Below, piece by piece: positions 1-64,000 of a stretch of DNA of 64,000 nt. The stretch lies in the IMG/VR virus record IMGVR_UViG_3300025529_000271, one strand, 5' to 3'. How positions within the stretch are numbered: position 1 is the stretch's first letter; every line of letters starts with the position of its first letter. The notes beneath the pieces are model-generated. The model did no database searches and had not been told where the DNA came from. It saw only the letters and a list, made by a program, of their open reading frames with translations. The position numbers were made by a program, and so were the translations under genes. This DNA is from an uncultured virus (IMG/VR IMGVR_UViG_3300025529_000271). Taxonomy: Duplodnaviria > Heunggongvirae > Uroviricota > Caudoviricetes.

Positions 1-207
1 ATGAGTCGGACTCAGAAAGTTACGGTTGTGGTATCAGGTGACCCACGTGAGTTAGCACCGACTTGTCTTCATCTTGCTCGTTTGGGGGTCGAGTTTTCTT
101 TCAAGATGTGGGAAATTAAGGCGAAGTTTGATACGCTTCAACAGGCAGAGAAGTTTGCTCGTAGTGTGCAGGATTCGCCGGGGTTGTATGCTACGGTCAA
201 GCATTAA
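1..207 (+). CDS. hypothetical protein (68 aa)
   Basis: ATG at window start, open to TAA, same strand as all neighbours. Confidence 0.6.
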   Translation: MSRTQKVTVVVSGDPRELAPTCLHLARLGVEFSFKMWEIKAKFDTLQQAEKFARSVQDSPGLYATVKH

Positions 208-393
208 ACCCATTAGGTTAGACGCATGAAGATCGATGGGGTAGTAATTTCATAGCTTTGAATTTTTGGCGCACTATCTCGAATCGTTTAAGGAAGCAGA
301 TTATTCTTAGAAGGCTTTCCTTTTACGAGGCGGTAGTGCGCTTTCGTACTTTATAGGTGTTTTCTAATACTTTACAATAGGGAGGTGGTTTAA

Positions 394-708
394 GTGGATG
401 CGGATACGAAATCGGTTTTGTTGGGGGTCATGTTGTTGCTCACGCTTGTACTATTTGTTATGGGGGTGGTGGGGTACTTCATTTACCGCCTAACTAAGTC
501 TAAGCGTGACCGTTATTGGGAGCAACTTGAAAACAATCATGAAGATCTATCACGACTAGCGCAGGAAACGGGAATGGGTGCTTATCAGCTTTTAGGAGTC
601 GGTCGCCACCACATGGAGCGAGCGAATCTTTTTTGGGCTTCAACGATTTGGTTCTTATTTGGGGCACTTTTTCTTATTATGGATCTAATCGTGTGGTTAG
701 GATTTTAA
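394..708 (+). CDS. small membrane protein (2 TM segments)
   Basis: GGGAGGTGG RBS before GTG; hydrophobic N- and C-terminal stretches. Confidence 0.7.
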   Translation: MDADTKSVLLGVMLLLTLVLFVMGVVGYFIYRLTKSKRDRYWEQLENNHEDLSRLAQETGMGAYQLLGVGRHHMERANLFWASTIWFLFGALFLIMDLIVWLGF

Positions 709-735
709 TTTTATAATTCATGAGGAGTGAGACTA

Positions 736-1107
736 ATGGGCGTATCCTCTAAGAAAATGAAGGAGTTAGTAGACAATTTGCACAGCCGAGGGATTACTCC
801 GGTTGTAGACACGGAGTTTGAGTATCTTTCGTATGATTATGCGAAGAAGGCTCCGTTGTACAATCACTTTCTTCAGTTGAAGGATGCAGGAGAGCTTCCT
901 TCTTTCGATAATTTGTCGGATGAGCAGTTGCGGCATTTGTGGTACATCGAGTGCATTTCAGACGCGGGGATCGCACGTCTTTTTGGAGTTTCAAAGAGCA
1001 AGGTTACGCGTCGGCGCACGGAATCCAACATTACGACTGTAGGTTGTTTGAAGCATGCGGCTGAGTTTGGTGGGAAATCTATGATTTGCTACCCGCTTCC
1101 GACATAA
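736..1107 (+). CDS. putative HTH DNA-binding protein
   Basis: GAGGAG RBS before ATG 736; C-terminal SDAGIARLFGVSKSKVTRRR is helix-turn-helix-like. Confidence 0.6.
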   Translation: MGVSSKKMKELVDNLHSRGITPVVDTEFEYLSYDYAKKAPLYNHFLQLKDAGELPSFDNLSDEQLRHLWYIECISDAGIARLFGVSKSKVTRRRTESNITTVGCLKHAAEFGGKSMICYPLPT

Positions 1108-1365
1108 TATCCTTTGTTCTCTGAGTCTTTGGGCTTTCCTAGACTCCAGCTTCGTTTTTGCAAGATTTCGCGCTCTTTTGGCTGTGTGAGAAAATTTTAG
1201 GACTACAAAGTATATTGGTGTGACTTCCACATGCTTTGCTCTTGTGATCATCGAAATTAACGGGTCTAAGTAGGAGAATTGTGGAAGCCTTCGGTGTATC
1301 GCCCTCTGGGGGTGTCGCTTGCACCGTATTAATCACAGCCCATTTTAAGAAAGGAGTGACCACCC

Positions 1366-1563
1366 ATGCTGTTGGGGGTACAGGAAATCCTTGCAACTGC
1401 TCATGCATTGATGGGAAAGCGTGTCCGTCTGCATGTAAGATCGGGGCGGGGTAGTCGGAAAGCCCATATTGCAACCATTCAGAAAATCACCCCGGCAGGG
1501 CTTGTCACGGACAAGGGCAACTTCAACCTTCAAGATGTCCTCCATCTTGAGACTTTGTTGTGA
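1366..1563 (+). CDS. Veg-like small Sm/SH3-fold protein
   Basis: AAAGGAG RBS; GKRVRLHVRSGR...ITP...NLQDVL pattern resembles Bacillota Veg. Confidence 0.45.
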   Translation: MLLGVQEILATAHALMGKRVRLHVRSGRGSRKAHIATIQKITPAGLVTDKGNFNLQDVLHLETLL

Positions 1564-1741
1564 TTGTAGTGATTTCTTTGACCAGCGTATGAAACATACG
1601 CTGGTCTTTTTATTTCTTTTGGTAGAAATAAAGTTGGGGGTTAGATTTACCTGCTTGTCCTAAAGGGAAAATTTTGTTACAATAAATAAGTAACTGCTCT
1701 TTTTCTCTTATTTTTAATTCTGGTCGTTAGGAAGGTGCTTT

Positions 1742-2575
1742 ATGGTATGGAGATTTGGATTTGAGTTAGAGTTTACTGGTTTGCATCGACAAGATGTAGC
1801 GAAGTTGATGATGAACTATTTTGGCGCTTCACATTATGAGTCGGTTTTGTCTACGGTGCATGATGACCCTTATTTCTATTATGTTGTACGTGATGCTCAA
1901 AAACGTCGTTGGAAAGCAGTTCGGGATCGGAGTATTACCTCTGCGGTTTATGCAGATAAAGCACCTTCTGATCGTTTAGATGTTGTGTCACTGACGGATC
2001 AAGGGGTTATTTTGTTTGATGATAACGACTATAAGGTTGAGTTAGTAACTCCAGCACTCACTTTGGACGATTTGCCTGTCCTGCTCGGGTTGGTCACGGA
2101 AATACGCCAGAGTGGGGGTATTGTCAATCATACTACAGGGATTCATATTCATGTAGATGCTAACGACGACTTGGGGTATATGATGGGTTTGTTGTCTCGT
2201 TTTGCGGCGAATCAGGATGCTATTTTGAGTTACTTCAAAACGGAGGTTTATCGTCGAGAGAAATATTGTAAGCCTTTCCCTCCTGAAGCAGTACAGGACT
2301 TCACGACTTTACATGGGAATATTTATACTGTACCCGATTTATTGGCGGTATATCGCGCTGTTTTGAGGCATGGGGTAACAGAGGACAACCCTCATCCTGA
2401 GCGTTATTATGCGCTTAATTATCATAGCGTTGAGAAGCATAATACGGTAGAATTTCGATTTTTCAATTCTACATTGGAGTCTTCTGAGGTTCAACATATT
2501 GTGGAATGGGTGTATGCGTTTACAGCTCTTGGGGAGCTTCATTTGCCGGATCAAGATTTGTTAGTTGCGATGTAA
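1742..2575 (+). CDS. putative amidoligase (Amidoligase_2, COOH-NH2 ligase)
   Basis: motifs RFGFELEF, ELVTP, TGIHIHV, RYYALN, TVEFRFF. Confidence 0.85.
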   Translation: MVWRFGFELEFTGLHRQDVAKLMMNYFGASHYESVLSTVHDDPYFYYVVRDAQKRRWKAVRDRSITSAVYADKAPSDRLDVVSLTDQGVILFDDNDYKVELVTPALTLDDLPVLLGLVTEIRQSGGIVNHTTGIHIHVDANDDLGYMMGLLSRFAANQDAILSYFKTEVYRREKYCKPFPPEAVQDFTTLHGNIYTVPDLLAVYRAVLRHGVTEDNPHPERYYALNYHSVEKHNTVEFRFFNSTLESSEVQHIVEWVYAFTALGELHLPDQDLLVAM

Positions 2576-2582
2576 TAGAGTT

Positions 2583-2620
2583 GGCGCGTCGGTATCTGTA
2601 CCTGACGCGTCTTTTCTTTT
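2583..2620 (+). terminator. intrinsic terminator
   Basis: GGCGCGTC...GACGCGTC hairpin followed by T tract. Confidence 0.65.
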
Positions 2621-2700
2621 CCCGAATTTGTCAAGTATAATCGAACCCGCATTGGGGTAGGTTAAAACTGCAGTCAATTCATTTATGGGAGGCGCTTTTC

Positions 2701-2982
2701 ATGGCGAAAACTGGTGTTTATGGTGATCCTGCTGTCGAGACAAAAATCTCATTAGCGGGTTCTGAGGTTGTAGCTGTTAAGAAGAACGGTCAAGGTGATA
2801 TCGAAAAGTTCAAATTGGCGGATGGTCGGGTTATCAGCTATGATGAAGCGATTTCATTGGTTAAGAGTAATCAATCTCACGGTCTGATTTTGCAAAAAGG
2901 GAACACTGGGCAAGCTGTTTTGCGTTCTAAGCCTGATGCTTCTGATGATAATAACTTGGATTCCCTCCCGACTTTTGAATAA
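2701..2982 (+). CDS. DUF3892 family protein
   Basis: VVAVKKN..GDI..FKLADG...LRSKPD...NNLDSLPTF signature; GGGAGG RBS. Confidence 0.8.
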   Translation: MAKTGVYGDPAVETKISLAGSEVVAVKKNGQGDIEKFKLADGRVISYDEAISLVKSNQSHGLILQKGNTGQAVLRSKPDASDDNNLDSLPTFE

Positions 2983-2999
2983 TTTTTTGACTTATAGAG

Positions 3000-3025
3000 G
3001 AACTCCCTTTGTGGGAGTTCTTTTT
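3000..3025 (+). terminator. intrinsic terminator
   Basis: GAACTCCC-tttgt-GGGAGTTC plus TTTTT. Confidence 0.8.
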
Positions 3026-3139
3026 ATGTTATTGAGGTATTATTTTTAGATAAAAGTTTCAGGATGTCGGAAACTTGCTGGCGTTTTAATGAAACGTTTT
3101 TTATACTATTAACATCTTCATGGTTAGGAGGTAGCGAGT

Positions 3140-3538
3140 TTGAACTGGTACGGTTTAGAGTATTTTTCCGGGAAGAGTACGGGAAAGCATCTTCATCGTT
3201 TTGTGAAACTCACGCGTCCTTATCAAGGGGTCTGTCAAGGCACTATTTTTGCGGTTAAGGAGTATCTTCCCGGCACGGGTCTTATCTGTGTTGTTAATCA
3301 GGAGTTTCCTTCGGGTTTTGTCGTACCTTCGGAGTTGTTGGAGTTCAGCTTGCTTGAGTGGCGTACTGTTACGAACGGACATTTCGGACTTCCGAGGGGT
3401 ACTTGGTTGGTGGTTTTTGTGCAGGAGATTGAGGATCAGGACGTTCTGTCGCTTTCTTTTGAGTATTATGATTCTCAAGGCAAGTTGGTGGGTTCGGAAG
3501 CTATGCAAAGTCCGTTGTTAATGGAGGCGGAAGCCTAG
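3140..3538 (+). CDS. hypothetical protein
   Basis: AGGAGG RBS before TTG; 132 aa ORF. Confidence 0.6.
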   Translation: MNWYGLEYFSGKSTGKHLHRFVKLTRPYQGVCQGTIFAVKEYLPGTGLICVVNQEFPSGFVVPSELLEFSLLEWRTVTNGHFGLPRGTWLVVFVQEIEDQDVLSLSFEYYDSQGKLVGSEAMQSPLLMEAEA

Positions 3539-3553
3539 TCGTGGGGGTATGTC

Positions 3554-3901
3554 ATGAATGCTTTTGTAGTTGAAGGTACTGCGGATGAGCAACACTTAAA
3601 AACGCTTTATCCTGACTTGTACTGTGTGGTTACACATGGTACACGCATGAATAATCGGGTAAAGTCGCTTGTTGAGAAGGCTTTGCAAGAGTGCGATCAG
3701 GTTTTTCTGCTCTCCGATCCCGATGAGGCTGGAGATGCGTTGGCGCATATGGTCATGCGTTTCTTCCCTACGGTAGTGCGTATTCCTTTGAACCCGGAAC
3801 GGTGCAAAGTGCTGAATGCACGGGGCAACCGTTACTCTTACGGGGTCGAGCATGCGGACTTGGAGTATCTGAAGACTGTCTTGCAAGCCTATGTTAAGTA
3901 A
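3554..3901 (+). CDS. standalone Toprim domain protein (RNase M5/YusF-like)
   Basis: VVEGxxD, SDPDEAG, GVEHA motifs. Confidence 0.8.
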   Translation: MNAFVVEGTADEQHLKTLYPDLYCVVTHGTRMNNRVKSLVEKALQECDQVFLLSDPDEAGDALAHMVMRFFPTVVRIPLNPERCKVLNARGNRYSYGVEHADLEYLKTVLQAYVK

Positions 3902-3930
3902 CTCTTTGTTGGACTTCCATAAATAATCTA

Positions 3931-3959
3931 TTGACATATCTATGAAATTTTGGTATAAT
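3931..3959 (+). promoter_or_regulatory. consensus sigmaA promoter with extended -10
   Basis: TTGACA-17 bp-TATAAT with TG upstream of the -10. Confidence 0.85.
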
Positions 3960-4156
3960 GATCGAGGTCTTTCTCGCCTGTTCTATTTCTATATGATGGA
4001 ACTGCGGGAATGTACCTCTTTTATTTTTCTATAATGACTTAGGTTGTGCTTTTATAGAAGTACATATTTGCCATCTTTTCGGTCTAGAAACCTGCAGTTG
4101 TTTGATGCTTTTGCTACGCGGGTCTATATTAGGTAGCTAACTAAGGAGGGGTAGGC

Positions 4157-5206
4157 ATGCCGAAAATTTTGGCGGTTTTGATGGATGGTAAAAGCCCATC
4201 GAATCCTTTGGGCTTGCGGTTTGAGATTGAAAACAGTGATAATACTACGTCGTTGGTAGATGTGCCGATCACGGACATTCCAAAGCGCTATCATGAGGCG
4301 CTGGTGGCATTTCCGCGTTTGTTGCTGTATGAGCGCGGGGAATATTACGCCACGGAGCAGGAACTGAATTCCGGGGTCTTTGTGGATGGGGCTGATCCGG
4401 CGGACTATCCTTGGTTGTTCACCTGCTTTGACAAGGAGTATTTTGACACGGACAATTGTGACTCGGTGGTGGACATGCTCCAATGGCTCCGGGTGTATTC
4501 TAACCTTACTGCTTCGGAGTTGTATGCGCTCGGGCAAAGCATGATGAAATACCTCACCCCAGAAAAATTCTCGCAAGCGGTGTTTAATCGCTTCCCAGAT
4601 CATCCTGAAGCGGGGCATGTCATTCGCTCTATCTTCATATCAAGGGGTACGGCACTGGATCGTGATGTAAAGGAGTTCAATAAGTTTGTAAATGAACTGC
4701 GCCAGCAAGATCTGATTCCGGTTCGAGCGCTCCCGCCACTTGATAAGGGGTTTGACTCCTTAAACTACTCTCTCCCGCTCGATGAAGCCCAATGTTCGAC
4801 GCCTGAAGCGTTTCTGGAGGCGTTCCAAGCACTGCAACGCGGGGTAGGAACACCGGACAATATTCGTGTCTGCACAGGGCGCGGAGAGTGCTACACTCCT
4901 GCAGGTTTCCGGGTTAAAGGGAAGGTTTTGGCGGTTGCTAATCAAAAGGTCAATTTCTTCAAAAATGCAAATGGGGAATTCTGCGTTTCGCAAATCGACA
5001 AGCCGAAGTTGGTTCAATATGTTTCGAACTATGAAACGATGCCGCTTCGCGCTAGGAAATCCGGCAAACGTCCGGTAAAAAGTATCTTGGTCGATATTAA
5101 CAAGATCGTTGGGATTTGGGTGCATCAGAGCGCAAAACATCTGTTCCCGGTAGCGGAGCAGATCGCCAAGGATTTGAATATTCAGGTTTTCACCATTTCG
5201 CTCTAA
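4157..5206 (+). CDS. hypothetical protein (349 aa)
   Basis: AAGGAGG RBS, long ORF, followed by terminator. Confidence 0.8.
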   Translation: MPKILAVLMDGKSPSNPLGLRFEIENSDNTTSLVDVPITDIPKRYHEALVAFPRLLLYERGEYYATEQELNSGVFVDGADPADYPWLFTCFDKEYFDTDNCDSVVDMLQWLRVYSNLTASELYALGQSMMKYLTPEKFSQAVFNRFPDHPEAGHVIRSIFISRGTALDRDVKEFNKFVNELRQQDLIPVRALPPLDKGFDSLNYSLPLDEAQCSTPEAFLEAFQALQRGVGTPDNIRVCTGRGECYTPAGFRVKGKVLAVANQKVNFFKNANGEFCVSQIDKPKLVQYVSNYETMPLRARKSGKRPVKSILVDINKIVGIWVHQSAKHLFPVAEQIAKDLNIQVFTISL

Positions 5207-5231
5207 TTCTCTATTATACATCCTTCAAGTG

Positions 5232-5268
5232 GAGAAGTTGCATTTAAGTGCGACTTCTCTTTCTTTTT
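5232..5268 (+). terminator. intrinsic terminator
   Basis: GAGAAGTTGCA-ttta-agTGCGACTTCTC plus T tract. Confidence 0.7.
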
Positions 5269-5327
5269 GGATGTGATAGTGGACGTAGGACATAACTCTT
5301 AGTTATTCACGGGGAGGGGGTATTTTT

Positions 5328-5768
5328 ATGTTGCGAAATGCAGTTCCGGTTGAGGTTCGGTTTATTCAAGATGGGGCTGGTAGGTCGGTGTGTCCTTGTG
5401 TTTTAACGGAAGTAGGTCTATTTTCTACTGGAGATGGTTCGGTTCATTTGGAGGCGGTTTATCAATCGGCAGACGGTTCGCTGGCGAAGAAACCAGTGAA
5501 ATGGCTTAACATCTCCAGCGGGACTTTCGTTTTGACAAAGCCGACTTATGGTATGAAGAAGGGCACTCTCATCGCCAAGTTCTCCGAACGAATTAACGGA
5601 GATACGTGGAGCGACTATTATATTACTCAGGATGGGGTACTCTTACTGGAACATGATTTTCGTCAGCTCCCCAACAAAAAGACTATTACTCTGCAACTGA
5701 GGCGTCATTACAATCCTTTCAAAGTCTTTTTCCGGGATCTTGTCAATCGTTTGAAGCACAAGGGGTAA
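5328..5768 (+). CDS. hypothetical protein
   Basis: GGAGG RBS; 146 aa ORF. Confidence 0.7.
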   Translation: MLRNAVPVEVRFIQDGAGRSVCPCVLTEVGLFSTGDGSVHLEAVYQSADGSLAKKPVKWLNISSGTFVLTKPTYGMKKGTLIAKFSERINGDTWSDYYITQDGVLLLEHDFRQLPNKKTITLQLRRHYNPFKVFFRDLVNRLKHKG

Positions 5769-5810
5769 CTGTAAGGTTCTCTTATATCGTTGGGCGCATC
5801 CCGTTTTATT
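5732..5810 (+). repeat. dispersed repeat B, copy 1 (copy 2 at ~8041-8119)
   Basis: ungapped similarity, core CAAGGGGTA..TGTAAGG.TCTCTTATAT.GTTGG. Confidence 0.85.
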
Positions 5811-5846
5811 GTATGAATTACAATAAATTAAGTGGTGGTGTTTAGT

Positions 5847-6395
5847 ATGAAGGTGTCTGTAAGTTTCAATGTTTCGAGTGAGGAAAATGAGGTTCGCGGA
5901 ACTAACAAAGAAAAGAAAGTTCGTCCCCTTTGGAAGGGGGTTAAAGATTCCAATCCTGTGTTAACACGTATTTGGGAGACCTATAATGGTATGGTGGAAT
6001 TGGTAACGAATCCGTTATATCGTAATGGGTGGTTTGTTCTTGAATCTGCTAGTTTAGCGAGGGCAGGGAAACCGCATACCTTTAAGTACACTACCCCTGA
6101 GGGTCTTATTCGAATGATCCTTAAGCATCGGGATTTGGGGTATATGGACTATCATATGACGGTAACCTTCAAACCATTTACTGAGCATCCTAGAGAAGAC
6201 TTGGTTTTGCGGGCACTGCAGGTGAAAGAGTTGAAGAAGTCGGTTAAACATGGTATCTATATTGACCCTAACGGTAGATGGGTTTTTGGCGGGGATAAGC
6301 CCACTGTTGGTTGTAAGATTTTGCGGGTGAAGAAGGGTCAACTCGTTCAAGTTGAGTTGACTGCTGAGAACATTCACAAGTATGTGAAGGGGTAA
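5847..6395 (+). CDS. hypothetical basic protein
   Basis: long ORF, ATG at 5847, followed by terminator. Confidence 0.7.
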   Translation: MKVSVSFNVSSEENEVRGTNKEKKVRPLWKGVKDSNPVLTRIWETYNGMVELVTNPLYRNGWFVLESASLARAGKPHTFKYTTPEGLIRMILKHRDLGYMDYHMTVTFKPFTEHPREDLVLRALQVKELKKSVKHGIYIDPNGRWVFGGDKPTVGCKILRVKKGQLVQVELTAENIHKYVKG

Positions 6396-6408
6396 TTAAC
6401 GGGAAAGG

Positions 6409-6445
6409 CTCGGGTTGGCGTTAAGACCAACCCGAGTTTTTTTTT
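6409..6445 (+). terminator. intrinsic terminator
   Basis: CTCGGGTTGG...CCAACCCGAG plus T9. Confidence 0.85.
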
Positions 6446-6586
6446 ATATTTGTATATTTTTAGGAGTTGTGCTTGAATGCTCAAGAGTATGTCGTTACAA
6501 TAAAAGAAGATAATATCAAAATTTAGCGGCATAATAGAAGAAAGGAGGCGGGGGTAAGTGTTCAGGCGAAATCGCGGATATGATGC

Positions 6587-7978
6587 TTGCAGACTAACGA
6601 ATATTTATATGGATGCTATCTTTTTATTAACGTTTATCATTCTGCCGATGAAGCTGAACACTTACCGGGGTGTATGAGTTTGGTGGATGTCTTGGGTAAT
6701 ATGAAGTATGATCAGAGCAGAGTCTACGAAAGACTCATTGGGGTATGTGACTCGAAAAAGGTCTTGTATGAAGAATTTAAGGAGTGCGTGGTTGATTTTT
6801 TCGGGGACTACAAGCATGTTCTTCATTGTTTCTCTGAGGCAAACCGTCTTTTAAGAGCAAATGGTTTAGCCATACTCTCTCAACATCAAGTCAGGGGGAT
6901 TTGTAGATTTTTGAAGAATCGCTACGAGAAGGAATTTGGTCTTATTGGTCTGGAAGAGGGTCAGGATGGTAGGGTCACTTCACCTGAAGCCGTGCCTTGC
7001 TCTCAGTCACAGCTCGGGGATTCTTCTTTTGATGATTCGTCAGACCCTGAGGTTGCCGCATCTTGTGAATCGGTCGGTACTTCCATAACTTTAACTCCCG
7101 AGAGTCATGCACCTTGCGGGGTATTAGACACTATGACATCAACTACCCTCAATCGGAGAAGGGGTAGAAAGCCGAAACATCTTAAAGTGGGTGAGATTGT
7201 CGACACTGATCAGTCGAAATCTGAAGATGGGGCTGTTCCACCTACAGATGAGTCCGTGAATTTCACTTTTGATGAGCCTAGAAGGTTTGTAAACGAAAAA
7301 GGGGAGTACCAGTATGTGAATTGTGCAGATCCGTTTCATAGGAAGGTCTACATCCTTTCGGAGGCGTTTATTGAAGCTTTCGATCTTCACGAGTCGGGTG
7401 GGGTTGCGAAGTCTTTGCAAATGGTAGCTGATGTTTTGAATAAGGAGTTGGAAGAACGGATATCCAAGGGTGAAGATGTGGGGTTTGAGAGAAATAAGGG
7501 TCTTAACTATTTGAAAAAGTGTAGGAGTATGTGTATGTCTGCCATAAAATTTGCTAAAGGCTACATAAAAATACTCGATAGTTCTGGGAATACCAGTCCA
7601 GAGGCTTTTATCCGCCTACTGCCCAAAGCGGTAGGTAGGGACTACTTGGGGGTAAGTTTGTTTTTACATAAAGCCACCATGTCTTTAGAGGATCAGGCTT
7701 CTTACATTGAAATGATAATGCAGGGTTTGGATTCACCTCAAGTGGAGCGCGTCAAGAGGGTTATGGAATGGACTAGGGTTTTGAACAGTCAGGACACTTT
7801 CACTTTCACTGAGGCGGTCAAAAATACCGCTATGTTGCTCGCCTTAACTCGACCAACAACTATAAGGCTAAGGATGTTAGGGAAAATTACCTTAATGTGG
7901 TTAGATGGGTGGAGTTTTGCAAACGCGCTGTTGATGTTTATCATACGTTCTGGCGGCGTTGATGCTGGGAAGATTTGA
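6587..7978 (+). CDS. hypothetical protein with AT-hook-like RRRGRKPK motif; start uncertain
   Basis: 463 aa ORF; the strong upstream RBS is out of frame with it. Confidence 0.7.
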   Translation: MQTNEYLYGCYLFINVYHSADEAEHLPGCMSLVDVLGNMKYDQSRVYERLIGVCDSKKVLYEEFKECVVDFFGDYKHVLHCFSEANRLLRANGLAILSQHQVRGICRFLKNRYEKEFGLIGLEEGQDGRVTSPEAVPCSQSQLGDSSFDDSSDPEVAASCESVGTSITLTPESHAPCGVLDTMTSTTLNRRRGRKPKHLKVGEIVDTDQSKSEDGAVPPTDESVNFTFDEPRRFVNEKGEYQYVNCADPFHRKVYILSEAFIEAFDLHESGGVAKSLQMVADVLNKELEERISKGEDVGFERNKGLNYLKKCRSMCMSAIKFAKGYIKILDSSGNTSPEAFIRLLPKAVGRDYLGVSLFLHKATMSLEDQASYIEMIMQGLDSPQVERVKRVMEWTRVLNSQDTFTFTEAVKNTAMLLALTRPTTIRLRMLGKITLMWLDGWSFANALLMFIIRSGGVDAGKI

Positions 7979-8047
7979 TCCGTCTTCTTCAGCATCCTTA
8001 CACCTGCGTGAGAACGGTAGTTTCGCTTATGTGAGTTGCTCCGGGGT
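7966..8047 (+). repeat. dispersed repeat A, copy 1 (copy 2 at ~10150-10230)
   Basis: TGGGAAGATTTGA.CCGTCTTCTTCAGCATCCTT...CGGTAGTTTCGCTTATGTGAGT shared. Confidence 0.9.
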
Positions 8048-8119
8048 CTCCTCACTTGTTTAACTCGCAAGGGGTAGTTGTAAGGCTCTCTTATATTGTT
8101 GGACTCATCTCGTTTTATT
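8041..8119 (+). repeat. dispersed repeat B, copy 2
   Basis: aligns to 5732-5810. Confidence 0.85.
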
Positions 8120-8256
8120 ATGAGGAGAGTACATTCCTGTTACAATTTGTTAAAGTTACCCGAATTGGGGTAGTTTGTTTGATTCTGATTTACATTGGTA
8201 TGTTAGCGCCTTTGGCGTTGGCATAAATTTTACATTTTAGTGGAGGGAAACAGAAA

Positions 8257-8688
8257 ATGAGAGCAGAGAGAAAGGACTTCAAAAAGTGGGTCATTACGTC
8301 TATGAGTGTCGTGGCACTTTTGTCAGTGTTGACTGCGTGCAACGACAAGGAGCCTGCGGATTCTACGGTCATCGCTCCCGCTCCTGTCCCGTCGGAAAGC
8401 GTCATTGAGGATCAAGCCAATGCTCCTATTGATGAGCAGTCGATGGTAGAGGAAGAGACTTCCGCTACGGAAGATGCCACTGGGGTGGAGGGAGACGCGG
8501 TATCACCGTCTGAAGACGGTGTAGTCGAAGAACCTTCGGCTGATATCGAAGTTGCACCCGAAGAGTCTGATGTTACGGAAGAGGCTCCGGCAGAAAATGC
8601 AGATACCCCGGTTGGGGTAGAAGTGCTTCCAGCTCCGTCTGATGAACCGGCTGTGGAGATCGAAGTACCTACGGAATCCACCAACTAA
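8257..8688 (+). CDS. lipoprotein with acidic, disordered E/P/A-rich body
   Basis: GGAGG RBS, signal peptide with lipobox LTAC. Confidence 0.8.
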   Translation: MRAERKDFKKWVITSMSVVALLSVLTACNDKEPADSTVIAPAPVPSESVIEDQANAPIDEQSMVEEETSATEDATGVEGDAVSPSEDGVVEEPSADIEVAPEESDVTEEAPAENADTPVGVEVLPAPSDEPAVEIEVPTESTN

Positions 8689-8705
8689 TTCTGTTGCACA
8701 TTGAG

Positions 8706-8738
8706 AAAGACCCTTTGAAAAGAGGGTCTTTTCTTTTT
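8706..8738 (+). terminator. intrinsic terminator
   Basis: AAAGACCCT...AGGGTCTTT plus T tract. Confidence 0.8.
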
Positions 8739-8809
8739 AGTGCTTAGTTTTTTCGGGGGTACTGTAAACTAAGTTCTATTGTATCATTAAATTAGAGGAG
8801 CGGACGACT

Positions 8810-9442
8810 ATGTACGGAATTCATTGTGCTTCGCAAATTAAGTTTAATCCAGCGGATCTGGTGCATGCGGTGAGTGTTGTTGGGACGTTTAACCCTGATG
8901 AGCAACTTTCGCGGGCGGCGCATCGAATGGCGCAAATTGTTGTCAATACGGGTTCGACGCTCGTTACGGACACCACGGTTGGGGTAAATCATGCCGCCTT
9001 TTATGGCGCTATGAAAGGTGAGCCTAACAATCCGGCAAGCCCGAAGTGTGTTTTGCTTATTCGAGAAGACTTGTACTATAATGGACGTAAAGTGGAGCGC
9101 GGGGAAATTAGTTCTAAAATTACTAACGCCCATAATCATGGGGTAGTCATTACACTTAGTCCTGCACTCTTTTCTGATCCGGGAGTTCCTGTTATTCCAA
9201 TCATGAAAGCCGCTCTTTCTGGGGAAATTTACATTATGTCACATGTGAATAATATTTTGGGTTCGGCAAGGACAGTTGTCAGCTATGCGAATTTGTTTAA
9301 CCGGATGGTGAGAGTTTTTGGAGCAGATGGTCTTTCGAAGCCTGTTAATCCGCGTGTTGTTGGGGTAGCCGAGTTTCCTAAAGGACGGGTTGGAGAAGCG
9401 TTGCGGCGAATCATTTGGGAGTTGACGTGCCGTGAAGTGTAA
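8810..9442 (+). CDS. divergent DprA/SLOG-fold protein
   Basis: AVSVVGT...GSTLVT...GVNHAAFYGAM and GSARTVVSYA resemble degenerate DprA motifs. Confidence 0.5.
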   Translation: MYGIHCASQIKFNPADLVHAVSVVGTFNPDEQLSRAAHRMAQIVVNTGSTLVTDTTVGVNHAAFYGAMKGEPNNPASPKCVLLIREDLYYNGRKVERGEISSKITNAHNHGVVITLSPALFSDPGVPVIPIMKAALSGEIYIMSHVNNILGSARTVVSYANLFNRMVRVFGADGLSKPVNPRVVGVAEFPKGRVGEALRRIIWELTCREV

Positions 9443-9462
9443 GTGTATAATAACGTCAGTAG

Positions 9463-9494
9463 TACCACCAACATTAAATGTTGGTGGTCTTTTT
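9463..9494 (+). terminator. intrinsic terminator
   Basis: ACCACCAACATT-AAATGTTGGTGGT plus T tract. Confidence 0.8.
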
Positions 9495-9546
9495 GCGATA
9501 ATGGGTTGGACAAGCCTTAAATAAATATTCTTAATGAGAGGAGGGT

Positions 9547-10203
9547 TTGTTATTGGTCAATTACGCCTTGATCGGGCAACAAGTCGATTTTTCCCAGCGG
9601 CATAAATTTAAGACTGTAATAGGTTCTCGTCGAGCGTCTGTTGCACTTCGAGATGTTGCGAGTTATTTTTCGTGGAAATTTGTTGAATCTGGTTTTACTG
9701 TCGTCTCAGGCTTGGCGGAAGGAATCGATACAGCGGCACACTTAGGTGCATTAAAATCGGATGCAACTCATCCGAGAACGGTAGCCATTGTTTCAACTGC
9801 ACCTTCCGAGTTGTACTATCCAGCGACTAATCGTCAGTTGGCAGAGCGGATCAAGCAACATGGTGCTATTCTGCATCCGTTTGTTACTAAAGCGAAGTGG
9901 GAGCGGGGTGTGCGGTTTGGGCAACCACAAAAGCGCTTGGTTGAGCGGGATATTCTGCAAGCATCTTTGTCTTCGGAAGTGTACGTCGTGTCAGATGACC
10001 ACGTCATCTCTGGTGGTAGTCGTTGGGCGTTGAATTACGCCAAATATCTGGGGACACCCATTTATCGAATTGATTCTGCAGGTGATATTCACTCTGACCC
10101 AGATTTTGTGGTGGAAAAGAAGCTTATTCCTTGGGAGTTGGAGTTGGCGTGGGAAGATTTGACCCGTCTTCTTCAGCATCCTTGCACTTACATGAGACGG
10201 TAG
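9547..10203 (+). CDS. DprA/Smf family (SLOG) protein, Rossmann core only
   Basis: VIGSRRAS, VVSGLAEGIDTAAHLGAL, YYPATN, ERD..ASLS, SGGS motifs. Confidence 0.85.
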   Translation: MLLVNYALIGQQVDFSQRHKFKTVIGSRRASVALRDVASYFSWKFVESGFTVVSGLAEGIDTAAHLGALKSDATHPRTVAIVSTAPSELYYPATNRQLAERIKQHGAILHPFVTKAKWERGVRFGQPQKRLVERDILQASLSSEVYVVSDDHVISGGSRWALNYAKYLGTPIYRIDSAGDIHSDPDFVVEKKLIPWELELAWEDLTRLLQHPCTYMRR

Positions 10204-10230
10204 TTTCGCTTATGTGAGTCAATCAGGGGT
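10150..10230 (+). repeat. dispersed repeat A, copy 2
   Basis: aligns to 7966-8047; overlaps the 3' end of the DprA-like gene. Confidence 0.9.
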
Positions 10231-10245
10231 TGGGAGGGTATAGAG

Positions 10246-11112
10246 ATGGTAACTTCATATGGGCAGTCTGTTTTTGGAGTAATCGAAGATACTTTCAATG
10301 CTTCCGAGTACACCAGTAATAAAAGTCTGTTTCGTCGGAAGGTGCAGTTTGCGTCTTTCTTACCTGAGTTGTCGTCTATTCTTTCCCCTATGGAGTGGTT
10401 TGATCTCTCGATCACTTTGTTGAATGTTTTGAAGAAGGATGATTTTGTTTTCCGTGAGCAGGAGGACATTCGTGAACGGCTGGGGGTATATATGTCTCCT
10501 GAAAGACATATGATTCTTCGCCGTATGTTTCCAAAGTTTCTCGCTAAACTCGAACGGGAAAAGATGGTTACATCTCGAGTGACATACGATGCGGGTCGAA
10601 TGCATCCTATGTTGCGTGGGATTTCTAAGAGTGTCTCTCGATCCTTTATCACCGAAGAAGGGTTGGACAAAATTGTTTCTTTGATGCAACAGACTTCTTG
10701 GTATCGTCGGGATCTGTCGCAAGCTGAAGTTTTTGAGATAGTTTCCCGTGATACACGTAGCTTTCTTACAGGAGTAGGACTTTTTGGGAGTTTTGCGAGA
10801 AATCAGCAGAATGAACTCAGCGATGTTGATCTTGTGCTGTTCGATACAGTCACGCGGAAGACTCCTGAAGCTATTCCATTGAATACGGCATTTCGGAAGT
10901 ATTTTCAATCTCGCCTTTCTGCAGATCTCGGACGTCCGGTGAATTTTATCGCTTGGTGTACACTTTCTAAAAAGGCGAAGTCTAGGATTACTCCGCATAT
11001 GATTTATTTTCCGCGTTCTGGACTTTGCCCGATCACCCTTTGGGATGACTTGGTATTGGAAAAGGAAGGCGCGGATTTACGAATGAAAGGGGAGGGTGAC
11101 AATGCCTTCTAA
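10246..11112 (+). CDS. minimal nucleotidyltransferase (pol-beta/MNT) with extended N-terminal domain
   Basis: GLFGSFARNQQNELSDVDLV catalytic signature. Confidence 0.8.
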   Translation: MVTSYGQSVFGVIEDTFNASEYTSNKSLFRRKVQFASFLPELSSILSPMEWFDLSITLLNVLKKDDFVFREQEDIRERLGVYMSPERHMILRRMFPKFLAKLEREKMVTSRVTYDAGRMHPMLRGISKSVSRSFITEEGLDKIVSLMQQTSWYRRDLSQAEVFEIVSRDTRSFLTGVGLFGSFARNQQNELSDVDLVLFDTVTRKTPEAIPLNTAFRKYFQSRLSADLGRPVNFIAWCTLSKKAKSRITPHMIYFPRSGLCPITLWDDLVLEKEGADLRMKGEGDNAF

Positions 11113-11434
11113 TGTTATAGCTGGTGGCGTACCTGTTAGTCTGTACACCGTTTTTGAAGCACTTTGTAATCATGTTCTTTCTTTGAAGTACTCTCGCGTG
11201 ACGCTTATTGAAAATGGTCGTGCGGCGATTTTTACCTTGGCTCCTGACTATGTAAGGGTTCGAGGGGGTATTTCAGGCAGACGTAAGGTCAATGCTCGAC
11301 TTATTCTCCGTTTTCCAGTGACGGGTCGGGGTAATGAATTCCGACATAACTTGAAGACTTTGAAGCAAGCGTACATGTCTGATACTTTTCTTCGTTTGTC
11401 TTTTCCTGATCGCGACATTATCTTTAGTGTATAA
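11102..11434 (+). CDS. hypothetical protein overlapping the nucleotidyltransferase stop
   Basis: GGGGAGG RBS before ATG 11102. Confidence 0.65.
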   Translation: MPSNVIAGGVPVSLYTVFEALCNHVLSLKYSRVTLIENGRAAIFTLAPDYVRVRGGISGRRKVNARLILRFPVTGRGNEFRHNLKTLKQAYMSDTFLRLSFPDRDIIFSV

Positions 11435-11450
11435 TTCGACTCGTTTTCGT

Positions 11451-11479
11451 GGACACCAGCCACATGCTGGTGTCTTTTT
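11451..11479 (+). terminator. intrinsic terminator
   Basis: GACACCAGC-cacat-GCTGGTGTC plus TTTTT. Confidence 0.85.
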
Positions 11480-11568
11480 GTTTATTTTTGACTTAATTTG
11501 CATTTTTACAGAAATAAACCAACTGGCTTGATACCACTGTAACTTCTTAAAAATTAGAGGTGGTATCT

Positions 11569-14208
11569 TTGCCGAGTACTAGGTTTATTAACGAGATTCG
11601 TTCGGCGGATTCGGAGAAACGTGTTGAGGCGATTTATCACGAAGCCCTTCGCAAAGGAATCAGCGATCTCGGCGGGCACGTTCAAAGCATCAAAACTCTT
11701 TACAATACGGATGGTATTTTGGATGGCGAGTTTTTGTTCGATGGCGCACCTCGCGTCTTTCGCATTATCATTGAGACCAAAATGGACGAATCGTTTACCA
11801 ATGCAGTCGTTCGTTCGAAAGTGTTGGCGCAGGTTGTCTACTATCTGAAGCGCTTTGAAGATGCCGGGGATGAACTTCCGAACATCATCTTTGTTGGTGA
11901 TCGTAACGAGTGTTTTGTTGTGCATATCAACTATCTGCAAAATTACCTCAATTTCAACTGTGATTGGTCTATCGCTCCGAGTCTTGCGGGTTCTCGAAGT
12001 GTGGAATTGGTCGAAGCACTTACATCGGATGAAGTCCTTCAATCCAACTGTTTCGTTCACATCATTGACGATAATTTTGACTTTGAGGATGTTGTGAAGG
12101 ATATCTGGCGGTTGGTCACGGGTGTAAAGACGAAATCTCGCATCACCGAGCGGAATATCTCTAAGATTTTCGAGCGTTTTTCTATGCACATCTTGAAACG
12201 CAAGTCTTCGGGGGAATCACTTTATACTCCACGTGAGCAAGTTGAGTATTTCATGAAGCTCGTACTTCATCAAGACGACTGTTATTTGCATCCTCGCAAA
12301 AAGGGTCGTGCCGTTATAGATGGGGTAGAGGTGCAAGTCAACTCGGATGCTTTTTCGTCCTTTACCAATTACTATGAGTTTAACTATAACGCCCTTGAGA
12401 AGAAAGAGTTCACGGCTATCGCTGACCGACTGATCGAGGATTCTGATCGTCGGCGTAAAGGCGATTTCTACACACCTACGGTTTGGGTAGATGAAGCGAA
12501 CAAGATCCTTTCTCAACATCTTGGGGCGAATTGGAAGGATGAGTACGTGGTTTGGGACTGCGCGTGGGGTACGGGAAACCTCACTCGCGATTATAATTTT
12601 TCGGATCTGTATTGTTCGACTTTGCATGACCATGATCTTGAGATCGGTAAAAAGTATAATCTTAACGCCCAAGCCAAGTTTCAATACGATTTTCTCAATG
12701 ACGATGTTGAGTTGTTTGAGGAGCTTCGGCAAAAAGTTGCTAAAGGGTATAATCTTACCGAGAGGGACTTTTATGGTTCCAAGCTGTGGCAGAAAGCTCC
12801 TAGCTTGATCAGGGGTATGCTTGAGGGTAAGAAGTTGTTGTTCTTCATTAATCCACCGTATGGGACAAGCGGGGAAATGTCTTCCGCGATTACGGGCAAA
12901 GAGAAGAAAGTGGGTATCGCCGCAACCAAACTTGCTGAGTTCATGCGTCGAGACAACATGGGTGCGGCGACGCAACAGCTTTATGCACAGTTCATTTACC
13001 GTATTTACACCCTTAAACTCTTGTTTGGGGTATCGGTGACGCTTGGACTTTTTAGTCCACCTCTTTTTATGACGGGCAACTCGTTCCGGCTTTTCCGGGA
13101 TAATTTGATTTCTAAGTTGACTTTGATCGACGGTATGGTTTTTCAGGCTTCTGAGTTCGCGGACGTTTCTTCCAACTGGGGTATTTCGTTTACTTTATGG
13201 ACGGATGAGGAACCTACCAGTAGCACTGGGGTTTATGTGCTTCCAGTGAAAGAGGGTCGTGTAGGACAGCCCGTAACTGTAGGCACTAAGCGATTTTATA
13301 GCGTGGATAATGAGACGTCCGCTACTCTTTGGTGTAAGGAGCTTTTGGTTGGGCTTCGGACGTTCGATGCTCCGCAGTTGAAAAATGCCATCAATGTGAA
13401 GGAAAAGGGTGTCGGACGTCTGTGTGAAGGTGCTATGGGGTATATCTTTACTGCCGCTTCGAATAAGGTTGAGCATAACAACTCTTATGTCTGCATTGTC
13501 AGCAGTGCTTTTGCAAATGCACATGGCTGGCAAATCGTCGAAGGGAATTTCATGCGGAACATGGCGTATTTTACCGCTCGAAGACTGATAACGGGGAATT
13601 ATGCGGCTTGGGTTAATTCTAAGGATGAGTACCTCAAGCCGAATACTTCGCATCCACTGTATTCTCAGTGGGTAGCGGACGCCATTGTGTATGCATTGTT
13701 CAATTCTGCGTCTAATCAATCTTCGTTGCGCGGTATTGAATATAAGGATGCTTCTCATGACATTTATAACCATTTCTTCTTCATGTCTCGGGATGACCTG
13801 CGTCAGCTTGCTCTTGGGGGTAACCCGAATGATGAGGTCTATCATGATCTTGAAGTACATGGTCAAACTGAGCGTTTTGTCTATGAGAAGCTCCAGCAGG
13901 TCAACCTCTCGCCCGACGCCCATGCGGTTTTGAATATGGCGCGTCAACTTGTTTGTGACTCCTTTAAGTACCGCAAGTTGTTCCATCAGGAACACCCCGA
14001 GTATCATATCACTGCGTGGGACGCGGGTTGGTATCAAATTAAGGGGATGTTGCGGAAGTATATGCCGGAGCAGTTGAGGGAGTTCAACGCGCTCTATAAA
14101 ACCTTTGAAGACCGTATGCGTCCGTTTGTTGTTGAACTTGGTTTTCTGTACGACTATCCGGGTTATGAGGAAGACCTTCAAAAGCATCCCATTCCTAGCG
14201 TTAATTAA
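11569..14208 (+). CDS. type IIG-like restriction-modification enzyme (nuclease + N6-adenine methyltransferase + TRD)
   Basis: N-terminal DG...IIIETK nuclease-like motif; GDFYTP, motif I VWDCAWGTGNL, motif IV FINPPY. Confidence 0.85.
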   Translation: MPSTRFINEIRSADSEKRVEAIYHEALRKGISDLGGHVQSIKTLYNTDGILDGEFLFDGAPRVFRIIIETKMDESFTNAVVRSKVLAQVVYYLKRFEDAGDELPNIIFVGDRNECFVVHINYLQNYLNFNCDWSIAPSLAGSRSVELVEALTSDEVLQSNCFVHIIDDNFDFEDVVKDIWRLVTGVKTKSRITERNISKIFERFSMHILKRKSSGESLYTPREQVEYFMKLVLHQDDCYLHPRKKGRAVIDGVEVQVNSDAFSSFTNYYEFNYNALEKKEFTAIADRLIEDSDRRRKGDFYTPTVWVDEANKILSQHLGANWKDEYVVWDCAWGTGNLTRDYNFSDLYCSTLHDHDLEIGKKYNLNAQAKFQYDFLNDDVELFEELRQKVAKGYNLTERDFYGSKLWQKAPSLIRGMLEGKKLLFFINPPYGTSGEMSSAITGKEKKVGIAATKLAEFMRRDNMGAATQQLYAQFIYRIYTLKLLFGVSVTLGLFSPPLFMTGNSFRLFRDNLISKLTLIDGMVFQASEFADVSSNWGISFTLWTDEEPTSSTGVYVLPVKEGRVGQPVTVGTKRFYSVDNETSATLWCKELLVGLRTFDAPQLKNAINVKEKGVGRLCEGAMGYIFTAASNKVEHNNSYVCIVSSAFANAHGWQIVEGNFMRNMAYFTARRLITGNYAAWVNSKDEYLKPNTSHPLYSQWVADAIVYALFNSASNQSSLRGIEYKDASHDIYNHFFFMSRDDLRQLALGGNPNDEVYHDLEVHGQTERFVYEKLQQVNLSPDAHAVLNMARQLVCDSFKYRKLFHQEHPEYHITAWDAGWYQIKGMLRKYMPEQLREFNALYKTFEDRMRPFVVELGFLYDYPGYEEDLQKHPIPSVN

Positions 14209-14338
14209 GGAATCTTCTTTTATAGTGCAGTAGGGTTATTTCCTATGGACATCGCCATCGTTAGGTTGGCGATGTTTCTTTTTAGCACTTTTGCTTCAAC
14301 CTGTGGTATAACAGGTACTTAAAATTTGGGGGTGTTTT

Positions 14339-15481
14339 ATGAGTATGCCTATTCATACTGCGACTGCTCACGATTCCTCGTCGAATATGGAGGAGCATCT
14401 TATGAGGCAACACGTATATCAGGCACAAGAGGTGTACAATCGTCTGATTCGTGTTCGTGAGCGTGTCAGGGGTATTGGGGGTAAGATGGCGAAAAGCTAC
14501 AAGCATATGTTCACTTCTCTCGAAAATGATGTTGGCGAGGTTATTAATCTCATTTTCTCGCAACGGCATCTTCCGGTTATTGATTCAGATAATCCGGTCG
14601 ATATCGCCAATTATATCTTTTTCGAGCATGCTTTTCGCCCGTTGGAATCGTTCCAACGGTATATGACGCAGTTTGGTTTGCTTGCGAAGCATGATCCTAC
14701 GGCACATTCGATGCTTGAATCTTTCTGGAACGAGTGGAGTGCTAGTTTCCAAGCGGCTACTCAAGAAGATTCCGAATCGGAAGCAACGACATCGGAAGTA
14801 TCTTCTTTCTCAGAAGACGTCGTAAACAAACTCCAGCATGGGGTAGGTGATACTACTGTTGCTGATCTTATCGCTACCATGCCTATGGAGGAGCTGGTTG
14901 CCCGGTTGACAGCTAGTCCGGTTGGTTCTTCTGAGGAGACTGCGGAAGCTGTTGTTGAGGTAAAGCCGGAGTCGGAAGTCGATCCGGATGCAGATTTCAC
15001 TTTTGAGGGATATTATCCGGTTGTGGAGTTGGAGAAAGTTATCGCTTCACTCAATCAGGTCACTCCTTTGTTGGATGAAGCGAATAAAGCCTTGTCACTC
15101 TATGATAGGGAAACGCAGGACTATCTTCATGCGTTGGAGCTTCTGGATTTGGATCAATATACGCTTGAAGATGTGGTTTTCCGTCTGTCGGAAGCGCGTA
15201 AAAAGCGCAGAAATGTGCAAAACTTCATTCGTCTTTGTGAACCATTAAACGATTTGGTAACTCGACATTCAACCTTCTTGCAAAGCGCTATCAAGACGAA
15301 GGCGACGCTGGTTAAAATGCGTCGGGGTATGAGTTCTCGGCGGTATTCGGTTCGAGAAGCCAGCGATTTGCAACCCTTGTTTGATGCTTTGTTCGATTCG
15401 CTGATTTCTGTTGGGGATGGGGAGGTTGTGTCTTTTACGGATGAGGACTCGATTTCGCCGGAGGCGTTGAGTTCGCAGTAA
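14339..15481 (+). CDS. hypothetical protein, C-terminal helical domain (DxETQDYLHALE...RKKRR)
   Basis: 380 aa ORF. Confidence 0.75.
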   Translation: MSMPIHTATAHDSSSNMEEHLMRQHVYQAQEVYNRLIRVRERVRGIGGKMAKSYKHMFTSLENDVGEVINLIFSQRHLPVIDSDNPVDIANYIFFEHAFRPLESFQRYMTQFGLLAKHDPTAHSMLESFWNEWSASFQAATQEDSESEATTSEVSSFSEDVVNKLQHGVGDTTVADLIATMPMEELVARLTASPVGSSEETAEAVVEVKPESEVDPDADFTFEGYYPVVELEKVIASLNQVTPLLDEANKALSLYDRETQDYLHALELLDLDQYTLEDVVFRLSEARKKRRNVQNFIRLCEPLNDLVTRHSTFLQSAIKTKATLVKMRRGMSSRRYSVREASDLQPLFDALFDSLISVGDGEVVSFTDEDSISPEALSSQ

Positions 15482-15518
15482 TTCAGGAGATTCTGGTAAA
15501 TTTCTTTTGACTTCTTTG

Positions 15519-15547
15519 TTGACGCTTTTTGACTAGAGGTGTAAGAT
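15519..15547 (+). promoter_or_regulatory. sigmaA-type promoter for the structured RNA
   Basis: TTGACG-17 bp-TAAGAT. Confidence 0.7.
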
Positions 15548-15552
15548 AGATA

Positions 15553-15865
15553 GCGAAAGGTGGTTGTGGTAGTCCTTTCAAAACCTCATCCGACTTGGCT
15601 GAACGCTTGGGAGGGCAAGTAAGTGTGTAACGCAGTGGCGTTGAAAAATGGGGAGACTCTGGGATTGTACTCGTGAGGTGATCCCGATAAGCCCTGTTCC
15701 TCTCGCGGAAGAGGGGTACGCCATCCTCCTTCGGTTACACTCGGGTGGGGTTTTGAAAGGACTACTCGCCCCTTTCGGATCTCTCCTTCGCTTGTCTCGT
15801 TTAGTCCAATCTCCTTTTCTCTGTTTGACCGGGTACTCGTATCGCCCGGCGTTTTTTTTTTTTTT
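15553..15865 (+). ncRNA. putative ~310-nt structured non-coding RNA of unknown family
   Basis: promoter upstream; 25-bp stem 15569-15593/15741-15765 with two G-U pairs, nested helices; CCGGG/CCCGG terminator with T14. Confidence 0.7.
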
Positions 15866-15901
15866 GACTTTTGACTTTTGGATAAGTATACGGATATATT
15901 A

Positions 15902-15930
15902 TTGACGTTATTGAACTAGTTTTGTAGTAT
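15902..15930 (+). promoter_or_regulatory. sigmaA-type promoter for small RNA
   Basis: TTGACG-17 bp-TAGTAT. Confidence 0.7.
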
Positions 15931-15935
15931 AAAAA

Positions 15936-15997
15936 CTGGTATTCCTCCTTTACTTGACCGGGTAGATCGGTAGTCAGTCTACCCGGTACTTTTTTTT
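15936..15997 (+). ncRNA. putative ~60-nt small RNA with anti-SD seed
   Basis: promoter, single-stranded TTCCTCCTTT, 10-bp terminator stem ACCGGGTAGA/TCTACCCGGT plus T8. Confidence 0.6.
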
Positions 15998-16101
15998 ATA
16001 CTTCAAACCTTCATTTCTTTTAGGATACTTGCTTGTTTTCTTGGGACTGATTTTTTATACTAAGTACCAGCTTGGAAGATCTCTCAAGGAGGACTAGGAT
16101 C

Positions 16102-16743
16102 ATGAGATACCGCATGTGGAATACGTTGAAGAACACGGTCACTGTCTTCCACTCCTTCGAGGAGGTCATCGAGTACTGCGCTCGTTATAATCGTTGGTAC
16201 TCGTGGTGGGGTAGCGACATTAATATCCCCTCGAATCCGCATTTGCTGTCGTATGAGGAAGCGAATCGCTTGTTGAGGGAATTCTTGGCTTTCTCACCTC
16301 GCGAGGCGTACTATACCGTACCGGGTCTGGAGTCGTCCGGGGTGCGTAATTTGATTTTCTTCGATCCGCTTGGACGGGTCATGGACATGCGTGACTTTTG
16401 GTATGAAATCGCAAATTTTTCCTATCCGTCATTGAAGTCGCAACCTGATTGGGCGCTTCGGCGGAAGGGGAAGCATCCGAGGATCACGATGATTTTCCGG
16501 CAAACTCCGGTACCTCATACGGGTCGTTGGAAGAAGGGAGCGGTTTGTAAGAATCCGCAAACTTTTCAGGAGCGGAAACTGTCTTTGGATGAGGAACATG
16601 CGCCGTATATTCGCCCTTCGAGAAAGGCGCGGGCGCTTCCTTCGTATCGTCCGGCAGGGGGACGTAATTATTACCGCTCTTGGAAGCATCAGTCCAAGCG
16701 GAAACATCAATGGGATCGCCCCAGAAGGAGGGAGACCTCATAG
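16102..16743 (+). CDS. basic hypothetical protein (PVPHTG...PQTFQE...RSWKHQSKRKHQW)
   Basis: AAGGAGG RBS before ATG 16102; Arg/Lys/Trp-rich C-terminus. Confidence 0.75.
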   Translation: MRYRMWNTLKNTVTVFHSFEEVIEYCARYNRWYSWWGSDINIPSNPHLLSYEEANRLLREFLAFSPREAYYTVPGLESSGVRNLIFFDPLGRVMDMRDFWYEIANFSYPSLKSQPDWALRRKGKHPRITMIFRQTPVPHTGRWKKGAVCKNPQTFQERKLSLDEEHAPYIRPSRKARALPSYRPAGGRNYYRSWKHQSKRKHQWDRPRRRETS

Positions 16744-17273
16744 AGGATTTTGTTATCCGTCGAGCGCGGGTTTCGGACACCCCTGAGATCTTTCGCATTG
16801 TGCAGGACTTGCAAGCGAGGGGTATCATTTCTACGACGGATACTTTTAAGATGTACCGCCAATCTATTAAGCGCTCGAAGCTGTTTCTGGTTTTAGAGTC
16901 GCAAGGGAAGGTTGTAGCATTCTTGAAGGGGTCTTTCAAACGAGAGATTCCCTTCCTTCATGATCTGCGACTTTTGATTTCTCGTCACCATCGGGGTAAC
17001 TTCTACTATCTTTTTCAGATTTGTGTTGACCCGATTGAAAGACGTAAGGGGTATGGTCGGGCGCTGAATGAATATTTGTTCCAACACTTACCGCCGGACT
17101 GTCCGGTTTTCCTTTCGATAGATAATAAGAATTATCCTTCAATCACGTTTCATCAGTCTATCGGTTATCGATTTGTGGAGTTGTTTCAGCCACCCACTCG
17201 AAAGGAACCCGCGCTCAAGATACTCTATGTAAATGATGCATCTAGGTTTCGCGCTTTTGTTCAGAGTAAGTGA
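16680..17273 (+). CDS. GNAT family acetyltransferase (true start probably near 16740)
   Basis: IRRARVSD..EI, ICVDPIERRKGYGRAL acetyl-CoA motif A, N..SITFHQSIGY. Confidence 0.8.
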   Translation: MEASVQAETSMGSPQKEGDLIEDFVIRRARVSDTPEIFRIVQDLQARGIISTTDTFKMYRQSIKRSKLFLVLESQGKVVAFLKGSFKREIPFLHDLRLLISRHHRGNFYYLFQICVDPIERRKGYGRALNEYLFQHLPPDCPVFLSIDNKNYPSITFHQSIGYRFVELFQPPTRKEPALKILYVNDASRFRAFVQSK

Positions 17274-17337
17274 TATGTTTTGTCACAAGCACTCTGCATT
17301 CGCGGAGTGCTAATTTCACGCCATTTGGGGTGGTTTT

Positions 17338-17874
17338 ATGTCTACGAAAGCGCAGAATAGGAAGTTATATGCACCCAATCTTCCTCCGTTTTTTAAGCTC
17401 GAATGCGGAGAGGAAGTTTGCGTATATAACGTACCTTTTCGAGTGCAAGGTGTTTTACATCTCTTTCAACGTAAGCCTGTTTCTCGGGAGATTGATGAGT
17501 ATCGAAGCTTACTTCTTTACCGTTTGAAAGCGAAAGGGATGACAGCTTATTTATTTTGTGAAGCCGAGCGCACTCCAGTTTTCACCTTGATGAGCGGGTA
17601 TAAAGGTAGGTTTACTCCCTCTGAAAGTCACACTCAACCCTCTACAATAAAGGGGTGTGAGTTTTGGTTATACAATCATGGTCGGTATGAAGTAGCACTC
17701 AGGGGTAGTTTACCTTTCACCCCTCATTACTACGCCTTTGTTTGGTTGTATAAGGCGGAAGGTCGTCTGTTTGCGCATATTTGGCAGAATGGAAAAGCTC
17801 ATTCGTTTGTTGGTACTGGTGTTCCAGTAAGTTCGATTTCTTTTAAGTTGCATCATTCGAGACTTTTATCATAA
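17338..17874 (+). CDS. hypothetical protein
   Basis: 178 aa ORF with GGGGTGG RBS. Confidence 0.6.
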   Translation: MSTKAQNRKLYAPNLPPFFKLECGEEVCVYNVPFRVQGVLHLFQRKPVSREIDEYRSLLLYRLKAKGMTAYLFCEAERTPVFTLMSGYKGRFTPSESHTQPSTIKGCEFWLYNHGRYEVALRGSLPFTPHYYAFVWLYKAEGRLFAHIWQNGKAHSFVGTGVPVSSISFKLHHSRLLS

Positions 17875-17888
17875 GGAGTGTAGTTCTG

Positions 17889-18569
17889 TTGTCGCGTTTT
17901 CTTCTTGCTCATGACTTGCATCGTTTGACGACTCTTGTAAATAAGTATGACTATGATCTTATTCGCTCCTTTTCCTCTTGTGGTCTTAAACTTTCACCGC
18001 AAGATTTTGTGAATTTGGTAGTGACTGAAGGAAAGGTACAAATTGATAGTGTGGCTTATACGGTCTGGACTTGGGGTACTGTGGGTCAGCGTTTTCTCCT
18101 GCGGGTTTTCTTGCAGTCTGTCTACAGGACGTCTTTGGAGACGCATCGTCGGTTTTCGCAACAGCCCTTCAGCTTCTCCCCACTTCTGTTCAAGGAGGGG
18201 GTATTCGAGTTGTTTGTTTCTAGTGGGGTTTCTCTTTCCGAAGTGGATCTGCTGTGTCTTGACTTTCAGCACCTTTTGCGTCAGCTTGAGTCTATAAGAG
18301 ACACTCTTTCTGCTGAAGGTTTGTTCTGTATGAATCTGAGTCTTGACTGTTTTGTTTGGGACGATGCTACTCAGCGAGTTTACTTGCAACCGTTTACGGG
18401 GGTACTTTCTTTGCAAGATCTTAAGTGTAATGGGGCTTCTGATCTTGATTTGGACTCTCGTTTTGGTTTGATGGAGCATGCTTTCAATACGGTAATTTCG
18501 CTTTTGAAGGACAAGTATGACTCGCTCCTGCAAGAGCAGGAAACGGAAAAGGCTTTGGTTTTCTGTTGA
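17889..18569 (+). CDS. hypothetical protein
   Basis: AAGGAG RBS, 226 aa ORF. Confidence 0.6.
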   Translation: MSRFLLAHDLHRLTTLVNKYDYDLIRSFSSCGLKLSPQDFVNLVVTEGKVQIDSVAYTVWTWGTVGQRFLLRVFLQSVYRTSLETHRRFSQQPFSFSPLLFKEGVFELFVSSGVSLSEVDLLCLDFQHLLRQLESIRDTLSAEGLFCMNLSLDCFVWDDATQRVYLQPFTGVLSLQDLKCNGASDLDLDSRFGLMEHAFNTVISLLKDKYDSLLQEQETEKALVFC

Positions 18570-18637
18570 TCTTTTCCGTTACAGTCATTGAACATAGGGT
18601 ATACTAGGTATGTTCTTGATTGGAGGTGGTTATTGTT

Positions 18638-19120
18638 ATGTTGGAGTCCACTATCGGTGATATTACGCAAATTCGTGGGGTTGAGTACATCTGCAACGCG
18701 GCAAATCCGCAGGGGATCATGGGTGCTGGTGTGGCTGGAGCCATCGCTCGGGCGGCGGGCGAACATTTTCTTGAAGAGGTTCGTCGTGTCGCGCAGACTT
18801 ACCGAGTGAAAGCGGGCGGTATCTATGTTACTTCTGCTGGAAATCTCCCTTATCGTGGGATTATTCATTTGGCTTCTGTTCCTGCTCCCGGACGGCATTC
18901 GACTTACAGTATTGTGGAGTCGTGCTTGAGGAATTTGGTGCAGTTTGCATCTTCTTCGCAAGCTACGGCGATAGCCCTGCCGCTTCTCGGCACGGGGGTA
19001 GGAAGACTTGATCCAGCACAGCTTAAGTCGTTGTATCAGAAGTATTTGCAGGAGCATCGAACGCGCTTTGTGGTGGTCGAGTTTAACCCTGCTGTCTATG
19101 AAGTTTTTGTCAGGGGGTAG
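18638..19120 (+). CDS. macrodomain protein (ADP-ribose binding/hydrolase)
   Basis: GDIT, NAAN..GIMGAGVAGAI, TSAGNL..IIH, IALPLLGTGVG. Confidence 0.9.
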   Translation: MLESTIGDITQIRGVEYICNAANPQGIMGAGVAGAIARAAGEHFLEEVRRVAQTYRVKAGGIYVTSAGNLPYRGIIHLASVPAPGRHSTYSIVESCLRNLVQFASSSQATAIALPLLGTGVGRLDPAQLKSLYQKYLQEHRTRFVVVEFNPAVYEVFVRG

Positions 19121-19125
19121 TATTC

Positions 19126-19440
19126 GTGTATTTGGTCGAAGATCGTTTTGGTAGTCTGTATTTGACGGATGTCAATACCCGCGAAGTGATTACGGAGTTG
19201 GTGGAACCTGCGATTTCCTTTAGCCATCACGACGGGGTAATCGTTGTTCGGAAGATTGGGAATAAGTCCTTTGTTCAGAAGGATTATGACCAGTTGACGA
19301 AGAAACTTCTTGACGCTGGGCTTTCGGATATGATAGAAGAGTATTTTATCATGGATCTTCCTAAAGACCCGGCGATTCTTAATGAGGTGTATAATAACCC
19401 GCAGTACATTAGGGGTTTGCTTGGTACCCTACCAACTTAA
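19126..19440 (+). CDS. hypothetical protein
   Basis: 104 aa ORF in operon context. Confidence 0.65.
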   Translation: MYLVEDRFGSLYLTDVNTREVITELVEPAISFSHHDGVIVVRKIGNKSFVQKDYDQLTKKLLDAGLSDMIEEYFIMDLPKDPAILNEVYNNPQYIRGLLGTLPT

Positions 19441-19455
19441 AAGAGGTGATTCATT

Positions 19456-19893
19456 GTGGATCAGGTTTTGGCATTCGTTGAGGAGAATTATTTGTACTTG
19501 ATGGGTATTTTGCTTGTCGCTTTTATTCTTGTGCGTATTGTCAAGAGTGTGATTAAGTGGCTTCTGTTGACGCTGATTGTATTCGGCGTGGCGGTATGGG
19601 GGTATGTGTATGTACCGGAGGAGATACGGGAAGTACCGAAGGAAGTTGCTGAGACATTAGTGCAAGAACAGGTTGACAAAGTATTGGCATCTATTGTCAC
19701 TGCAACGAATCTTGATGTTTCTCTCCGTGACGATGGGTCGTACATTTTGTCTGCTCGGATTTATTCTGAGGGTGTGGATATTTTGCTTACTGGGAAACCG
19801 GGTTCGGACAAGGCGACGTTGTATATTGGTAAGGTCAGCAAAGAAGTCAAATTGAACAGTCAACTTATCAAGTTTATCCAGTCGAAGCTGTAG
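19456..19893 (+). CDS. membrane protein (2 N-terminal TM helices)
   Basis: GAGGTGA RBS; hydrophobic N-terminus. Confidence 0.7.
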   Translation: MDQVLAFVEENYLYLMGILLVAFILVRIVKSVIKWLLLTLIVFGVAVWGYVYVPEEIREVPKEVAETLVQEQVDKVLASIVTATNLDVSLRDDGSYILSARIYSEGVDILLTGKPGSDKATLYIGKVSKEVKLNSQLIKFIQSKL

Positions 19894-19917
19894 CATTTCC
19901 ACTAGGGGGTTATTTCT

Positions 19918-20793
19918 TTGCGGCAGTACTTGGATCATTGTCGGCAGATCCTTGAGCAGGGTGCGGTTCGTGGGGATCGAACGGGTACTGGTACGATCTC
20001 GCACTTTGGTGGGCAAGTTGAGTATGACTTGTCGGAAGGTTTTCCGCTCATGACCACCAAGGACATGAGGGAAAACTTTCCACGCATTGTTCACGAGTTG
20101 GCGTGGTTTTTGAAGGGGGATACGCATCTTCGTTATCTTCTGCAAAACAACGTCAACATTTGGACACCTGATGCCCATCGTGTGTATCGTCAGCGTGGTG
20201 GAACGCTTTCGCTTAAGGAGTTCAAGCAAAGGCTCCGGGAGGATGAACAGTTCCTTAATGACAATGGGGAACTCGGACCAGTTTATGGGAAGCAGTGGCG
20301 TTCGTGGGGTATTGAAGGAATCGATCAACTCTCGATAGCTTTGGATCAGATCAAGAATGATCCTTCTTCTCGTCGCATTATCGTTTCGGCGTGGAATGTG
20401 TCCGATCTCGATCAAATGGCACTCCCGCCGTGCCATGTTTTGTTCCAGTTCTATGTTCAAGATGGGCTTTTGTCTTGTAAGTTGTATCAACGGTCAGCAG
20501 ACATGTTCTTGGGGGTACCGTTCAACATCGCGTCCTACGCGTTACTCGTCCATTTGATCGCGCATGTGACGGGGTTGAAGCCGGGTCGGTTCATTCACAC
20601 CTTTGGTGATGCTCATATTTATCTGAATCACGTCGAGCAAGTGCAAGAGCAACTGCGCCGCGAGCCTTTCCCGCTCCCGACGCTTCGTATCGATCCGCAA
20701 CTTACTGATCTGTTTGACTTTGATCCTGCGTGGATCACCCTTGAAAATTATAAGCACCACGGGGTGCTTCGTGGTGCTTTGTCGGTGGGTTGA
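19918..20793 (+). CDS. thyA: thymidylate synthase
   Basis: [55 protein letters not shown]. Confidence 0.97.
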
Positions 20794-21013
20794 GAGCGCC
20801 CCCATTTGCTAGGGGTGCTTAAGCTACCCCTAGCATATGCGCTTCTTCGCGGAAATTTGCTAGTCCTACAGAAAAAAGTTTCCGTGGGCGTGACTTCATA
20901 ATTACTTCATAATCACTTTGAACTTACATCGCACCTACTTTGAGGGTTTGTCTCTCGAGGTAGGTGCTTGTCTTTTGACTGCAACAAAATTTTAAGCCAT
21001 TTGGGACTTCGTC

Positions 21014-21042
21014 TTGACCGTTTCAGAGTCGAGTTGTAATAT
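21014..21042 (+). promoter_or_regulatory. sigmaA-type promoter
   Basis: TTGACC-17 bp-TAATAT. Confidence 0.6.
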
Positions 21043-21099
21043 TTAGGTTGAACGTAGCTTAATTGTAGCCCATTCTTGCTTTGGGTGGTGATGTGTTAA

Positions 21100-21492
21100 G
21101 TGACGGAAGAACCTCAACGAATGTCGCCTTGGCGAACCACACCGGAGCCTTTGGGCAGAATGAAACGCCATACTCGCTCTTGCATCTTAGCGCTCTTTCA
21201 TCAGCATAATGCACGAGAGGACTATGAAGAGCGGTATCCTTGTTACTGTGAGGAGTGCGAGGGTTGGGGGTACATCCACTACTTACCGGACATTGATTTG
21301 GACTTACTGCTCGATGCTCCAAAGGAAGTTTTCAATCGTCAGTACTGTCGTTGTGTCCTTACTGGAAAATGTCCACGTTGTGGGACTGATGATGCTTTTG
21401 ATTTAGAATCGGGTGACTGCGAGGAGTGCGGATTTGTTTTAGGTAAAACTGAAGGTATGCCCCTGCGTCATCAGTGTAGTTGTTCAGAATAA
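21100..21492 (+). CDS. Cys-rich putative zinc-finger protein
   Basis: CEEC, CRC, CPRC, CEEC, CSC motifs. Confidence 0.7.
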   Translation: MTEEPQRMSPWRTTPEPLGRMKRHTRSCILALFHQHNAREDYEERYPCYCEECEGWGYIHYLPDIDLDLLLDAPKEVFNRQYCRCVLTGKCPRCGTDDAFDLESGDCEECGFVLGKTEGMPLRHQCSCSE

Positions 21493-21631
21493 AGATCGAT
21501 AATCAGGGGTAGTGAAACTTTTTTCGGGAACCCCTATTTTCTTTTCCTACCGAAAGAGGAATTGTACTTATAAAAGTACATTCTTCTTTCGGGAGGTGTG
21601 TTTTTTGAAGAAATCTCAAGGAGGCTTCAAC

Positions 21632-23737
21632 ATGGAAAACGTTGTTCTGTCTAAGGATGTTTTTTCTAAGGATGCACAGGATGTCTCAAAATTTCCGATG
21701 AATCGGGAGGAGCGCCGCATCATTCGTAGGTTGGCAAGTAAAGATCCTGAACTGGCGGATTTGTTGTCGGATGTTTTGGACAAGCCTGCTGTGAAGCGCA
21801 CGGTCGACCTTAAGACGCGGATTAAGCGCTTGTCGGATAAGTCTCGGACTGTTAGGACGTTCTTTACTCTGTTGGAGTCGGAACAGACTGATGCAGGAAT
21901 CTTGCTTAAAAAATCTGACGATGACGAGTCTTTGATTAATCCTTGCTTTACCGGACTTAATTTGACGCTGTTTTTCTCGGCATATATCGCGGCACATTTG
22001 GATGTTGTATGTAATGATGATTCGTTGCGGGAGTACATCGACAACTATCCGGTAGTTAATGTAGAGACTTTGCCGCCCATGATGCCTATGCAGTATGAGA
22101 CGATGGTTTCAACTATTAAACTATATTCCATTCTTCGGGAATGTGAAACCACTGGCAAGCGCGATTTCCTCAATCGTTTGGGGCATACGATGTTCCGCGA
22201 GGCATATAAGGAGGTCAAAAACCAACGCCCTACGGACAAGACGTTTCTTCTGCGGGAGATGCCCTGTTTGACGATTTATCCGTCTGTGGTCAATATGTTC
22301 TTCTGTGCGTACTATGTGGCATCTCAGGGACATAAGTATTTTCGCGTCTTCTGTCAGACTTTGGAGGAAGCCGCATTGTTCATATCTCCTGAGTACAATA
22401 AGGCAGTTCGGGAGGCACGGCTTGATTCACTTAAGTCGGGTAGGAAGTTGGACTTTCCTGAAAATTTCAAGGAAGCTTTGTTTGAGACATTACCGGAGTA
22501 CGATTATCGGATGTCGGAGTTGGAAAGTAACTCTAAGGAAGATGAGGACTCCAAAGAAGCTTCTTCTTTCGGTTGCGCTTTTGGTAATTTTGCGTACAAC
22601 CACTCCGTTTATCGGGGGTATGAGTTCTATCGCCGGGTGCGAAGAATGTTGTTACAACCTGCGATATCGGAATTTGAGAGCAAGTTGAAGTCTCTCCCTA
22701 ACGTGGAGAAGGTCGGCATGTCTTTGGTTAAATCCAATTTGGATGATGACTTTGCCGCCTATGAAAAGCATTATGAGGAGGCAAAGAACGCCGCCGATAA
22801 GGTTCGGAACTCTCGCGGATCGTATATTTATCTGGCGTTCCAAGAATTGATGTCGCTCATGGAAGTTCGCTCTTTGCCAGATTTGTTCACTCTCTCGATT
22901 GGTGATGAAATCATTGAAAGGTTCGAGAAAGCGGTCAATTTGTTTTACTCCCGGTATGGGGGTCGTCGGTTCACCGAGCAGGAGTTGTTGATTTTCTTCT
23001 TTGCGATGATCTATATTGATGTCGTCGCGGAGAACTATCTGCGGGTTGTGGATCGTAATCTTCGGATGGACGTGGGGGTAGACAATTATGCTATCCGCTA
23101 TTATGACTTGAAGGATAAGGCGGAGGTTTTGGAGTCGGAGTTGGAGCAAAAGAATGCGGAAATTGAGGAACTCAAGCGGAAATTGGCTCAAGCCAATCAA
23201 ACTGTCAATAGCTTGACTTCTCAATGCGAAGGTTTGCGGGAGGACAACCGCTCTCTTGCAAAGGAAGTTGCACATCTTCAACGGGAACAGGAGTCTTTTG
23301 AACAGGAGAAGCAACGTCTTCATTCCAAGATTTCGTCGTTGGAGGCGGAGTTGGAGGAGTTCTATAATCAGGATAGCGAGGACACCGAGACTGGGGCTAC
23401 TTACGAGGAGATGGTCGAATTCCTTCGCGGGCTTGATGTAGGTGTTTATGGGGGTACTGTTAAGTGGGCGAATCGAGTTCGTGAGGTCTTTCCTAGCTTC
23501 CGCTGGTTGGAGTACACCAACAATGCACAGACGAACATCGACTACATAACGAGTCGGGATTTTGTCTTTATCAATCCGCGTACCATTGGGCATGCTATCT
23601 CGGAGCGGGTTCAACGCGAAGCGTCTAAGTATTGTCGGGTTCTCCATTGGAGCGGCGGTTTTGAGGAGTTTGTTAAGGAGATGTATATCTTCGCTAAGAA
23701 GAAGTTGCAGGAGGAACAGGAGGCGCTCTCCAAGTAA
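21632..23737 (+). CDS. coiled-coil protein with C-terminal DUF2325-like domain
   Basis: AGGAGG RBS before ATG 21632; long heptad region; VGVYGG..W...DFVFI....GH. Confidence 0.7.
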   Translation: MENVVLSKDVFSKDAQDVSKFPMNREERRIIRRLASKDPELADLLSDVLDKPAVKRTVDLKTRIKRLSDKSRTVRTFFTLLESEQTDAGILLKKSDDDESLINPCFTGLNLTLFFSAYIAAHLDVVCNDDSLREYIDNYPVVNVETLPPMMPMQYETMVSTIKLYSILRECETTGKRDFLNRLGHTMFREAYKEVKNQRPTDKTFLLREMPCLTIYPSVVNMFFCAYYVASQGHKYFRVFCQTLEEAALFISPEYNKAVREARLDSLKSGRKLDFPENFKEALFETLPEYDYRMSELESNSKEDEDSKEASSFGCAFGNFAYNHSVYRGYEFYRRVRRMLLQPAISEFESKLKSLPNVEKVGMSLVKSNLDDDFAAYEKHYEEAKNAADKVRNSRGSYIYLAFQELMSLMEVRSLPDLFTLSIGDEIIERFEKAVNLFYSRYGGRRFTEQELLIFFFAMIYIDVVAENYLRVVDRNLRMDVGVDNYAIRYYDLKDKAEVLESELEQKNAEIEELKRKLAQANQTVNSLTSQCEGLREDNRSLAKEVAHLQREQESFEQEKQRLHSKISSLEAELEEFYNQDSEDTETGATYEEMVEFLRGLDVGVYGGTVKWANRVREVFPSFRWLEYTNNAQTNIDYITSRDFVFINPRTIGHAISERVQREASKYCRVLHWSGGFEEFVKEMYIFAKKKLQEEQEALSK

Positions 23738-23995
23738 CCTTTCTGTGATACACGCCTTTCGCATCCACGTTACGAGGAACTGTCCTTGTAACGTGGTATT
23801 TTTCTTTGAGATACAAGTTGTTGGGTTGAAGCGTATCTTTCCGAATCGGGACGTAAGTCTATTTTATATAGATGCTTCACTTGATGGTTACGGTAGAACC
23901 TACATTGGACGGGGTACTGAGGTGGAAAGGAATGAGTAAGGTTCCAAGTGTACTCTGACCCAAGTATTCTTAAGAGGAAAGGAGTTTGACCAGTT

Positions 23996-24322
23996 ATGGC
24001 TACATCGCCCATTTCGCCCATTTCTCACCGCGAGGTGAAAATCGCTTTCAACAAGCCCATGCATCACCCGAGGCAAGGTACGTATTATCGCGGTTGTTTC
24101 ACTCTTGATTTGGACACTTTTATAAAGTTCGTCGGCAACCCTACCAATCCGCGCTCGATGCTTTATCTCGATCCGCGAACCAAGCGAAACTGTTACTTCT
24201 TGAACTTGATGGGGCGCGACGCACTGGTGGACTTTTTGCGTAAGCACAATATTCCTTTTAACGCAAACCGAGCTTTCGCTCCCGGTGTCAATTACTACAT
24301 CGACGTGCGTTTTCCCGAGTGA
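23996..24322 (+). CDS. hypothetical protein (108 aa)
   Basis: AAAGGAG RBS; C-ending codon bias. Confidence 0.75.
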   Translation: MATSPISPISHREVKIAFNKPMHHPRQGTYYRGCFTLDLDTFIKFVGNPTNPRSMLYLDPRTKRNCYFLNLMGRDALVDFLRKHNIPFNANRAFAPGVNYYIDVRFPE

Positions 24323-24465
24323 TTTCCTTGCGGTTCCTTCACCGCCCTTTTCTCCTATATTCGCCCGTGTTCAAATTAGGACTTATCGCAAATCAACTTG
24401 ATTGGCAGATAAGTTCAAGTGTATAAGGGCTTAAAAATAGAGAGAAATAGGGCGGTGAATCATCT

Positions 24466-25536
24466 ATGCTTCGCATCATAGCCACTTTTCGTCCTCTCGG
24501 TTCCAAGCAGATCGTGGGGTACCGTTTGTTAGTCGAGGACAAAGCTACCTTAGCCAAGCTTCACGCCAGCGGCTATCACTTCAGGGGTAATGTTGGCGAC
24601 TTTTCGCCGCAGGAGACCTTTTTCTTGCTGGTCAACTTTGGTTCGATCAATGCCAGCGTCACCAATAATCAAATCACCTTGCTGGACGGTTCGATGGACT
24701 CGCTCCCGATTCTCAATCCGCAGACTGGACAATGCACGGACAATAACAATATTATCGTCCTTGCGGCGATTACCTATAATGATGAGGTCATCGGTTATCG
24801 GGTTTGCAACTACACGGGAGCTATCGCGCAACTGCGCTATAACGACTTGCTGACTAAAGCCAAGCAAGGTTTCGCGAACGCCAAGATTGTTCATCGCGAC
24901 GGGAAAGCCTTCATCTCCGCGATCAGGGGTACTTTCCCGACGACTCCGCTTCGCACCAAGGATGACCATATGCCCCGCGCTGTGATACCGACGGGTTCCA
25001 ATTATCAAACCCTTGTCGATACCACAAAACAGCGTGGAAACGTTAGCATCCCGGTGAAGTATTATGCTGACCCATCTCGCATGCAGACCGATCCGCCCAC
25101 CAGCACAGGGCATGTGGCACTTACCGATAAGGGTGAAGTGGTCTATCGGTATCGAAACGAGCATGGTGACCCGAAGTTTGCGGTTGTTCCTAAGAACGTT
25201 TTTAATACCAACTTCCAGTTGGGGGTAGCGTCGAGCGTCACTAAGCAGGAACTTGCCAACACCCCTCCCGCTCCGGCACCCACGCGAACCAACACCAAAT
25301 ACCTGCGCGAGGTCACGGAGAAGTATGGGATTGGTACCACCCTTAATGTTTTGTTCTTTCAAGGCACGACCAAACTTGCCGGACAGGTGCGCTTGAATCG
25401 CGGGGTAATCCATTTGCGGTATCGCCCAGATCCGAATGCGGATTTCAAGGTTGTGCAAGTCTCGGAGGCGGACTTCGATAAACACTTCCGTATTCAGGGG
25501 GTAATTCAGCCTAAGCCGCAACCGAAGTCATCTTGA
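24466..25536 (+). CDS. hypothetical protein with two N-terminal DUF3892-like repeats
   Basis: duplicated IIA...IVGYRL and VLAAI...VIGYRV...NAKIV...FISAI pattern. Confidence 0.6.
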   Translation: MLRIIATFRPLGSKQIVGYRLLVEDKATLAKLHASGYHFRGNVGDFSPQETFFLLVNFGSINASVTNNQITLLDGSMDSLPILNPQTGQCTDNNNIIVLAAITYNDEVIGYRVCNYTGAIAQLRYNDLLTKAKQGFANAKIVHRDGKAFISAIRGTFPTTPLRTKDDHMPRAVIPTGSNYQTLVDTTKQRGNVSIPVKYYADPSRMQTDPPTSTGHVALTDKGEVVYRYRNEHGDPKFAVVPKNVFNTNFQLGVASSVTKQELANTPPAPAPTRTNTKYLREVTEKYGIGTTLNVLFFQGTTKLAGQVRLNRGVIHLRYRPDPNADFKVVQVSEADFDKHFRIQGVIQPKPQPKSS

Positions 25537-25763
25537 CTTTCCTTCCCACTTTCGTTTTCCACCCCTCCCCATAGTGTGGGGGGTATTTAAGCGAGTAGAC
25601 GGAAAAACTAAGGACTAAGCGAGTAAAAATCTCGACTTTCCGTTGAACAGGCTTTCTTTATACCGACTATTTTGTTATAATAGGCTCATCAGCTTCCGAG
25701 CTAACGCTAAGTTATACCGAGTCTCTCGGTTATAATAACGCTGTGTTGAAGGAGGGTTTTTCA

Positions 25764-27464
25764 TTGGACATGCATACCGTCTACTCGCTTCAGAATCGGA
25801 ACTTCTCGGATGCGGTTCTGGCGCTGGACACGCCGCTTGTTCGGCAACTTTCGCTTCTCGCACTCCAATCGGGGAAAGAGGGCAAAATTGTCAGCTTCAT
25901 TATGCGTGACCGCGTCTCGAATCGTGGGGAGGTTAAGGAGCGGGGTATTCCGGCATCGGAGAAATCGGTCGTCGATATCTGCAAGCTCACGCCTTTGGTC
26001 GGGGGTAATGGCGCAAGCACGCTGTTGGAGGAGATCGCGCTTTATCGCGCCAATACCATCGACTTCAAGCCTTCGAAGGGCGACCTGCGTTCTTATGCGG
26101 AACTGTTGATGGCGGACTATCTGATGTCCACTGCTCTCTGCTATGTTGAAATCGCCAAGCAGGGGCAAATCCGCGATAAGTTCTTGCTCACGCGCAACCC
26201 GCAAATCGCCGCTATTCTGGCGGACAAGTTGGAAAGCCCGCAGGACGTTGCCAAGTATCAACGCGCTCTTGTTACTTACACGTCGCACTACGAGAACAAG
26301 AAGCTCCCGTATCTTAAAATCAACCTCAAGAAAACGGGCTTTTCGGTCACGGTTCCGAAAAATCCGCTGGACTTTTTGTTCCCGATGAAGATCACACCGC
26401 TCTTTTTTATCACCACTTTTGTGCAAGAGCTGACGAAGGTTCTGCAGGAGAAGATGGTGCGGGTCACCTTCATCAAGGATGACCTGTATGAGCGTGAGGT
26501 GGTCACCACCCTTAACCGGGAAATCCTCGGCAAGTATTATGACGAGGATTTCATTCAGGTTATGTTCTCGAATGTGGGCACCAACCTCGGTCGGGGGTAT
26601 ATTAAAGTGCCGGAACTCGGCAGTTCCAAGTATGACGCCACGGGCACCCGTTCCATTAATTTGGCGCGGATCACCAGTGTCAGCTTGGTCGAGACCTTCG
26701 ACACGCGTTTCATCAATGTTGACCTGTCGAAAGTCCAGCCCGCTTTCGAGCATATGATCAGCACTTGCACTCGCCCGGAAATTCTGGCGAAGGTTTATCG
26801 GGATTTGACAGGGAATCCGCCGCAAAACACCAATATCTTCGTGTTGAAACAGCACTTGACGGACGAAATTCAGCGTATTGTGGCGGCAACCAGCACGACG
26901 GGTCTGCGTGACTTGCATCTGTATATGATCGCCAATCCGAATATTTTCGTCAGCTATAACAGCGGGGTACCGATCAACTTCCTCAGTATGATTGACCCGG
27001 CTCTCGGTGCGGCGCATCAACCGACTGGTGCGTTTGGAGTGGATGCTCCGATTCGGACTGGGGGTAATCCAATCAAGCCGCCTTCGGACGCTCCGGTACC
27101 TCCGATGCCCGCGACCGCCGCACCGAATGCGGCTCCGATGTGGGGAGGGGTACCGCGCTCATTGGGTGGTGCGGCTCCAACGGGGCAGAAGCCTGTGAAC
27201 CCGTATCAAGCACCGAAGCCCGCGCAAGCGGCTCCTGCGGCTTCGGGAGCGGCTCCGTTTGTGGTTCCTGCGGCGATGGCGGCAAATGCCCCTGTCACTC
27301 CGCAAAACGCGCAAGGCGCTCCAAGCGCCCCGTCCGCTCCGTCTGTTTCGGCAACGCCACCATTCTCGCTTGGCGCGGCTCCGAAGTCGCTCGGCGGTGC
27401 AACGCCGACGACAACGCAGGATGCGGCGAAAGCGGTATCCAAGCTCCCGCCGCAGTTTCGTTGA
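25764..27464 (+). CDS. uncharacterised core protein A1, putative SH3/Sm-like (WYL_2-like) barrel plus P/A-rich tail; paralog of 27692-29386
   Basis: GAAGGAGG RBS; VRVTFIKDDLYEREVVTTLN...GTRSINLARITSV. Confidence 0.7.
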   Translation: MDMHTVYSLQNRNFSDAVLALDTPLVRQLSLLALQSGKEGKIVSFIMRDRVSNRGEVKERGIPASEKSVVDICKLTPLVGGNGASTLLEEIALYRANTIDFKPSKGDLRSYAELLMADYLMSTALCYVEIAKQGQIRDKFLLTRNPQIAAILADKLESPQDVAKYQRALVTYTSHYENKKLPYLKINLKKTGFSVTVPKNPLDFLFPMKITPLFFITTFVQELTKVLQEKMVRVTFIKDDLYEREVVTTLNREILGKYYDEDFIQVMFSNVGTNLGRGYIKVPELGSSKYDATGTRSINLARITSVSLVETFDTRFINVDLSKVQPAFEHMISTCTRPEILAKVYRDLTGNPPQNTNIFVLKQHLTDEIQRIVAATSTTGLRDLHLYMIANPNIFVSYNSGVPINFLSMIDPALGAAHQPTGAFGVDAPIRTGGNPIKPPSDAPVPPMPATAAPNAAPMWGGVPRSLGGAAPTGQKPVNPYQAPKPAQAAPAASGAAPFVVPAAMAANAPVTPQNAQGAPSAPSAPSVSATPPFSLGAAPKSLGGATPTTTQDAAKAVSKLPPQFR

Positions 27465-27691
27465 TCGGAAGGGGAGGAAGACCCTCCCCTTCTTACCTAG
27501 CGGGGTACTGTCCATTTGGTACGGAAATATTCGAATCCTGTTTATGTTACATTTTTCCCGATGGGACTTATCGTTTTGTTCACCCTTTATTTTTCGTCGC
27601 ATAAGTTCTTGTACCCTAAGTATAGGGACTAGGACAAGCGGGTATACTCAAAGCAAGGAGTTAAAATTTTCAGTAACGGAGGTTGTGTTTC

Positions 27692-29386
27692 ATGTCGCTT
27701 CATCCTCAAGTTCGGGACATTTTCTACCCGAATGTCGCCAACTCCCCGTATGCGGATTTGTCGGCGGTCGCTGGCAACGTTATGTTGGCGGCGTTCCAAG
27801 GTCGGACTTCGAGCTTCTTCCACGACTTTGCGGGGTACTTCAACGCCGTTCCCGGCGCGGCGAATTATCTCGCTAAGCTCGGACGCAACACCATCGGTCA
27901 ACTGCACCAAAACAATGGTTGGAAGGGCGATGTTGAGAAGCTTCTTGAGGGGGTAACTCCGGCGTATGCCGCTATCTTCCAAGCGCTGTCCGATCTGATT
28001 TTTGTGGGTCTGGACACTACAAAGGAAGGTTACCCGACGGCACTCTACACTCGTTCTTTCCACGTCATCAAGCGCATGGTGGATGCGGGTATGGTGCAAC
28101 CGGACAACGTGAACAAGGTTATGAAAGACCTGACGGGCACCAAAACAGCAAACGGTGTATCGGAAGGAACCTTCTGCGTGGTGCGTTTGGACTTCGAGCA
28201 GTACGTAAACGGTATTCCGACTTTCAAGCTGACGGTTCCGCGTTCCAATCTCAAGGTTCTTGGCAACGATGCGGAGTATATGCTGGTACCGCTCATCTTC
28301 TATGCGGTTTTCAGCCAAATCCTGCAAAATGCTACGGCGGAACAGGCGTTTGAGTTCGAGAAGACTTCGGTCACGGGTAACATTCGGCACCAAGCCACCA
28401 TCAGCCCGAATGTGGTCAAGTTGGTGTACGCCAATTCTGACCCGGAGGACGTGGAAGCTAAGATTCGTCGTATTCGTCCGGGGTACGATCCGATCCGACA
28501 ACGCTATACGCTCTATGATCTGGAATCGTCGGTCTATTCGCTCGGACTTGCATCGTTCCGTCCTGAGATGCTTAACTACGTGAAGATTATCAATCCGCAT
28601 TCCATCAATACCGCTTGCCACAATGTGGACTTTGATGTTCTGCGGCAAATCTTCGCTACCCGCATTCGCGCTCTCAAGGCGGCGCAACTGGACGCGTTCA
28701 AGTACATTGATCTCTCCAGTTACGCCAATATGACCGACAAGCAGAATGCTCTTATCGAGCAGGCGGAAAAAGAGGACAATCGCAAACTGCTCTCGCTCAT
28801 GCAAGCGCACCCGGAAATCTTCGGAGACATCAATGAAGCCCTCGAAAAGCGTCGTCGGATTATGCCGAAGTTCCTCAAGGGCTTCCAGCCGGTAGAACTG
28901 CCGAACACCGAGCAAGAGCGCGTCGCCCTTCTGCGCGATCTCTTATCCAAGGGGGTAGTGCAGTTCGTTACTACGACGAAAGACGGTCGCGTGTCGGGTA
29001 AGCTGGCTTCTAACAATTCGAAGGTGTTGGAGCGTATCTACGGTAAGGACTACGTCCAAAAGTACGAGACGGTTAGCCTTCGAATCAAGGAAGTCAAAGC
29101 CGCTATTGAACGCGGTGAGGTCAAGAGCCGGAAGGAAGCAGAGGAGTTGGCGGTTAAGTACAATATCCTTCCTTCCATCGATGCGACCGAGTATCTCAAG
29201 GGCGGTAAAGCGACTCTTGCCGCACTTGACACCGCGATCAAGGAGTTGGAGGAAAAGTCGGCTTCCCGTACTCGCAACCCGGCGTATGTGCTGTATCGTA
29301 ACCTGAAAGCGGAAAATAGCGACAATTTCTATGGTCAGGTTAACGTAAACTCGCTTATCTCGGTGGAGTTCCGGGCTTACGAGTGA
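27692..29386 (+). CDS. uncharacterised core protein A2 with repeated putative SH3/Sm-like (WYL_2-like) barrels
   Basis: GGAGG RBS; YDLES...LASFRPEML and GVVQFVTTTKDGRV motifs. Confidence 0.7.
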   Translation: MSLHPQVRDIFYPNVANSPYADLSAVAGNVMLAAFQGRTSSFFHDFAGYFNAVPGAANYLAKLGRNTIGQLHQNNGWKGDVEKLLEGVTPAYAAIFQALSDLIFVGLDTTKEGYPTALYTRSFHVIKRMVDAGMVQPDNVNKVMKDLTGTKTANGVSEGTFCVVRLDFEQYVNGIPTFKLTVPRSNLKVLGNDAEYMLVPLIFYAVFSQILQNATAEQAFEFEKTSVTGNIRHQATISPNVVKLVYANSDPEDVEAKIRRIRPGYDPIRQRYTLYDLESSVYSLGLASFRPEMLNYVKIINPHSINTACHNVDFDVLRQIFATRIRALKAAQLDAFKYIDLSSYANMTDKQNALIEQAEKEDNRKLLSLMQAHPEIFGDINEALEKRRRIMPKFLKGFQPVELPNTEQERVALLRDLLSKGVVQFVTTTKDGRVSGKLASNNSKVLERIYGKDYVQKYETVSLRIKEVKAAIERGEVKSRKEAEELAVKYNILPSIDATEYLKGGKATLAALDTAIKELEEKSASRTRNPAYVLYRNLKAENSDNFYGQVNVNSLISVEFRAYE

Positions 29387-29414
29387 TTGATCTTTCCGGT
29401 TTGTCCAACTTTCT

Positions 29415-29444
29415 GACCCCGAGCGATCCAGCTCGGGGTCTTTT
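29415..29444 (+). terminator. intrinsic terminator
   Basis: GACCCCGAGC-gatcca-GCTCGGGGTC plus TTTT. Confidence 0.85.
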
Positions 29445-29604
29445 CATGGACTTCAGCCCATTTTTGAATCTTATGGGTCTATTTTGCGGAATTTTGCCAT
29501 AAACTAGGATATCTCCGTCCACCTTGTAAGGTGTTTCTATTTTAAGCGAACCTGCGTAAGGACGTGCAGTCTTTTTCACGCACCTTTAAAGGTGGTGTAT
29601 TACA

Positions 29605-31098
29605 TTGAGTTTAGCGGTTTATCGTCAGTACTTGCAAAATATCGGCAAATGCTTGCAGGGGTATCAAGTACCGAATATTCCTGTTGACGCGTCTTTCTTG
29701 GATTTGGTGGGGTTCATTCGGGATCTGGACGAAATGACCTATATTGACCATTTCCTTTCTTCGCAAGGTCAACCTTCATACTTTTTACGGACTTACGATT
29801 TTCTTCACCATTCGTATGCGTCTTCTATTTTGGAAAGGTTGAGAAATAAGGAGTTCTCGACGGAACTCCGGGATGAGTTCCTTGCGAATCTGGGTGCGTT
29901 GGCTGATCCGGGGTATTTTCCTCCCTCTCATACTGAGTCAGTACCTTCGTCTTTCTCGGAGATCCAGTCCGATTTCTCGGAACAATTTGCTCCTTTGCTT
30001 GAAGCGCATGCTTCAGATGATGAGGAATCAATTGAACCCTTCGATTACAATGACCCTAATTACGAGGAGCCTGATCCTAACGAGGACGACGATCTCTCCG
30101 ACTTCGAAGGCGACGAGGATGAGCTTGACGTGGGGTATTCTGACGAGGACGATCTCTCTGACTTCGAAGGTGACGATGATGAACTAGACTTCAATGACGA
30201 CGAGGACGACTTTGAGGTTGTCGATGATAGCGAGGACGACGCTCTTTCCGACTTCGAAGGTGATGAAGAGGACGATGACCTTTCCGACTTCGAAGGTGAT
30301 GAAGAGGACGATGACCTTTCCGACTTTGAAGGCGCTGAGGATGACGATCTTGCAGACTTCGAAGGCGATGAGGATGACGATCTTGCAGACTTCGAAGGCG
30401 ATGAGGACTCCGATTTCGAGGTTGTCGACGAGGAAGAGGACGATCTCTCTGACTTCGAGGGTGACGATGATGACTTCGAGGTTGTTTATGAGGAAGAGGA
30501 CGATCTTTCTGACTTTGAAGGTGACGAGGATGATCTCTCCGATTTCGAAGGCGACGAGGACGAGTTGGACGACTATCAAGAAGAGGATGAAGATGACCTC
30601 TCTGATTTCGAAGGCGACGAGGACGATGATGACCTTTCCGACTTCGAAGGCGACGAGGACGACGACTTTCCACCCGAGGACGAGGACGACGACCTCTCTG
30701 ATTTTGAGGACGATGATACCGACGATTTCGAAGATCGAAACTATTTCGAGGACATGAAGCGTCCTGAGTCGGACAACTTCATAGACCCAGACGATTTGGA
30801 GTCTGATTTTAACGAAATTCCTAAACAACCGTCAACTTCAAGTAGGTTAAACGAATTTTCTAAATTTCCTTCAGAAGGAAATGTACATTCGTCGAGTTCT
30901 TCGAATACTCTTGGGACTAAGTCTTCGACCCAAAAGAAGACATCGTCCTTGGATGATACTTTGGCAAATGCTATTTATAAGCTGGAGCGTAAAATGACTG
31001 GCGGTGCTGTAAAAGGCGTCCAAAAGGTCGTAGGCTTTAGCAAGCGAGCGAAAGAATCACTCCGGGGTATGGTGGTTTCTGATGAGGAAGAAACTTAA
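29605..31098 (+). CDS. protein with long hyper-acidic repeat region
   Basis: 497 aa ORF, AAAGGTGG RBS; central D/E tract. Confidence 0.85.
   Translation: MSLAVYRQYLQNIGKCLQGYQVPNIPVDASFLDLVGFIRDLDEMTYIDHFLSSQGQPSYFLRTYDFLHHSYASSILERLRNKEFSTELRDEFLANLGALADPGYFPPSHTESVPSSFSEIQSDFSEQFAPLLEAHASDDEESIEPFDYNDPNYEEPDPNEDDDLSDFEGDEDELDVGYSDEDDLSDFEGDDDELDFNDDEDDFEVVDDSEDDALSDFEGDEEDDDLSDFEGDEEDDDLSDFEGAEDDDLADFEGDEDDDLADFEGDEDSDFEVVDEEEDDLSDFEGDDDDFEVVYEEEDDLSDFEGDEDDLSDFEGDEDELDDYQEEDEDDLSDFEGDEDDDDLSDFEGDEDDDFPPEDEDDDLSDFEDDDTDDFEDRNYFEDMKRPESDNFIDPDDLESDFNEIPKQPSTSSRLNEFSKFPSEGNVHSSSSSNTLGTKSSTQKKTSSLDDTLANAIYKLERKMTGGAVKGVQKVVGFSKRAKESLRGMVVSDEEET
30085..30712 (+). repeat. in-frame tandem repeat encoding DDL[S/A]DFEG
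   Basis: 12 L[SA]DFEG units, 1 LSDFED and 3 DFEVV counted in the translation; synonymous variation between units. Confidence 0.95.
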
Positions 31099-31146
31099 GT
31101 CTCAGGGGTATTATCAAAAATCTCATGTTGAAAGGATGTATGTTGG

Positions 31147-32127
31147 ATGTACAGAGGTTCTCAGTTTCGAGTGACTGAAGCGCAAGAAGCGCTTCGACCC
31201 TTGATCGGTCGCTTCGTCCTGAAGGAGGGTACGACGGTTGATCAACTGGCGCAACAACTGGCAGATGTTCAGTTCGCACTGAATATCTACCCGGATGCGC
31301 CGAAGGAAGTCATCTCGAAGAGCATTTACACGGTGTCGGAGGACAGTGACGTTGTTGAGTCGGTACGCTTCACCATTCGTCCTTCCTCGTCGCACAAGCT
31401 GTGGATTGATGATCTGCACAAGGTTTTCACTCTGCAAGCGACGCCGGACTTCTTTGACAAGTTCATCACGGAGTTCGCACAGTGGGCGGACACTTGGACG
31501 TACCATTTCCGTCTGCAAACCAATCTCGAAGCCCTCAACACTGAAGTGGCGAAGGTTATCGAGGAAGAAGGTATCCCGTACAAGGTTTCCTTCACTCTTG
31601 GCGACGGACTGGCGGATGCAACGGATGATCATACGGTCATCGGACTGAGCGCCGAGGTTATCGAAAATCTTACCAACCTGCCGCTGTTCGGTGACAGCAT
31701 CGAAAGCCGTCAGGAAGCTTGCCGTCAGTCGCTGGCTGATGCGCTGAAGGAAGCTAACTATGGTTACGATTTGCTCCGTAGCAAATCGACGTTCTTCAAA
31801 CGCGATCTGGGGGTATACACTCGCAAATCGCTCAACAAGCTCCTGCGCGATTTTGTCAACCGTCGTATCCAGCACGTTCGCGTCGGTATCGGACATTATG
31901 ATAAGGACGGCGTTTTCGCCATCTTGGAACGCGTGGCTGTTAGTGAGGAAGAGTTGGCAAGCTACGATCTTTCCAAGGTTGTTGTTACGGACAACAAGGA
32001 GCCTTCCAGCAAGGAGAAAGCGCAGAACAAGACGAAGATCGTCACCTTCTTCCGGCTCTCGCCCATTGACCGTGAGACGGGCGTTCGCGTGGACTCTGTT
32101 ACGCTCGAACAAGCCATCGCGGGTTAA
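31147..32127 (+). CDS. hypothetical core protein (326 aa)
   Basis: long ORF, C-ending codon bias. Confidence 0.8.
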   Translation: MYRGSQFRVTEAQEALRPLIGRFVLKEGTTVDQLAQQLADVQFALNIYPDAPKEVISKSIYTVSEDSDVVESVRFTIRPSSSHKLWIDDLHKVFTLQATPDFFDKFITEFAQWADTWTYHFRLQTNLEALNTEVAKVIEEEGIPYKVSFTLGDGLADATDDHTVIGLSAEVIENLTNLPLFGDSIESRQEACRQSLADALKEANYGYDLLRSKSTFFKRDLGVYTRKSLNKLLRDFVNRRIQHVRVGIGHYDKDGVFAILERVAVSEEELASYDLSKVVVTDNKEPSSKEKAQNKTKIVTFFRLSPIDRETGVRVDSVTLEQAIAG

Positions 32128-32152
32128 TCGCGATCTCATCGGCATATCGCCT

Positions 32153-32191
32153 AAGAAAGCTGAAAGGTCTTCCCGCCTTTCAGCTTTCTTT
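32153..32191 (+). terminator. intrinsic terminator
   Basis: AAGAAAGCTGAAAGG...CCTTTCAGCTTTCTT. Confidence 0.75.
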
Positions 32192-32208
32192 GATAAGAGG
32201 TGGTCTTT

Positions 32209-32823
32209 ATGTATAAGAAGGCTGGTATAATCATCGGGGTGTTGATGCTTGGGGTCGCCTTGGTCATCCACTTCCTTTTTAGTACCGAAGGGGGTAAGGA
32301 GAAGGCATCTCGCCCGGCGACGCAACCCCAGCCGCAAGTTTCGGCTTCAGCGGATACTTCGGTTACGAAACCACCCCAAACTCAACCTGTTCAACCTACG
32401 CAACCCGCGCCACAGTCGCCATCTTCAGTACCTTCATCGCAGACGAATCTCATTTCTCCTCCAACGGAGGGGTATCGCTCCGAAGAAGGAACGCTCTCAA
32501 AGCGAATTTTCTCGGAGTACACGGAAGAGGAGTTTGCGAACGCTTTGGGCACTCCGGTGACGACTAATAAGGAGATCATGACTGTCTCGGTAAAGAAGGT
32601 TATTTTGTTTGATTCTGATGCGGTTTCCGGCTCTAAAGCGGGTAAGCAACTTACTTATGGGTTGACTCTGTTGGGGGATGACCCGAATTTCCGTCTTACG
32701 GCATATGTTAATAAGGAAGCTTATGATTCGGTTGAGGTTGGGGATAGGCTTACGGTGGAGTATGAAATCTACGCCAACTCCAACAATGTGAAGTTACCGC
32801 TCATCAAATCCATCAAAAAGTAA
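32209..32823 (+). CDS. membrane-anchored protein with P/Q linker and C-terminal beta domain
   Basis: N-terminal TM helix; GAGGTGG RBS. Confidence 0.75.
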   Translation: MYKKAGIIIGVLMLGVALVIHFLFSTEGGKEKASRPATQPQPQVSASADTSVTKPPQTQPVQPTQPAPQSPSSVPSSQTNLISPPTEGYRSEEGTLSKRIFSEYTEEEFANALGTPVTTNKEIMTVSVKKVILFDSDAVSGSKAGKQLTYGLTLLGDDPNFRLTAYVNKEAYDSVEVGDRLTVEYEIYANSNNVKLPLIKSIKK

Positions 32824-32914
32824 TTTGACGCATTCCCCTTCTGTTCGAGAAGGGGTTTTCTTTTTTGGGAAAATAGGTTAAATTAGTACACAGCCCTTAA
32901 AAGGAGTTGAGTAT

Positions 32915-33292
32915 ATGTCTTACGGTTATCTCTCGAAGTACGATCTGATCCGTAAGTTATCGGATTATCAGGTGCAACTCCTGCTTTTGTTGAAAGCGGG
33001 TTGTCGTGCGGTCACGAACGAGGGGGTCAATTATCGTTGTTGGATGGAGTTCAAGGACTCTGCGTTACCTTTTCGCTTGAGAAAAGATACGCTTCAGCAT
33101 TTTTATGATCTTGGGCTTCTTACTCCTATTGATGATCCATTGTATCGACCGGGCACTTATTGTTACGGGTTATCTGCAAAGGGACTGCAAATCGCCTATG
33201 CTATCCCGGATGCCCGAAGGAATCATTGTTTGTCACTCAGATCGTTTGTTACGCGACTTCGGGACTTTCAGGGGTTAGGGTTGCGTCTTTAA
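32915..33292 (+). CDS. small putative winged-helix protein
   Basis: AAGGAG RBS; TL..FYDLGLL...YGLSAKG wing-like pattern. Confidence 0.55.
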   Translation: MSYGYLSKYDLIRKLSDYQVQLLLLLKAGCRAVTNEGVNYRCWMEFKDSALPFRLRKDTLQHFYDLGLLTPIDDPLYRPGTYCYGLSAKGLQIAYAIPDARRNHCLSLRSFVTRLRDFQGLGLRL

Positions 33293-33707
33293 GCGATCTT
33301 TAAGCGTACCTTGATTGAATTACAATTTCTTCCTTATCGACTTGATATGATATTTATGACTTATACTTGCTTGGAACGAGTTCTCCCCTTGCACCTTGGT
33401 AGGAAACCATCCTTTTTCTTCTGAAACATTTTTGCCCTTACTTTGAAACATTCCTGTCGATCTGTTTAATCCCTTTTAACCCCGCCTTTTCCGCTCGTAT
33501 AGGCGGGGTACTTAGCGGTGGTTGCGCTCTTATGCGTTGCCCTATATGTCTGCTCTGTGGCGCGTACAGCTTGTTTAGCGGCGGTGTGACGAGTGGTGCG
33601 GTTTGGGGTACTCGCAACCTTTGTGCATGGGGGTACGGACGGTAGCGGTATGAAACATGGTGTGTTACAAAAGCGGAGCATCTTGAAAAATATTTTTTAG
33701 AAATGAG

Positions 33708-33736
33708 TTGACTTCTGTATTGAGCCAAGTTATTAT
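33708..33736 (+). promoter_or_regulatory. sigmaA-type promoter of core protein B1
   Basis: TTGACT-17 bp-TATTAT. Confidence 0.7.
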
Positions 33737-33852
33737 TGTAACTGTCAGGGGGTACTACTCCTACCCCGCAGGGACTTATCTCCCGGCGGCAGGGTCGGGG
33801 TCGCAACTCCCAAAATCGAAATCATCAATTCCAATGAGGGAGGAAAAAAGTC

Positions 33853-34626
33853 ATGGCAATCCAACGTTCTGCTGTGGATCAAAACGTGGCTGGCGCTCCG
33901 GCTCCTGCCGCTACCAAGGGAGGTAAGGAAAAGGTGCGGGCTTCCGAGAAGATCGCGGATCAAGGTCGCGCACTGGTCGCTTCGATGTCCGAAGCTGAAA
34001 TCGAAGCACTCGGCTCCAAGTCGCACACCCTGATCTTCCTCGAATGCCTTGGCATGGGAAGCAAGCGCTCCAGCCGTCGCGTGGCTGAAGACCAAAACGT
34101 CGACTGCGCGACTCCGGTTGCGGCACGTTTCCGCACCACGGAAGACATCATGGTTCCGCAAATCCCGATCACGAAAGACCGCTTCACGGGTATCAATCCG
34201 GAAACCGACATCACGTGGGTACCGAAGAAGGCGGGCGAGGAATTCATCCTCTCCTACTACGAAATCATGTACCTGCTGATCAAGGACGAATACGGCGGAT
34301 ACTGCTCGGACGGCGAAAATCCGAAGGGCGTTCGCTTCACGCCGCGTCTGAATGCCTACGTTGCGAACCAAGCTCTCCTGCCGACGCCGACGCTGACGCT
34401 GGAGAAGGGCGCTATCAAGGCTTCCATCACCAACATCGACGAAGAAGTCGAACCGGGCAAGTGGGTCTGCAAGCCGGAGTACGAAGAGAAGTTCGGTGAC
34501 CTGTTCAAGAAGAAGGCTCCGCGCCGCGCTTCCGCCGAACCGAAGGGCAAGAAGATCTCCAGCACGACCTACATCGCCAAAGCCCTCAACCACATCCTGT
34601 ACGCGGGCAACAAGGCAAACGCCTAA
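33853..34626 (+). CDS. uncharacterised, probably highly expressed core protein B1; paralog of 39628-40443
   Basis: GAGGGAGG RBS, own promoter and terminator, extreme C/G-ending codon bias. Confidence 0.9.
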   Translation: MAIQRSAVDQNVAGAPAPAATKGGKEKVRASEKIADQGRALVASMSEAEIEALGSKSHTLIFLECLGMGSKRSSRRVAEDQNVDCATPVAARFRTTEDIMVPQIPITKDRFTGINPETDITWVPKKAGEEFILSYYEIMYLLIKDEYGGYCSDGENPKGVRFTPRLNAYVANQALLPTPTLTLEKGAIKASITNIDEEVEPGKWVCKPEYEEKFGDLFKKKAPRRASAEPKGKKISSTTYIAKALNHILYAGNKANA

Positions 34627-34642
34627 TCCGGCGACTACGGCA

Positions 34643-34672
34643 AGGGAGGATCGAATTTCGATCCTCCCTTTT
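34643..34672 (+). terminator. intrinsic terminator
   Basis: AGGGAGGATCGAA-t-TTCGATCCTCCCT plus TTT. Confidence 0.85.
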
Positions 34673-34762
34673 CGTATGCCAATTTTCCGGTATTTTCGCA
34701 ACTATTTAAGTGTACTCAGCGTATAAGGGTTAAGATGATGTTTGTGAGGGGAGGGAGTCTCG

Positions 34763-35380
34763 ATGCTCCGGTCACCGAAATTGGATTTGGACACGTTATT
34801 GTTTATCGATACCGCTTATGTCCTTACGATTGATCAACGCCCGGTCGCCATTCGCGTAAAGGTGGGCAGGGGGTATTACGACTTTGCATTGACCACGCTT
34901 TTTCGGGTCGGACTTCCTCCATCGTTTATTAGCTTGCAACCGTTCCCGGAGGTTCCGTTGTACTTGAAGAAGGGTTCGACGGATGAATATCTTTCTAAGC
35001 GAGAGTTGAATTGGGGTCGTCTTGCTCTGGATTGTTCGGAGGACTTGCTTTTGGCTTGCTTTATGAACTGCTTTATTCAGGCTTATTACTATCGGGTTGA
35101 AAATGAGACTGTACATAATTATAGCATTCCTTCTTCGACCCTTGAAGAGTTACAATCGGAAATTTTTCCGTATCATCGTAAGAAGGTGTGTGGGCGTAAT
35201 GGACGCCTTGTCCGCTATGGGGTAACTTTCTGCGATCCTGAAGCGCGGGATTTGAAAATCTTTGTACGGAGCCTTCATACCAAACGACTTTTCCTCTTTA
35301 CACTCCCTGTTTTGCGTCGTTTTCTCACGTCTTCGCAGGAGGAACGTTCCTTTGAGTTATACCATGTGGTACATGCCTAA
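34763..35380 (+). CDS. hypothetical protein
   Basis: GGGAG RBS, 205 aa ORF. Confidence 0.65.
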   Translation: MLRSPKLDLDTLLFIDTAYVLTIDQRPVAIRVKVGRGYYDFALTTLFRVGLPPSFISLQPFPEVPLYLKKGSTDEYLSKRELNWGRLALDCSEDLLLACFMNCFIQAYYYRVENETVHNYSIPSSTLEELQSEIFPYHRKKVCGRNGRLVRYGVTFCDPEARDLKIFVRSLHTKRLFLFTLPVLRRFLTSSQEERSFELYHVVHA

Positions 35381-35769
35381 TACTTTGAATCATTCATTGT
35401 GGGAATCGGAAACATCTTGCCGATTCCCGTTATTATTTTCCTGTTGAATGAAACAATCTTTAGCGAGGATTTCAAAAATCTTACTTTAGAACTGGTTTTC
35501 AGACTTGGACTTTTCTTTTCACCGCTAACCTCTAAATTTCCATCGACTTTTCCCTTTTTCTGAGAGAATTTTATGACCCCCGGTTCGACTCAGAAAAATT
35601 TTCTCCCAGACCCCAATCTCCCCAAATTATTTCTGAGGTAAAGTTATACTGATCACCGCTTCATCACGCCCCGCCGCTAGGGGCGGTGGGGGTACGGAGC
35701 AACCGTTTGCTCCCGGCTTTTGTGGGGCGGGCGGTTGTAGGATCATTACTTGATGGGAGGTTGCTGTCG

Positions 35770-36135
35770 TTGCTGGTTGCTTTTGATTCTCGTACAGGAA
35801 ATGTGGCGCGGTTTATTAAGAAGTTGGATTTGCCCGCCGTTAAAATCACCCCGGAGTTGGTGATTGAGGAGCCATTCGTTTTGGTTACCTATACCACGGG
35901 TTTTGGGCAGGTTCCGGTAAGCACTGCTGAGTTTCTGCGGAATAACCATCAGCGTCTGATGGGGGTAGCGTCCAGCGGAAATCGTAACTGGGGTGCGAAC
36001 TTTGGTAAAGCCGCTGATCGGATCGCAGACTTTTATCATGTAAGGGTAGTTTCCAAATTTGAATTAAACGGAACGCTCTATGATGTTGAGCGTTTCCATA
36101 AGGAGGTTGAATCTCTTGTCGTCGCAAATTTCTGA
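35770..36135 (+). CDS. nrdI: class Ib ribonucleotide reductase flavodoxin NrdI
   Basis: FDSRTGNV.RF, TYTTGFGQVP, GVASSGNRNWG..FG.A, KFELNG; GGGAGG RBS before TTG 35770. Confidence 0.95.
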   Translation: MLVAFDSRTGNVARFIKKLDLPAVKITPELVIEEPFVLVTYTTGFGQVPVSTAEFLRNNHQRLMGVASSGNRNWGANFGKAADRIADFYHVRVVSKFELNGTLYDVERFHKEVESLVVANF

Positions 36136-38251
36136 AGCTCCTGCAGTCAACGAAACGGACTTCCGTTTCATTGAGTTGAACAACATGATCACTCAACGCG
36201 GCGCGGACGGGTTTTTTCAGCTCGATAAAGACCGCGAAGCGATGGAGGAGTATCTGCGTTATGTCGACGCAAAAACGGTCAAGTTCAACTCCGATTTCGA
36301 GCGCGTGGTGTGGTTGATCGAGAATGGGTATTACGAGGATATTCGGAAATACTACTCCGATCATTTCATCATTGAAGCTCTGCATCAAGCTCGCAGTATC
36401 GATTCGCGTTTCTGCTCCTTCACGCAGGTATCCAAGCTGTGGGAAGAGTATCTCCTGCGTTCGGATGATCGGCAGTGGTTCCTTGAGGATTACCATCTTC
36501 GGAACGCCATTACTGCCCTTTCCATCGCTCGGGGTAACAAAGCTCGCGCGGTGGAGTACATTCGTGAGATTGGTACTCGTCGTCTGCAACCTGCAACCCC
36601 GGCGTACTCGAATTCGGGTAAGGCTAAGGGTGGTGAACGCGTTTCCTGTTTCTTGTTGACTTTCGATGACACAACCAACTCCATCGAGTACACGCTCGGT
36701 TGTATGGCTCAACTTTCCCGTATTGGCGGTGGAGTAGCTTTCGACCTTTCGAACATTCGGGCTTCCGGCGATCCGGTAAACGGGCGTAAAGGCACAGCTA
36801 AAGGGGTAGTCGGACTCGCTAAACAAGCTGAGCAGAAGTTTTTCTATTACGACCAAGGCGGACTCCGCAAAGGAGCTGGAGCGGGGTACCTTAACTGCTT
36901 CCATTTGGACATTATCCCGTTCCTTGATACGAAAAAGGTTACGGCTGATCAGAATGCTTTGCTCAAGCACCTCTCCATCGGGGTAATCATTCCGAAGAAG
37001 CTTTACGATCTGGCGGAAGCGAATCAAGAATTCTACGCTTTCAGTCCTTACGATATTCGCAAATATTACGGTATGCGCATGACGGACGTTGACTTTGATG
37101 TTTACTACGACACCTTTGTCAACGACGAGCGCATTCGGAAGAAGAAAATTATGAATGCCCGCGATTTTCTTGTAAAGATCGCGCAAATTCAAATTCAGTC
37201 GGGGTACCCGTATATTTTCAATATCACCAATGCGAACAAGCGTCATGCTTTGCATCGGGTTGGGCGTATCCTTATGACCAATCTCTGCACCGAGATCATG
37301 CAGTTGCAAGAAGTATCGGAAATCACCGATTATAACGTCGAGGACATCATTCGTCGTGATATTTCTTGCGTCCTTGCGTCGCTCAACATCACCAATGTCA
37401 TGGAATCCAAGTCGTTGGCGGATACGGTGCGCGTTGCTATGTTCCTGCTTTCGGACGTATCTGATGCGTCGGATATTGTTAACGCACCGGGGGTACGCAA
37501 AGCCAATCGTGAACTGCATTCGGTCGGTTTGGGTGCGATGGACTTGCATGGTTTCTTGGCGAAGAACCATATCGCTTACGAATCCTTTGAGGCGTTGGAT
37601 TTCGCTCGCACCTTCTTCATGATGATGAACTATTATTCGCTCGACGCGTCGTCTGACGTCGCTAAGGATCGGGGTAAATCCTTCGATGGTTTCGAGCTTT
37701 CCACGTATTATACGGGCGAGTACTTCGAGAAATATTTCATCAATGACTATCGCCCGAAGACGGAAAAGGTTGCCAAGCTTTTCGAAGGTATGCATATCCC
37801 GACGCCGGAGGATTGGAAGAAGCTGGCGCAGAAGGTTAAAATGCAAGGGCTGTACAACGCTTACCGTTTGGCTATCGCACCGACGCAGTCCATTTCGTAT
37901 GTGCAAAACGCAACGAGTTCGGTCATGCCGATTCAGGAAGTAATCACCAAGCGTTCGTATGCCAAGTCCACGACGTATTATCCGGCTCCGCATCTTACGC
38001 CGCAAAATCAATTCTACTTCAAGTCGGCGTACAATATGGACATGCGGAAACTGCTTGATCTTATCGCGGTTATTCAAGAACACGTGGATCAAGGGGTAAG
38101 CACGACATTGTATGTTCCGCAGGATATTAGCACGGCGGAGTTGGCAAGCTATTATGTTTATGCTAACAAGCTCGGTTTGAAGTCTTTGTATTACACTCGG
38201 AATCGGCGTAAGAACATCGAAGATGAACTTTGCGTCAGTTGCGCTGTCTAA
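36116..38251 (+). CDS. nrdE: class Ib ribonucleotide reductase alpha subunit
   Basis: QPATP, VSCFLL, TNLCTEI, SCVLASLN, IAPTQSIS, KSLYYTR, C-terminal CxxC; no ATP cone. Confidence 0.95.
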   Translation: MSSQISEAPAVNETDFRFIELNNMITQRGADGFFQLDKDREAMEEYLRYVDAKTVKFNSDFERVVWLIENGYYEDIRKYYSDHFIIEALHQARSIDSRFCSFTQVSKLWEEYLLRSDDRQWFLEDYHLRNAITALSIARGNKARAVEYIREIGTRRLQPATPAYSNSGKAKGGERVSCFLLTFDDTTNSIEYTLGCMAQLSRIGGGVAFDLSNIRASGDPVNGRKGTAKGVVGLAKQAEQKFFYYDQGGLRKGAGAGYLNCFHLDIIPFLDTKKVTADQNALLKHLSIGVIIPKKLYDLAEANQEFYAFSPYDIRKYYGMRMTDVDFDVYYDTFVNDERIRKKKIMNARDFLVKIAQIQIQSGYPYIFNITNANKRHALHRVGRILMTNLCTEIMQLQEVSEITDYNVEDIIRRDISCVLASLNITNVMESKSLADTVRVAMFLLSDVSDASDIVNAPGVRKANRELHSVGLGAMDLHGFLAKNHIAYESFEALDFARTFFMMMNYYSLDASSDVAKDRGKSFDGFELSTYYTGEYFEKYFINDYRPKTEKVAKLFEGMHIPTPEDWKKLAQKVKMQGLYNAYRLAIAPTQSISYVQNATSSVMPIQEVITKRSYAKSTTYYPAPHLTPQNQFYFKSAYNMDMRKLLDLIAVIQEHVDQGVSTTLYVPQDISTAELASYYVYANKLGLKSLYYTRNRRKNIEDELCVSCAV

Positions 38252-38271
38252 TGGTAAGGGGGTATTGAATC

Positions 38272-39369
38272 TTGGAACTGATCACGCAAGAAGAGTTGGT
38301 GCGTCGTCAAATCACCAACACTTATTTCAAGGCGGTTAACTGGAATAAGCCAGACGACGGTTTCACGTTGGATATTTGGTTGCAGAACATCGCACAGTTT
38401 TGGGTGTCTCGGGAGTTCCCGGTGTTGGAGGATAAGCTCGTTTGGGCGGATTTGACTCCGGCTCAGCGGACGGCGTATTCGCAGGTCTTGGTTGGACTGA
38501 CCGGGCTTGACACTAAACAAATGAACAGTGGCATGCCCGCTGTCGGCTTCGTGACGGAGAGCGATCAGCGTAAGACGCTCATTTCCTTCATGGGTGCGAT
38601 GGAGGGTATCCATGCGGAGTCGTATAGCGCTATTTTCAACACTCTGCTTACTTCGGATGAAATTTCGGCTCTGCACGAGTGGGGTGAAAATCAGCCGAAC
38701 CTTAACTATAAGGTTCAACGCATTAACCAGTATTACATGCGTGGACTCATTAATAAGGTCAACGGCACTTTGACGCTCCGCGATCATTTCCTGACGTTGG
38801 CGGCTTCGGTTCTCTTGGAGAGCTACCTGTTCTACAGCGGTTTCTTCTATCCACTGTACCTTTCCGGTAAGAGTATGATGACTGCCAGCGGTGAAATCAT
38901 TGAACTGATCCTTCGGGACGAAAGCCTTCACGGTCTGTACACGGGGGTACTCGCACAGGAAGTTCTCGCTTCGATGTCCGATTCTGAGCGGGAGGCGACG
39001 CTGAACGAGTTCCATGAACTGTTCCACGATCTGCATCGGAATGAGATTGAGTACACCCAGCGCGTTTACGACCCGATTGGGCTTACGGACGAAGTGGTCA
39101 AGTACGTCGAGTACAATGCTGACCGTGCGCACAGTCTGCTCGGGATCGAAGCTCCGTTCAATATCGATGCCGCGCAGGTCAACCCGATCATTCTCAATGG
39201 CATCTCGACGCAAACGAAGGATCACGACTTCTTCTCGATGCGGGGTAACGGCTATATGATCTCGGTCAATGTGCAACGGCTGGAGGATGAGCATTTCGTT
39301 GTTGAGCCGCCGCGTCACTTCGATGATATCACCGAAATGGAGTTGGCGGCACGGCGTTCGGCTTCCTGA
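38272..39369 (+). CDS. nrdF: class Ib ribonucleotide reductase beta subunit
   Basis: AVNWN, LDTKQ, MEGIHAESY, LESYLFYSGF, RDESLHG, HDFFS..GNGY. Confidence 0.95.
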   Translation: MELITQEELVRRQITNTYFKAVNWNKPDDGFTLDIWLQNIAQFWVSREFPVLEDKLVWADLTPAQRTAYSQVLVGLTGLDTKQMNSGMPAVGFVTESDQRKTLISFMGAMEGIHAESYSAIFNTLLTSDEISALHEWGENQPNLNYKVQRINQYYMRGLINKVNGTLTLRDHFLTLAASVLLESYLFYSGFFYPLYLSGKSMMTASGEIIELILRDESLHGLYTGVLAQEVLASMSDSEREATLNEFHELFHDLHRNEIEYTQRVYDPIGLTDEVVKYVEYNADRAHSLLGIEAPFNIDAAQVNPIILNGISTQTKDHDFFSMRGNGYMISVNVQRLEDEHFVVEPPRHFDDITEMELAARRSAS

Positions 39370-39627
39370 TCGGGTCTGATTGATCCGAGGTTGAAAATTC
39401 GGACTTTATATTTGACGGTTGGTTTCTTCTTCGATGGAGGAAACCAACCGTCTTTATTTTTGCTTTCGTCGCATGATTTTGAGTTTGGGGTACTGGCTTT
39501 CGGGAAACATTTCTCGAAGAAAAAGAAACAACTTTTTCGAGAAAGGATGTTTAACTTGCTTCTCAAGTGGATAACCTTAAGCTAGGTCGGTAAGGTTTAG
39601 AGTTCATGAAAAGGGGTGTAGACCGCT

Positions 39628-40443
39628 ATGGCTATTGTAAGAGACCGAGTTGCCAATTACGAGGAGGTAATTTCGATGGTTAACGGTAACGGTAACTTTA
39701 CTTCTTCTGTATCTGATGAAACGCCCGAGGTTTCTGCAGTTTCTGCGGAGGAAAAATCCACGGGGCGCACGGAGGCTAACGAGTATCTGGCGAATTATGG
39801 TTACCATCTGCTCCAGCAAGAGGAGAATGTTGAGGAGCTTGGTAAGGACTCCGGCACCTTGCATTTTGTTACTCTGCTTGGTTTGGCTTCGAAGCCGACA
39901 GTGCGGAAGATTAACGGACGTAACGTCACTTGCCCCACTACTATCGGGGTAACACTGGTGTCTGACAAGCAAATTGAAGTTCCGGTGATTGACCCTCGCA
40001 AGAATAAAGACACGGGAATCAATCCGGAACGCGACATTTCCTATCGCACTGTACCGGCTGGTGAGGAGTTCCATCTCAATATGTACGAATTGATGTACCT
40101 CATCATTCGGAATGAGTATGGTGGTTTCCTCAGTTATAAGGGTGACCCCAAGGGGGTATATTTCGCACCCAAGGTGGCGAAGTTCCATCGTGGTGAATCG
40201 AAGATGCCGACTCCGGTGCTTGCATTCAAACCTGCTTATGGTGCGATCAAAGACGTCATGATTCCGATTGATGAGAAGGTCAACGGTGAATGGCGTATTA
40301 AGGATAAGTATCGTAAGGAGTTTGGCGCTTTGGAGAAGGAAATGAAATCTCGCCGCAGTGCGATTCGACATATTCCTAATCAGACAGCCATCGCGGTGGC
40401 TCTGCAAGAGCGTCTGCTCGGTGGACGTCAGAAGAGCCATTAA
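39628..40443 (+). CDS. uncharacterised core protein B2; paralog of 33853-34626
   Basis: shares TGINPExDI...AGEEFxLxxYExMYL...EYGG...PKGVxFxP with B1. Confidence 0.85.
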   Translation: MAIVRDRVANYEEVISMVNGNGNFTSSVSDETPEVSAVSAEEKSTGRTEANEYLANYGYHLLQQEENVEELGKDSGTLHFVTLLGLASKPTVRKINGRNVTCPTTIGVTLVSDKQIEVPVIDPRKNKDTGINPERDISYRTVPAGEEFHLNMYELMYLIIRNEYGGFLSYKGDPKGVYFAPKVAKFHRGESKMPTPVLAFKPAYGAIKDVMIPIDEKVNGEWRIKDKYRKEFGALEKEMKSRRSAIRHIPNQTAIAVALQERLLGGRQKSH

Positions 40444-40461
40444 TAACAGTGTCCATAGCTC

Positions 40462-40490
40462 AAGGACGGGTATCCGTCCTTTTCTTTTTT
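40462..40490 (+). terminator. intrinsic terminator
   Basis: AAGGACGG-gtat-CCGTCCTT plus T tract. Confidence 0.8.
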
Positions 40491-40565
40491 GGAGTTTTCG
40501 CCGGACACCAGTTATATGGTATAGTTTTATGACTATTTACGGGGTATTTTTTGGAGGTGTCCTTT

Positions 40566-42026
40566 TTGGCGGAACTTACGTTGCCATTTCATAGAAAATA
40601 TCGTCCTCGGACTTTGGCGGAGTATGTAGGGAATGACCGTGTTAAGGAGCGCAGTTTGAATGCGGTTTCGGCATCGGTGCGTCCGCAGGTACTACTGTAT
40701 ACCGGACCCGCAGGTTGCGGTAAGACTACGATGGCGCGTCTTATGGCGAAGGAATATGTTTGTGAAAACCGCGATCCGGTTAAAGGGGCTTGCGGCGAGT
40801 GTTATTACTGCCGGGAGATGGATTACTTTATCGAAACTGGGGATGCGGGTAACCTCATGAACGTGCAGGAAATCGACGTTACCGATAGCAACAAGCGTCA
40901 AGATATTGACCGTTTGCTTGAGGATGCGTCTCAGCCCGATTTGGCGGGGAACTGGAAGGTCTATATTCTTGACGAGTGTCATATGATGACAGCAACTGCG
41001 CAGAACCGTTTGCTTAAGAACCTTGAAGAGCCTGCGGAAAAGGTACTTATGATCCTTTGTACCACGAACCCGGAGAAGCTTTTGGACACGATTCTCTCCC
41101 GCTGTCAGTACACATTCAAGGTCAAAAAGCCGGAGTTGCAGGATCTCATGGGGTTGTTGATTCGCGTCTGCAAAACAGAAGGTGTGGAATTTGACACAAA
41201 AGCCCTCAATCTGGTTTGTATCGCCGGGGATTTTGTACCACGTAAGGTACTGACTTCCTTGGAGCGGGTTGTACGTCAAGCGGGAAAGGTGACGTACTCT
41301 GTTACGCGGGAAGTCCTTGATATGACGTCGACAAAGTACTTTTTTGACTTCTATAAGTACTTGTTGGCACCTCAAATTGACATAAAGGGGTATATCACCT
41401 TCATCGCTAGCATCAAGGCGACAATGGATTTGGGGCAGTTTGTGGATGACCTTCTCGCTTTCACCATGCGTGGTTTGTATATTTACAGTGGGGTAAATAC
41501 CGAGTCATTGGACGAGTCGGAAATTGAGAATTACGTTAAGCTCTTTTCACAGTTCTCGACTGCTGATTTGGGAAATACTCTTGCAACTTTGCTGGATATT
41601 AAGTTTACTGGGGATCACGAAGTGCGTCTTATCCTTTTGGGTTATATGGGGCTTCGTGCAACGGTAGAGCCTGAGCTGTCGATGTCTCCCCAACCCGTTA
41701 AGGATGGTGGGACTACTCTGCAAAAGCGCACTCGTCAGCGTTCGGAGCAAGCAAAAAATATGGCGAAAATGATTTTGGAGAATGTCACTCCGGGTGAAGA
41801 GCAGACTTACGGTGAGCGTCTACACCAGCTTAGGACAACTATGTCGCAAGCGGAGTTCGAACAGTTCATTAAGCAGGGGACTCAACTTGTTGGTGGTGAT
41901 CAGCTTGCGGATACCTTCCAAGGTATGAAGGTTGACCCTACTCGTCAAGTTCCTAACCAATCGGCACCTTCGGTTCGTGATGAGCGGCTTGAAAGGTCTG
42001 GATTTTCGGGCTTTCCCGGTGTTTAA
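40566..42026 (+). CDS. dnaX: DNA polymerase III gamma/tau clamp-loader subunit
   Basis: RKYRP, Walker A GPAGCGKTT, Zn motif C...CGECYYC, ILDECH, LLKNLEEP, TILSRC. Confidence 0.92.
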   Translation: MAELTLPFHRKYRPRTLAEYVGNDRVKERSLNAVSASVRPQVLLYTGPAGCGKTTMARLMAKEYVCENRDPVKGACGECYYCREMDYFIETGDAGNLMNVQEIDVTDSNKRQDIDRLLEDASQPDLAGNWKVYILDECHMMTATAQNRLLKNLEEPAEKVLMILCTTNPEKLLDTILSRCQYTFKVKKPELQDLMGLLIRVCKTEGVEFDTKALNLVCIAGDFVPRKVLTSLERVVRQAGKVTYSVTREVLDMTSTKYFFDFYKYLLAPQIDIKGYITFIASIKATMDLGQFVDDLLAFTMRGLYIYSGVNTESLDESEIENYVKLFSQFSTADLGNTLATLLDIKFTGDHEVRLILLGYMGLRATVEPELSMSPQPVKDGGTTLQKRTRQRSEQAKNMAKMILENVTPGEEQTYGERLHQLRTTMSQAEFEQFIKQGTQLVGGDQLADTFQGMKVDPTRQVPNQSAPSVRDERLERSGFSGFPGV

Positions 42027-42168
42027 GCGGTTTTAACTGTGGGAATCAGCGCTTCTTGTAACGATATAAGATAATTTCGTTGTTCTTACGGTATAAACCC
42101 CAAATTTCGTGGCATCTTGTAGAATGAAGTCTATATTACCTCACCAAGGTGCATAGGGGGTATTGTGA

Positions 42169-43071
42169 ATGACGGCATTCTCGCCAAGAGTGTTACGGAA
42201 TTTGGGTCTTTTTATGACAGCTTTGCTTCTGGCACTGTCTTTTATGACTATGACCGTGCATGCAACTGATCTGAACGGAATCGGGGCTGATCCTACTCCC
42301 GCTCCGCAACAGCAACCTGAGCAAACGACTCAGCAAGCTCCGGTACAACAACCGCAACAAGCTACTGTGACTCCAACTGCTCCGAGTCAGGTTGGGCAGT
42401 CGCAGGGAAGTAACGATCCGTCTCAGTCGGTTCGAGACCTGTTCAATACGACGGTCTTGACTGACGAGGATATTGAAAAGAGCCGTAGTTTCGTTGAACC
42501 GGGCGCTCGGGTGATCAATCGAATCACGTTGGCGGTTTTCGCTATTTTGGGTTCGGTTTTGACCCTGATCTTTGCGTTGGATATGCTGTATTTGGCGGTT
42601 CCGTTCATTCGTCCGCTTTTGGTACGCGGTCAGCAACAGGCGGATAGCGGCATGGGCGGTATGGGAATGGGCTACGGTGGCGGTTATCGTGGCGGCTATG
42701 TCGGTTATGGTGGAGGAGCGCAGTCTTCGGGCGGGCGTTCGTGGCAGTTGGTGTCGGACGAAGCCATGCATGCCCTGCAGGAGTACCAGCAGTCGCAACA
42801 AGGGGCTGGTGGCGGCGCGGTAGGCGGCATGGGTATGGGTATGGGTTATGGTGGAGGTTATGGGGGTAGTTTTGGAGGTGGAGCCGCTGGCGGTCAGCAA
42901 CCTTCCATGACTTCTCGCATGATGATGGTCAATTACATGAAGCGTCGCGTGATCTTCCTTGTTTGCTTGGGGATGTCGCTGGTGTTGTTCATGAGTACGT
43001 TGTTCACCGATATCGGTATTTACTTCGGTGAGTGGGTCATGGATAAACTCTCCGGCATGATCGGACTGTGA
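42169..43071 (+). CDS. membrane protein with Gly/Met/Tyr-rich inserts; paralog of 44574-45512
   Basis: signal peptide (VHA), two TM helices, DMLYLAVPFIR..VSDEA..YMKRR. Confidence 0.75.
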   Translation: MTAFSPRVLRNLGLFMTALLLALSFMTMTVHATDLNGIGADPTPAPQQQPEQTTQQAPVQQPQQATVTPTAPSQVGQSQGSNDPSQSVRDLFNTTVLTDEDIEKSRSFVEPGARVINRITLAVFAILGSVLTLIFALDMLYLAVPFIRPLLVRGQQQADSGMGGMGMGYGGGYRGGYVGYGGGAQSSGGRSWQLVSDEAMHALQEYQQSQQGAGGGAVGGMGMGMGYGGGYGGSFGGGAAGGQQPSMTSRMMMVNYMKRRVIFLVCLGMSLVLFMSTLFTDIGIYFGEWVMDKLSGMIGL

Positions 43072-43086
43072 TGAGGGGTACTGGCT

Positions 43087-43371
43087 ATGTTTAAGAACTT
43101 GAATACGGTTAAGTATTGGAGGAGTCGCAAGGAAGCCAAACTTGCGGAAAAAGCCAAGGGTAATAAGTTGGTGGAGTACCGCTTGAAATTGGAACTACAG
43201 CAACTCCTTAACCAGTACCTTTCCTCCTATGATCGCATTATGTTGGAAGTTTCGCCAAAAGTTTTGACTGAATTCACGAACGTGATCGCGGATGAAGCCT
43301 TTAGTTGGTTGGTGGTCACGCAAGTGGATGCGAATAAGTACGTCTTCGCGGAACGTGAAGTCGCTATTTAG
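43087..43371 (+). CDS. hypothetical protein
   Basis: 94 aa ORF in operon. Confidence 0.7.
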   Translation: MFKNLNTVKYWRSRKEAKLAEKAKGNKLVEYRLKLELQQLLNQYLSSYDRIMLEVSPKVLTEFTNVIADEAFSWLVVTQVDANKYVFAEREVAI

Positions 43372-43387
43372 TAAGTGAGGTGTAGTC

Positions 43388-43822
43388 ATGGGTCTGCATA
43401 TGAAGCGCAACATTAGTAACCGCGCTCGTCGCATCGCTAAACAGTTGCGGGTGTCGTACACATTGGTTGAGGAAATTTTGAAAGCAGACAATCGGATGCT
43501 TCGACAGGACTTAGAGGCGGGCGAACGGGTGGTTATTGATGGTTTGACGACTATCACACCTTATCGGGACTCTATTACCGGGATGATTTATCCGCGAGGT
43601 CGGGTTTCTTCGGCGTTGCGGGAGCGTTTGAAGGTTATTCCGGCTCCCGCGCATTTGCGGACATTCGACATGTCGCGTATGGTTGCCCCGGATGATGAAG
43701 AGGACGATGATCTGGACTTGGTTGCGGAAGGTTCGGATGCTGGCAACTCGGGGAATTCAGGGGGTACTTCTTCTGTCGACAGCGATAGTCTCGCAGAGGT
43801 GGAAATTGACGAAGATTTGTAG
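43388..43822 (+). CDS. HU/IHF-like DNA-binding protein with acidic tail
   Basis: IAKQL....VEEIL....LEAGERVVIDGLTTI...SSALRERL matches the HU fold pattern. Confidence 0.6.
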   Translation: MGLHMKRNISNRARRIAKQLRVSYTLVEEILKADNRMLRQDLEAGERVVIDGLTTITPYRDSITGMIYPRGRVSSALRERLKVIPAPAHLRTFDMSRMVAPDDEEDDDLDLVAEGSDAGNSGNSGGTSSVDSDSLAEVEIDEDL

Positions 43823-43834
43823 GTTAGTTATAAT
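43806..43834 (+). promoter_or_regulatory. sigmaA-type promoter
   Basis: TTGACG-17 bp-TATAAT. Confidence 0.7.
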
Positions 43835-43878
43835 GCATACGGGGTACACTAAGATGCTGGCTTGAAGGGGGTGTTTAT

Positions 43879-44529
43879 TTGTTAGGTAAAACACATCGTG
43901 CGGGCGGAGTTGCCTTTATGATGGTTGGTTTTGAATATATGCGAATGAAGGGGATGTTGACCCCGGAAATTCATCCACTTCTCCAGTTGTCGATTATGTA
44001 CCCTGTCTCTCAATGGGCATCTACTTTACCCGATTTGGATCATCACTGGGAGAGTGTTGGGGCAAAAACGCCCGTTAATAAAATTGTGCATTTCCTGTTG
44101 CATTTAACCCGCCCGAAACATCGAAGTTGGCAAACGCACTCCTTGTTGGTCACTGGGGGTTTTATCTTTCTTCTGCATACCTTGGTCTTATACTGGGAGC
44201 AGGTCTTTGGGTTTGCGGCGTTCAACAGTGTAGAAGGCTTGATTATACGAATGTTATTGGTGGGTTTTGAGCTTGGTCTTGCGAGTCACTTGGCACTCGA
44301 TGCGTTGAATCCGAAGGGAATTCATTTGTACCCCGGTTTTAGGGTTCGACTTGTGCCTAAGACTAGCTTCTTTGCAACAGGTGGACCTTGGGAAACATTC
44401 ATGTTCTATTTGTGTAACATTATCAGCGCACTAGCGGCGATCAACCTACTTTTAAGTTTCTTTGATCATACTTTGTTCAGTTTATGGGACTTAATTGTAA
44501 GTTGGATCACCAGTAGATTTGGTTTCTAG
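43879..44529 (+). CDS. YdjM-family membrane-bound metal-dependent hydrolase
   Basis: GKTH, LPDLDH, HRSWQTHS, SHLALDALNPKG. Confidence 0.85.
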   Translation: MLGKTHRAGGVAFMMVGFEYMRMKGMLTPEIHPLLQLSIMYPVSQWASTLPDLDHHWESVGAKTPVNKIVHFLLHLTRPKHRSWQTHSLLVTGGFIFLLHTLVLYWEQVFGFAAFNSVEGLIIRMLLVGFELGLASHLALDALNPKGIHLYPGFRVRLVPKTSFFATGGPWETFMFYLCNIISALAAINLLLSFFDHTLFSLWDLIVSWITSRFGF

Positions 44530-44573
44530 TTTGACTTTAAGAAAAAGTCGGAAACTTCTGGGAGGGAGAACCA

Positions 44574-45512
44574 ATGGAGCAAGCTATTTATCGAAAGGGG
44601 TACGGTCGGTGGGTCTTGTCGCTTCTTTTGGCGATGGTGCTGGCGCTGTCTTTGCTTCCGACGCTGGTTTTTGCCGATGAGAGACCCAAGGAAACTTCAA
44701 TTCCGGCGACTGATCAGACAGCGATGGGTTGGTACTTCGCTGTTCTGGAGGAAAAAGGTATCGCACAAAAGGACACCACATCTGCGGGGACGGGGTACGT
44801 CATTAAAGGGAAGTCCAAAAACAATTCGATTTATAAGGGTGAAGAGGTAGTTGTTATTACGGCAGTGGGTACTTCTTCGACCGCTCCGGGAATGACTAGT
44901 CCTTCTTATAACATTAACAAGATCCAGTTCCATCCGGAGAACTTCAAAACTTTGCGGGATGAGGATCAGCGGAATATCACTGCCGAGATCATCAAAAACC
45001 TGCAGAACTCGGATGTATCGAAGCAAACTCAGCAAAAGCTGTTCGACGACATGAATAATGCCAGCCCGGAAATCTCTCGTTTGATCATTCCGATGCTGAT
45101 GGATGCAAGCTCGGCTGACGTTTATGGTGCGATGCGCGTGGTTTCTCCGTTCCTTCCGCTCTTGCGAGTGGTTTTGGGAATTATCGCTATCGGTGTTGTG
45201 TTCTCGCTTGGTTTCTTTACGGCGATGGACTTGTTCTTCATCGGTATTCCGTTTTTCCGCGATAAGATGCAAAGCAGGGGTGATGAACGGGGCGGCAAAA
45301 TTCCGTTTGTTTCTTATGACGCGGTATCGGTCGTCAATGAAACGGAGTCAGGAACAGGTGATGGGGGTTATAAGAACCCGGTCATCATGTACTTCAAGCG
45401 TCGGGCGCTTACGATTATCGCAGTTGGGGTCTGCTTGGTGTACTTGGTCTTCGGTGGACTCGGCGCACTGTTCTCGGGCTTCATGAGTTTGTTCAGCGGC
45501 TTCACTCTGTAA
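44574..45512 (+). CDS. membrane protein; paralog of 42169-43071
   Basis: signal peptide (VFA), DLFFIGIPFFR..VSYDA..YFKRR, two TM helices. Confidence 0.75.
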   Translation: MEQAIYRKGYGRWVLSLLLAMVLALSLLPTLVFADERPKETSIPATDQTAMGWYFAVLEEKGIAQKDTTSAGTGYVIKGKSKNNSIYKGEEVVVITAVGTSSTAPGMTSPSYNINKIQFHPENFKTLRDEDQRNITAEIIKNLQNSDVSKQTQQKLFDDMNNASPEISRLIIPMLMDASSADVYGAMRVVSPFLPLLRVVLGIIAIGVVFSLGFFTAMDLFFIGIPFFRDKMQSRGDERGGKIPFVSYDAVSVVNETESGTGDGGYKNPVIMYFKRRALTIIAVGVCLVYLVFGGLGALFSGFMSLFSGFTL

Positions 45513-45525
45513 TTCCTGTACTTCA

Positions 45526-45548
45526 AAGGACGCGAAAGCGTCCTTTTC
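45526..45548 (+). terminator. intrinsic terminator
   Basis: AAAGGACGC-GAAA-GCGTCCTTTT. Confidence 0.85.
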
Positions 45549-45615
45549 TATTTATACGAGGTTATTTGAACTCTATAGACTTTGACATAATTTGGGGTAT
45601 GGAGGGGAGTAATGT

Positions 45616-47814
45616 ATGATGATACAAACTCGAAAGCTCTGTGTTTCTTTTATGTTGTTCTTGTTGGCACTCCCATTCTTCTTTGTGAAGGATGTTCACG
45701 CCAATACGATTTACACGGTGGATGCTAACGGAAATTTGGTGCTGTATGGTACTTCGGGGTCTTCTGTCGACTTTGATTCTTTTCTTATGAATTTACAGAA
45801 AAACATTATTGACTCGGTAAAAGGATTGGATACAGGGACTCTACATAATGGGATTACGGTCGTTGGGGGTCTGGATTACGAGTATCTCTCTGGGGGTTAT
45901 GCGGGTTCTCTTTGGAGTACCATCACTTCTTCAGATGTTGGTGGTTTTAAGGAGTCAACTGAAGGTCATTACGTCTACTTGCGTAATGGGTCGGACTTCT
46001 TGAAGGTCTATGTACCTCAAGGGAAAATTTATGTAGTAGATTATAAAAACGTGGACGGGGTACTTGTCGCCAGTGGTGGTCATTATGAATATGTAAACCA
46101 AAAGGAAATCGCCAAGGCGCAAGAGTTGTTTAAGCGCTATGCGGACGTGGTGAAGCAGTCTGTCGCGGTCGGGTCGATGGCGCATGCGTTTAACGTTTAT
46201 ACTTTCTATCCTTCTTCTCGTCAGGTTTATCTGAAGGACTTGATTGAGTTTCCTTCGGATGGGTCGGAGGGGAAGCTTAAGGCGAATTCCAGTATCAGTT
46301 ATTCGTTGGACTACCTCATGCATCCCTTCCGGGGGCGTATGAAGTTCTCGGAAGTGCAAGGGGTAACAAGTTGGGAGACGACTACAGGGCTTCCAACACC
46401 TACGACTAATAAAGAACGTGTTACTTTTGCGGTCAATGAAAATTATCGGGATTTTATTATCAGTTCTGAGGGTCGTGAGTCGCTGTCGGGGATTCAAAGT
46501 ACGGTTCTGGGGACGAATAGCGGTGGGATTAAAGAAGTGACGTCTCAGCGCAGTAAGACTAAGGTTTCTCCGCTCCATGCAGTGGATACTACGTTGCGGT
46601 TGGCAGTGCCGTTTAAGTTCTCTGAGTTTGCGGCAAATCGTGGAACCTACTTCTTGAAGGATACGACAGGATATAAACTCTTTGACGGGGTGAGACTTCG
46701 CGTAACTACTAATGAGGTTTATACGGAAGATGAGAATGGGAACTTCAAAAGTGCCGGAGACTATGCGAAGTATAATATCGTTTTGGATAGTTTGGTTATC
46801 ACTAAATTGGAAGTTGATGATGACGGAAAGCCTTCGGAAGGAACCTCCAAGTTTATTGGTGCGGTTATTCCGCTTCGGTATAAGGAGGCGGTTTTCGTTC
46901 CGAATGTCTCGTCGGGGGTAGCCACGAATTCCGAAGGTAACACGGTTCCCATTATTGATGGGGGTATGGACATTCCTTCTACGGGGAAGGTCTACTTTAC
47001 GGGGCGTGAGTTGCATTTTCGGAATGACTATGCGACGAAGGCTACCTTGATTGGAACTAACCAAGATATTTTTGCGGTGTATTCGATTACGGGTTATTCT
47101 GACGTTCGTTTGTTGCACTATTCTTTCCTTCCGGGCAAGTCGGATCACACTGACCCTAGTAACCATACGGATTTTAAGGATTTACGCCCACCGTCTTTCG
47201 AGATCAGTGCGGGGTTCTATGCTGACGAGACGGGGTATGGTGGTTTTGTTCTGTTTTATAACAATTACTATGTTGAAAATCAGGATTTGATGTCTTGGTT
47301 GCGGAGTGATCACGCAAAGTCTATGTCAGGGGTATACGCAGAAGAGTTGTTGAGTCATATTAAGGGGTTGTTTGAAGTTGAGGAAATTCCGCTATCTTAC
47401 GCAGAGTGGAATCGTTTGCAGGAAATTAGAGCGGAGTTGGAGGAAACAGAAACCTCTTTCTTAGGGAAGGTCATTTATGTGATCCTTTTGAGTTTTGGTA
47501 TTCTGCTTTCCTTCTATGCATCTTTGCTCTTGTTGGTATACTGGATTGACCGAGCGAACTTTTTTGGGGATTTCCAGTTGCTTGGTTTCTTGACTTTCGG
47601 GAAACTGAATGTTTCTCCGGGTGAAATTCGTCCATTCCGATTCCACTCCGAGTATCCGTCTGAAGGTGGTGTAACTTATGCAACCTTCGGTCGAATGGTG
47701 GTCATAAGTTTGTCGCTTTACGCGCTTTCTGTTCTCTGTGCAAATGCGACTTGGTTGATCAGTCTCTTTGTGGACATTTACTATACCTTCATGGAGTGGG
47801 TGGGGTTTGTATGA
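45616..47814 (+). CDS. large exported protein with C-terminal TM helices
   Basis: signal peptide (VHA), hydrophobic C-terminus, ATGA coupling to next gene. Confidence 0.8.
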   Translation: MMIQTRKLCVSFMLFLLALPFFFVKDVHANTIYTVDANGNLVLYGTSGSSVDFDSFLMNLQKNIIDSVKGLDTGTLHNGITVVGGLDYEYLSGGYAGSLWSTITSSDVGGFKESTEGHYVYLRNGSDFLKVYVPQGKIYVVDYKNVDGVLVASGGHYEYVNQKEIAKAQELFKRYADVVKQSVAVGSMAHAFNVYTFYPSSRQVYLKDLIEFPSDGSEGKLKANSSISYSLDYLMHPFRGRMKFSEVQGVTSWETTTGLPTPTTNKERVTFAVNENYRDFIISSEGRESLSGIQSTVLGTNSGGIKEVTSQRSKTKVSPLHAVDTTLRLAVPFKFSEFAANRGTYFLKDTTGYKLFDGVRLRVTTNEVYTEDENGNFKSAGDYAKYNIVLDSLVITKLEVDDDGKPSEGTSKFIGAVIPLRYKEAVFVPNVSSGVATNSEGNTVPIIDGGMDIPSTGKVYFTGRELHFRNDYATKATLIGTNQDIFAVYSITGYSDVRLLHYSFLPGKSDHTDPSNHTDFKDLRPPSFEISAGFYADETGYGGFVLFYNNYYVENQDLMSWLRSDHAKSMSGVYAEELLSHIKGLFEVEEIPLSYAEWNRLQEIRAELEETETSFLGKVIYVILLSFGILLSFYASLLLLVYWIDRANFFGDFQLLGFLTFGKLNVSPGEIRPFRFHSEYPSEGGVTYATFGRMVVISLSLYALSVLCANATWLISLFVDIYYTFMEWVGFV

Positions 47815-50800
47815 TATTTTTAAGACATAAGAAATTCGTGTCACTATTTCTCTTGTTTTCTCTTACGTTACCTTTGCTTTTTTCGCTTATTGTTCCAATT
47901 AGTAGGGTAACGGCAGCTGAAGTACCAGGGGGTAATAGTGCGAATCAAATGGCGACCTCCATGATCGGGTATTTCCGGGATAAGAACAATATCAACCCGA
48001 AGGGGTTGAAGCAAGCGGAAGCCCGTATCTGGGGTGTGTTCTTGTCGAACTTCTTTATTCCTTGGAGTACGACGCTGGAGTCTTTGAAGAGTGACACTCA
48101 ACAAGCTAAGGGACTTTCAGAAACGCTGAGTAAACGCTTTTTTGGGGACGACTTGGCGCAGTCTTCGGTCTTTTTGGAATTGAACGGTTTGATCCATCAG
48201 GCGATTTATGATGAAGCGGTTAACGGTACCTTTACGCTTTATCCGACGGCGGATGAAGCGAAAAATAAAGGTACGAAGCTTTCTGGTGAACTGCTCTTGA
48301 AGAAAATCGCCAGTACACAAATGCGTTCGGATGGTGCGAACAGCTCTGAAAAAGTAGATGGTTCGAATACGGTAGAGGCATATGACCCTTACTTGTACCT
48401 CAACAAAAATGGCGTTGGGGTAAAGGTGATGAATCTCAATGACAAGGCAACGCGGGCGGCATTGAAAGTCTTGTTTGGTTTGTCATCAGAAATGGTCATG
48501 TCGAAGGAAAAGGGTCTTCGCAAGATGGAATCGCTCCATCTTGACGGTTTTGGGAATATCTGGGGTAGACCAGAAGGGGAGCATGATTACAATAAACTTG
48601 TCCTTGTACTTCCGGCGGCATTGAACCCAGTGACGTTTGGTGGGGACAAAAGTCTGGATAACAATTCGATGAAGTTCCCGGTTGCCAATACGTTTGTTAT
48701 GGGTACGATCATGCATTTTAATGCTGGCGATCTTTCAAATAACCCAAATAAGTTTATTCCGTACTATAACGTGGCTTTCGACTCTCAGGTCAGCTTGAGT
48801 AACTCGGTTTCCCTTTATGGGGTATATTCGGTGTCTCCGAATATCGCTAATTCGGACAGGCTCTTTAAGGGGTATGGTTCTAGCCTTACGTTGGATGATA
48901 TTAAGGACTTTGTTAACTCTGAGACTGGAGCCTTGAAGTCTGAGTCTAACGCAGTCGTGTTCCTCGATTATAACGTAAAGGAGAACTCCTATTTCTCTAC
49001 TAAAGCGTTTGAGGAGTCGAATATTTCTGGTTTTACGACTAATGCTCGGCAGTCTTTGTCGCAGTATTTCGCAGAAAGTTTGGCGTTCCGTCTCAATGAG
49101 TTGGCGGATGAGATGTATTACTTCAATAACCCATATCAAAGCCTTAGTGGGGAGTTGGAGATCAATGATGAGATGAGTTTGTTCTCTAAGCAACGTTTGT
49201 TCACTAAGGCGATCTTCGATGAATCTTCGGGCGAATACTTGGATTCATTCGCTTTTTATAATGGTTCGCATGCCAGCTCTCCTTTAATGACGCTTTTGAG
49301 TCGTTTTTGGACTGAAGGCGGGTACACGCAGGAAGCACAGGATGAATTTCTGACTTCTAACTTCAAGGATCGGTACACGAGTTTGAAGGAAGATCCTGAT
49401 TACTTTAATTCTGGGGCACATTATCCTGATCCACCTTTTGTAAGGCAGGATATTCGGGATTTCTTTAATACTTTGACGTTCGATAGTCGTTTTAAGAGTT
49501 GGGAAACTCCGATCTCTATGCCTTCACAGATTTCTTACTCGTCTCTCTTGCAGTCGTTGGCGAAGTTTCTTTCACAGGGCGCGACTACGAAATTTATCGG
49601 TTCTTCTCTTTTGCCGACACCTCTTGGTGCGGAAAAAGTTGTGTTGAAGGATAAGTCGAAGTTCCTGTGGGTGATCGATATTCCGTGGACGGGTAAGAAA
49701 CGGGTGGTTTCGGCTTCCTTTACGAAGGAAGACAGCTTGCTTGGACAGTTGGTGACAGACGGTTCGTTGGTAGCGGTTCCTTCGGGTTCGGGTGCGTCAC
49801 ACCATTACTTTGCGTCTCTTGGCACCGAGTGGTATTTCTCCGGGGATTTGTATTCGCGTTATCAACAGTTGGAGGAAGGTGGGATGAACTACCCGCCCGC
49901 ACAAGAGTTGCGGAACCTTATCGCGCATTTCTTTATCTACGAGGTCTTTGGGGTACCGAACTCAATTCGTGGAGCGTTGCGAGGGGTAAATGCGGATTCC
50001 GAGGTTCCTTCTTATCAAGGTGGCGACTCGAAGTTTAAGCTCGAAAGTGCCATCTATAATGAAGTGAACTACTTCGTTGGGATTTATTGGGGGTACATGG
50101 TGGGTCTGCTCGGTGCGGGTAAGGAGAATATCGAGCAGGAGTTACTATTCTCTAACCAGTATTTACCGACTATTCACATCAATGTTTCCGGGGGTAGTGG
50201 TTTCCGTTTCTCCGATGCGTTCACTTCTGCTGGAGCGGTGGCATCGGATAAGATGACGGACGAAGTGTTGGCTCGGGACTTGCTTCGCAAAATGTACTCG
50301 TTGTTAAGCGATGGAGAAAGTCAATATCGTAACAACATCATTAAAGCGACGCAAGATAGCTGGATCATTTCGACGCATCATAGCATTGTCGGTTCTTGGG
50401 TCGGAAAGGACTTCACGGTATCGGCAGGTGGCGGTAACTCTTACGGTTCAGTCGTGGGGTTCATTAACACGCCGAGTTTAACGGATTTGCCGTTGACGGC
50501 ATGGCTTTTGAAGGATTATATGTTGGTCTACCTCTGCGTGTTGGTTGTGACGTTCATCTTGTGTATTTTGATGGTCGCGGTCAACGTGCGCTCCCTGCGG
50601 GAGGGGGTATTGACCTTCATTGTGATGGCGTTTCTACTCTTTTTACCGCAGTTCTTGCTTTCGGGGGTTATTAACCTTACGAACAGTGTGTCTGACCGTA
50701 TTTTCTCGGATCGTTTTAATTACTGGGCGATTGTTCAGCATGAGCAAAGTGTTCGTGGTTTGAGTAAGGCGGCAGAGACAGGTGACCCGATTGAGTTTAA

Positions 50801-53324
50801 TATTGAAGTTGCGGCTCAACAAATGACAAACACTTACGGTAACACACCTAGCGTTACGCTGAAGTGGATGGCACCGAAACGCTATGATTACTTTAAGAAA
50901 ATAAACGGAACTTCAACGGTCACTAAAAACATCACTTCTAACCTGAGTATCTTCCGCTGGATTTTTGCATCGTTCCTCACGCAAGATCAGTTTGTTTATG
51001 ACGATCCTTTGGCGACCTATGTATATCGTTCCTATAATACGATAGCACTCGAAGCAAAGAACATGGTCAAGGATATGCGTGACGAGAGCGTATCAAAGGC
51101 GGGGGTACTTGCGGAACTGGAGTCGAAAGTTAATGGTTTTGCGGGTTTGCCTGATGAACGTTTTGCTAAAATTTTGGGAAAGGTGAACTTTACTCTTTCC
51201 CCGGAAATTGAGCAACGGGTAGCTCGCGTGGCTCCGATTAATAAAGGTGATCCGCTTTGGAACACGAATGGTTCTCAAGCGGAGAAGGAAAAGGTAGAGA
51301 TTTATCGCTATTGGTTCCTCAGCAGTCAGGATATCAATAATGCCATTTTTAACTCCAGCGTTGACACAGGGGTAGGTTTTTCTGGAAGCATCAATAACAG
51401 TCGTAACCGAGCCTTCGCGTTGATTACGGAAAGTCCTTTCTACTACTTCTACAGTGCTTTGGCAAACCGACAATTGGGGACGAACTTCCGTAACGACTTG
51501 TTGAATGAAAATATCTTCCGGGTTAAAGGTGAAACGGGCGAGCTGTATAATAATCAGCTTCGTGATTTCTTGGATTTGGAAGGTCTTTTCACGTATGTCA
51601 TTCCGTACTTGCAACAGGGTAACGATTATGTCTATCGTTATGTGAATAAGTATGGTAAGGACTACAAGGATATGTCAAGCGTTATCGCTCCGACCATGCC
51701 AGATCCGAGTGACCCAGATTATGAACGGAAGCTTCAGGAGTATCAAGAGTATGAAAGTCTGATGCAACACAATACAAATCTGGAGAAGGTTTGGTTCTTG
51801 TATAGTCCTTGGGTTGATCAGCTTTATTCGACTTCTTTCTCGTATGGTAGTTATCGAGCCGCTGGTAAGTCTTATTACTTGGACGACACTATCAATCCAT
51901 CGTACTATGAAATTAGCGGTAGACCGATGATCTTCTCCCCTGCGGATATGCATGCGAAGTATTTTAAGGAATCTGATCTTACGTTGGTGGAGCAAAAGAT
52001 TCAAAACGTGTTGAAAGAGACCTACCGTGATATGATGTATCTCATTAACTACTATGACTTTGACGATGATGTTTTGCTTACAGCGGCGGCGATGTCGGCA
52101 ACTTTCAATTTTAATAAGGAGTTCTCGGAGATTCGTTTTCTTGGAGAAAGTTCCATTCAGTACCCACAGGGTTTTGAGTTGAAGAACTTCAACTATGATG
52201 CCTTTATGCGGTTGATCCTTATGAATTCAACGGGCGAGCCGATGTTGTCTGATGAGGACTTGTATGTTCGGGTGGTCAAAAAGACCTCTTTCATCACTGG
52301 ACTCCTTCTGTTGGCTTCGGATATTCTGAATGTCATCGTGGTTCCGGCGCTTAAGATGGTCTTGTTGTTCCTGCTCTTTATCATGATCTTCATCATGGTA
52401 CTGAATGGTATGATTACCCCGCCAGATAAGGTTCTTTCTCACGTGATGAAGAAAATCTTTGTACCAGTTTTGAGCTTCATGGTAGCGACAGTGGTCTTCG
52501 CCATTATCGTCTCGATGATTATGGGTGAAGGTTTGACGGGGTACGTTGGTTCTCGCTTGCCGACGATTGGCATGACTGACCCGACTATCACGTTGCTCAT
52601 TATGATCGTGGTTTCGCTCATTTACATCTTTGTCATGTTCGTTCTGGCACTCAAGTTCTTCCGTACTATTCGGGATGAGGGTTCTGCGTTGCTTGGTTCT
52701 GTGGTGGGTATGGTGGCAGACGCCAGCGCTGGCTTCCTGCAAAAGGTTACGGGTGGTGCTTTGCGTGGGTTTGGTCGAGTTTTTGGGTTTGGTCGTCCTT
52801 CGGTACGGTATAAGGGGCGGTTGAAAGTTTCGCCTGAGAAGCCGAAGCGTCGTTTGATTCGTCGTACTGCTCGTTGGCTTACGGCGCGTTCTGTGGAGGA
52901 TCAGGCTCGTAAAACGGATAATCAGGCGGATTCTGCACCATCTGCAGGTATGACGACGGAAGAAATTGATAAGTTGGCAAGTCAGTCGAACCAGCCAGAG
53001 ATTTCGGCAGAGCCGACATCGGTAGAGGCACCGCAACCTGCAGTCGAGCCGCAACCTCGTCAACCTGCTGTATCTCCGTTCGATGAACCAGCACGGGGTA
53101 TGGATTTCAATGATCCATATATGAAGCAAATGAGGGTTACTCGTTCGAAGGCGGGCGATATTTCTATCAGCATGAAGTTGCGTTCTCCGGAAGAGTTCGA
53201 AAAGTATCTGAAGGAGAAGGAGCAACGGAAGGTTGATGAAGCCGCTCGTCGAGAAGCGAATAAACAGGCGCAAGTCGCTTCTGGTAAGGTTAAGTCGAAG
53301 AAGCGTCGGAAGAAAAAGAAATAA
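47811..53324 (+). CDS. giant polytopic membrane protein (~1837 aa), possible VirB6-like channel component
   Basis: signal peptide, two TM clusters, basic cytoplasmic tail; position in putative transfer operon. Confidence 0.6.
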   Translation: MIFLRHKKFVSLFLLFSLTLPLLFSLIVPISRVTAAEVPGGNSANQMATSMIGYFRDKNNINPKGLKQAEARIWGVFLSNFFIPWSTTLESLKSDTQQAKGLSETLSKRFFGDDLAQSSVFLELNGLIHQAIYDEAVNGTFTLYPTADEAKNKGTKLSGELLLKKIASTQMRSDGANSSEKVDGSNTVEAYDPYLYLNKNGVGVKVMNLNDKATRAALKVLFGLSSEMVMSKEKGLRKMESLHLDGFGNIWGRPEGEHDYNKLVLVLPAALNPVTFGGDKSLDNNSMKFPVANTFVMGTIMHFNAGDLSNNPNKFIPYYNVAFDSQVSLSNSVSLYGVYSVSPNIANSDRLFKGYGSSLTLDDIKDFVNSETGALKSESNAVVFLDYNVKENSYFSTKAFEESNISGFTTNARQSLSQYFAESLAFRLNELADEMYYFNNPYQSLSGELEINDEMSLFSKQRLFTKAIFDESSGEYLDSFAFYNGSHASSPLMTLLSRFWTEGGYTQEAQDEFLTSNFKDRYTSLKEDPDYFNSGAHYPDPPFVRQDIRDFFNTLTFDSRFKSWETPISMPSQISYSSLLQSLAKFLSQGATTKFIGSSLLPTPLGAEKVVLKDKSKFLWVIDIPWTGKKRVVSASFTKEDSLLGQLVTDGSLVAVPSGSGASHHYFASLGTEWYFSGDLYSRYQQLEEGGMNYPPAQELRNLIAHFFIYEVFGVPNSIRGALRGVNADSEVPSYQGGDSKFKLESAIYNEVNYFVGIYWGYMVGLLGAGKENIEQELLFSNQYLPTIHINVSGGSGFRFSDAFTSAGAVASDKMTDEVLARDLLRKMYSLLSDGESQYRNNIIKATQDSWIISTHHSIVGSWVGKDFTVSAGGGNSYGSVVGFINTPSLTDLPLTAWLLKDYMLVYLCVLVVTFILCILMVAVNVRSLREGVLTFIVMAFLLFLPQFLLSGVINLTNSVSDRIFSDRFNYWAIVQHEQSVRGLSKAAETGDPIEFNIEVAAQQMTNTYGNTPSVTLKWMAPKRYDYFKKINGTSTVTKNITSNLSIFRWIFASFLTQDQFVYDDPLATYVYRSYNTIALEAKNMVKDMRDESVSKAGVLAELESKVNGFAGLPDERFAKILGKVNFTLSPEIEQRVARVAPINKGDPLWNTNGSQAEKEKVEIYRYWFLSSQDINNAIFNSSVDTGVGFSGSINNSRNRAFALITESPFYYFYSALANRQLGTNFRNDLLNENIFRVKGETGELYNNQLRDFLDLEGLFTYVIPYLQQGNDYVYRYVNKYGKDYKDMSSVIAPTMPDPSDPDYERKLQEYQEYESLMQHNTNLEKVWFLYSPWVDQLYSTSFSYGSYRAAGKSYYLDDTINPSYYEISGRPMIFSPADMHAKYFKESDLTLVEQKIQNVLKETYRDMMYLINYYDFDDDVLLTAAAMSATFNFNKEFSEIRFLGESSIQYPQGFELKNFNYDAFMRLILMNSTGEPMLSDEDLYVRVVKKTSFITGLLLLASDILNVIVVPALKMVLLFLLFIMIFIMVLNGMITPPDKVLSHVMKKIFVPVLSFMVATVVFAIIVSMIMGEGLTGYVGSRLPTIGMTDPTITLLIMIVVSLIYIFVMFVLALKFFRTIRDEGSALLGSVVGMVADASAGFLQKVTGGALRGFGRVFGFGRPSVRYKGRLKVSPEKPKRRLIRRTARWLTARSVEDQARKTDNQADSAPSAGMTTEEIDKLASQSNQPEISAEPTSVEAPQPAVEPQPRQPAVSPFDEPARGMDFNDPYMKQMRVTRSKAGDISISMKLRSPEEFEKYLKEKEQRKVDEAARREANKQAQVASGKVKSKKRRKKKK

Positions 53325-53387
53325 GTTTGAACCCGATAGTGGAGGGGTAGCTCTGTCTGCCCCTCCATTTCTTAAAGGGGTGTTTGT

Positions 53388-55625
53388 ATGCTGAGTTTTC
53401 TTTTACTTATAAAGTCTCTTTTTATTCGGGTCACTTCATTGTTTAAGAAGAATCCGAAGGGTCAGGTCGAGAAGGCAAAGCGCTCTTTTGGACAAGCCAT
53501 CTTGGAAAGTGTGCTTGCAGTATTGGCGGCTTTCGAGATGATGCCAATTTTTCTGGTTTTAGCGCAAGTCTTCCTATTTGCTCTCCTTGCAGGGATACTT
53601 ATAGTCGTAATTTTAGGTATTTATCTATCAATCGTTTCTTTTTTCTCCGCAACTCCTGATGTGGTACCTCCTGATTTGACGTTTCCTGTGGAGGAAGAGA
53701 CGGTTGTCACTGGACGCAAGGGGGTCAAAGGTAATAAGCTCTCTTGGTCGGTAGAAGAGTTGAATGTAAACATGGCAAATCTTACCCCGTTGGAGCAGAA
53801 CATCTATCGTTTGGGAATTCTTATCAACCAAGCGATTACGGGGTATGACACCAAAAAGCGTGTTCTTGATCTTCCAACTCCTAGCATTGATGTTGACATA
53901 GCTATGTTTTTGGGGAAGTTGAGTACCGAGCAGTCTATGGTTATTTATCCTGAAAAGGATCTCCCAAATAAAAACGTTTTCCAACACCCGTATATGGCGA
54001 CGGAAAGTAATGCTGGTTTTGTGAACTTTGGTATTAGTAAGAATGATACGCCGCGAAACTACACGTCTGTTGCGGGTAAGGACGTTGTAGATGCCCTTTA
54101 TCGGTTATACCCCTCACCTACGGGGTCGTATTCGTATCCTGCAAACTACTATCCTTGGGCGACTTTTATGTCGGTTGCGCACATCGCTGGGAAGGTTGAC
54201 TATGCAAATGGTTTCCTTAAGAATAAGGGCGAATTGGGTGCGCATGAAGACCGTTTAATGAAAGTCATCGAGGCTTGGGGTATTAGTGAGAAACGCCGTA
54301 TGGAGCTTTACACTATGCTTTACTATTTCCTTCTTCAAGCCCATTATCATGGGGTATCTCAAACTGAGTACGAACATTATTTCAATTTTTGGTGCGCTCT
54401 TTACTATGTTTCTGGTGATTCGGACGATACTCGCAGTCTCTATAATTGGGAACTTGAAGATTTGACAAATAAGGATGAAGACGCCTTTCCTGCTGTACCG
54501 GAGTACAAGTTCCGTAAGATTTTTATTGGTAGCGAGGGTATGAATGATCCGAAGTGGAAGCATCATACGGAGTTGAAGTTGGGTGATAATTCTATTAGAA
54601 TGAAGCTTAACGGTAGGGTTTTGGAGGAGCCTGTTTGGAAGTTCATTATGTCAGAAGCAAATATGTCGACTTACCCTGAAAGTCGGCGTGTAGCGATGGA
54701 GGAGGCTTGGCAAGAGCTTAAGAAAATGTCGGGCTACTCCGGTAACATGCAAACTCGCACTTTGAACTTCCACTATGGGTTTAACTCTTTCATTCAAGGA
54801 AAAGCTATTATTGAAATCCTTGAAAAGAAGGTCGTACCGCTCCGCTCCGAAATCGTTTACGGGGGTAAGAATCCCGAGGGTAACGCGACGTTTACGATTG
54901 GCGGGCAAACCTACACTACTCGTCGTTATTATGAAGAGGTAAAGAAATCGCAGTTGCCGGATGATGCAGTAACTATCATCAATAATTTGATTAACTACTT
55001 TGGTGTTTCTGCATATGAGCAAGGGGAGGATTCTAAAGCTGAGGCTTTGCGTGAAGCCTATCCTTTAGAATCTGACCCTTATCAAGTGCCTTTCCAACGT
55101 CAGAGTGCTAATATCGAGTTGTATGGTGGGCAACCTTGGAGTACTCGTCGGGATAAGAATGGCGGATGGACGTTCTCTCGTAATGGTTGTATGATCTATT
55201 CTGTTGCTTACGTCCTCACGGCAAAGACGCGGATCGGGATCAATCCTCCTGAAACGGCGGCGCTTATGTATATGACAAATTCGCTTAGCAGTGGTGGGCT
55301 ACTGCGTTCTGGGTTACCGACTCTCTTTGGGTTGTTTGGTTTGAAGGTGAAGGAAGTTTCGAATATTCGTGCAACGAGTACGTGGGATAAGATCGATGAA
55401 ACTTTGCGGAATGGGGGTTTGGTTATCGCTAAATTCTCCGATCCTCCAATCGCTTCAAGGGGTTCGGATCACTTTGTGGTTATTAATAAGTTAATCGAGG
55501 AAAATGGTACGAAGAAATATCGAATGTATTCTTCGTCTGATGTATCGGATTCCCTTAAGTTGTGGGGTCGTGAAGAACTGCGGAAAGCGAGTTCAGCCGA
55601 GAATTATGTACTCTTGGTATATTAA
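53388..55625 (+). CDS. membrane-anchored protein with C-terminal C39-like cysteine peptidase (putative cell-wall hydrolase)
   Basis: PFQRQ...NGCMIYSVA...INPPE...DHFVVI. Confidence 0.65.
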   Translation: MLSFLLLIKSLFIRVTSLFKKNPKGQVEKAKRSFGQAILESVLAVLAAFEMMPIFLVLAQVFLFALLAGILIVVILGIYLSIVSFFSATPDVVPPDLTFPVEEETVVTGRKGVKGNKLSWSVEELNVNMANLTPLEQNIYRLGILINQAITGYDTKKRVLDLPTPSIDVDIAMFLGKLSTEQSMVIYPEKDLPNKNVFQHPYMATESNAGFVNFGISKNDTPRNYTSVAGKDVVDALYRLYPSPTGSYSYPANYYPWATFMSVAHIAGKVDYANGFLKNKGELGAHEDRLMKVIEAWGISEKRRMELYTMLYYFLLQAHYHGVSQTEYEHYFNFWCALYYVSGDSDDTRSLYNWELEDLTNKDEDAFPAVPEYKFRKIFIGSEGMNDPKWKHHTELKLGDNSIRMKLNGRVLEEPVWKFIMSEANMSTYPESRRVAMEEAWQELKKMSGYSGNMQTRTLNFHYGFNSFIQGKAIIEILEKKVVPLRSEIVYGGKNPEGNATFTIGGQTYTTRRYYEEVKKSQLPDDAVTIINNLINYFGVSAYEQGEDSKAEALREAYPLESDPYQVPFQRQSANIELYGGQPWSTRRDKNGGWTFSRNGCMIYSVAYVLTAKTRIGINPPETAALMYMTNSLSSGGLLRSGLPTLFGLFGLKVKEVSNIRATSTWDKIDETLRNGGLVIAKFSDPPIASRGSDHFVVINKLIEENGTKKYRMYSSSDVSDSLKLWGREELRKASSAENYVLLVY

Positions 55626-55638
55626 GGGGGTATTTGAG

Positions 55639-56403
55639 ATGGCGTTGTCGTCTCGGAGGTATTTGCTGTGGGTGGTTACCATTTGTTTTTTCATAGTATC
55701 GGTAGCAGGGGTTACAATAGTAAAATTTCTTGGGGATTCGGAAAAGCGAAAGGTTGATGCACTGCAGGAAAATGGTTTGCTTTTCGCTAAGTCTTTGGCG
55801 GCTTCTTTCTACGGTTGGTACGACCCTAATTTGCAGTTGACGGTGGATTCTTCTCTCTTTGATCTGGGTATGTTTGTTGCTTATGAGCAACATTATCGGG
55901 ACTTGGAATCGAAGGACGAGCAGGTTTTCAATATGACGCAGTGGTTGGAAAGTGAGAGTATGTCTGGTTCGGAAATTGAAGCGATGCCTGATTTGGATAG
56001 CATCCCTTCCGATGAAGAGGACACCGAGGCTCCAGATTCTGATATTGAAGATATTGACTTGGACGAAGAAACCTCCGGTATGTTCGATCCTCGTTTGTTC
56101 AATCAAAATGGGGATTGGGTAATTCGGGTTAATGATTTGCACTTTAATGACGAGGGTTGGGACGTTGTTGTGTATGATGGGTCTGAGTACGTTATCTCGA
56201 AATCCCTTGTTCCTATCACCTTCGAGATGATGAAAAATGACCTTGACTATCATTACAATTTTAAGGACTCCTTCTTACGGAGGGAGAATAAGTCCTCTGG
56301 TTTCTTTGATGCGACTTTCGCGTCGTCGGTGACGCAAAAACCCCTACTGGTCAGGTTGTATATCGAGGGGTATAAGTTCACTCGTTTTGAGGTGCGACAA
56401 TGA
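55639..56403 (+). CDS. bitopic membrane protein with acidic insert
   Basis: ATG 55639, N-terminal TM. Confidence 0.7.
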   Translation: MALSSRRYLLWVVTICFFIVSVAGVTIVKFLGDSEKRKVDALQENGLLFAKSLAASFYGWYDPNLQLTVDSSLFDLGMFVAYEQHYRDLESKDEQVFNMTQWLESESMSGSEIEAMPDLDSIPSDEEDTEAPDSDIEDIDLDEETSGMFDPRLFNQNGDWVIRVNDLHFNDEGWDVVVYDGSEYVISKSLVPITFEMMKNDLDYHYNFKDSFLRRENKSSGFFDATFASSVTQKPLLVRLYIEGYKFTRFEVRQ

Positions 56404-56831
56404 AGTGGGTTCGTTTGGTGTCTGTTCTCTTGTTCTTGTGTGTATTGGTAGGGTGTGAAGGGGGTAATACCGCTGAGAATGAGAAAGTACAGTCTCTTTT
56501 GTCGGCTTATGCGGTGGCAGAAGCCCCTTCGAAGGAGTTGTATTTGGAGGTCATCCATTACTTAAACTCGAATACGTTCTCGGTGTCCAACTCCCCTTAT
56601 GCGGGGTACGAGGACGATATTAGAATATTCGTTGAGCATATCAACAAATATCAGTCACCAGACGTACCCTTCGATCCATATATTGAAAACTATTTGTTCC
56701 TTGATGACACAACGGGTGTAGTTGAACAAATGATTCATTTTTACAACTCAAATGGTAAGTCGGCATCTATTTTCATTTGGTATAAGGAGGGTGAGATTAT
56801 TGACGTGGAGACGGTTATTCACGCTATCTAG
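56400..56831 (+). CDS. lipoprotein
   Basis: lipobox LVGC; ATGA coupling. Confidence 0.75.
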   Translation: MKWVRLVSVLLFLCVLVGCEGGNTAENEKVQSLLSAYAVAEAPSKELYLEVIHYLNSNTFSVSNSPYAGYEDDIRIFVEHINKYQSPDVPFDPYIENYLFLDDTTGVVEQMIHFYNSNGKSASIFIWYKEGEIIDVETVIHAI

Positions 56832-57249
56832 CGTGGTGGCGTTTGTTATAGTCGTGGCGTTTATCGCTTATGACTTGATTGTCGGCTCACCCTACCGAGC
56901 GGAATTAAATAGGACGAAGCATGAGTTGACTGCTTATTTCACGGCAAAGTCGTTGGTTTTGGAGTTACCCGACATCTTATATTTTAGTTCGGAAGAAGAC
57001 TTCCAGTCTAAGCGCCAGCGTTATTTCTCTCGCATGACATCGGACTTTTGGTTGAACTACTTTTCTTCCTATCAGGAAGGAACTTACTATCCACTGGCGG
57101 TCAAACGTATTGTTGGTCAACCTTCTCCTTCCGGGGATTTCGTCTTTAAGGCGGATTTGGTTCAGCGTACCCCAACCGGGGATCGCCAGTTTACAACCTT
57201 GATCATCTTTGAAGAAGGACGCATAGCAAATTTATACAAGGTGTTCTAG
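56800..57249 (+). CDS. bitopic membrane protein (possible NTF2/VirB8-like)
   Basis: AAGGAGG before TTG 56800; TM then helices and terminal beta strands. Confidence 0.6.
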   Translation: MTWRRLFTLSSVVAFVIVVAFIAYDLIVGSPYRAELNRTKHELTAYFTAKSLVLELPDILYFSSEEDFQSKRQRYFSRMTSDFWLNYFSSYQEGTYYPLAVKRIVGQPSPSGDFVFKADLVQRTPTGDRQFTTLIIFEEGRIANLYKVF

Positions 57250-57279
57250 GTTTCTAGAACACCTTTTCTATTAGGAGGT

Positions 57280-57726
57280 ATGAACGTGAGACGTTTGCTG
57301 TTTGTTCTTGTACTCGGGGCGCTCCCTCTACTACTCTCGGCTTGTGGGGTATCTTCGGAAACTTTTGCGCGTGAGATTGAGGAATATAATGGAGTTGTGG
57401 AAAGTACATTAGATTCCTACCTCTCTGCTAAGAGCTTAGCTGAGAAAAATCGTGATGTTTTGATTGACTTCGTTACTACTGGAGAGAACTCTGGAAATTT
57501 AACTATCCCAGAAGGGTTCTCTTTTTCGGAAGAAGTGCGAAATATTTTGGGGACTCTCCCCTACGACACTCCGGCATATGAAGCCTTTTTCACGGCATTC
57601 GGGTATAATGGGGTTCGTCATTTTATGCTGTTTAGTGCGGCGGACTTCAGATATCGTGTAGAGGCTATTTGGACACCTCAAGGTTTAGAAAAGATCGAAG
57701 TGGGGGTATTACGCGATGGTCGATAA
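57280..57726 (+). CDS. lipoprotein
   Basis: lipobox LSAC. Confidence 0.75.
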   Translation: MNVRRLLFVLVLGALPLLLSACGVSSETFAREIEEYNGVVESTLDSYLSAKSLAEKNRDVLIDFVTTGENSGNLTIPEGFSFSEEVRNILGTLPYDTPAYEAFFTAFGYNGVRHFMLFSAADFRYRVEAIWTPQGLEKIEVGVLRDGR

Positions 57727-58228
57727 ATCTTCGGTTGTTGAAGATAGAAACATTTCTATGCAACCTAAGAAACGATGGAAGAAGATCTTGTATTGGGGTG
57801 TGTTTTCAGTGTCGTTTGTGATCATGGTGTGGGTGGTGGTTATGGGGGTGTGGGAGAATAAGCAAATCGCTTATGTTAACTCCACCATGAATCCGCACTT
57901 TTTGTTGTATGAGGATCACAAGCAGACGGTGATTACGGAGGTACGTAACTTTTTCTTGGTTTCGGATGCAACATCGTATCAATCTTCTAAGTCAAGTCCA
58001 AAATTGTCGGAAAACGTTGTAAGCTCGTTATATGGTAAGTCATATGATCCCTATCGTTTCATTGGGGCTTCTAAGGTTTCGTTTGTCGAGGTGCAGTATC
58101 AGCTTGGTGATCCGCTGTTTACGGACTACTATGTCCTTTTGAATTTTGAGAAGGATGGGCAAACCTATACTGCACGGGTGTTGGTGACAGTTATCAACGG
58201 TATTATTGAAGACTTTAGGTTTGTTTGA
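57716..58228 (+). CDS. bitopic membrane protein (possible NTF2/VirB8-like)
   Basis: basic N-terminus, single TM, C-terminal beta strands. Confidence 0.6.
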   Translation: MVDKSSVVEDRNISMQPKKRWKKILYWGVFSVSFVIMVWVVVMGVWENKQIAYVNSTMNPHFLLYEDHKQTVITEVRNFFLVSDATSYQSSKSSPKLSENVVSSLYGKSYDPYRFIGASKVSFVEVQYQLGDPLFTDYYVLLNFEKDGQTYTARVLVTVINGIIEDFRFV

Positions 58229-58240
58229 GGAGGATAAGGG

Positions 58241-59269
58241 ATGGAACCTACTCGCGAGAATACCTCTCATATTGAAATACCCTTGACTTTTGACTCGAAG
58301 CGGCGTGGAAAGCCTAGTACAGCTTCTAAGGTATTTCTTGGGATTGGGCTTACGCTGGTTTGGGGTTTTCTTATGTTTCTTACGCTTGCCGCGTCCACGC
58401 TTGGGCGAACTCTGCTTTGGATGGTGGTAGTGACTATCGCGTACATTTACGTCATGCGTTTTCTTCTTTTCCGGGAGCATTATTATCGGGAGAAGCGGGC
58501 GACGTTGGAAGAGTCGAACTATATGTTCGGAACAAATTTGTTGTGGTCGATTGTGGAGGTATCGAACACCTTTCCGTATGTGGTAACGTTCCGTAACGGT
58601 TATCGTGGGGTCTTCATCGCTCTCGATAAGGGGGTAATCGTCGGTAAGGAAGACGATTATGTTTTTGACCATCATCAGGCTATAGCGGATGTTTATAAGG
58701 AATTGGCGAAGGCAGAAATTGAGTTTACGCATATTGATTACATGGACAGCATCGGAAAAGATTCTCGTTTGAATAACCTTTTTAGCGCCGCCGCTTCGAT
58801 TGATGGGAAGAATCTTCGTTACCTCATCACTATGAAGTACGATTATCTGGAGAAAGCGATGCAACGGGCATTTTCTACTTACGATGTGTACTGTTTGTAT
58901 TGGCGGAAGGACGATCATGACGCTCTTTTGGATATCCGTGAAGCGGTGTCTGGTTTTAAGCGGGCGAACTTTGCGCGTATTCGGTACCTTAACAAGTATA
59001 TGATTGGTCAACTAGTGCAAACGGTGTTTAACTTGGAGTCCTTCTCACCCAATAATGCTATTGAGAATGTACTTAATAGTCGCGAGTTGAGCGCACCGCT
59101 CACAGTAATTTGGGGAGAAAAGGACGGAGTTAAGACCGTCTTTAACCTTACTTCTGAAGAGAAGAGAGCCAATATGCGTGTATCTGCTGGGGAGCGTAAG
59201 CTCAAACGGAAGCGCACTTGGTTTAAGCGTAAAAATGAGCAACCGGACGAGGAGATTTCGTTGGATTAA
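58241..59269 (+). CDS. two-TM protein, possible PrgI/VirB3-like component
   Basis: GAGGAGG RBS; two adjacent TM helices then cytoplasmic domain. Confidence 0.55.
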   Translation: MEPTRENTSHIEIPLTFDSKRRGKPSTASKVFLGIGLTLVWGFLMFLTLAASTLGRTLLWMVVVTIAYIYVMRFLLFREHYYREKRATLEESNYMFGTNLLWSIVEVSNTFPYVVTFRNGYRGVFIALDKGVIVGKEDDYVFDHHQAIADVYKELAKAEIEFTHIDYMDSIGKDSRLNNLFSAAASIDGKNLRYLITMKYDYLEKAMQRAFSTYDVYCLYWRKDDHDALLDIREAVSGFKRANFARIRYLNKYMIGQLVQTVFNLESFSPNNAIENVLNSRELSAPLTVIWGEKDGVKTVFNLTSEEKRANMRVSAGERKLKRKRTWFKRKNEQPDEEISLD

Positions 59270-59284
59270 CGAGGGGGTATTCAT

Positions 59285-61630
59285 ATGAAGCTCGGTATTA
59301 TCGGTAAGAAAGCACGGGCGGATCAGTTGAAACAACTCATTCTTGGTCGCTTTGACAATATTCAGATCACCACTTATAATTCCGTGCAGGACTTTATGCG
59401 GGAGACGCAAGTTCGTCGTATTGATCATGATCGGTTGTTGATTCTGCAAAATGCCTTTGATTTCGAGAATCTCTCGGAGCATGTGAAACCCGAGGAAGTT
59501 TTGTCGTCGTTCAATACTTATCTTTACGAACGCTTTTTTGGTTGTCGCGTGATCTTCATTACTACTGGGGAAACGGTTTATCGTCTGTTTAATCGAATCT
59601 TTTCTTCTATCTACACAGCGGTTGTTCTCTGTGAGAAGGTTAAGCCCTCCTTTATTTTCACGGTAGTTGAGTGGGATATTGACCGTATTAAAAAGACATA
59701 TTGTGAAGATGCATTGAGTACTGCTGGTGACGGGGAAGACCTTATCAATGAGACTATCGAGTCCAAGCCCAAGTCTACTTCTCAACCAAAGAAACCTGTA
59801 CCCCCGGAAAAGAAGAAGGATAAGGGCGGCTTGTTTGGTTTGTTCGGTAGGGGTAAGAAAAAGAAGGGACAGGAAGTGGAATCTCCCGCCACGGAAGAAG
59901 AGGTTCCCGCGTCTGAGCCTGCGCCGGAATCCTTTGAGGGGTATTTCGACAATCCAGACTCCTTACCTGAAGAGGAAACTCCAGTTTCGCTTCCCGGTTT
60001 TTCTTTTGAATCGGGTAACGATGTTGGTTTGGGGGTAAGGCTTCCAGAGGATGAATCTTCAGACGCTTGGGATACTGAGGTTCAGTCTGGTGATGAGTCT
60101 GCGTTTTCGTCCGAAACATCGGAGGTTTCTCCTTTCGGAGAGCCTATGGCAGACGATGACTTCCCGCCGGAAGATGTCTGGGACACTCCTTCGGGTAGTG
60201 AGGAGTTGTTTCCTTCGTCGGGAGATCAGTCTTCTTTGGAGGGGTGGGGGTCGCCATCTGATGAAGGTGTTTTCCCTTCGAGTGGGAAGGATAGTTCTCT
60301 TGAAGGTTCGTCTGGGGATGAGGGTCATTCTGCCAATGGTGATGACTCTTGGATGGATTTCACGGTTCGTGGTGGGGGTATTTCATGGGGAGGTGCTGGT
60401 GATGAGGATTCTTCATCACTCGGTGGCACTTCTACTCCTTCGGTAGAGTCGGAATCATCCGATGGCGTTTTTGCGGATGCAGAAGGGGACGAGGATAATT
60501 GGGGTTTGGATACAGAAGAGATCGATTCATCCTCTGAGTCGATTACTGCTTTTGAGCCTGAGTCGGAGTCTCCTTCTTCATCTGAATTTGAAACTCCATC
60601 TGCTTCGACTACCATTCAGTACCCGGAAGAGTCAGATACACCAAGACGGAGTGAAGATACCTCTTGGCAAGATAAAACACGTCGTTTGACCGAGTTGGGG
60701 GAAAAACTTAAACAAGAAAATGTTCCACCCATTCCTGACTCTGTTCCGCAAGTATTTGCCCCGAAAATTATCACGCCTTCGGTCGAAGTGGTGTCTGAGG
60801 AAGAGAACTTGGACTTACCGGATGCCGCGAAACTGGCAGAAGAGTTGGAGCGGGAGCAAGCAGAACGGAATAAAGTCGTTGTTGAGCGTGTTATTGTCAA
60901 GGAAGTGGATAGTGGACGTCGTGGGGGTAGCAGTAATGCTCCTGAACTCATCATTGTTACTGGGGATCGACGCTCGGGGGTAACGACAACTGCTTTTAAC
61001 CTTGCGGCGGCGGCTGGTCGGCGTAAGAAGACACTTTTCGTGGACTTTGATTTGAAGCGGAAGGGTTCTCTTATTTTCGGAGTTCTCGATCATTTGCTTC
61101 AAGAAGAGGAAAATGTTCAGAGAGGTCTTCTCAGCCTTAAATCTGCCGCTATGTTAGACAACGTTTCCCTTCCTTTCTTTGAAGGGGGTTTCGATTGTAT
61201 CGCAAATCTGTATGACACGGAGTTTGATGATGACCATTTGCAACTTCTGCAAGACGTCTTCATCGCTCAGCGTTTGTATCGCACTGTTGTTTTTGATTGT
61301 CCTGCTGAGAATCTGAAATATTTCCCGGATCTGGTTCAGTACGCTTCTGTGGTCTTTTGTTTGGAGGATGATTTGGGGAGTGCGTTGAACTCGTTTATTA
61401 CTTTAGATACTGCGTTCCCGGACAATCGGCATAAGGTTAGACTGTTTAGTAATCTGCATTATTTCCTCGCTAAAGGCGGAAACCCGGAAATGCATTATCG
61501 GAACATGGCGTATATCGCTGATCTGTTTGATCTCAGTGAAAAGGAGATCGATTGGAGTAAGGTTCCTCTGATCGTTCCGTCCGTGGGTGGGGTGAATATG
61601 TACGTTGAGGTTTTGAGCAACATCAGTTAA
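59285..61630 (+). CDS. MinD/ParA/CpaE-like ATPase with N-terminal receiver-like domain and long acidic linker
   Basis: deviant Walker A VTGDRRSGVTT, LFVDFD, VVFDCP. Confidence 0.7.
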   Translation: MKLGIIGKKARADQLKQLILGRFDNIQITTYNSVQDFMRETQVRRIDHDRLLILQNAFDFENLSEHVKPEEVLSSFNTYLYERFFGCRVIFITTGETVYRLFNRIFSSIYTAVVLCEKVKPSFIFTVVEWDIDRIKKTYCEDALSTAGDGEDLINETIESKPKSTSQPKKPVPPEKKKDKGGLFGLFGRGKKKKGQEVESPATEEEVPASEPAPESFEGYFDNPDSLPEEETPVSLPGFSFESGNDVGLGVRLPEDESSDAWDTEVQSGDESAFSSETSEVSPFGEPMADDDFPPEDVWDTPSGSEELFPSSGDQSSLEGWGSPSDEGVFPSSGKDSSLEGSSGDEGHSANGDDSWMDFTVRGGGISWGGAGDEDSSSLGGTSTPSVESESSDGVFADAEGDEDNWGLDTEEIDSSSESITAFEPESESPSSSEFETPSASTTIQYPEESDTPRRSEDTSWQDKTRRLTELGEKLKQENVPPIPDSVPQVFAPKIITPSVEVVSEEENLDLPDAAKLAEELEREQAERNKVVVERVIVKEVDSGRRGGSSNAPELIIVTGDRRSGVTTTAFNLAAAAGRRKKTLFVDFDLKRKGSLIFGVLDHLLQEEENVQRGLLSLKSAAMLDNVSLPFFEGGFDCIANLYDTEFDDDHLQLLQDVFIAQRLYRTVVFDCPAENLKYFPDLVQYASVVFCLEDDLGSALNSFITLDTAFPDNRHKVRLFSNLHYFLAKGGNPEMHYRNMAYIADLFDLSEKEIDWSKVPLIVPSVGGVNMYVEVLSNIS

Positions 61631-61643
61631 GGGTGGCGATAAA

Positions 61644-63137
61644 ATGGTGCATCTCGTCAGTGCGACGGTAACCCTTGAGGGGGTAAACTGTGTTAAATCT
61701 CTGACAGAACTGCCAGAGGATATCGAGTCTATCGATTGTTTGGTATATCACTCGTCTGTTGATTCGGACGTTAACATAGCGATGTATTTGAGTGGGCTTA
61801 AAGGTAAGGGTTTGAAGATTCTGTATATCAACAAGGTCTTTGAACCCTTGCTTTTGGTTATCTTTTCAGCACTTTCTGCGGATTTTCATGACTATGAGGA
61901 CGCTCTTTATGACAAGTCTTTGTTGGACGAACTTATCGCAGACTATGGGAACTACGGTATCCCCTTGAACAACTTTACGGAGGACATTTCGGTACTTCGC
62001 AAGTTTATCTCCACGGTTGGGGGTAACGATTCCTCTAAACGGAATGAGCTGATCGCCCGCAAGGTTAACTTGGCTCTCGATAACATCACTGAAGCCTTGA
62101 CTGTAGCTTCAAACTCCAATCAGCGGGTTGTTCATGCTTTAAGTGAAGCTAAGGTCATGCTCGATAGGTTAAAGGATCAGTACAAGCAGGTTTACAATAC
62201 CCTGCTTGAAGCACAGGAAGAGGTGCAAAAGCTCGACTCCCATTATGGGGAGGAGATTTCCTCTTTGCAGTCCAGTCACTTGGAGCTTTCGCAAACCATC
62301 AAGGAATATGAAACTCAGCTCTCGGAGAAGGATAAAGAACTTGCCGAGGTCAAGGGGCAGTTGCAGGAGGCACATGATAAGCTGGCTCCTAGTGAAGAGA
62401 AACTCAGGGAATATGAGGCTAGACTTCGTGAACTGGAACTGAAGCTTCGGTTGGAGAAGGAAGCTAAGGAGGAAATGGAGAAACAGCTTCGGTTGGAGCA
62501 ACAGAAGAACGTCACTAGCACCACTTTCCTCTTTCCTACGGTTATGATTCCGGTTACGACCCCGCATGTCATGTATGTTGAGGTCTTTTCACCTATCAAC
62601 TACCTCAACACTTTCATGATTATGTTCCAGCGTTGGTTGAAATACGAAGCAACTAAGCGGGTCAACAGTAAACTTCTCTTTGTCTACCCGCAACTTAAAA
62701 AGTATACGGAGCGGTACAAGCATCTTCCGCTTCTCTCCAGTTCGGGGGTAGCAACGATTGAAAGTGTGCTGAAGGAGTCTGACTATTATATCACTTATGA
62801 GCCTTATAAGCGCGTTCTCGACTTGTTCTTCCAACAGCCCAACGTGAATCTGTATATTGTTGTAGACTATTTGATGGGGGATCAGCTCTTGAAAGGTTCC
62901 CGTATGACGCGTTTTGGGGTAACTCGCGGTCAGGGCATCCCGGATTCGTCTATTCCCGAGACGCATTACATTCGCTCTTTGACTGCGAAGAGTGGGGTAA
63001 TTAAGGTCATGCACGTCAATGAGTGGTATCGTCCCGGAGGAGAACCTGCATCGGAAGCGGAACGAGTCAATGCGTTTATGAATAAGCATCGAAATATGTT
63101 TGAGTTGATTAGAAGTCATATTTTCGGGAGTGATTAA
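61644..63137 (+). CDS. coiled-coil protein
   Basis: central heptad-rich region. Confidence 0.75.
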   Translation: MVHLVSATVTLEGVNCVKSLTELPEDIESIDCLVYHSSVDSDVNIAMYLSGLKGKGLKILYINKVFEPLLLVIFSALSADFHDYEDALYDKSLLDELIADYGNYGIPLNNFTEDISVLRKFISTVGGNDSSKRNELIARKVNLALDNITEALTVASNSNQRVVHALSEAKVMLDRLKDQYKQVYNTLLEAQEEVQKLDSHYGEEISSLQSSHLELSQTIKEYETQLSEKDKELAEVKGQLQEAHDKLAPSEEKLREYEARLRELELKLRLEKEAKEEMEKQLRLEQQKNVTSTTFLFPTVMIPVTTPHVMYVEVFSPINYLNTFMIMFQRWLKYEATKRVNSKLLFVYPQLKKYTERYKHLPLLSSSGVATIESVLKESDYYITYEPYKRVLDLFFQQPNVNLYIVVDYLMGDQLLKGSRMTRFGVTRGQGIPDSSIPETHYIRSLTAKSGVIKVMHVNEWYRPGGEPASEAERVNAFMNKHRNMFELIRSHIFGSD

Positions 63138-63140
63138 CAC

Positions 63141-64000
63141 ATGTTGGGGCTTTGGGGTAAAGGTGGTTTCAGGAAGTATTGGAGGGAGACAATCTCCCTC
63201 TATGACGATATGTATTTTGCCGCGAAGACGAAGAACAACTCGGCGTTCGGGCGTGAGTTACCTCACGTTCCGGACAAAGTCGGGGTGGACTTCGTCGCGT
63301 CTTATGATGGGGAGAAAATGGTGTATTACTACGTTCTTAAGTCTTTTCCCCGTCATTTGCTTGCGGACTTTAAGGAAATCATTCGTAGCTGTTGTCGACA
63401 GGGGGTACGGGTGAATTTTATCACTACTTTTAAGCCCCACATGATCAACTGGAATTCTACGGAGATGAAGAACCGTTTGCGTGTCCTTTCTCGGGTTGAT
63501 GAGGAGCGGCAGAATAAGGAAGTCAATGCTTTTAACCTGCATAGCATTATTGGTACGATGGACAAGCAAGCTTGGATACGGGATTCCCTCTCTTATCTTT
63601 CCTTGGCGAGTGTGCGGAGAGGGCGATCCCTTTTTCGTCTTTCTATGCTTATGATGGTGTTGGGAGATCGTGGGGAAGACCTTGATATCAGTGTTCGGAG
63701 TATTGAAAAGGTGACCTCGGACTTGGGTTTGAACATGGAGCGTGTCCTTTATGATATCCCGGATGTTATTGGGCATTTCAGCCCGTACAAACGGATGTTT
63801 ACGAAGGAGTCTATGGCGATTATTCCCGAGTTGGTTATTACGGACGAGGTTGCTTCCCGTTTCAACACCTACGATCAGGGAACGCTCGGAGCGCTGGGGG
63901 TGTATGTTGGTTCGGACGTTTATTCGTTATACCCGGTATTGAAGCGTTTCAAAGCGCGGGATGACGCGGCTGAGGTTTGGCTTATTACAGCGGAAACGGG
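63141..64000 (+). CDS. VirB4-like ATPase, N-terminal part (runs off the window end; absent from the ORF track)
   Basis: manual translation open from ATG 63141 to the end, finishing GVYVGSDVYSLYPV...AEVWLITAETG, i.e. the start of a Walker A loop. Confidence 0.65.
   Translation, partial: MLGLWGKGGFRKYWRETISLYDDMYFAAKTKNNSAFGRELPHVPDKVGVDFVASYDGEKMVYYYVLKSFPRHLLADFKEIIRSCCRQGVRVNFITTFKPHMINWNSTEMKNRLRVLSRVDEERQNKEVNAFNLHSIIGTMDKQAWIRDSLSYLSLASVRRGRSLFRLSMLMMVLGDRGEDLDISVRSIEKVTSDLGLNMERVLYDIPDVIGHFSPYKRMFTKESMAIIPELVITDEVASRFNTYDQGTLGALGVYVGSDVYSLYPVLKRFKARDDAAEVWLITAET

Follow-up and report, generated by a model that had tools for sequence, protein, structure and literature searches.

GGGGTA, a strand-polarised and over-represented hexamer in an uncultured phage-like replicon, and its possible reading as a Chi-like signal

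Polar words in DNA, Chi and KOPS/SRS among them, reveal how enzymes that track along the molecule are guided. Few have been found, and almost all of these come from model bacteria in culture. KOPS (GGGNAGGG, read by FtsK) and SRS (GAGAAGGG, read by SpoIIIE) are octamers that occur about once per 10 kb, and their wrong-way copies are counter-selected. DUS of Neisseria and USS of Pasteurellaceae are 9-12 nt long, lie on both strands of bacterial chromosomes at about 1 copy per kb and are recognized by a competence receptor. Their density is usually ascribed to molecular drive rather than to a function of each site. T7 primase uses the sites 5'-GGGTC/TGGTC/GTGTC-3' and makes pppACCC on 5'-GGGTC-3'. 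The Chi words compared here are short and G-rich, like the word described below. Phages that lack recombinases over-represent Chi, with a median O/E of 3.1 (PMC3784561). Phage LLS carries 23 Chi sites, 20 of them in the active orientation, and Pseudomonas phage MD8 has a Chi strand ratio of 32:0, Chi being the most frequent octamer in the phage and the 43rd in its host (PMC12315714).

The DNA analyzed here, called the window, is a 64,000-nt stretch of a phage-like replicon that is uncultured and measures at least 273 kb. Counts, gene searches and polarity data cover these 64 kb of ~273 kb. All 62 called genes lie on the + strand, which is G+T-rich, and the cumulative GC skew climbs along the window without a turn. 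The window carries one dominant word:

1..64000, + strand: 170 GGGGTA copies in the same orientation, on average 374 bp apart and with no gap above 1169 bp; 10 copies lie on the - strand.

A preliminary description had reported GGGGTA as strand-polarised and strongly over-represented, and the full count bears this out. Base composition predicts 22.0 copies on the + strand and 7.65 on the - strand, so the observed 17:1 strand ratio comes with a 7.7-fold (~8-fold) excess on the + strand. Every + strand coordinate given earlier is exact. This holds for the 30 copies counted within the first 10 kb and for six positions in nrdE, and the two reverse copies (6092 and 8604) are exact as well. Dinucleotide shuffles gave 22.25±4.5 copies on both strands summed (maximum 33), and none of 100 reached 180. 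Under a maximal-order Markov model GGGGTA has the highest z of all hexamers (10.0), and GGGGT and GGGTA are the top two pentamers. All 18 one-letter variants occur at 0.24-1.5x expectation and the flanking sequence holds only ~0.2 bit of information; given these values, GGGGTA is a discrete hexamer. Its density is 2.7 per kb on the + strand and 2.8 per kb on both strands, against a chance frequency of ~1 per 2.9 kb. The copies are spaced more evenly than random. The coefficient of variation is 0.73 compared to 0.99±0.07 under random placement, with none of 5000 simulations as even, and the largest gap would be ~2135 bp if placement were random. Each 4-kb bin holds 8-16 copies. Extrapolating this density, the 273 kb would contain about 700 copies.

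One explanation is that GGGGTA is a by-product of G/T skew, codon usage or codon-pair usage in a genome transcribed one way. Genomes of this kind do carry polar hexamers, such as GCTGGT (44:2) and CTGCTG (36:0) in T7, and in many of 187 further phage loci polar hexamers reach an O/E of at least 5. However, such hexamers are locked to a reading frame (for example 35/1/6, 5/30/0 and 0/30/0), are scarce in non-coding DNA and reach z of at most 8.4 against synonymous shuffles. GGGGTA is distributed 63/45/32 over the three frames, is denser in non-coding DNA (30 copies, 4.1 per kb) than in coding DNA (2.5 per kb), and reaches z = 21.9-25. Correction for skew and codon usage, proposed as a check in the preliminary description, left the enrichment in place: the genes contain 140 copies, whereas shuffling of synonymous codons leaves 28.9±5.1 (z = 21.9). 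With an earlier set of gene calls the count was 138, against 27.9±4.6 for synonymous and 16.1±3.9 for whole-codon shuffling. The polarity also persists where the skew vanishes:

24001..38000, + strand: segment nearly without GC skew (G 0.258, C 0.244), GGGGTA 41:1.

The expected ratio in this segment is 3.8:3.1 (binomial p = 6e-10), and over the whole window the strand asymmetry beyond composition has p = 1e-12. Neither T7 nor any of the 14 strongest candidates among the 187 loci has a polar hexamer comparable to GGGGTA. Type III and Type ISP restriction depend on head-to-head sites, and escape from either could account for the orientation, but not for the 7.7-fold excess, and it should deplete the reverse copies. 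No such depletion is seen, as the 10 reverse copies are at chance (7.65 expected), which fits a word that is merely inactive in the wrong orientation. We therefore regard both the by-product and the restriction-escape explanations as very improbable. The presence of GGGGTA in all frames and between genes indicates selection on the word itself, as a directional signal. Overall, the data support a real, polar signal that is independent of codons and skew and is selected at the nucleic-acid level.

The word is written into genes in several ways. Gly-Val pairs are encoded as GGG-GTA in 63 of 135 cases, with 7.6 expected, and the Gly-Val dipeptide itself is 1.5x enriched. Nearly half of the Gly-Val codon pairs thus carry the word, and so do ribosome-binding sites, numerous further contexts of Gly and the DNA between genes. 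A conserved gene illustrates the accommodation:

36080..38251, + strand: nrdE (Pfam PF02867, E = 2e-138), with 8 GGGGTA copies.

The copies are at 36531, 36803, 36883, 36980, 37201, 37490, 37671 and 38093; those at 36980 and 37490 are additional to the six reported before. In a comparison with 8 homologues, they fall on conserved Gly residues, accommodated by the choice of codons and by conservative replacements (I/L to V, A to G). DUS and USS are likewise written into genes through codon choice at high density, whereas GGGGTA is 6 nt long, has a 17:1 strand ratio and resides in a phage-like element.

Placement relative to genes and promoters bears on a reading that the preliminary description had not considered, in which GGGGUA is an RNA- or transcription-level mark with which a phage factor distinguishes transcripts of the phage, or the non-template strand within RNA polymerase, from those of the host. 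For all 62 genes the coding strand is the one with the word; 49 of them contain at least one copy, and GGGGUA would occur about every 375 nt of mRNA. In 11 of the 62 genes a copy is located at most 20 nt before the start codon. Two strong promoter matches are each followed by GGGGTA within 13 nt. The second is at 43806-43834, with the word at 43841; the first is

33708..33767, + strand: sigma-70/sigma-A-type promoter match (TTGACT, 17 nt, TATTAT) and, after it, a hairpin formed by a forward GGGGTA at 33749 and a reverse copy at 33762.

GGGGTA is not a Shine-Dalgarno look-alike, since GGAGGT, AGGAGG and GGGGTG, for which pairing to 16S rRNA is expected to be as strong or stronger, are at only 1.06-1.5x expectation. 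Also against an RNA-level mark, the copies show no position bias inside genes, and three of them are located in 32866-33743, between a predicted terminator and the next predicted strong promoter. We know of no hexamer that is 8-fold enriched across mRNAs. The RNA-level mark is in our view improbable, although DNA- and RNA-level readings are not separable in this window because all genes are on the + strand.

The word also occurs in a contig of a different assembly that is 98% related, with a ratio of 56:2. The two related contigs have 43 GGGGTA sites in common. Sites lost by substitution between them number 10 of 53 and 7 of 50, compared to 12.5% expected (p = 0.12 and 0.44), and individual sites are thus conserved no better than background. 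Segments unique to either contig contain 8 and 6 copies in ~2.5 kb each, as dense as the rest.

The preliminary description had proposed that equal enrichment in the host chromosome would speak against a signal of the element. The class Bacilli was chosen for the survey from similarities of ThyA and NrdE; it is the likeliest host class. None of 405 Bacilli-class genomes shows equal enrichment, and in nearly all of them GGGGTA has about half the count of the reversed control. Only G031 and G070 exceed the control, at ~1.2x. The highest density in the 405 genomes is 0.55 per kb on both strands, compared to 2.8 per kb in the window. In 400 kb of a Brevibacillus chromosome the ratio is 63:22 with 158 expected, an under-representation with the ordinary skew of G-rich words; G070 is likewise not enriched. 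GGGGTA is replicon-specific as far as tested.

The earlier proposal of a polar signal of the replicon's own is partly supported, in that the signal is real, polar, selected at the nucleic-acid level and specific to the replicon within these surveys. Its suggested readers fared less well, as neither a translocase nor a primase is recognizable in the window in Pfam, PHROGs and NCBIfam-type profile searches of 63 proteins. The suggestion that the word marks transferred single-stranded DNA found no support, profile searches of the window proteins having detected no conjugation gene. In our literature search, GGGGTA was not found in print as a signal.

We favor the reading of GGGGTA as a Chi-like signal for an end-tracking helicase-nuclease, and put its probability at roughly 0.3. 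Selection, or a drive linked to recombination, acts on GGGGTA itself. A helicase-nuclease of the RecBCD/AddAB kind would load at a DNA end and track along the + strand, and GGGGTA would toggle it from degradation to protection and recombination. In a large phage, ends or broken replication tails may arise anywhere, so the word would be needed everywhere in one orientation. We infer that the reading takes place on DNA rather than RNA and that the reader is a helicase-nuclease, which may be of host or phage origin.

Two properties of Chi arrays are found in GGGGTA: an excess beyond composition and codons, and co-orientation with neutral reverse copies. The arrays described for E. coli phage LLS (20:3), Pseudomonas phage MD8 (32:0), and lambdoid, T5-like and P1-like phages without recombinases are likewise short, G-rich, over-represented and co-oriented. 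However, in the phages treated in these sources Chi is the known octamer of the host at 0.2-0.5 per kb, whereas GGGGTA is a hexamer at 2.7 per kb, ~5 times the Chi density of LLS. The arrays described there are also clustered near one genome end (PMC12315714), whereas GGGGTA is uniform over 64 kb. The lack of enrichment in the 405 Bacilli-class genomes was weighed against the Chi-like reading. It makes a host-read Chi less probable as far as these candidate genomes go. As in MD8, Chi can top the word list of a phage without doing so in its host (PMC12315714). No helicase-nuclease, recombinase or RecBCD inhibitor was recognized in the window in Pfam, PHROGs, NCBIfam and PADLOC searches. If a host enzyme reads GGGGTA, the word reveals the Chi of an unstudied host, and the strategy of loading Chi in place of a recombinase would extend to giant phages.

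A broader reading, tentative and short of even odds, is that GGGGTA is a private genome-wide polar code of the phage lineage and not a borrowed host signal. A tracking enzyme of the phage itself, which could be a helicase-nuclease, a primase or a translocase, would recognize it in single-stranded DNA. The word would mark phage DNA as self and give it direction, and may spread via biased gene conversion. To our knowledge, the literature contains no directional word that is phage-autonomous, spans a whole genome and has a reader of its own; with a phage enzyme as reader, GGGGTA would be a viral code for self and direction of a new kind. As a discrete word, 17:1 polar, 8-fold enriched and occupying about half of the Gly-Val codon pairs, GGGGTA is among the cleanest statistical cases imaginable. 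In metagenomes, relatives and links to hosts can be sought with it as a simple signature. Whichever reader is involved, oligonucleotides and one or two purified proteins would suffice for a direct test of the hypotheses.

GGGGTA may instead be a lagging-strand primase site, with a cryptic 3' A, a start opposite T and a pppACCCC primer. Its architecture, with GTA at the 3' end, is compatible with this role. According to PMC2978363, DnaG primases of Bacilli initiate at the central base of CTA or TTA, the third base being cryptic, and T7 zinc-finger mutants change GTC to GTA or GTG. As at the T7 and Bacilli DnaG sites, the 3' base would be cryptic and synthesis would start opposite T, and the primer would be C-rich like that of T7. 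The mean spacing, largest gap and evenness suit Okazaki fragments, and the density is near that in T7, where the three primase pentamers together number 161 on one strand of 39.9 kb. A chance hexamer would be too rare for Okazaki spacing, so that a hexameric primase site must be enriched. The strand that carries the word is rich in G+T, as the lagging-strand template usually is when forks move in the + direction, and reverse copies of the word are neutral. The element also encodes its own clamp loader:

40551..42026, + strand: DnaX-like clamp loader (PF13177, E = 2e-33; phrog_5846, E = 3e-54).

This match shows that the element brings part of its own replisome. However, known primase sites are 3-5 nt long and, in T7, neither enriched nor polar (GGGTC 39:55, TGGTC 79:62 and GTGTC 43:42, compared to 32-39 expected), and we know of no genome with enriched primase sites. 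The nearest thing to a primase in the window is

3554..3901, + strand: Toprim-only protein of 115 aa (PF01751; phrog_18535, E = 6e-23; TIGR00334 RNase M5, E = 6e-8, under the TIGR00334 cutoff).

PHROGs labels it 'primase', but it looks more like RNase M5 than a complete primase, and no zinc-finger protein was found among its neighbors. We consider a primase site unlikely.

A guide for a DNA translocase of the phage or host, acting in the manner of KOPS/FtsK or SRS/SpoIIIE during segregation, packaging or DNA clearing, would also be polar, short, G-rich and spread across the whole window. KOPS and SRS share the G-rich, strand-polar and replicon-wide character and are read by a tracking motor. 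However, GGGGTA is a hexamer, is ~30 times denser and has reverse copies at chance, although wrong-way guides should be counter-selected. KOPS and SRS words themselves are rare in the window (6:2 and 3:0), and none of its 63 scanned proteins matches the FtsK/SpoIIIE family. A translocase guide is therefore doubtful, more so than a primase site.

The only sequence-specific DNA enzyme recognizable in the window is

11560..14208, + strand: MmeI-like single-chain restriction-modification or N6-adenine methyltransferase protein of 882 aa, assigned from motifs and fold matches.

It has no Pfam, NCBIfam or PADLOC match. Its motifs D51...E72-x-K74, DCAWGTG and NPPY are invariant or nearly so in an alignment of 13 sequences (A1). 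The structure model has a pLDDT of 82, and its top PDB folds are BpuSI, DrdV, PglX/BrxX, MmeI and CamA. The matches to BpuSI, DrdV, MmeI and PglX have E values of 4e-8 to 7e-6 with low TM-scores (about 0.2), because the domains are differently placed. By motifs and fold, the protein combines an N-terminal PD-(D/E)XK motif, gamma-class N6-adenine methyltransferase motifs I/IV and a C-terminal target-recognition domain in one chain, an MmeI-like (Type IIL/IIG) arrangement. It is a candidate, if unproven, reader or writer of GGGGTA. The word could be its target, with the A methylated on one strand and the dense marks serving as a self- or strand-label. The PD-ExK, DxAxGTG and NPPY motifs agree with this, the related folds belong to enzymes whose 5-7-bp sites are asymmetric and modified on one strand, and GGGGTA is asymmetric with one A per strand. 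On the other hand, restriction-modification sites are normally avoided rather than multiplied. In addition, no comparably enriched polar hexamer was found in 158 other, more distant phage loci that encode the MmeI-like family (L001-L160 minus the window and its 98% relative), which were screened by GGGGTA counts and top hexamers, with 14 top candidates tested further. A methyltransferase target thus seems to us a slim prospect.

Most window proteins have no match at all in profile searches of the 63 proteins. One that does may provide context for GGGGTA, as a possible single-stranded DNA or recombination mediator:

9547..10203, + strand: DprA-like (ShosA-like) protein (PF02481, E = 2e-22; TIGR00732, E = 2e-19; PADLOC ShosA, E = 2e-24).

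On the + strand of the 64-kb window, GGGGTA is present in 170 copies; the - strand has 10. From base composition, 22.0 forward and 7.65 reverse copies would be expected, which places the reverse copies at chance. The preliminary description had claimed a strand-polar, over-represented word, listing six sites in nrdE and, for the first 10 kb, 30 forward copies and two reverse ones. Every coordinate it gave is exact, and nrdE contains two more sites. Dinucleotide-preserving shuffles (n = 100) yielded 22.25±4.5 copies on both strands summed, with a maximum of 33. Among all hexamers, GGGGTA ranks first by z (10.0) under a maximal-order Markov model, with GGGGT and GGGTA as the top two pentamers. 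All 18 one-letter variants are found at 0.24-1.5 times expectation, compared to 7.7 times for GGGGTA itself. The eight flanking positions together hold about 0.2 bit of information, and the only preferences are weak ones for G preceding the word and T two bases 3' of it. This indicates that GGGGTA is not a piece of a longer repeat.

The copies are evenly distributed. Their spacing averages 374 bp with a coefficient of variation of 0.73. Randomly placed copies give 0.99±0.07, and not one of 5000 simulations reached this evenness. No gap exceeds 1169 bp, compared to a largest gap of about 2135 bp under random placement, and each 4-kb bin contains 8-16 copies. The established Chi, SRS and KOPS sequences show neither enrichment nor polarity in the window. 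We consider it unlikely that GGGGTA is a guide for a translocase.

All genes called in the window, by longest-ORF calls made for this analysis, are located on the + strand (62 ORFs, 89% of the window), so a polar hexamer alone means little. The excess, however, exceeds what composition and codon usage produce. Genes contain 140 copies, compared to 28.9±5.1 after synonymous shuffling (z = 21.9), and all three reading frames are used (63/45/32). Non-coding DNA contains the other 30 copies, at 4.1 per kb compared to 2.5 per kb in coding DNA. Gly-Val dipeptides are spelled GGG-GTA in 63 of 135 cases, with 7.6 expected from codon usage, and the dipeptides themselves are enriched (Gly-Val 1.5-fold, Trp-Gly 1.9-fold). 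The eight copies in NrdE are all located on conserved glycines. Relative to eight homologues, they arise through the choice of codons and through conservative substitutions (I/L to V, A to G). In 24001-38000, where G (0.258) and C (0.244) are nearly balanced, the count is 41:1 (+ to - strand) compared to 3.8:3.1 expected (p = 6e-10). The polarity is independent of GC skew.

A composition by-product, or an escape from Type III restriction, was considered as the source of the word. Words of the by-product kind behave differently. The strongest polar hexamers in phage T7, including GCTGGT (44:2) and CTGCTG (36:0), are frame-locked (35/1/6, 5/30/0) and scarce in non-coding DNA, and their z values against synonymous-codon shuffling are just 1.5-6.1. 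We also screened 187 other phage loci of 10 kb or longer for hexamers that are both dense and polar; the 14 strongest candidates have z ≤ 8.4 and are nearly all frame-locked. We regard either origin as extremely improbable. In the window itself, the + strand has 46 copies of GAAGAG and the - strand none, and CTCTTC is absent from the + strand, where a hand estimate based on composition gives about 14 copies. As Glu-Glu, GAAGAG is locked to one frame (39/0/6), with z = 1.6. Codon usage thus explains GAAGAG, but not the absence of CTCTTC.

A mark acting at the RNA or transcription level was also considered. GGGGTA shows no position bias within genes, and 13 of the 62 genes lack it, compared to 14.5 predicted by a Poisson model. 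In 11 of the 62 genes, it precedes the start codon by no more than 20 nt and can also serve there as a ribosome-binding site. The canonical Shine-Dalgarno words GGAGGT and AGGAGG, together with GGGGTG, are found at only 1.06-1.5 times expectation, indicating that selection is not for pairing with 16S rRNA. A mark of this type appears improbable. A GC-rich, ORF-poor region of about 200 nt at 33460-33660 (+) contains three copies and is followed by a strong promoter match (33708-33736). It matches no Rfam family, and may be regulatory or encode a structured RNA.

The window is located within the metagenome contig Ga0207866_1000014 (273,468 bp), by arithmetic at 62650-126649 and reversed. A second contig, Ga0310827_100034 (228,941 bp), comes from a different assembly and is 97.8% identical across a shared 20 kb. 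GGGGTA is found there at 56:2 within 22.6 kb, with z = 10.9 in the synonymous-shuffle control. Two blocks, each about 2.5 kb long and confined to one of the contigs, contain 8 and 6 copies, indicating that the word belongs to the gene pool of the lineage and not to a single assembly. The alignment of the two contigs has 43 sites in common. Point differences, mostly G/A, change 10 of 53 and 7 of 50 sites. Raised turnover of sites was considered and rejected: the 17 differences observed are no significant excess over the approximately 12.9 expected (97.8% identity predicts 12.5%; p = 0.12, 0.44). At this identity, conservation of individual sites is thus not detectable, in a comparison that has no power to tell site gain from loss.

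Searches with the window found no exact match in viral and genome contig collections and no megablast match among phages and plasmids. The 1857-aa protein, the clamp loader and the ThyA alignment found nothing above 52% identity in IMG/VR. By tblastn, the 1857-aa and 573-aa proteins had no match in cultured phages, and a 781-aa protein had none in plasmids. Recognizable genes encode NrdE, NrdF, ThyA, a DnaX-like clamp loader, a DprA/ShosA-like protein, a Macro domain, GNAT, an amidoligase, a nucleotidyltransferase, YdjM and a small Toprim protein. Most large proteins, including the 1857-aa one, had no match in the searches made. The AlphaFold model of the 573-aa protein has a pLDDT of only 50, two ESM Atlas look-ups gave no usable match, and Rfam and tRNA scans of the window found nothing. 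No capsid or terminase gene was identified within the 64 kb. The element is called phage-like mainly because the family of its 882-aa protein is found on many IMG/VR contigs.

ThyA (19918-20793, +, 291 aa) has its closest relatives on metagenome contigs (60-70% identity, 291-296 aa). These are about 27 residues longer than the 264-aa cellular ThyA, which comes next at 54-57%. It resembles a ThyA of a phage lineage that contains an insertion. The block at 24001-32000 has a GC content of 0.50-0.52 and almost no GC skew, and encodes proteins of 356, 573, 567 and 497 aa without matches. It may hold highly expressed structural genes. The density of GGGGTA in it is unchanged or higher, with 16 copies in 24001-28000.

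The 882-aa protein is encoded in the following neighborhood:
9547-10203, + strand, DprA-like protein, best match the Shosta defence component ShosA (E = 2e-24)
10246-11112, + strand, nucleotidyltransferase directly upstream of the 882-aa gene, weak MntA/PDC-S09 matches
11560-14208, + strand, 882-aa protein with PD-ExK, DCAWGTG and NPPY motifs, conserved in an alignment of 13 family members

The predicted fold of the 882-aa protein matches BpuSI, DrdV, MmeI, PglX and CamA. It is an MmeI-like single-chain restriction-modification enzyme, from a family without a Pfam model. The family proteins are about 820-880 aa long, with 1,503 representatives at E ≤ 0.001. The copy in the window has no Pfam, NCBIfam or PADLOC match, and one of the 13 aligned members has a faint match to PF02384. 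Twenty-nine of the IMG/VR contigs with the family exceed 100 kb (100-536 kb). Together, the three genes may constitute a defence or counter-defence cluster. That GGGGTA is the target of this MmeI-like methyltransferase has a low probability. None of 158 other loci encoding the family (30-54% identity) shows a comparable excess of the word. The locus with the 54%-identity relative, which has 5:1 copies in 4.4 kb compared to 0.4 expected, was not counted as a second instance because similar ratios arise from very small counts in other low-GC loci, which have an excess of G4/C4 runs on both strands.

Several features weakly suggest a host of Bacillota type. The window contains promoter matches (TTGACx-17-TATxAT), strong GGAGG sites and + strand intrinsic-terminator matches. 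The nearest named relatives of ThyA are from Bacillales (54-57% identity), and those of NrdE are from Brevibacillus and Paenibacillus (53-56%) and Sphingobacterium (about 50%). We screened five Paenibacillus/Brevibacillus genomes together with 401 sampled evenly across their class (405 different genomes in total). GGGGTA is found in them at 0.1-0.55 per kb on both strands, and exceeds the reversed control in only two (G031 and G070, about 1.2-fold). In G070, with 64% GC, it falls short of expectation. Across 400 kb of a Brevibacillus chromosome, it is under-represented (63:22 compared to 158 expected) and skewed like any G-rich word. These results suggest that, within the genomes and loci tested, GGGGTA belongs to the element and not to a host chromosome. 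The earlier proposal that the word is particular to this replicon is thus supported, as far as these 405 genomes of the candidate class go, by the lack of equal enrichment in them.

The 17:1 orientation and the neutral reverse copies point to a machine that would track one strand and read GGGGTA in one direction. By analogy, our leading but tentative reading, with a probability of about 0.3, is a Chi-like signal. An allele bearing the word would survive end resection and be copied into alleles lacking it. Such a drive would explain the near-saturation of codon opportunities. Chi in phages is the closest documented case, being both over-represented and co-oriented. Lambdoid, T5-like and P1-like phages without recombinases are described as over-representing Chi (PMC3784561). 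Chi is reported in active orientation at 20 of 23 sites in phage LLS, and at 32:0 in phage MD8, where it is the top octamer but only the 43rd in the host (PMC12315714). Unlike these, the GGGGTA array is uniform, not terminal, and about five-fold denser than Chi in LLS. Both properties, together with the lack of enrichment in candidate host genomes, argue against a Chi-like signal. So does the lack of a recognizable helicase-nuclease within the 64-kb window of the 273-kb contig.

A primase site, whose product would be pppACCCC, is possible but doubtful. GGGGTA ends in GTA, and its spacing suits Okazaki fragments. Zinc-finger mutants of the T7 primase are described as reading GTA, and Bacilli DnaG primases as initiating on the central base of CTA or TTA, the third base being cryptic (PMC2978363). 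On the other hand, T7's own primase sites are not enriched, and no primase was found within the 64-kb window.

Full-text literature searches, including GGGGTA with AddAB and TACCCC with primase, found no paper treating GGGGTA as a signal. Polar, over-represented words in phage genomes are a known class, into which GGGGTA falls. It may also be a code private to the phage and served by a reader of its own. Other polar words were rejected as comparable. CTGCCG (33:3) in L114, a locus with the 882-aa family on a large phage contig (Ga0075116_10000007, 116 kb), is part of a repeat of at least 20 nt. About 25 co-oriented copies of this longer repeat, with AACTGCCGA and AGGCAGCTTAG, are found in 1-22493. 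They are denser in non-coding DNA, at 5.2 per kb, and the repeat is probably regulatory. GCAGGTG or CAGGTG is strongly polar (e.g. 32:2, 33:3) in the unrelated IMG/VR phage loci L051, L070, L314, L335 and L283. Words of this type are frame-locked where tested (0/30/0), and their polarity is probably a codon-pair effect.

Follow-up and report, generated by a model that had tools for sequence, protein, structure and literature searches.

Genomic setting of RNA1

The window, by which we mean the whole 64,000-nt stretch of DNA analysed here (from an uncultured Caudoviricetes virus, IMG/VR record IMGVR_UViG_3300025529_000271), contains a 620-nt gap between the genes for a 380-aa and a 213-aa protein, and it is in this gap that the candidate RNA unit referred to below as RNA1 sits. 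Neither of the two flanking proteins found anything in Pfam, PHROGs, PADLOC, the PDB sequence search or Atlas, and for the 380-aa protein a search of 5.8 billion proteins gave just two relatives, one of them 49% identical and encoded on an 11-kb contig. All recognisable genes of the window lie on the + strand. Those assigned through Pfam or PHROGs encode an amidoligase, a DprA-like protein, a nucleotidyltransferase, a GNAT acetyltransferase, a macro domain protein, thymidylate synthase, NrdI, NrdE, NrdF and a clamp loader, and most of the remaining proteins have no family. NrdE is at most 52.7% identical to any GenBank phage NrdE, the 573-aa and 1857-aa proteins have no relative in IMG/VR or in 50,697 GenBank phage records, and no capsid or terminase gene was identified in the window. 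We infer that the window belongs to a very divergent jumbo-phage-like element with a Gram-positive-type host.

Upstream of the 380-aa gene, positions 11560-14208 encode an 882-aa protein without a Pfam family. It shows an invariant NPP (N431-P433), after which Y434 and G435 are nearly invariant, together with a WDxAxGTGNLT motif; we take these to be hallmarks of an N6-adenine methyltransferase. Its relatives number more than 2,800 and include proteins on Clostridium chromosomes and on many large viral contigs; among them are some at 58-62% identity, one of which lies on a 152-kb contig.

Several features elsewhere in the window were recorded alongside. From base composition, ~22 copies of the hexamer GGGGTA would be expected, but the + strand has 170 and the - strand 10; the word is spread evenly (8-16 per 4 kb), falls in every codon frame and in gaps too, and has one copy inside RNA1 (15713). 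Its extension GGGGTAC has 46 copies when both strands are counted, where shuffles have 4.8 +/- 1.9. By these counts GGGGTA is a strongly polar, over-represented word, which may be Chi-like or otherwise orienting. Four copies of GGGGTAC lie in a second long gap (33293-33852, 560 nt) that holds a GC-rich island (58.7% over 150 nt, ~33503) and a promoter, TTGACT-17-TATTAT, at 33708, with a GC-rich leader between this promoter and the gene at 33853; positions 33440-33700 fold no better than their shuffles (z -0.31). A 24-nt inverted repeat (24338-24361 / 24436-24459, 79% complementary, 74 nt apart) has its second arm ending 7 nt ahead of the ATG at 24466 and could sequester the start region of that gene. 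Finally, a 65-aa open reading frame (1366-1563) has both a strong ribosome-binding site (AAAGGAG) and a terminator hairpin of its own (~1580-1612); it is probably an unannotated small gene within what had been taken for a 634-nt gap.

Anatomy of the probable transcription unit

The features of RNA1 all lie on the + strand. Two direct repeats of the box CTTTTGACTT bracket the unit, one upstream of the promoter (15504-15513) and an exact copy just past the terminal T-run (15868-15877). The promoter is sigma-70-like, TTGACG-17-TAAGAT at 15519-15547, with 9 of 12 matches, and from its position transcription would be expected to start near 15552-15554. An outer 7-bp helix begins 1-2 bases past this predicted start: its 5' arm, CGAAAGG at 15554-15560, pairs with CCTTTCG at 15771-15777, as seen both by string match and in the minimum-energy fold, so that the 5' end of the RNA would be buried in the stalk. 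Inside this helix, the two arms of a 25-bp stalk (15569-15593 and 15741-15765, the latter carrying both G of the U.G pairs described below) enclose a core of 147 nt (15594-15740), whose topology is ambiguous by folding. Beyond the outer helix comes a pyrimidine-rich linker of ~50 nt with CUCCUU motifs (15778-15828), which is predicted to be single-stranded, being unpaired in the minimum-energy and centroid folds alike. The unit ends with an intrinsic terminator (15829-15865), recognised from sequence and fold, in which a CCGGG-N11-CCCGG hairpin (15829-15849; 6 bp, -9.8 kcal/mol by folding) precedes a T14 run at 15852-15865. Our terminator scan omitted this hairpin, whose loop of 11 nt exceeds the scan maximum of 8.

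A sequence-only reading of the window had proposed a structured RNA here with its own promoter and T14 terminator, and all the strings that it quoted for RNA1 were found in the sequence at the coordinates given. The two signals are present on the + strand, in the form of the promoter and the hairpin just described; the transcription that had been read from them we put forward as probable only. Such signals are uncommon in the window. Its + strand holds nine TTGAC-N17-19-TAnn[AT]T sites, eight of them in or beside intergenic gaps, and only three T-runs of 7 or more (6437, 15852 and 15990). Of these, three promoter-like sites and two T-runs fall in the one 620-nt gap, and because transcription signals are rare in the window, their clustering at the RNA1 gap is meaningful. 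As far as sequence signals go, RNA1 has what characterises a base-pairing sRNA gene, namely a short non-coding unit with its own promoter and an intrinsic terminator. We consider it somewhat likely that RNA1 is an independent non-coding transcript.

Folding of the stalk and the core

The stalk is far beyond chance. Its arms are 92% complementary and form 25 consecutive pairs with, as had been noted from the sequence, only two deviations, both of them U.G pairs on the + strand. When inverted repeats with arms of 16 nt or more, within 400 nt of each other, were ranked over the entire window, the stalk came first of nine, and the 17-nt core of its inverted repeat is unique in the window. The entire RNA1 transcript folds at -124 kcal/mol (z -3.49; 0 of 100 shuffles equal), and the - strand of the unit gives z -2.69, with 1 of 100 shuffles equal. 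Stalk and core together have 54% GC, compared with an intergenic mean of 41% and 34-35% in the adjacent flanks. The sequence-only reading took the two wobble pairs as a sign of selection at the RNA level; both would fall on the + strand with a chance of about 1 in 4, as we reason, if the deviations arose by transitions. RNase III requires a substrate duplex that runs unbroken for 20 bp or more (about two turns), and the 25 consecutive pairs of the stalk, including the two U.G pairs, are of this size. Cleavage by RNase III could release a core of ~150 nt, as had been suggested.

The picture is different for the core, which had been described as a structured, multi-helix domain. On its own, the 147-nt core does not fold beyond its shuffles (z -1.05, with 33 of 200 folding equally well; z -0.60 on the - strand), and two models of it compete. 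The nested helices of the earlier proposal all exist as strings, but the minimum-energy fold has UGGCUGA/UCGGUUA and GGGAGG/CCUCCU in place of ACTTG/CAAGT and GTGTAAC/GTTACAC, and constraining the fold to every helix of the proposal gives -99.7 kcal/mol, compared with -110.1 kcal/mol when unconstrained. Common to both models are the outer helix, the stalk, GUGGCGU/ACGCCAU and a CCUCUC-loop-GAGGGG hairpin. Features of the predicted fold are a loop on one side only and a forked tip. In the proposed model an internal loop exposes CCUCCUU, whereas in the minimum-energy fold, ~10 kcal/mol more stable, CCUCCU (15724-15729) is paired with the Shine-Dalgarno-like GGGAGG (15609-15614), so that the exposure of CCUCCUU depends on the model chosen.

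Comparison with the two contigs that carry RNA1

RNA1 was compared in two contigs. L004, a metagenome contig of 273,468 bp, contains the window and differs from it only in the length of the T-run, which is T12. The only close relative is L005, a contig of 228,941 bp that is 95.1% identical over 591 nt. In L005 both promoter hexamers are unchanged and the T-run is shorter; the 5' arm of the stalk is invariant in L004 and L005, and the structure is retained in two separate assemblies. Between 15553 and 15778, L005 differs from the window by five substitutions and one 2-nt deletion, all of them in the core. At 15616, C>U is unpaired in the minimum-energy fold and turns G-C into G.U in the model of the sequence-only reading; at 15624, U>C turns U.G into C-G in a small hairpin of the minimum-energy fold; at 15659, C>U turns G-C into G.U; at 15667, G>U lies in a loop; and at 15714, G>A turns U.G into U-A in a consensus hairpin, the loop of which is reduced from 6 to 4 nt by the deletion of 15709-15710. 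Two of the five substitutions therefore turn a U.G into a Watson-Crick pair.

None of the five L005 substitutions makes the fold less stable, and the set as a whole raises the predicted stability from -110.1 kcal/mol in the window to -112.1 kcal/mol. When substitutions of the same spectrum were drawn at random, the sets gave a mean of -102.6 kcal/mol when placed anywhere, with 2 of 200 matching the observed value (2 of 300 in an earlier run of the test), and a mean of -106.4 kcal/mol when confined to the core, with 3 of 200 matching. On the - strand the same test gave 3/200 (anywhere) and 9/200 (core). With five changes only, the L005 substitutions argue for a constraint on pairing that favours no particular strand; as the - strand does nearly as well, the test does not separate constraint at the RNA level from constraint at the DNA level. 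Divergence from L005 within RNA1 is 5/224, or 2.2%, and that of the flanking genes is 1.0-2.6%, with third codon positions alike. Since RNA1 diverges at the background rate of the genes, the comparison with L005 shows no purifying selection. As for covariation, which the sequence-only reading had named as a check, the homologues that could be collected amount to two distinct sequences, in which no base pair is altered on both sides, and thus they contain no compensatory change.

Known families, coding potential and other candidates

Searching the whole window on both strands with the 4227 models of Rfam 15 yielded no match at the gathering score. Within RNA1, the highest-scoring match at E values up to 10 had 19.1 bits, against a gathering score of 80, and ARAGORN found no tRNA or tmRNA gene in the window. 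In this respect the earlier judgement by eye, that RNA1 could not be matched to tRNA, tmRNA, SRP, RNase P or 5S RNA, held good.

The RNA1 region is very probably non-coding. Two open reading frames cover it, one of 85 aa on the + strand and one of 48 aa on the - strand, and coding on either strand was rejected on the ground that the 2-nt deletion at 15709-15710 in L005 shifts both frames. A 17-codon frame that begins with GUG after GGGAGG was also set aside, its start codon being gone in L005 (15624 U>C). Other candidates fared no better. A riboswitch or attenuator was dismissed because no aptamer family matches and the terminator hairpin forms alone, with the preceding 50 nt unpaired. For 6S RNA there is no RF00013 match, and the predicted fold has no two-sided central bubble. 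A replication origin or terminus does not fit the cumulative GC skew, which climbs through the site without a turn.

A second unit downstream of RNA1

The same gap holds a second unit, RNA2 (15902-15997, + strand), identified by the scans and by folding. It lies ~130 bp downstream of RNA1. Its promoter is TTGACG-17-TAGTAT at 15902-15930, and its predicted transcript of ~60 nt carries UAUUCCUCCUUU and ends with an 11-bp terminator hairpin and a T8 run; the fold of RNA2 has a z score of -2.86. RNA1 and RNA2 have in common the box CTTTTGACTT before the promoter, the 11-mer TTGACCGGGTA, which forms the 5' arm of the terminator in each, and an end made of CCCGG and a T-run. When the two units were aligned, the score of the terminator part was reached by 2 of 500 shuffles and that of the promoter part by 18 of 500. 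RNA1 looks like an RNA2-type unit with an extra, hairpin-closed domain of 225 nt placed between the start and the C/U-rich arm.

Against Rfam, RNA2 gave sub-threshold matches to ncr982 (22.1 bits, with a gathering score of 50), ncr1241 (19.4/60) and rli22 (19.4/80). The gene that follows (ATG 16102) has AAGGAGGACTA (16086-16096) as its ribosome-binding site, and we observed that TATTCCTCCTT in RNA2 is complementary to this site. A read-through fold of RNA2 does pair TATTCCTCCTT with AAGGAGGACTA, yet its z score is -1.31 and 17 of 200 shuffles fold as well.

Searches for further homologues

Searches for RNA1 beyond the two contigs were made at the level of nucleotides, proteins and structure. 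In blastn against 50,697 phage records RNA1 had no match, and none was found in IMG/VR for the flanking proteins. Patterns based on 17-mers of the stalk and the core retrieved three loci from IMG/VR, each sharing the 17-mer alone. Among 185,579 species genomes, the sole locus with the two-arm pattern (L084, 3001-3177) was a 177-nt palindromic element on a contig of a Patescibacteria MAG that shares 12-nt arm words with the stalk; it is an unrelated palindrome without a match to the covariance model described next, and we treated the likeness to the stalk arms as chance.

A covariance model, R1, was built from the two RNA1 sequences and run on 80 metagenome loci and 50 IMG/VR loci that had been collected via relatives of the methyltransferase. 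In the 683,616 bases of metagenome loci it found only L004, which is the window's own contig, and L005; in the 784,231 bases of IMG/VR loci it found no further RNA1 homologue. Across both sets, all other matches scored at most 10.4 bits, with E values of 2.3 or more. When 30 proteins of the window were compared with the 129 other loci by tblastn, one weak match was returned, so these loci are not syntenic with the window. RNA1 is an orphan, known from two contigs that are nearly identical. That it might be a new class of non-coding RNA accordingly stays a suggestion, its sole homologues in the DNA searched being the window's own contig and one relative at 95% identity.

Discussion

The reading that we tentatively prefer, with confidence somewhat below even, is that RNA1 is an early, independent non-coding RNA with a C/U-rich arm that would pair in trans and a stalk that would be protective, cut by RNase III, or both. 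RNA1 would on this account be an independent unit of a large phage-like genome, expressed as a ~310-nt RNA from a sigma-70-like promoter of the host type, and composite in build. Its 5' 225 nt would form a rod-like, hairpin-closed domain made up of the 7-bp helix, the 25-bp stalk and the GC-rich core, and its 3' 90 nt an sRNA-like module consisting of a 50-nt unpaired C/U-rich stretch with CUCCUU followed by the terminator. The C/U-rich arm may pair in trans with purine-rich, Shine-Dalgarno-like sites on phage or host mRNAs, and the stalk may stabilise the 5' end, serve as an entry site for RNase III that separates the two modules, or do both. The pairing step was confronted with duplex energies computed against the 59 translation-initiation regions of the window, in which shuffled seeds equalled or beat the tail of RNA1 in 18 of 20 cases, the RNA2 seed in 12 of 20 and the CCUCC segment in 6 of 20. 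Because shuffled seeds pair equally well, target prediction in the window lends the trans-pairing step no support.

The surroundings of RNA1 would suit an RNA that acts in cis. The genes from 16102 to ~20793 are tightly packed on the same strand, the next TTGAC-type promoter does not come before 21014, and the only host-type promoters feeding this block (15519, 15871 and 15902) are each followed by a terminator. The two promoter-RNA-terminator units might accordingly form a leader that gates the block by antitermination, the stalked domain being an antitermination element or a protein-binding site, and two terminators in series would fit a processive mechanism. We nevertheless think this unlikely: RNA1 matches none of the known families of antitermination RNAs or riboswitches, the neighbours include no recognisable regulator, whether Q-like, N-like or other, 50 nt separate the end of the stalk from the terminator, the stalk, with 25 + 7 bp, would seem too stable for a switch, and a phage polymerase may read the block from promoters that our searches do not recognise. 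If instead the core were what matters, RNA1 could belong to a new class of structured, protein-binding or decoy RNAs, with a functional core released by RNase III cleavage of the stalk. An unbroken duplex of 25 bp is physically sufficient for RNase III, the element is a GC-rich island in an AT-rich spacer, Rfam has no match to it, and the core-confined substitutions preserve folding (3/200); the folding energy of the core itself, however, is ordinary (z -1.05) and its topology ambiguous, neither covariation nor a second member turned up in 683,616 + 784,231 bases, and no RNA-binding partner is recognisable nearby, and we regard a class of this kind as improbable.

Two further explanations do without a functional RNA domain. 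The only clearly non-random feature of RNA1 is its inverted repeat, the substitution test works on both strands, and without the stalked segment the layout of RNA1 is that of RNA2, with the TTTTGACTT box, the TTGACG promoter, a CU-rich stretch, the TTGACCGGGTA terminator and the T-run. What was added could thus be an inverted-repeat segment of 197-225 bp acting at the DNA level, such as a MITE-like element or a protein-binding palindrome, inserted into an RNA2-type sRNA gene and folding as RNA only as a by-product; its 25-nt arms would be the terminal inverted repeats of a MITE. This we hold to be distinctly improbable, considering that the segment occurs once in the 64-kb window and not at all in the other loci searched, that the bases beside the arms differ, which means that there is no target-site duplication, that no transposase lies nearby, and that an interrupted outer helix starting 1-2 bases past the transcription start suits an RNA better than a transposon end. 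Least probable of all, in our estimation, is that RNA1 has no function and represents an inverted duplication, fortuitous or in decay, within a long spacer. Its presence in only two near-identical genomes and its background level of divergence would be in keeping with this, but a 25-nt inverted repeat broken by wobbles only and framed, at a distance of a few bases, by a promoter and a top-three terminator is unlikely to be a product of chance, and the structure has been kept in two separate assemblies.

RNA1 can be set beside several known types of RNA, the computed comparison being that with Rfam only. The C/U-rich trans-acting sRNAs of Bacillota and their phages and prophages, of the LhrC/rli22 and RoxS/RsaE types, share with RNA1 their own promoter, an unpaired pyrimidine-rich stretch able to pair with Shine-Dalgarno regions and a 3' intrinsic terminator, but lack the 225-nt hairpin-closed 5' domain. 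Hairpins cut by RNase III are found in phage transcripts, as at the T7 early mRNA sites and in the early mRNAs of SP82 and SPO1 in Bacillus subtilis, as well as in pre-rRNA stems. Like RNA1 as we read it, the phage examples have a long, near-perfect duplex in an early region transcribed by the host polymerase, with a Gram-positive-like host; they are, however, simple hairpins in polycistronic mRNAs, whereas the duplex of RNA1 encloses a 147-nt core from its own 5' end. The pRNA of the phi29 family, which is represented in Rfam and belongs to phages of ~20 kb, resembles RNA1 in being a Bacillota phage RNA with its own promoter and a long helix of the 5' and 3' regions that closes a multi-branch centre. 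RNA1 differs from it in having no Rfam match at E values up to 10, in lying on a 273-kb contig and in its 3' tail and terminator.

Among regulatory transcripts, the short lambda pR'-tR' RNA is read through by Q antitermination, and HK022 put and Bacillus EAR are antitermination RNAs. The arrangement is similar to that of RNA1, in that a promoter, a short structured transcript and a strong terminator stand before a co-oriented block of genes; RNA1, in contrast, shows no match to them by sequence or model, no antiterminator was recognised, and there are two successive units, each with a promoter. 6S RNA is of comparable size and has a largely rod-like fold closed by its 5' and 3' regions, but differs from RNA1 by the RF00013 result and the central bubble noted above. 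In the literature on phage-derived sRNAs that we consulted, including passages of a review (PMC12197685), we met nothing resembling RNA1, a statement that extends to that literature and not to everything in print; the words Bacillus, pRNA and jumbo do not appear in the review text, and the examples in those passages come from E. coli phages.

Large uncultivated phages are almost unexplored as regards their non-coding RNAs. It is conceivable, if doubtful, that the 225-nt domain is the founder of a new phage RNA class, in which a rod whose interior pairs the Shine-Dalgarno-like GGGAGG with the anti-Shine-Dalgarno-like CCUCCU has been fused to a pyrimidine-rich arm, giving an early, RNase III-processed decoy or regulator of translation initiation or of a host factor that senses double-stranded RNA. 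At present the value of RNA1 is that of a concrete and cheaply testable candidate and not that of an established class. If RNA1 is transcribed, it would be an early RNA, made by the host polymerase, that joins a long double-stranded stalk with an anti-Shine-Dalgarno-like arm, and it would, if this is true, point to control by the phage, at the RNA level, of translation or of RNA-sensing defences.
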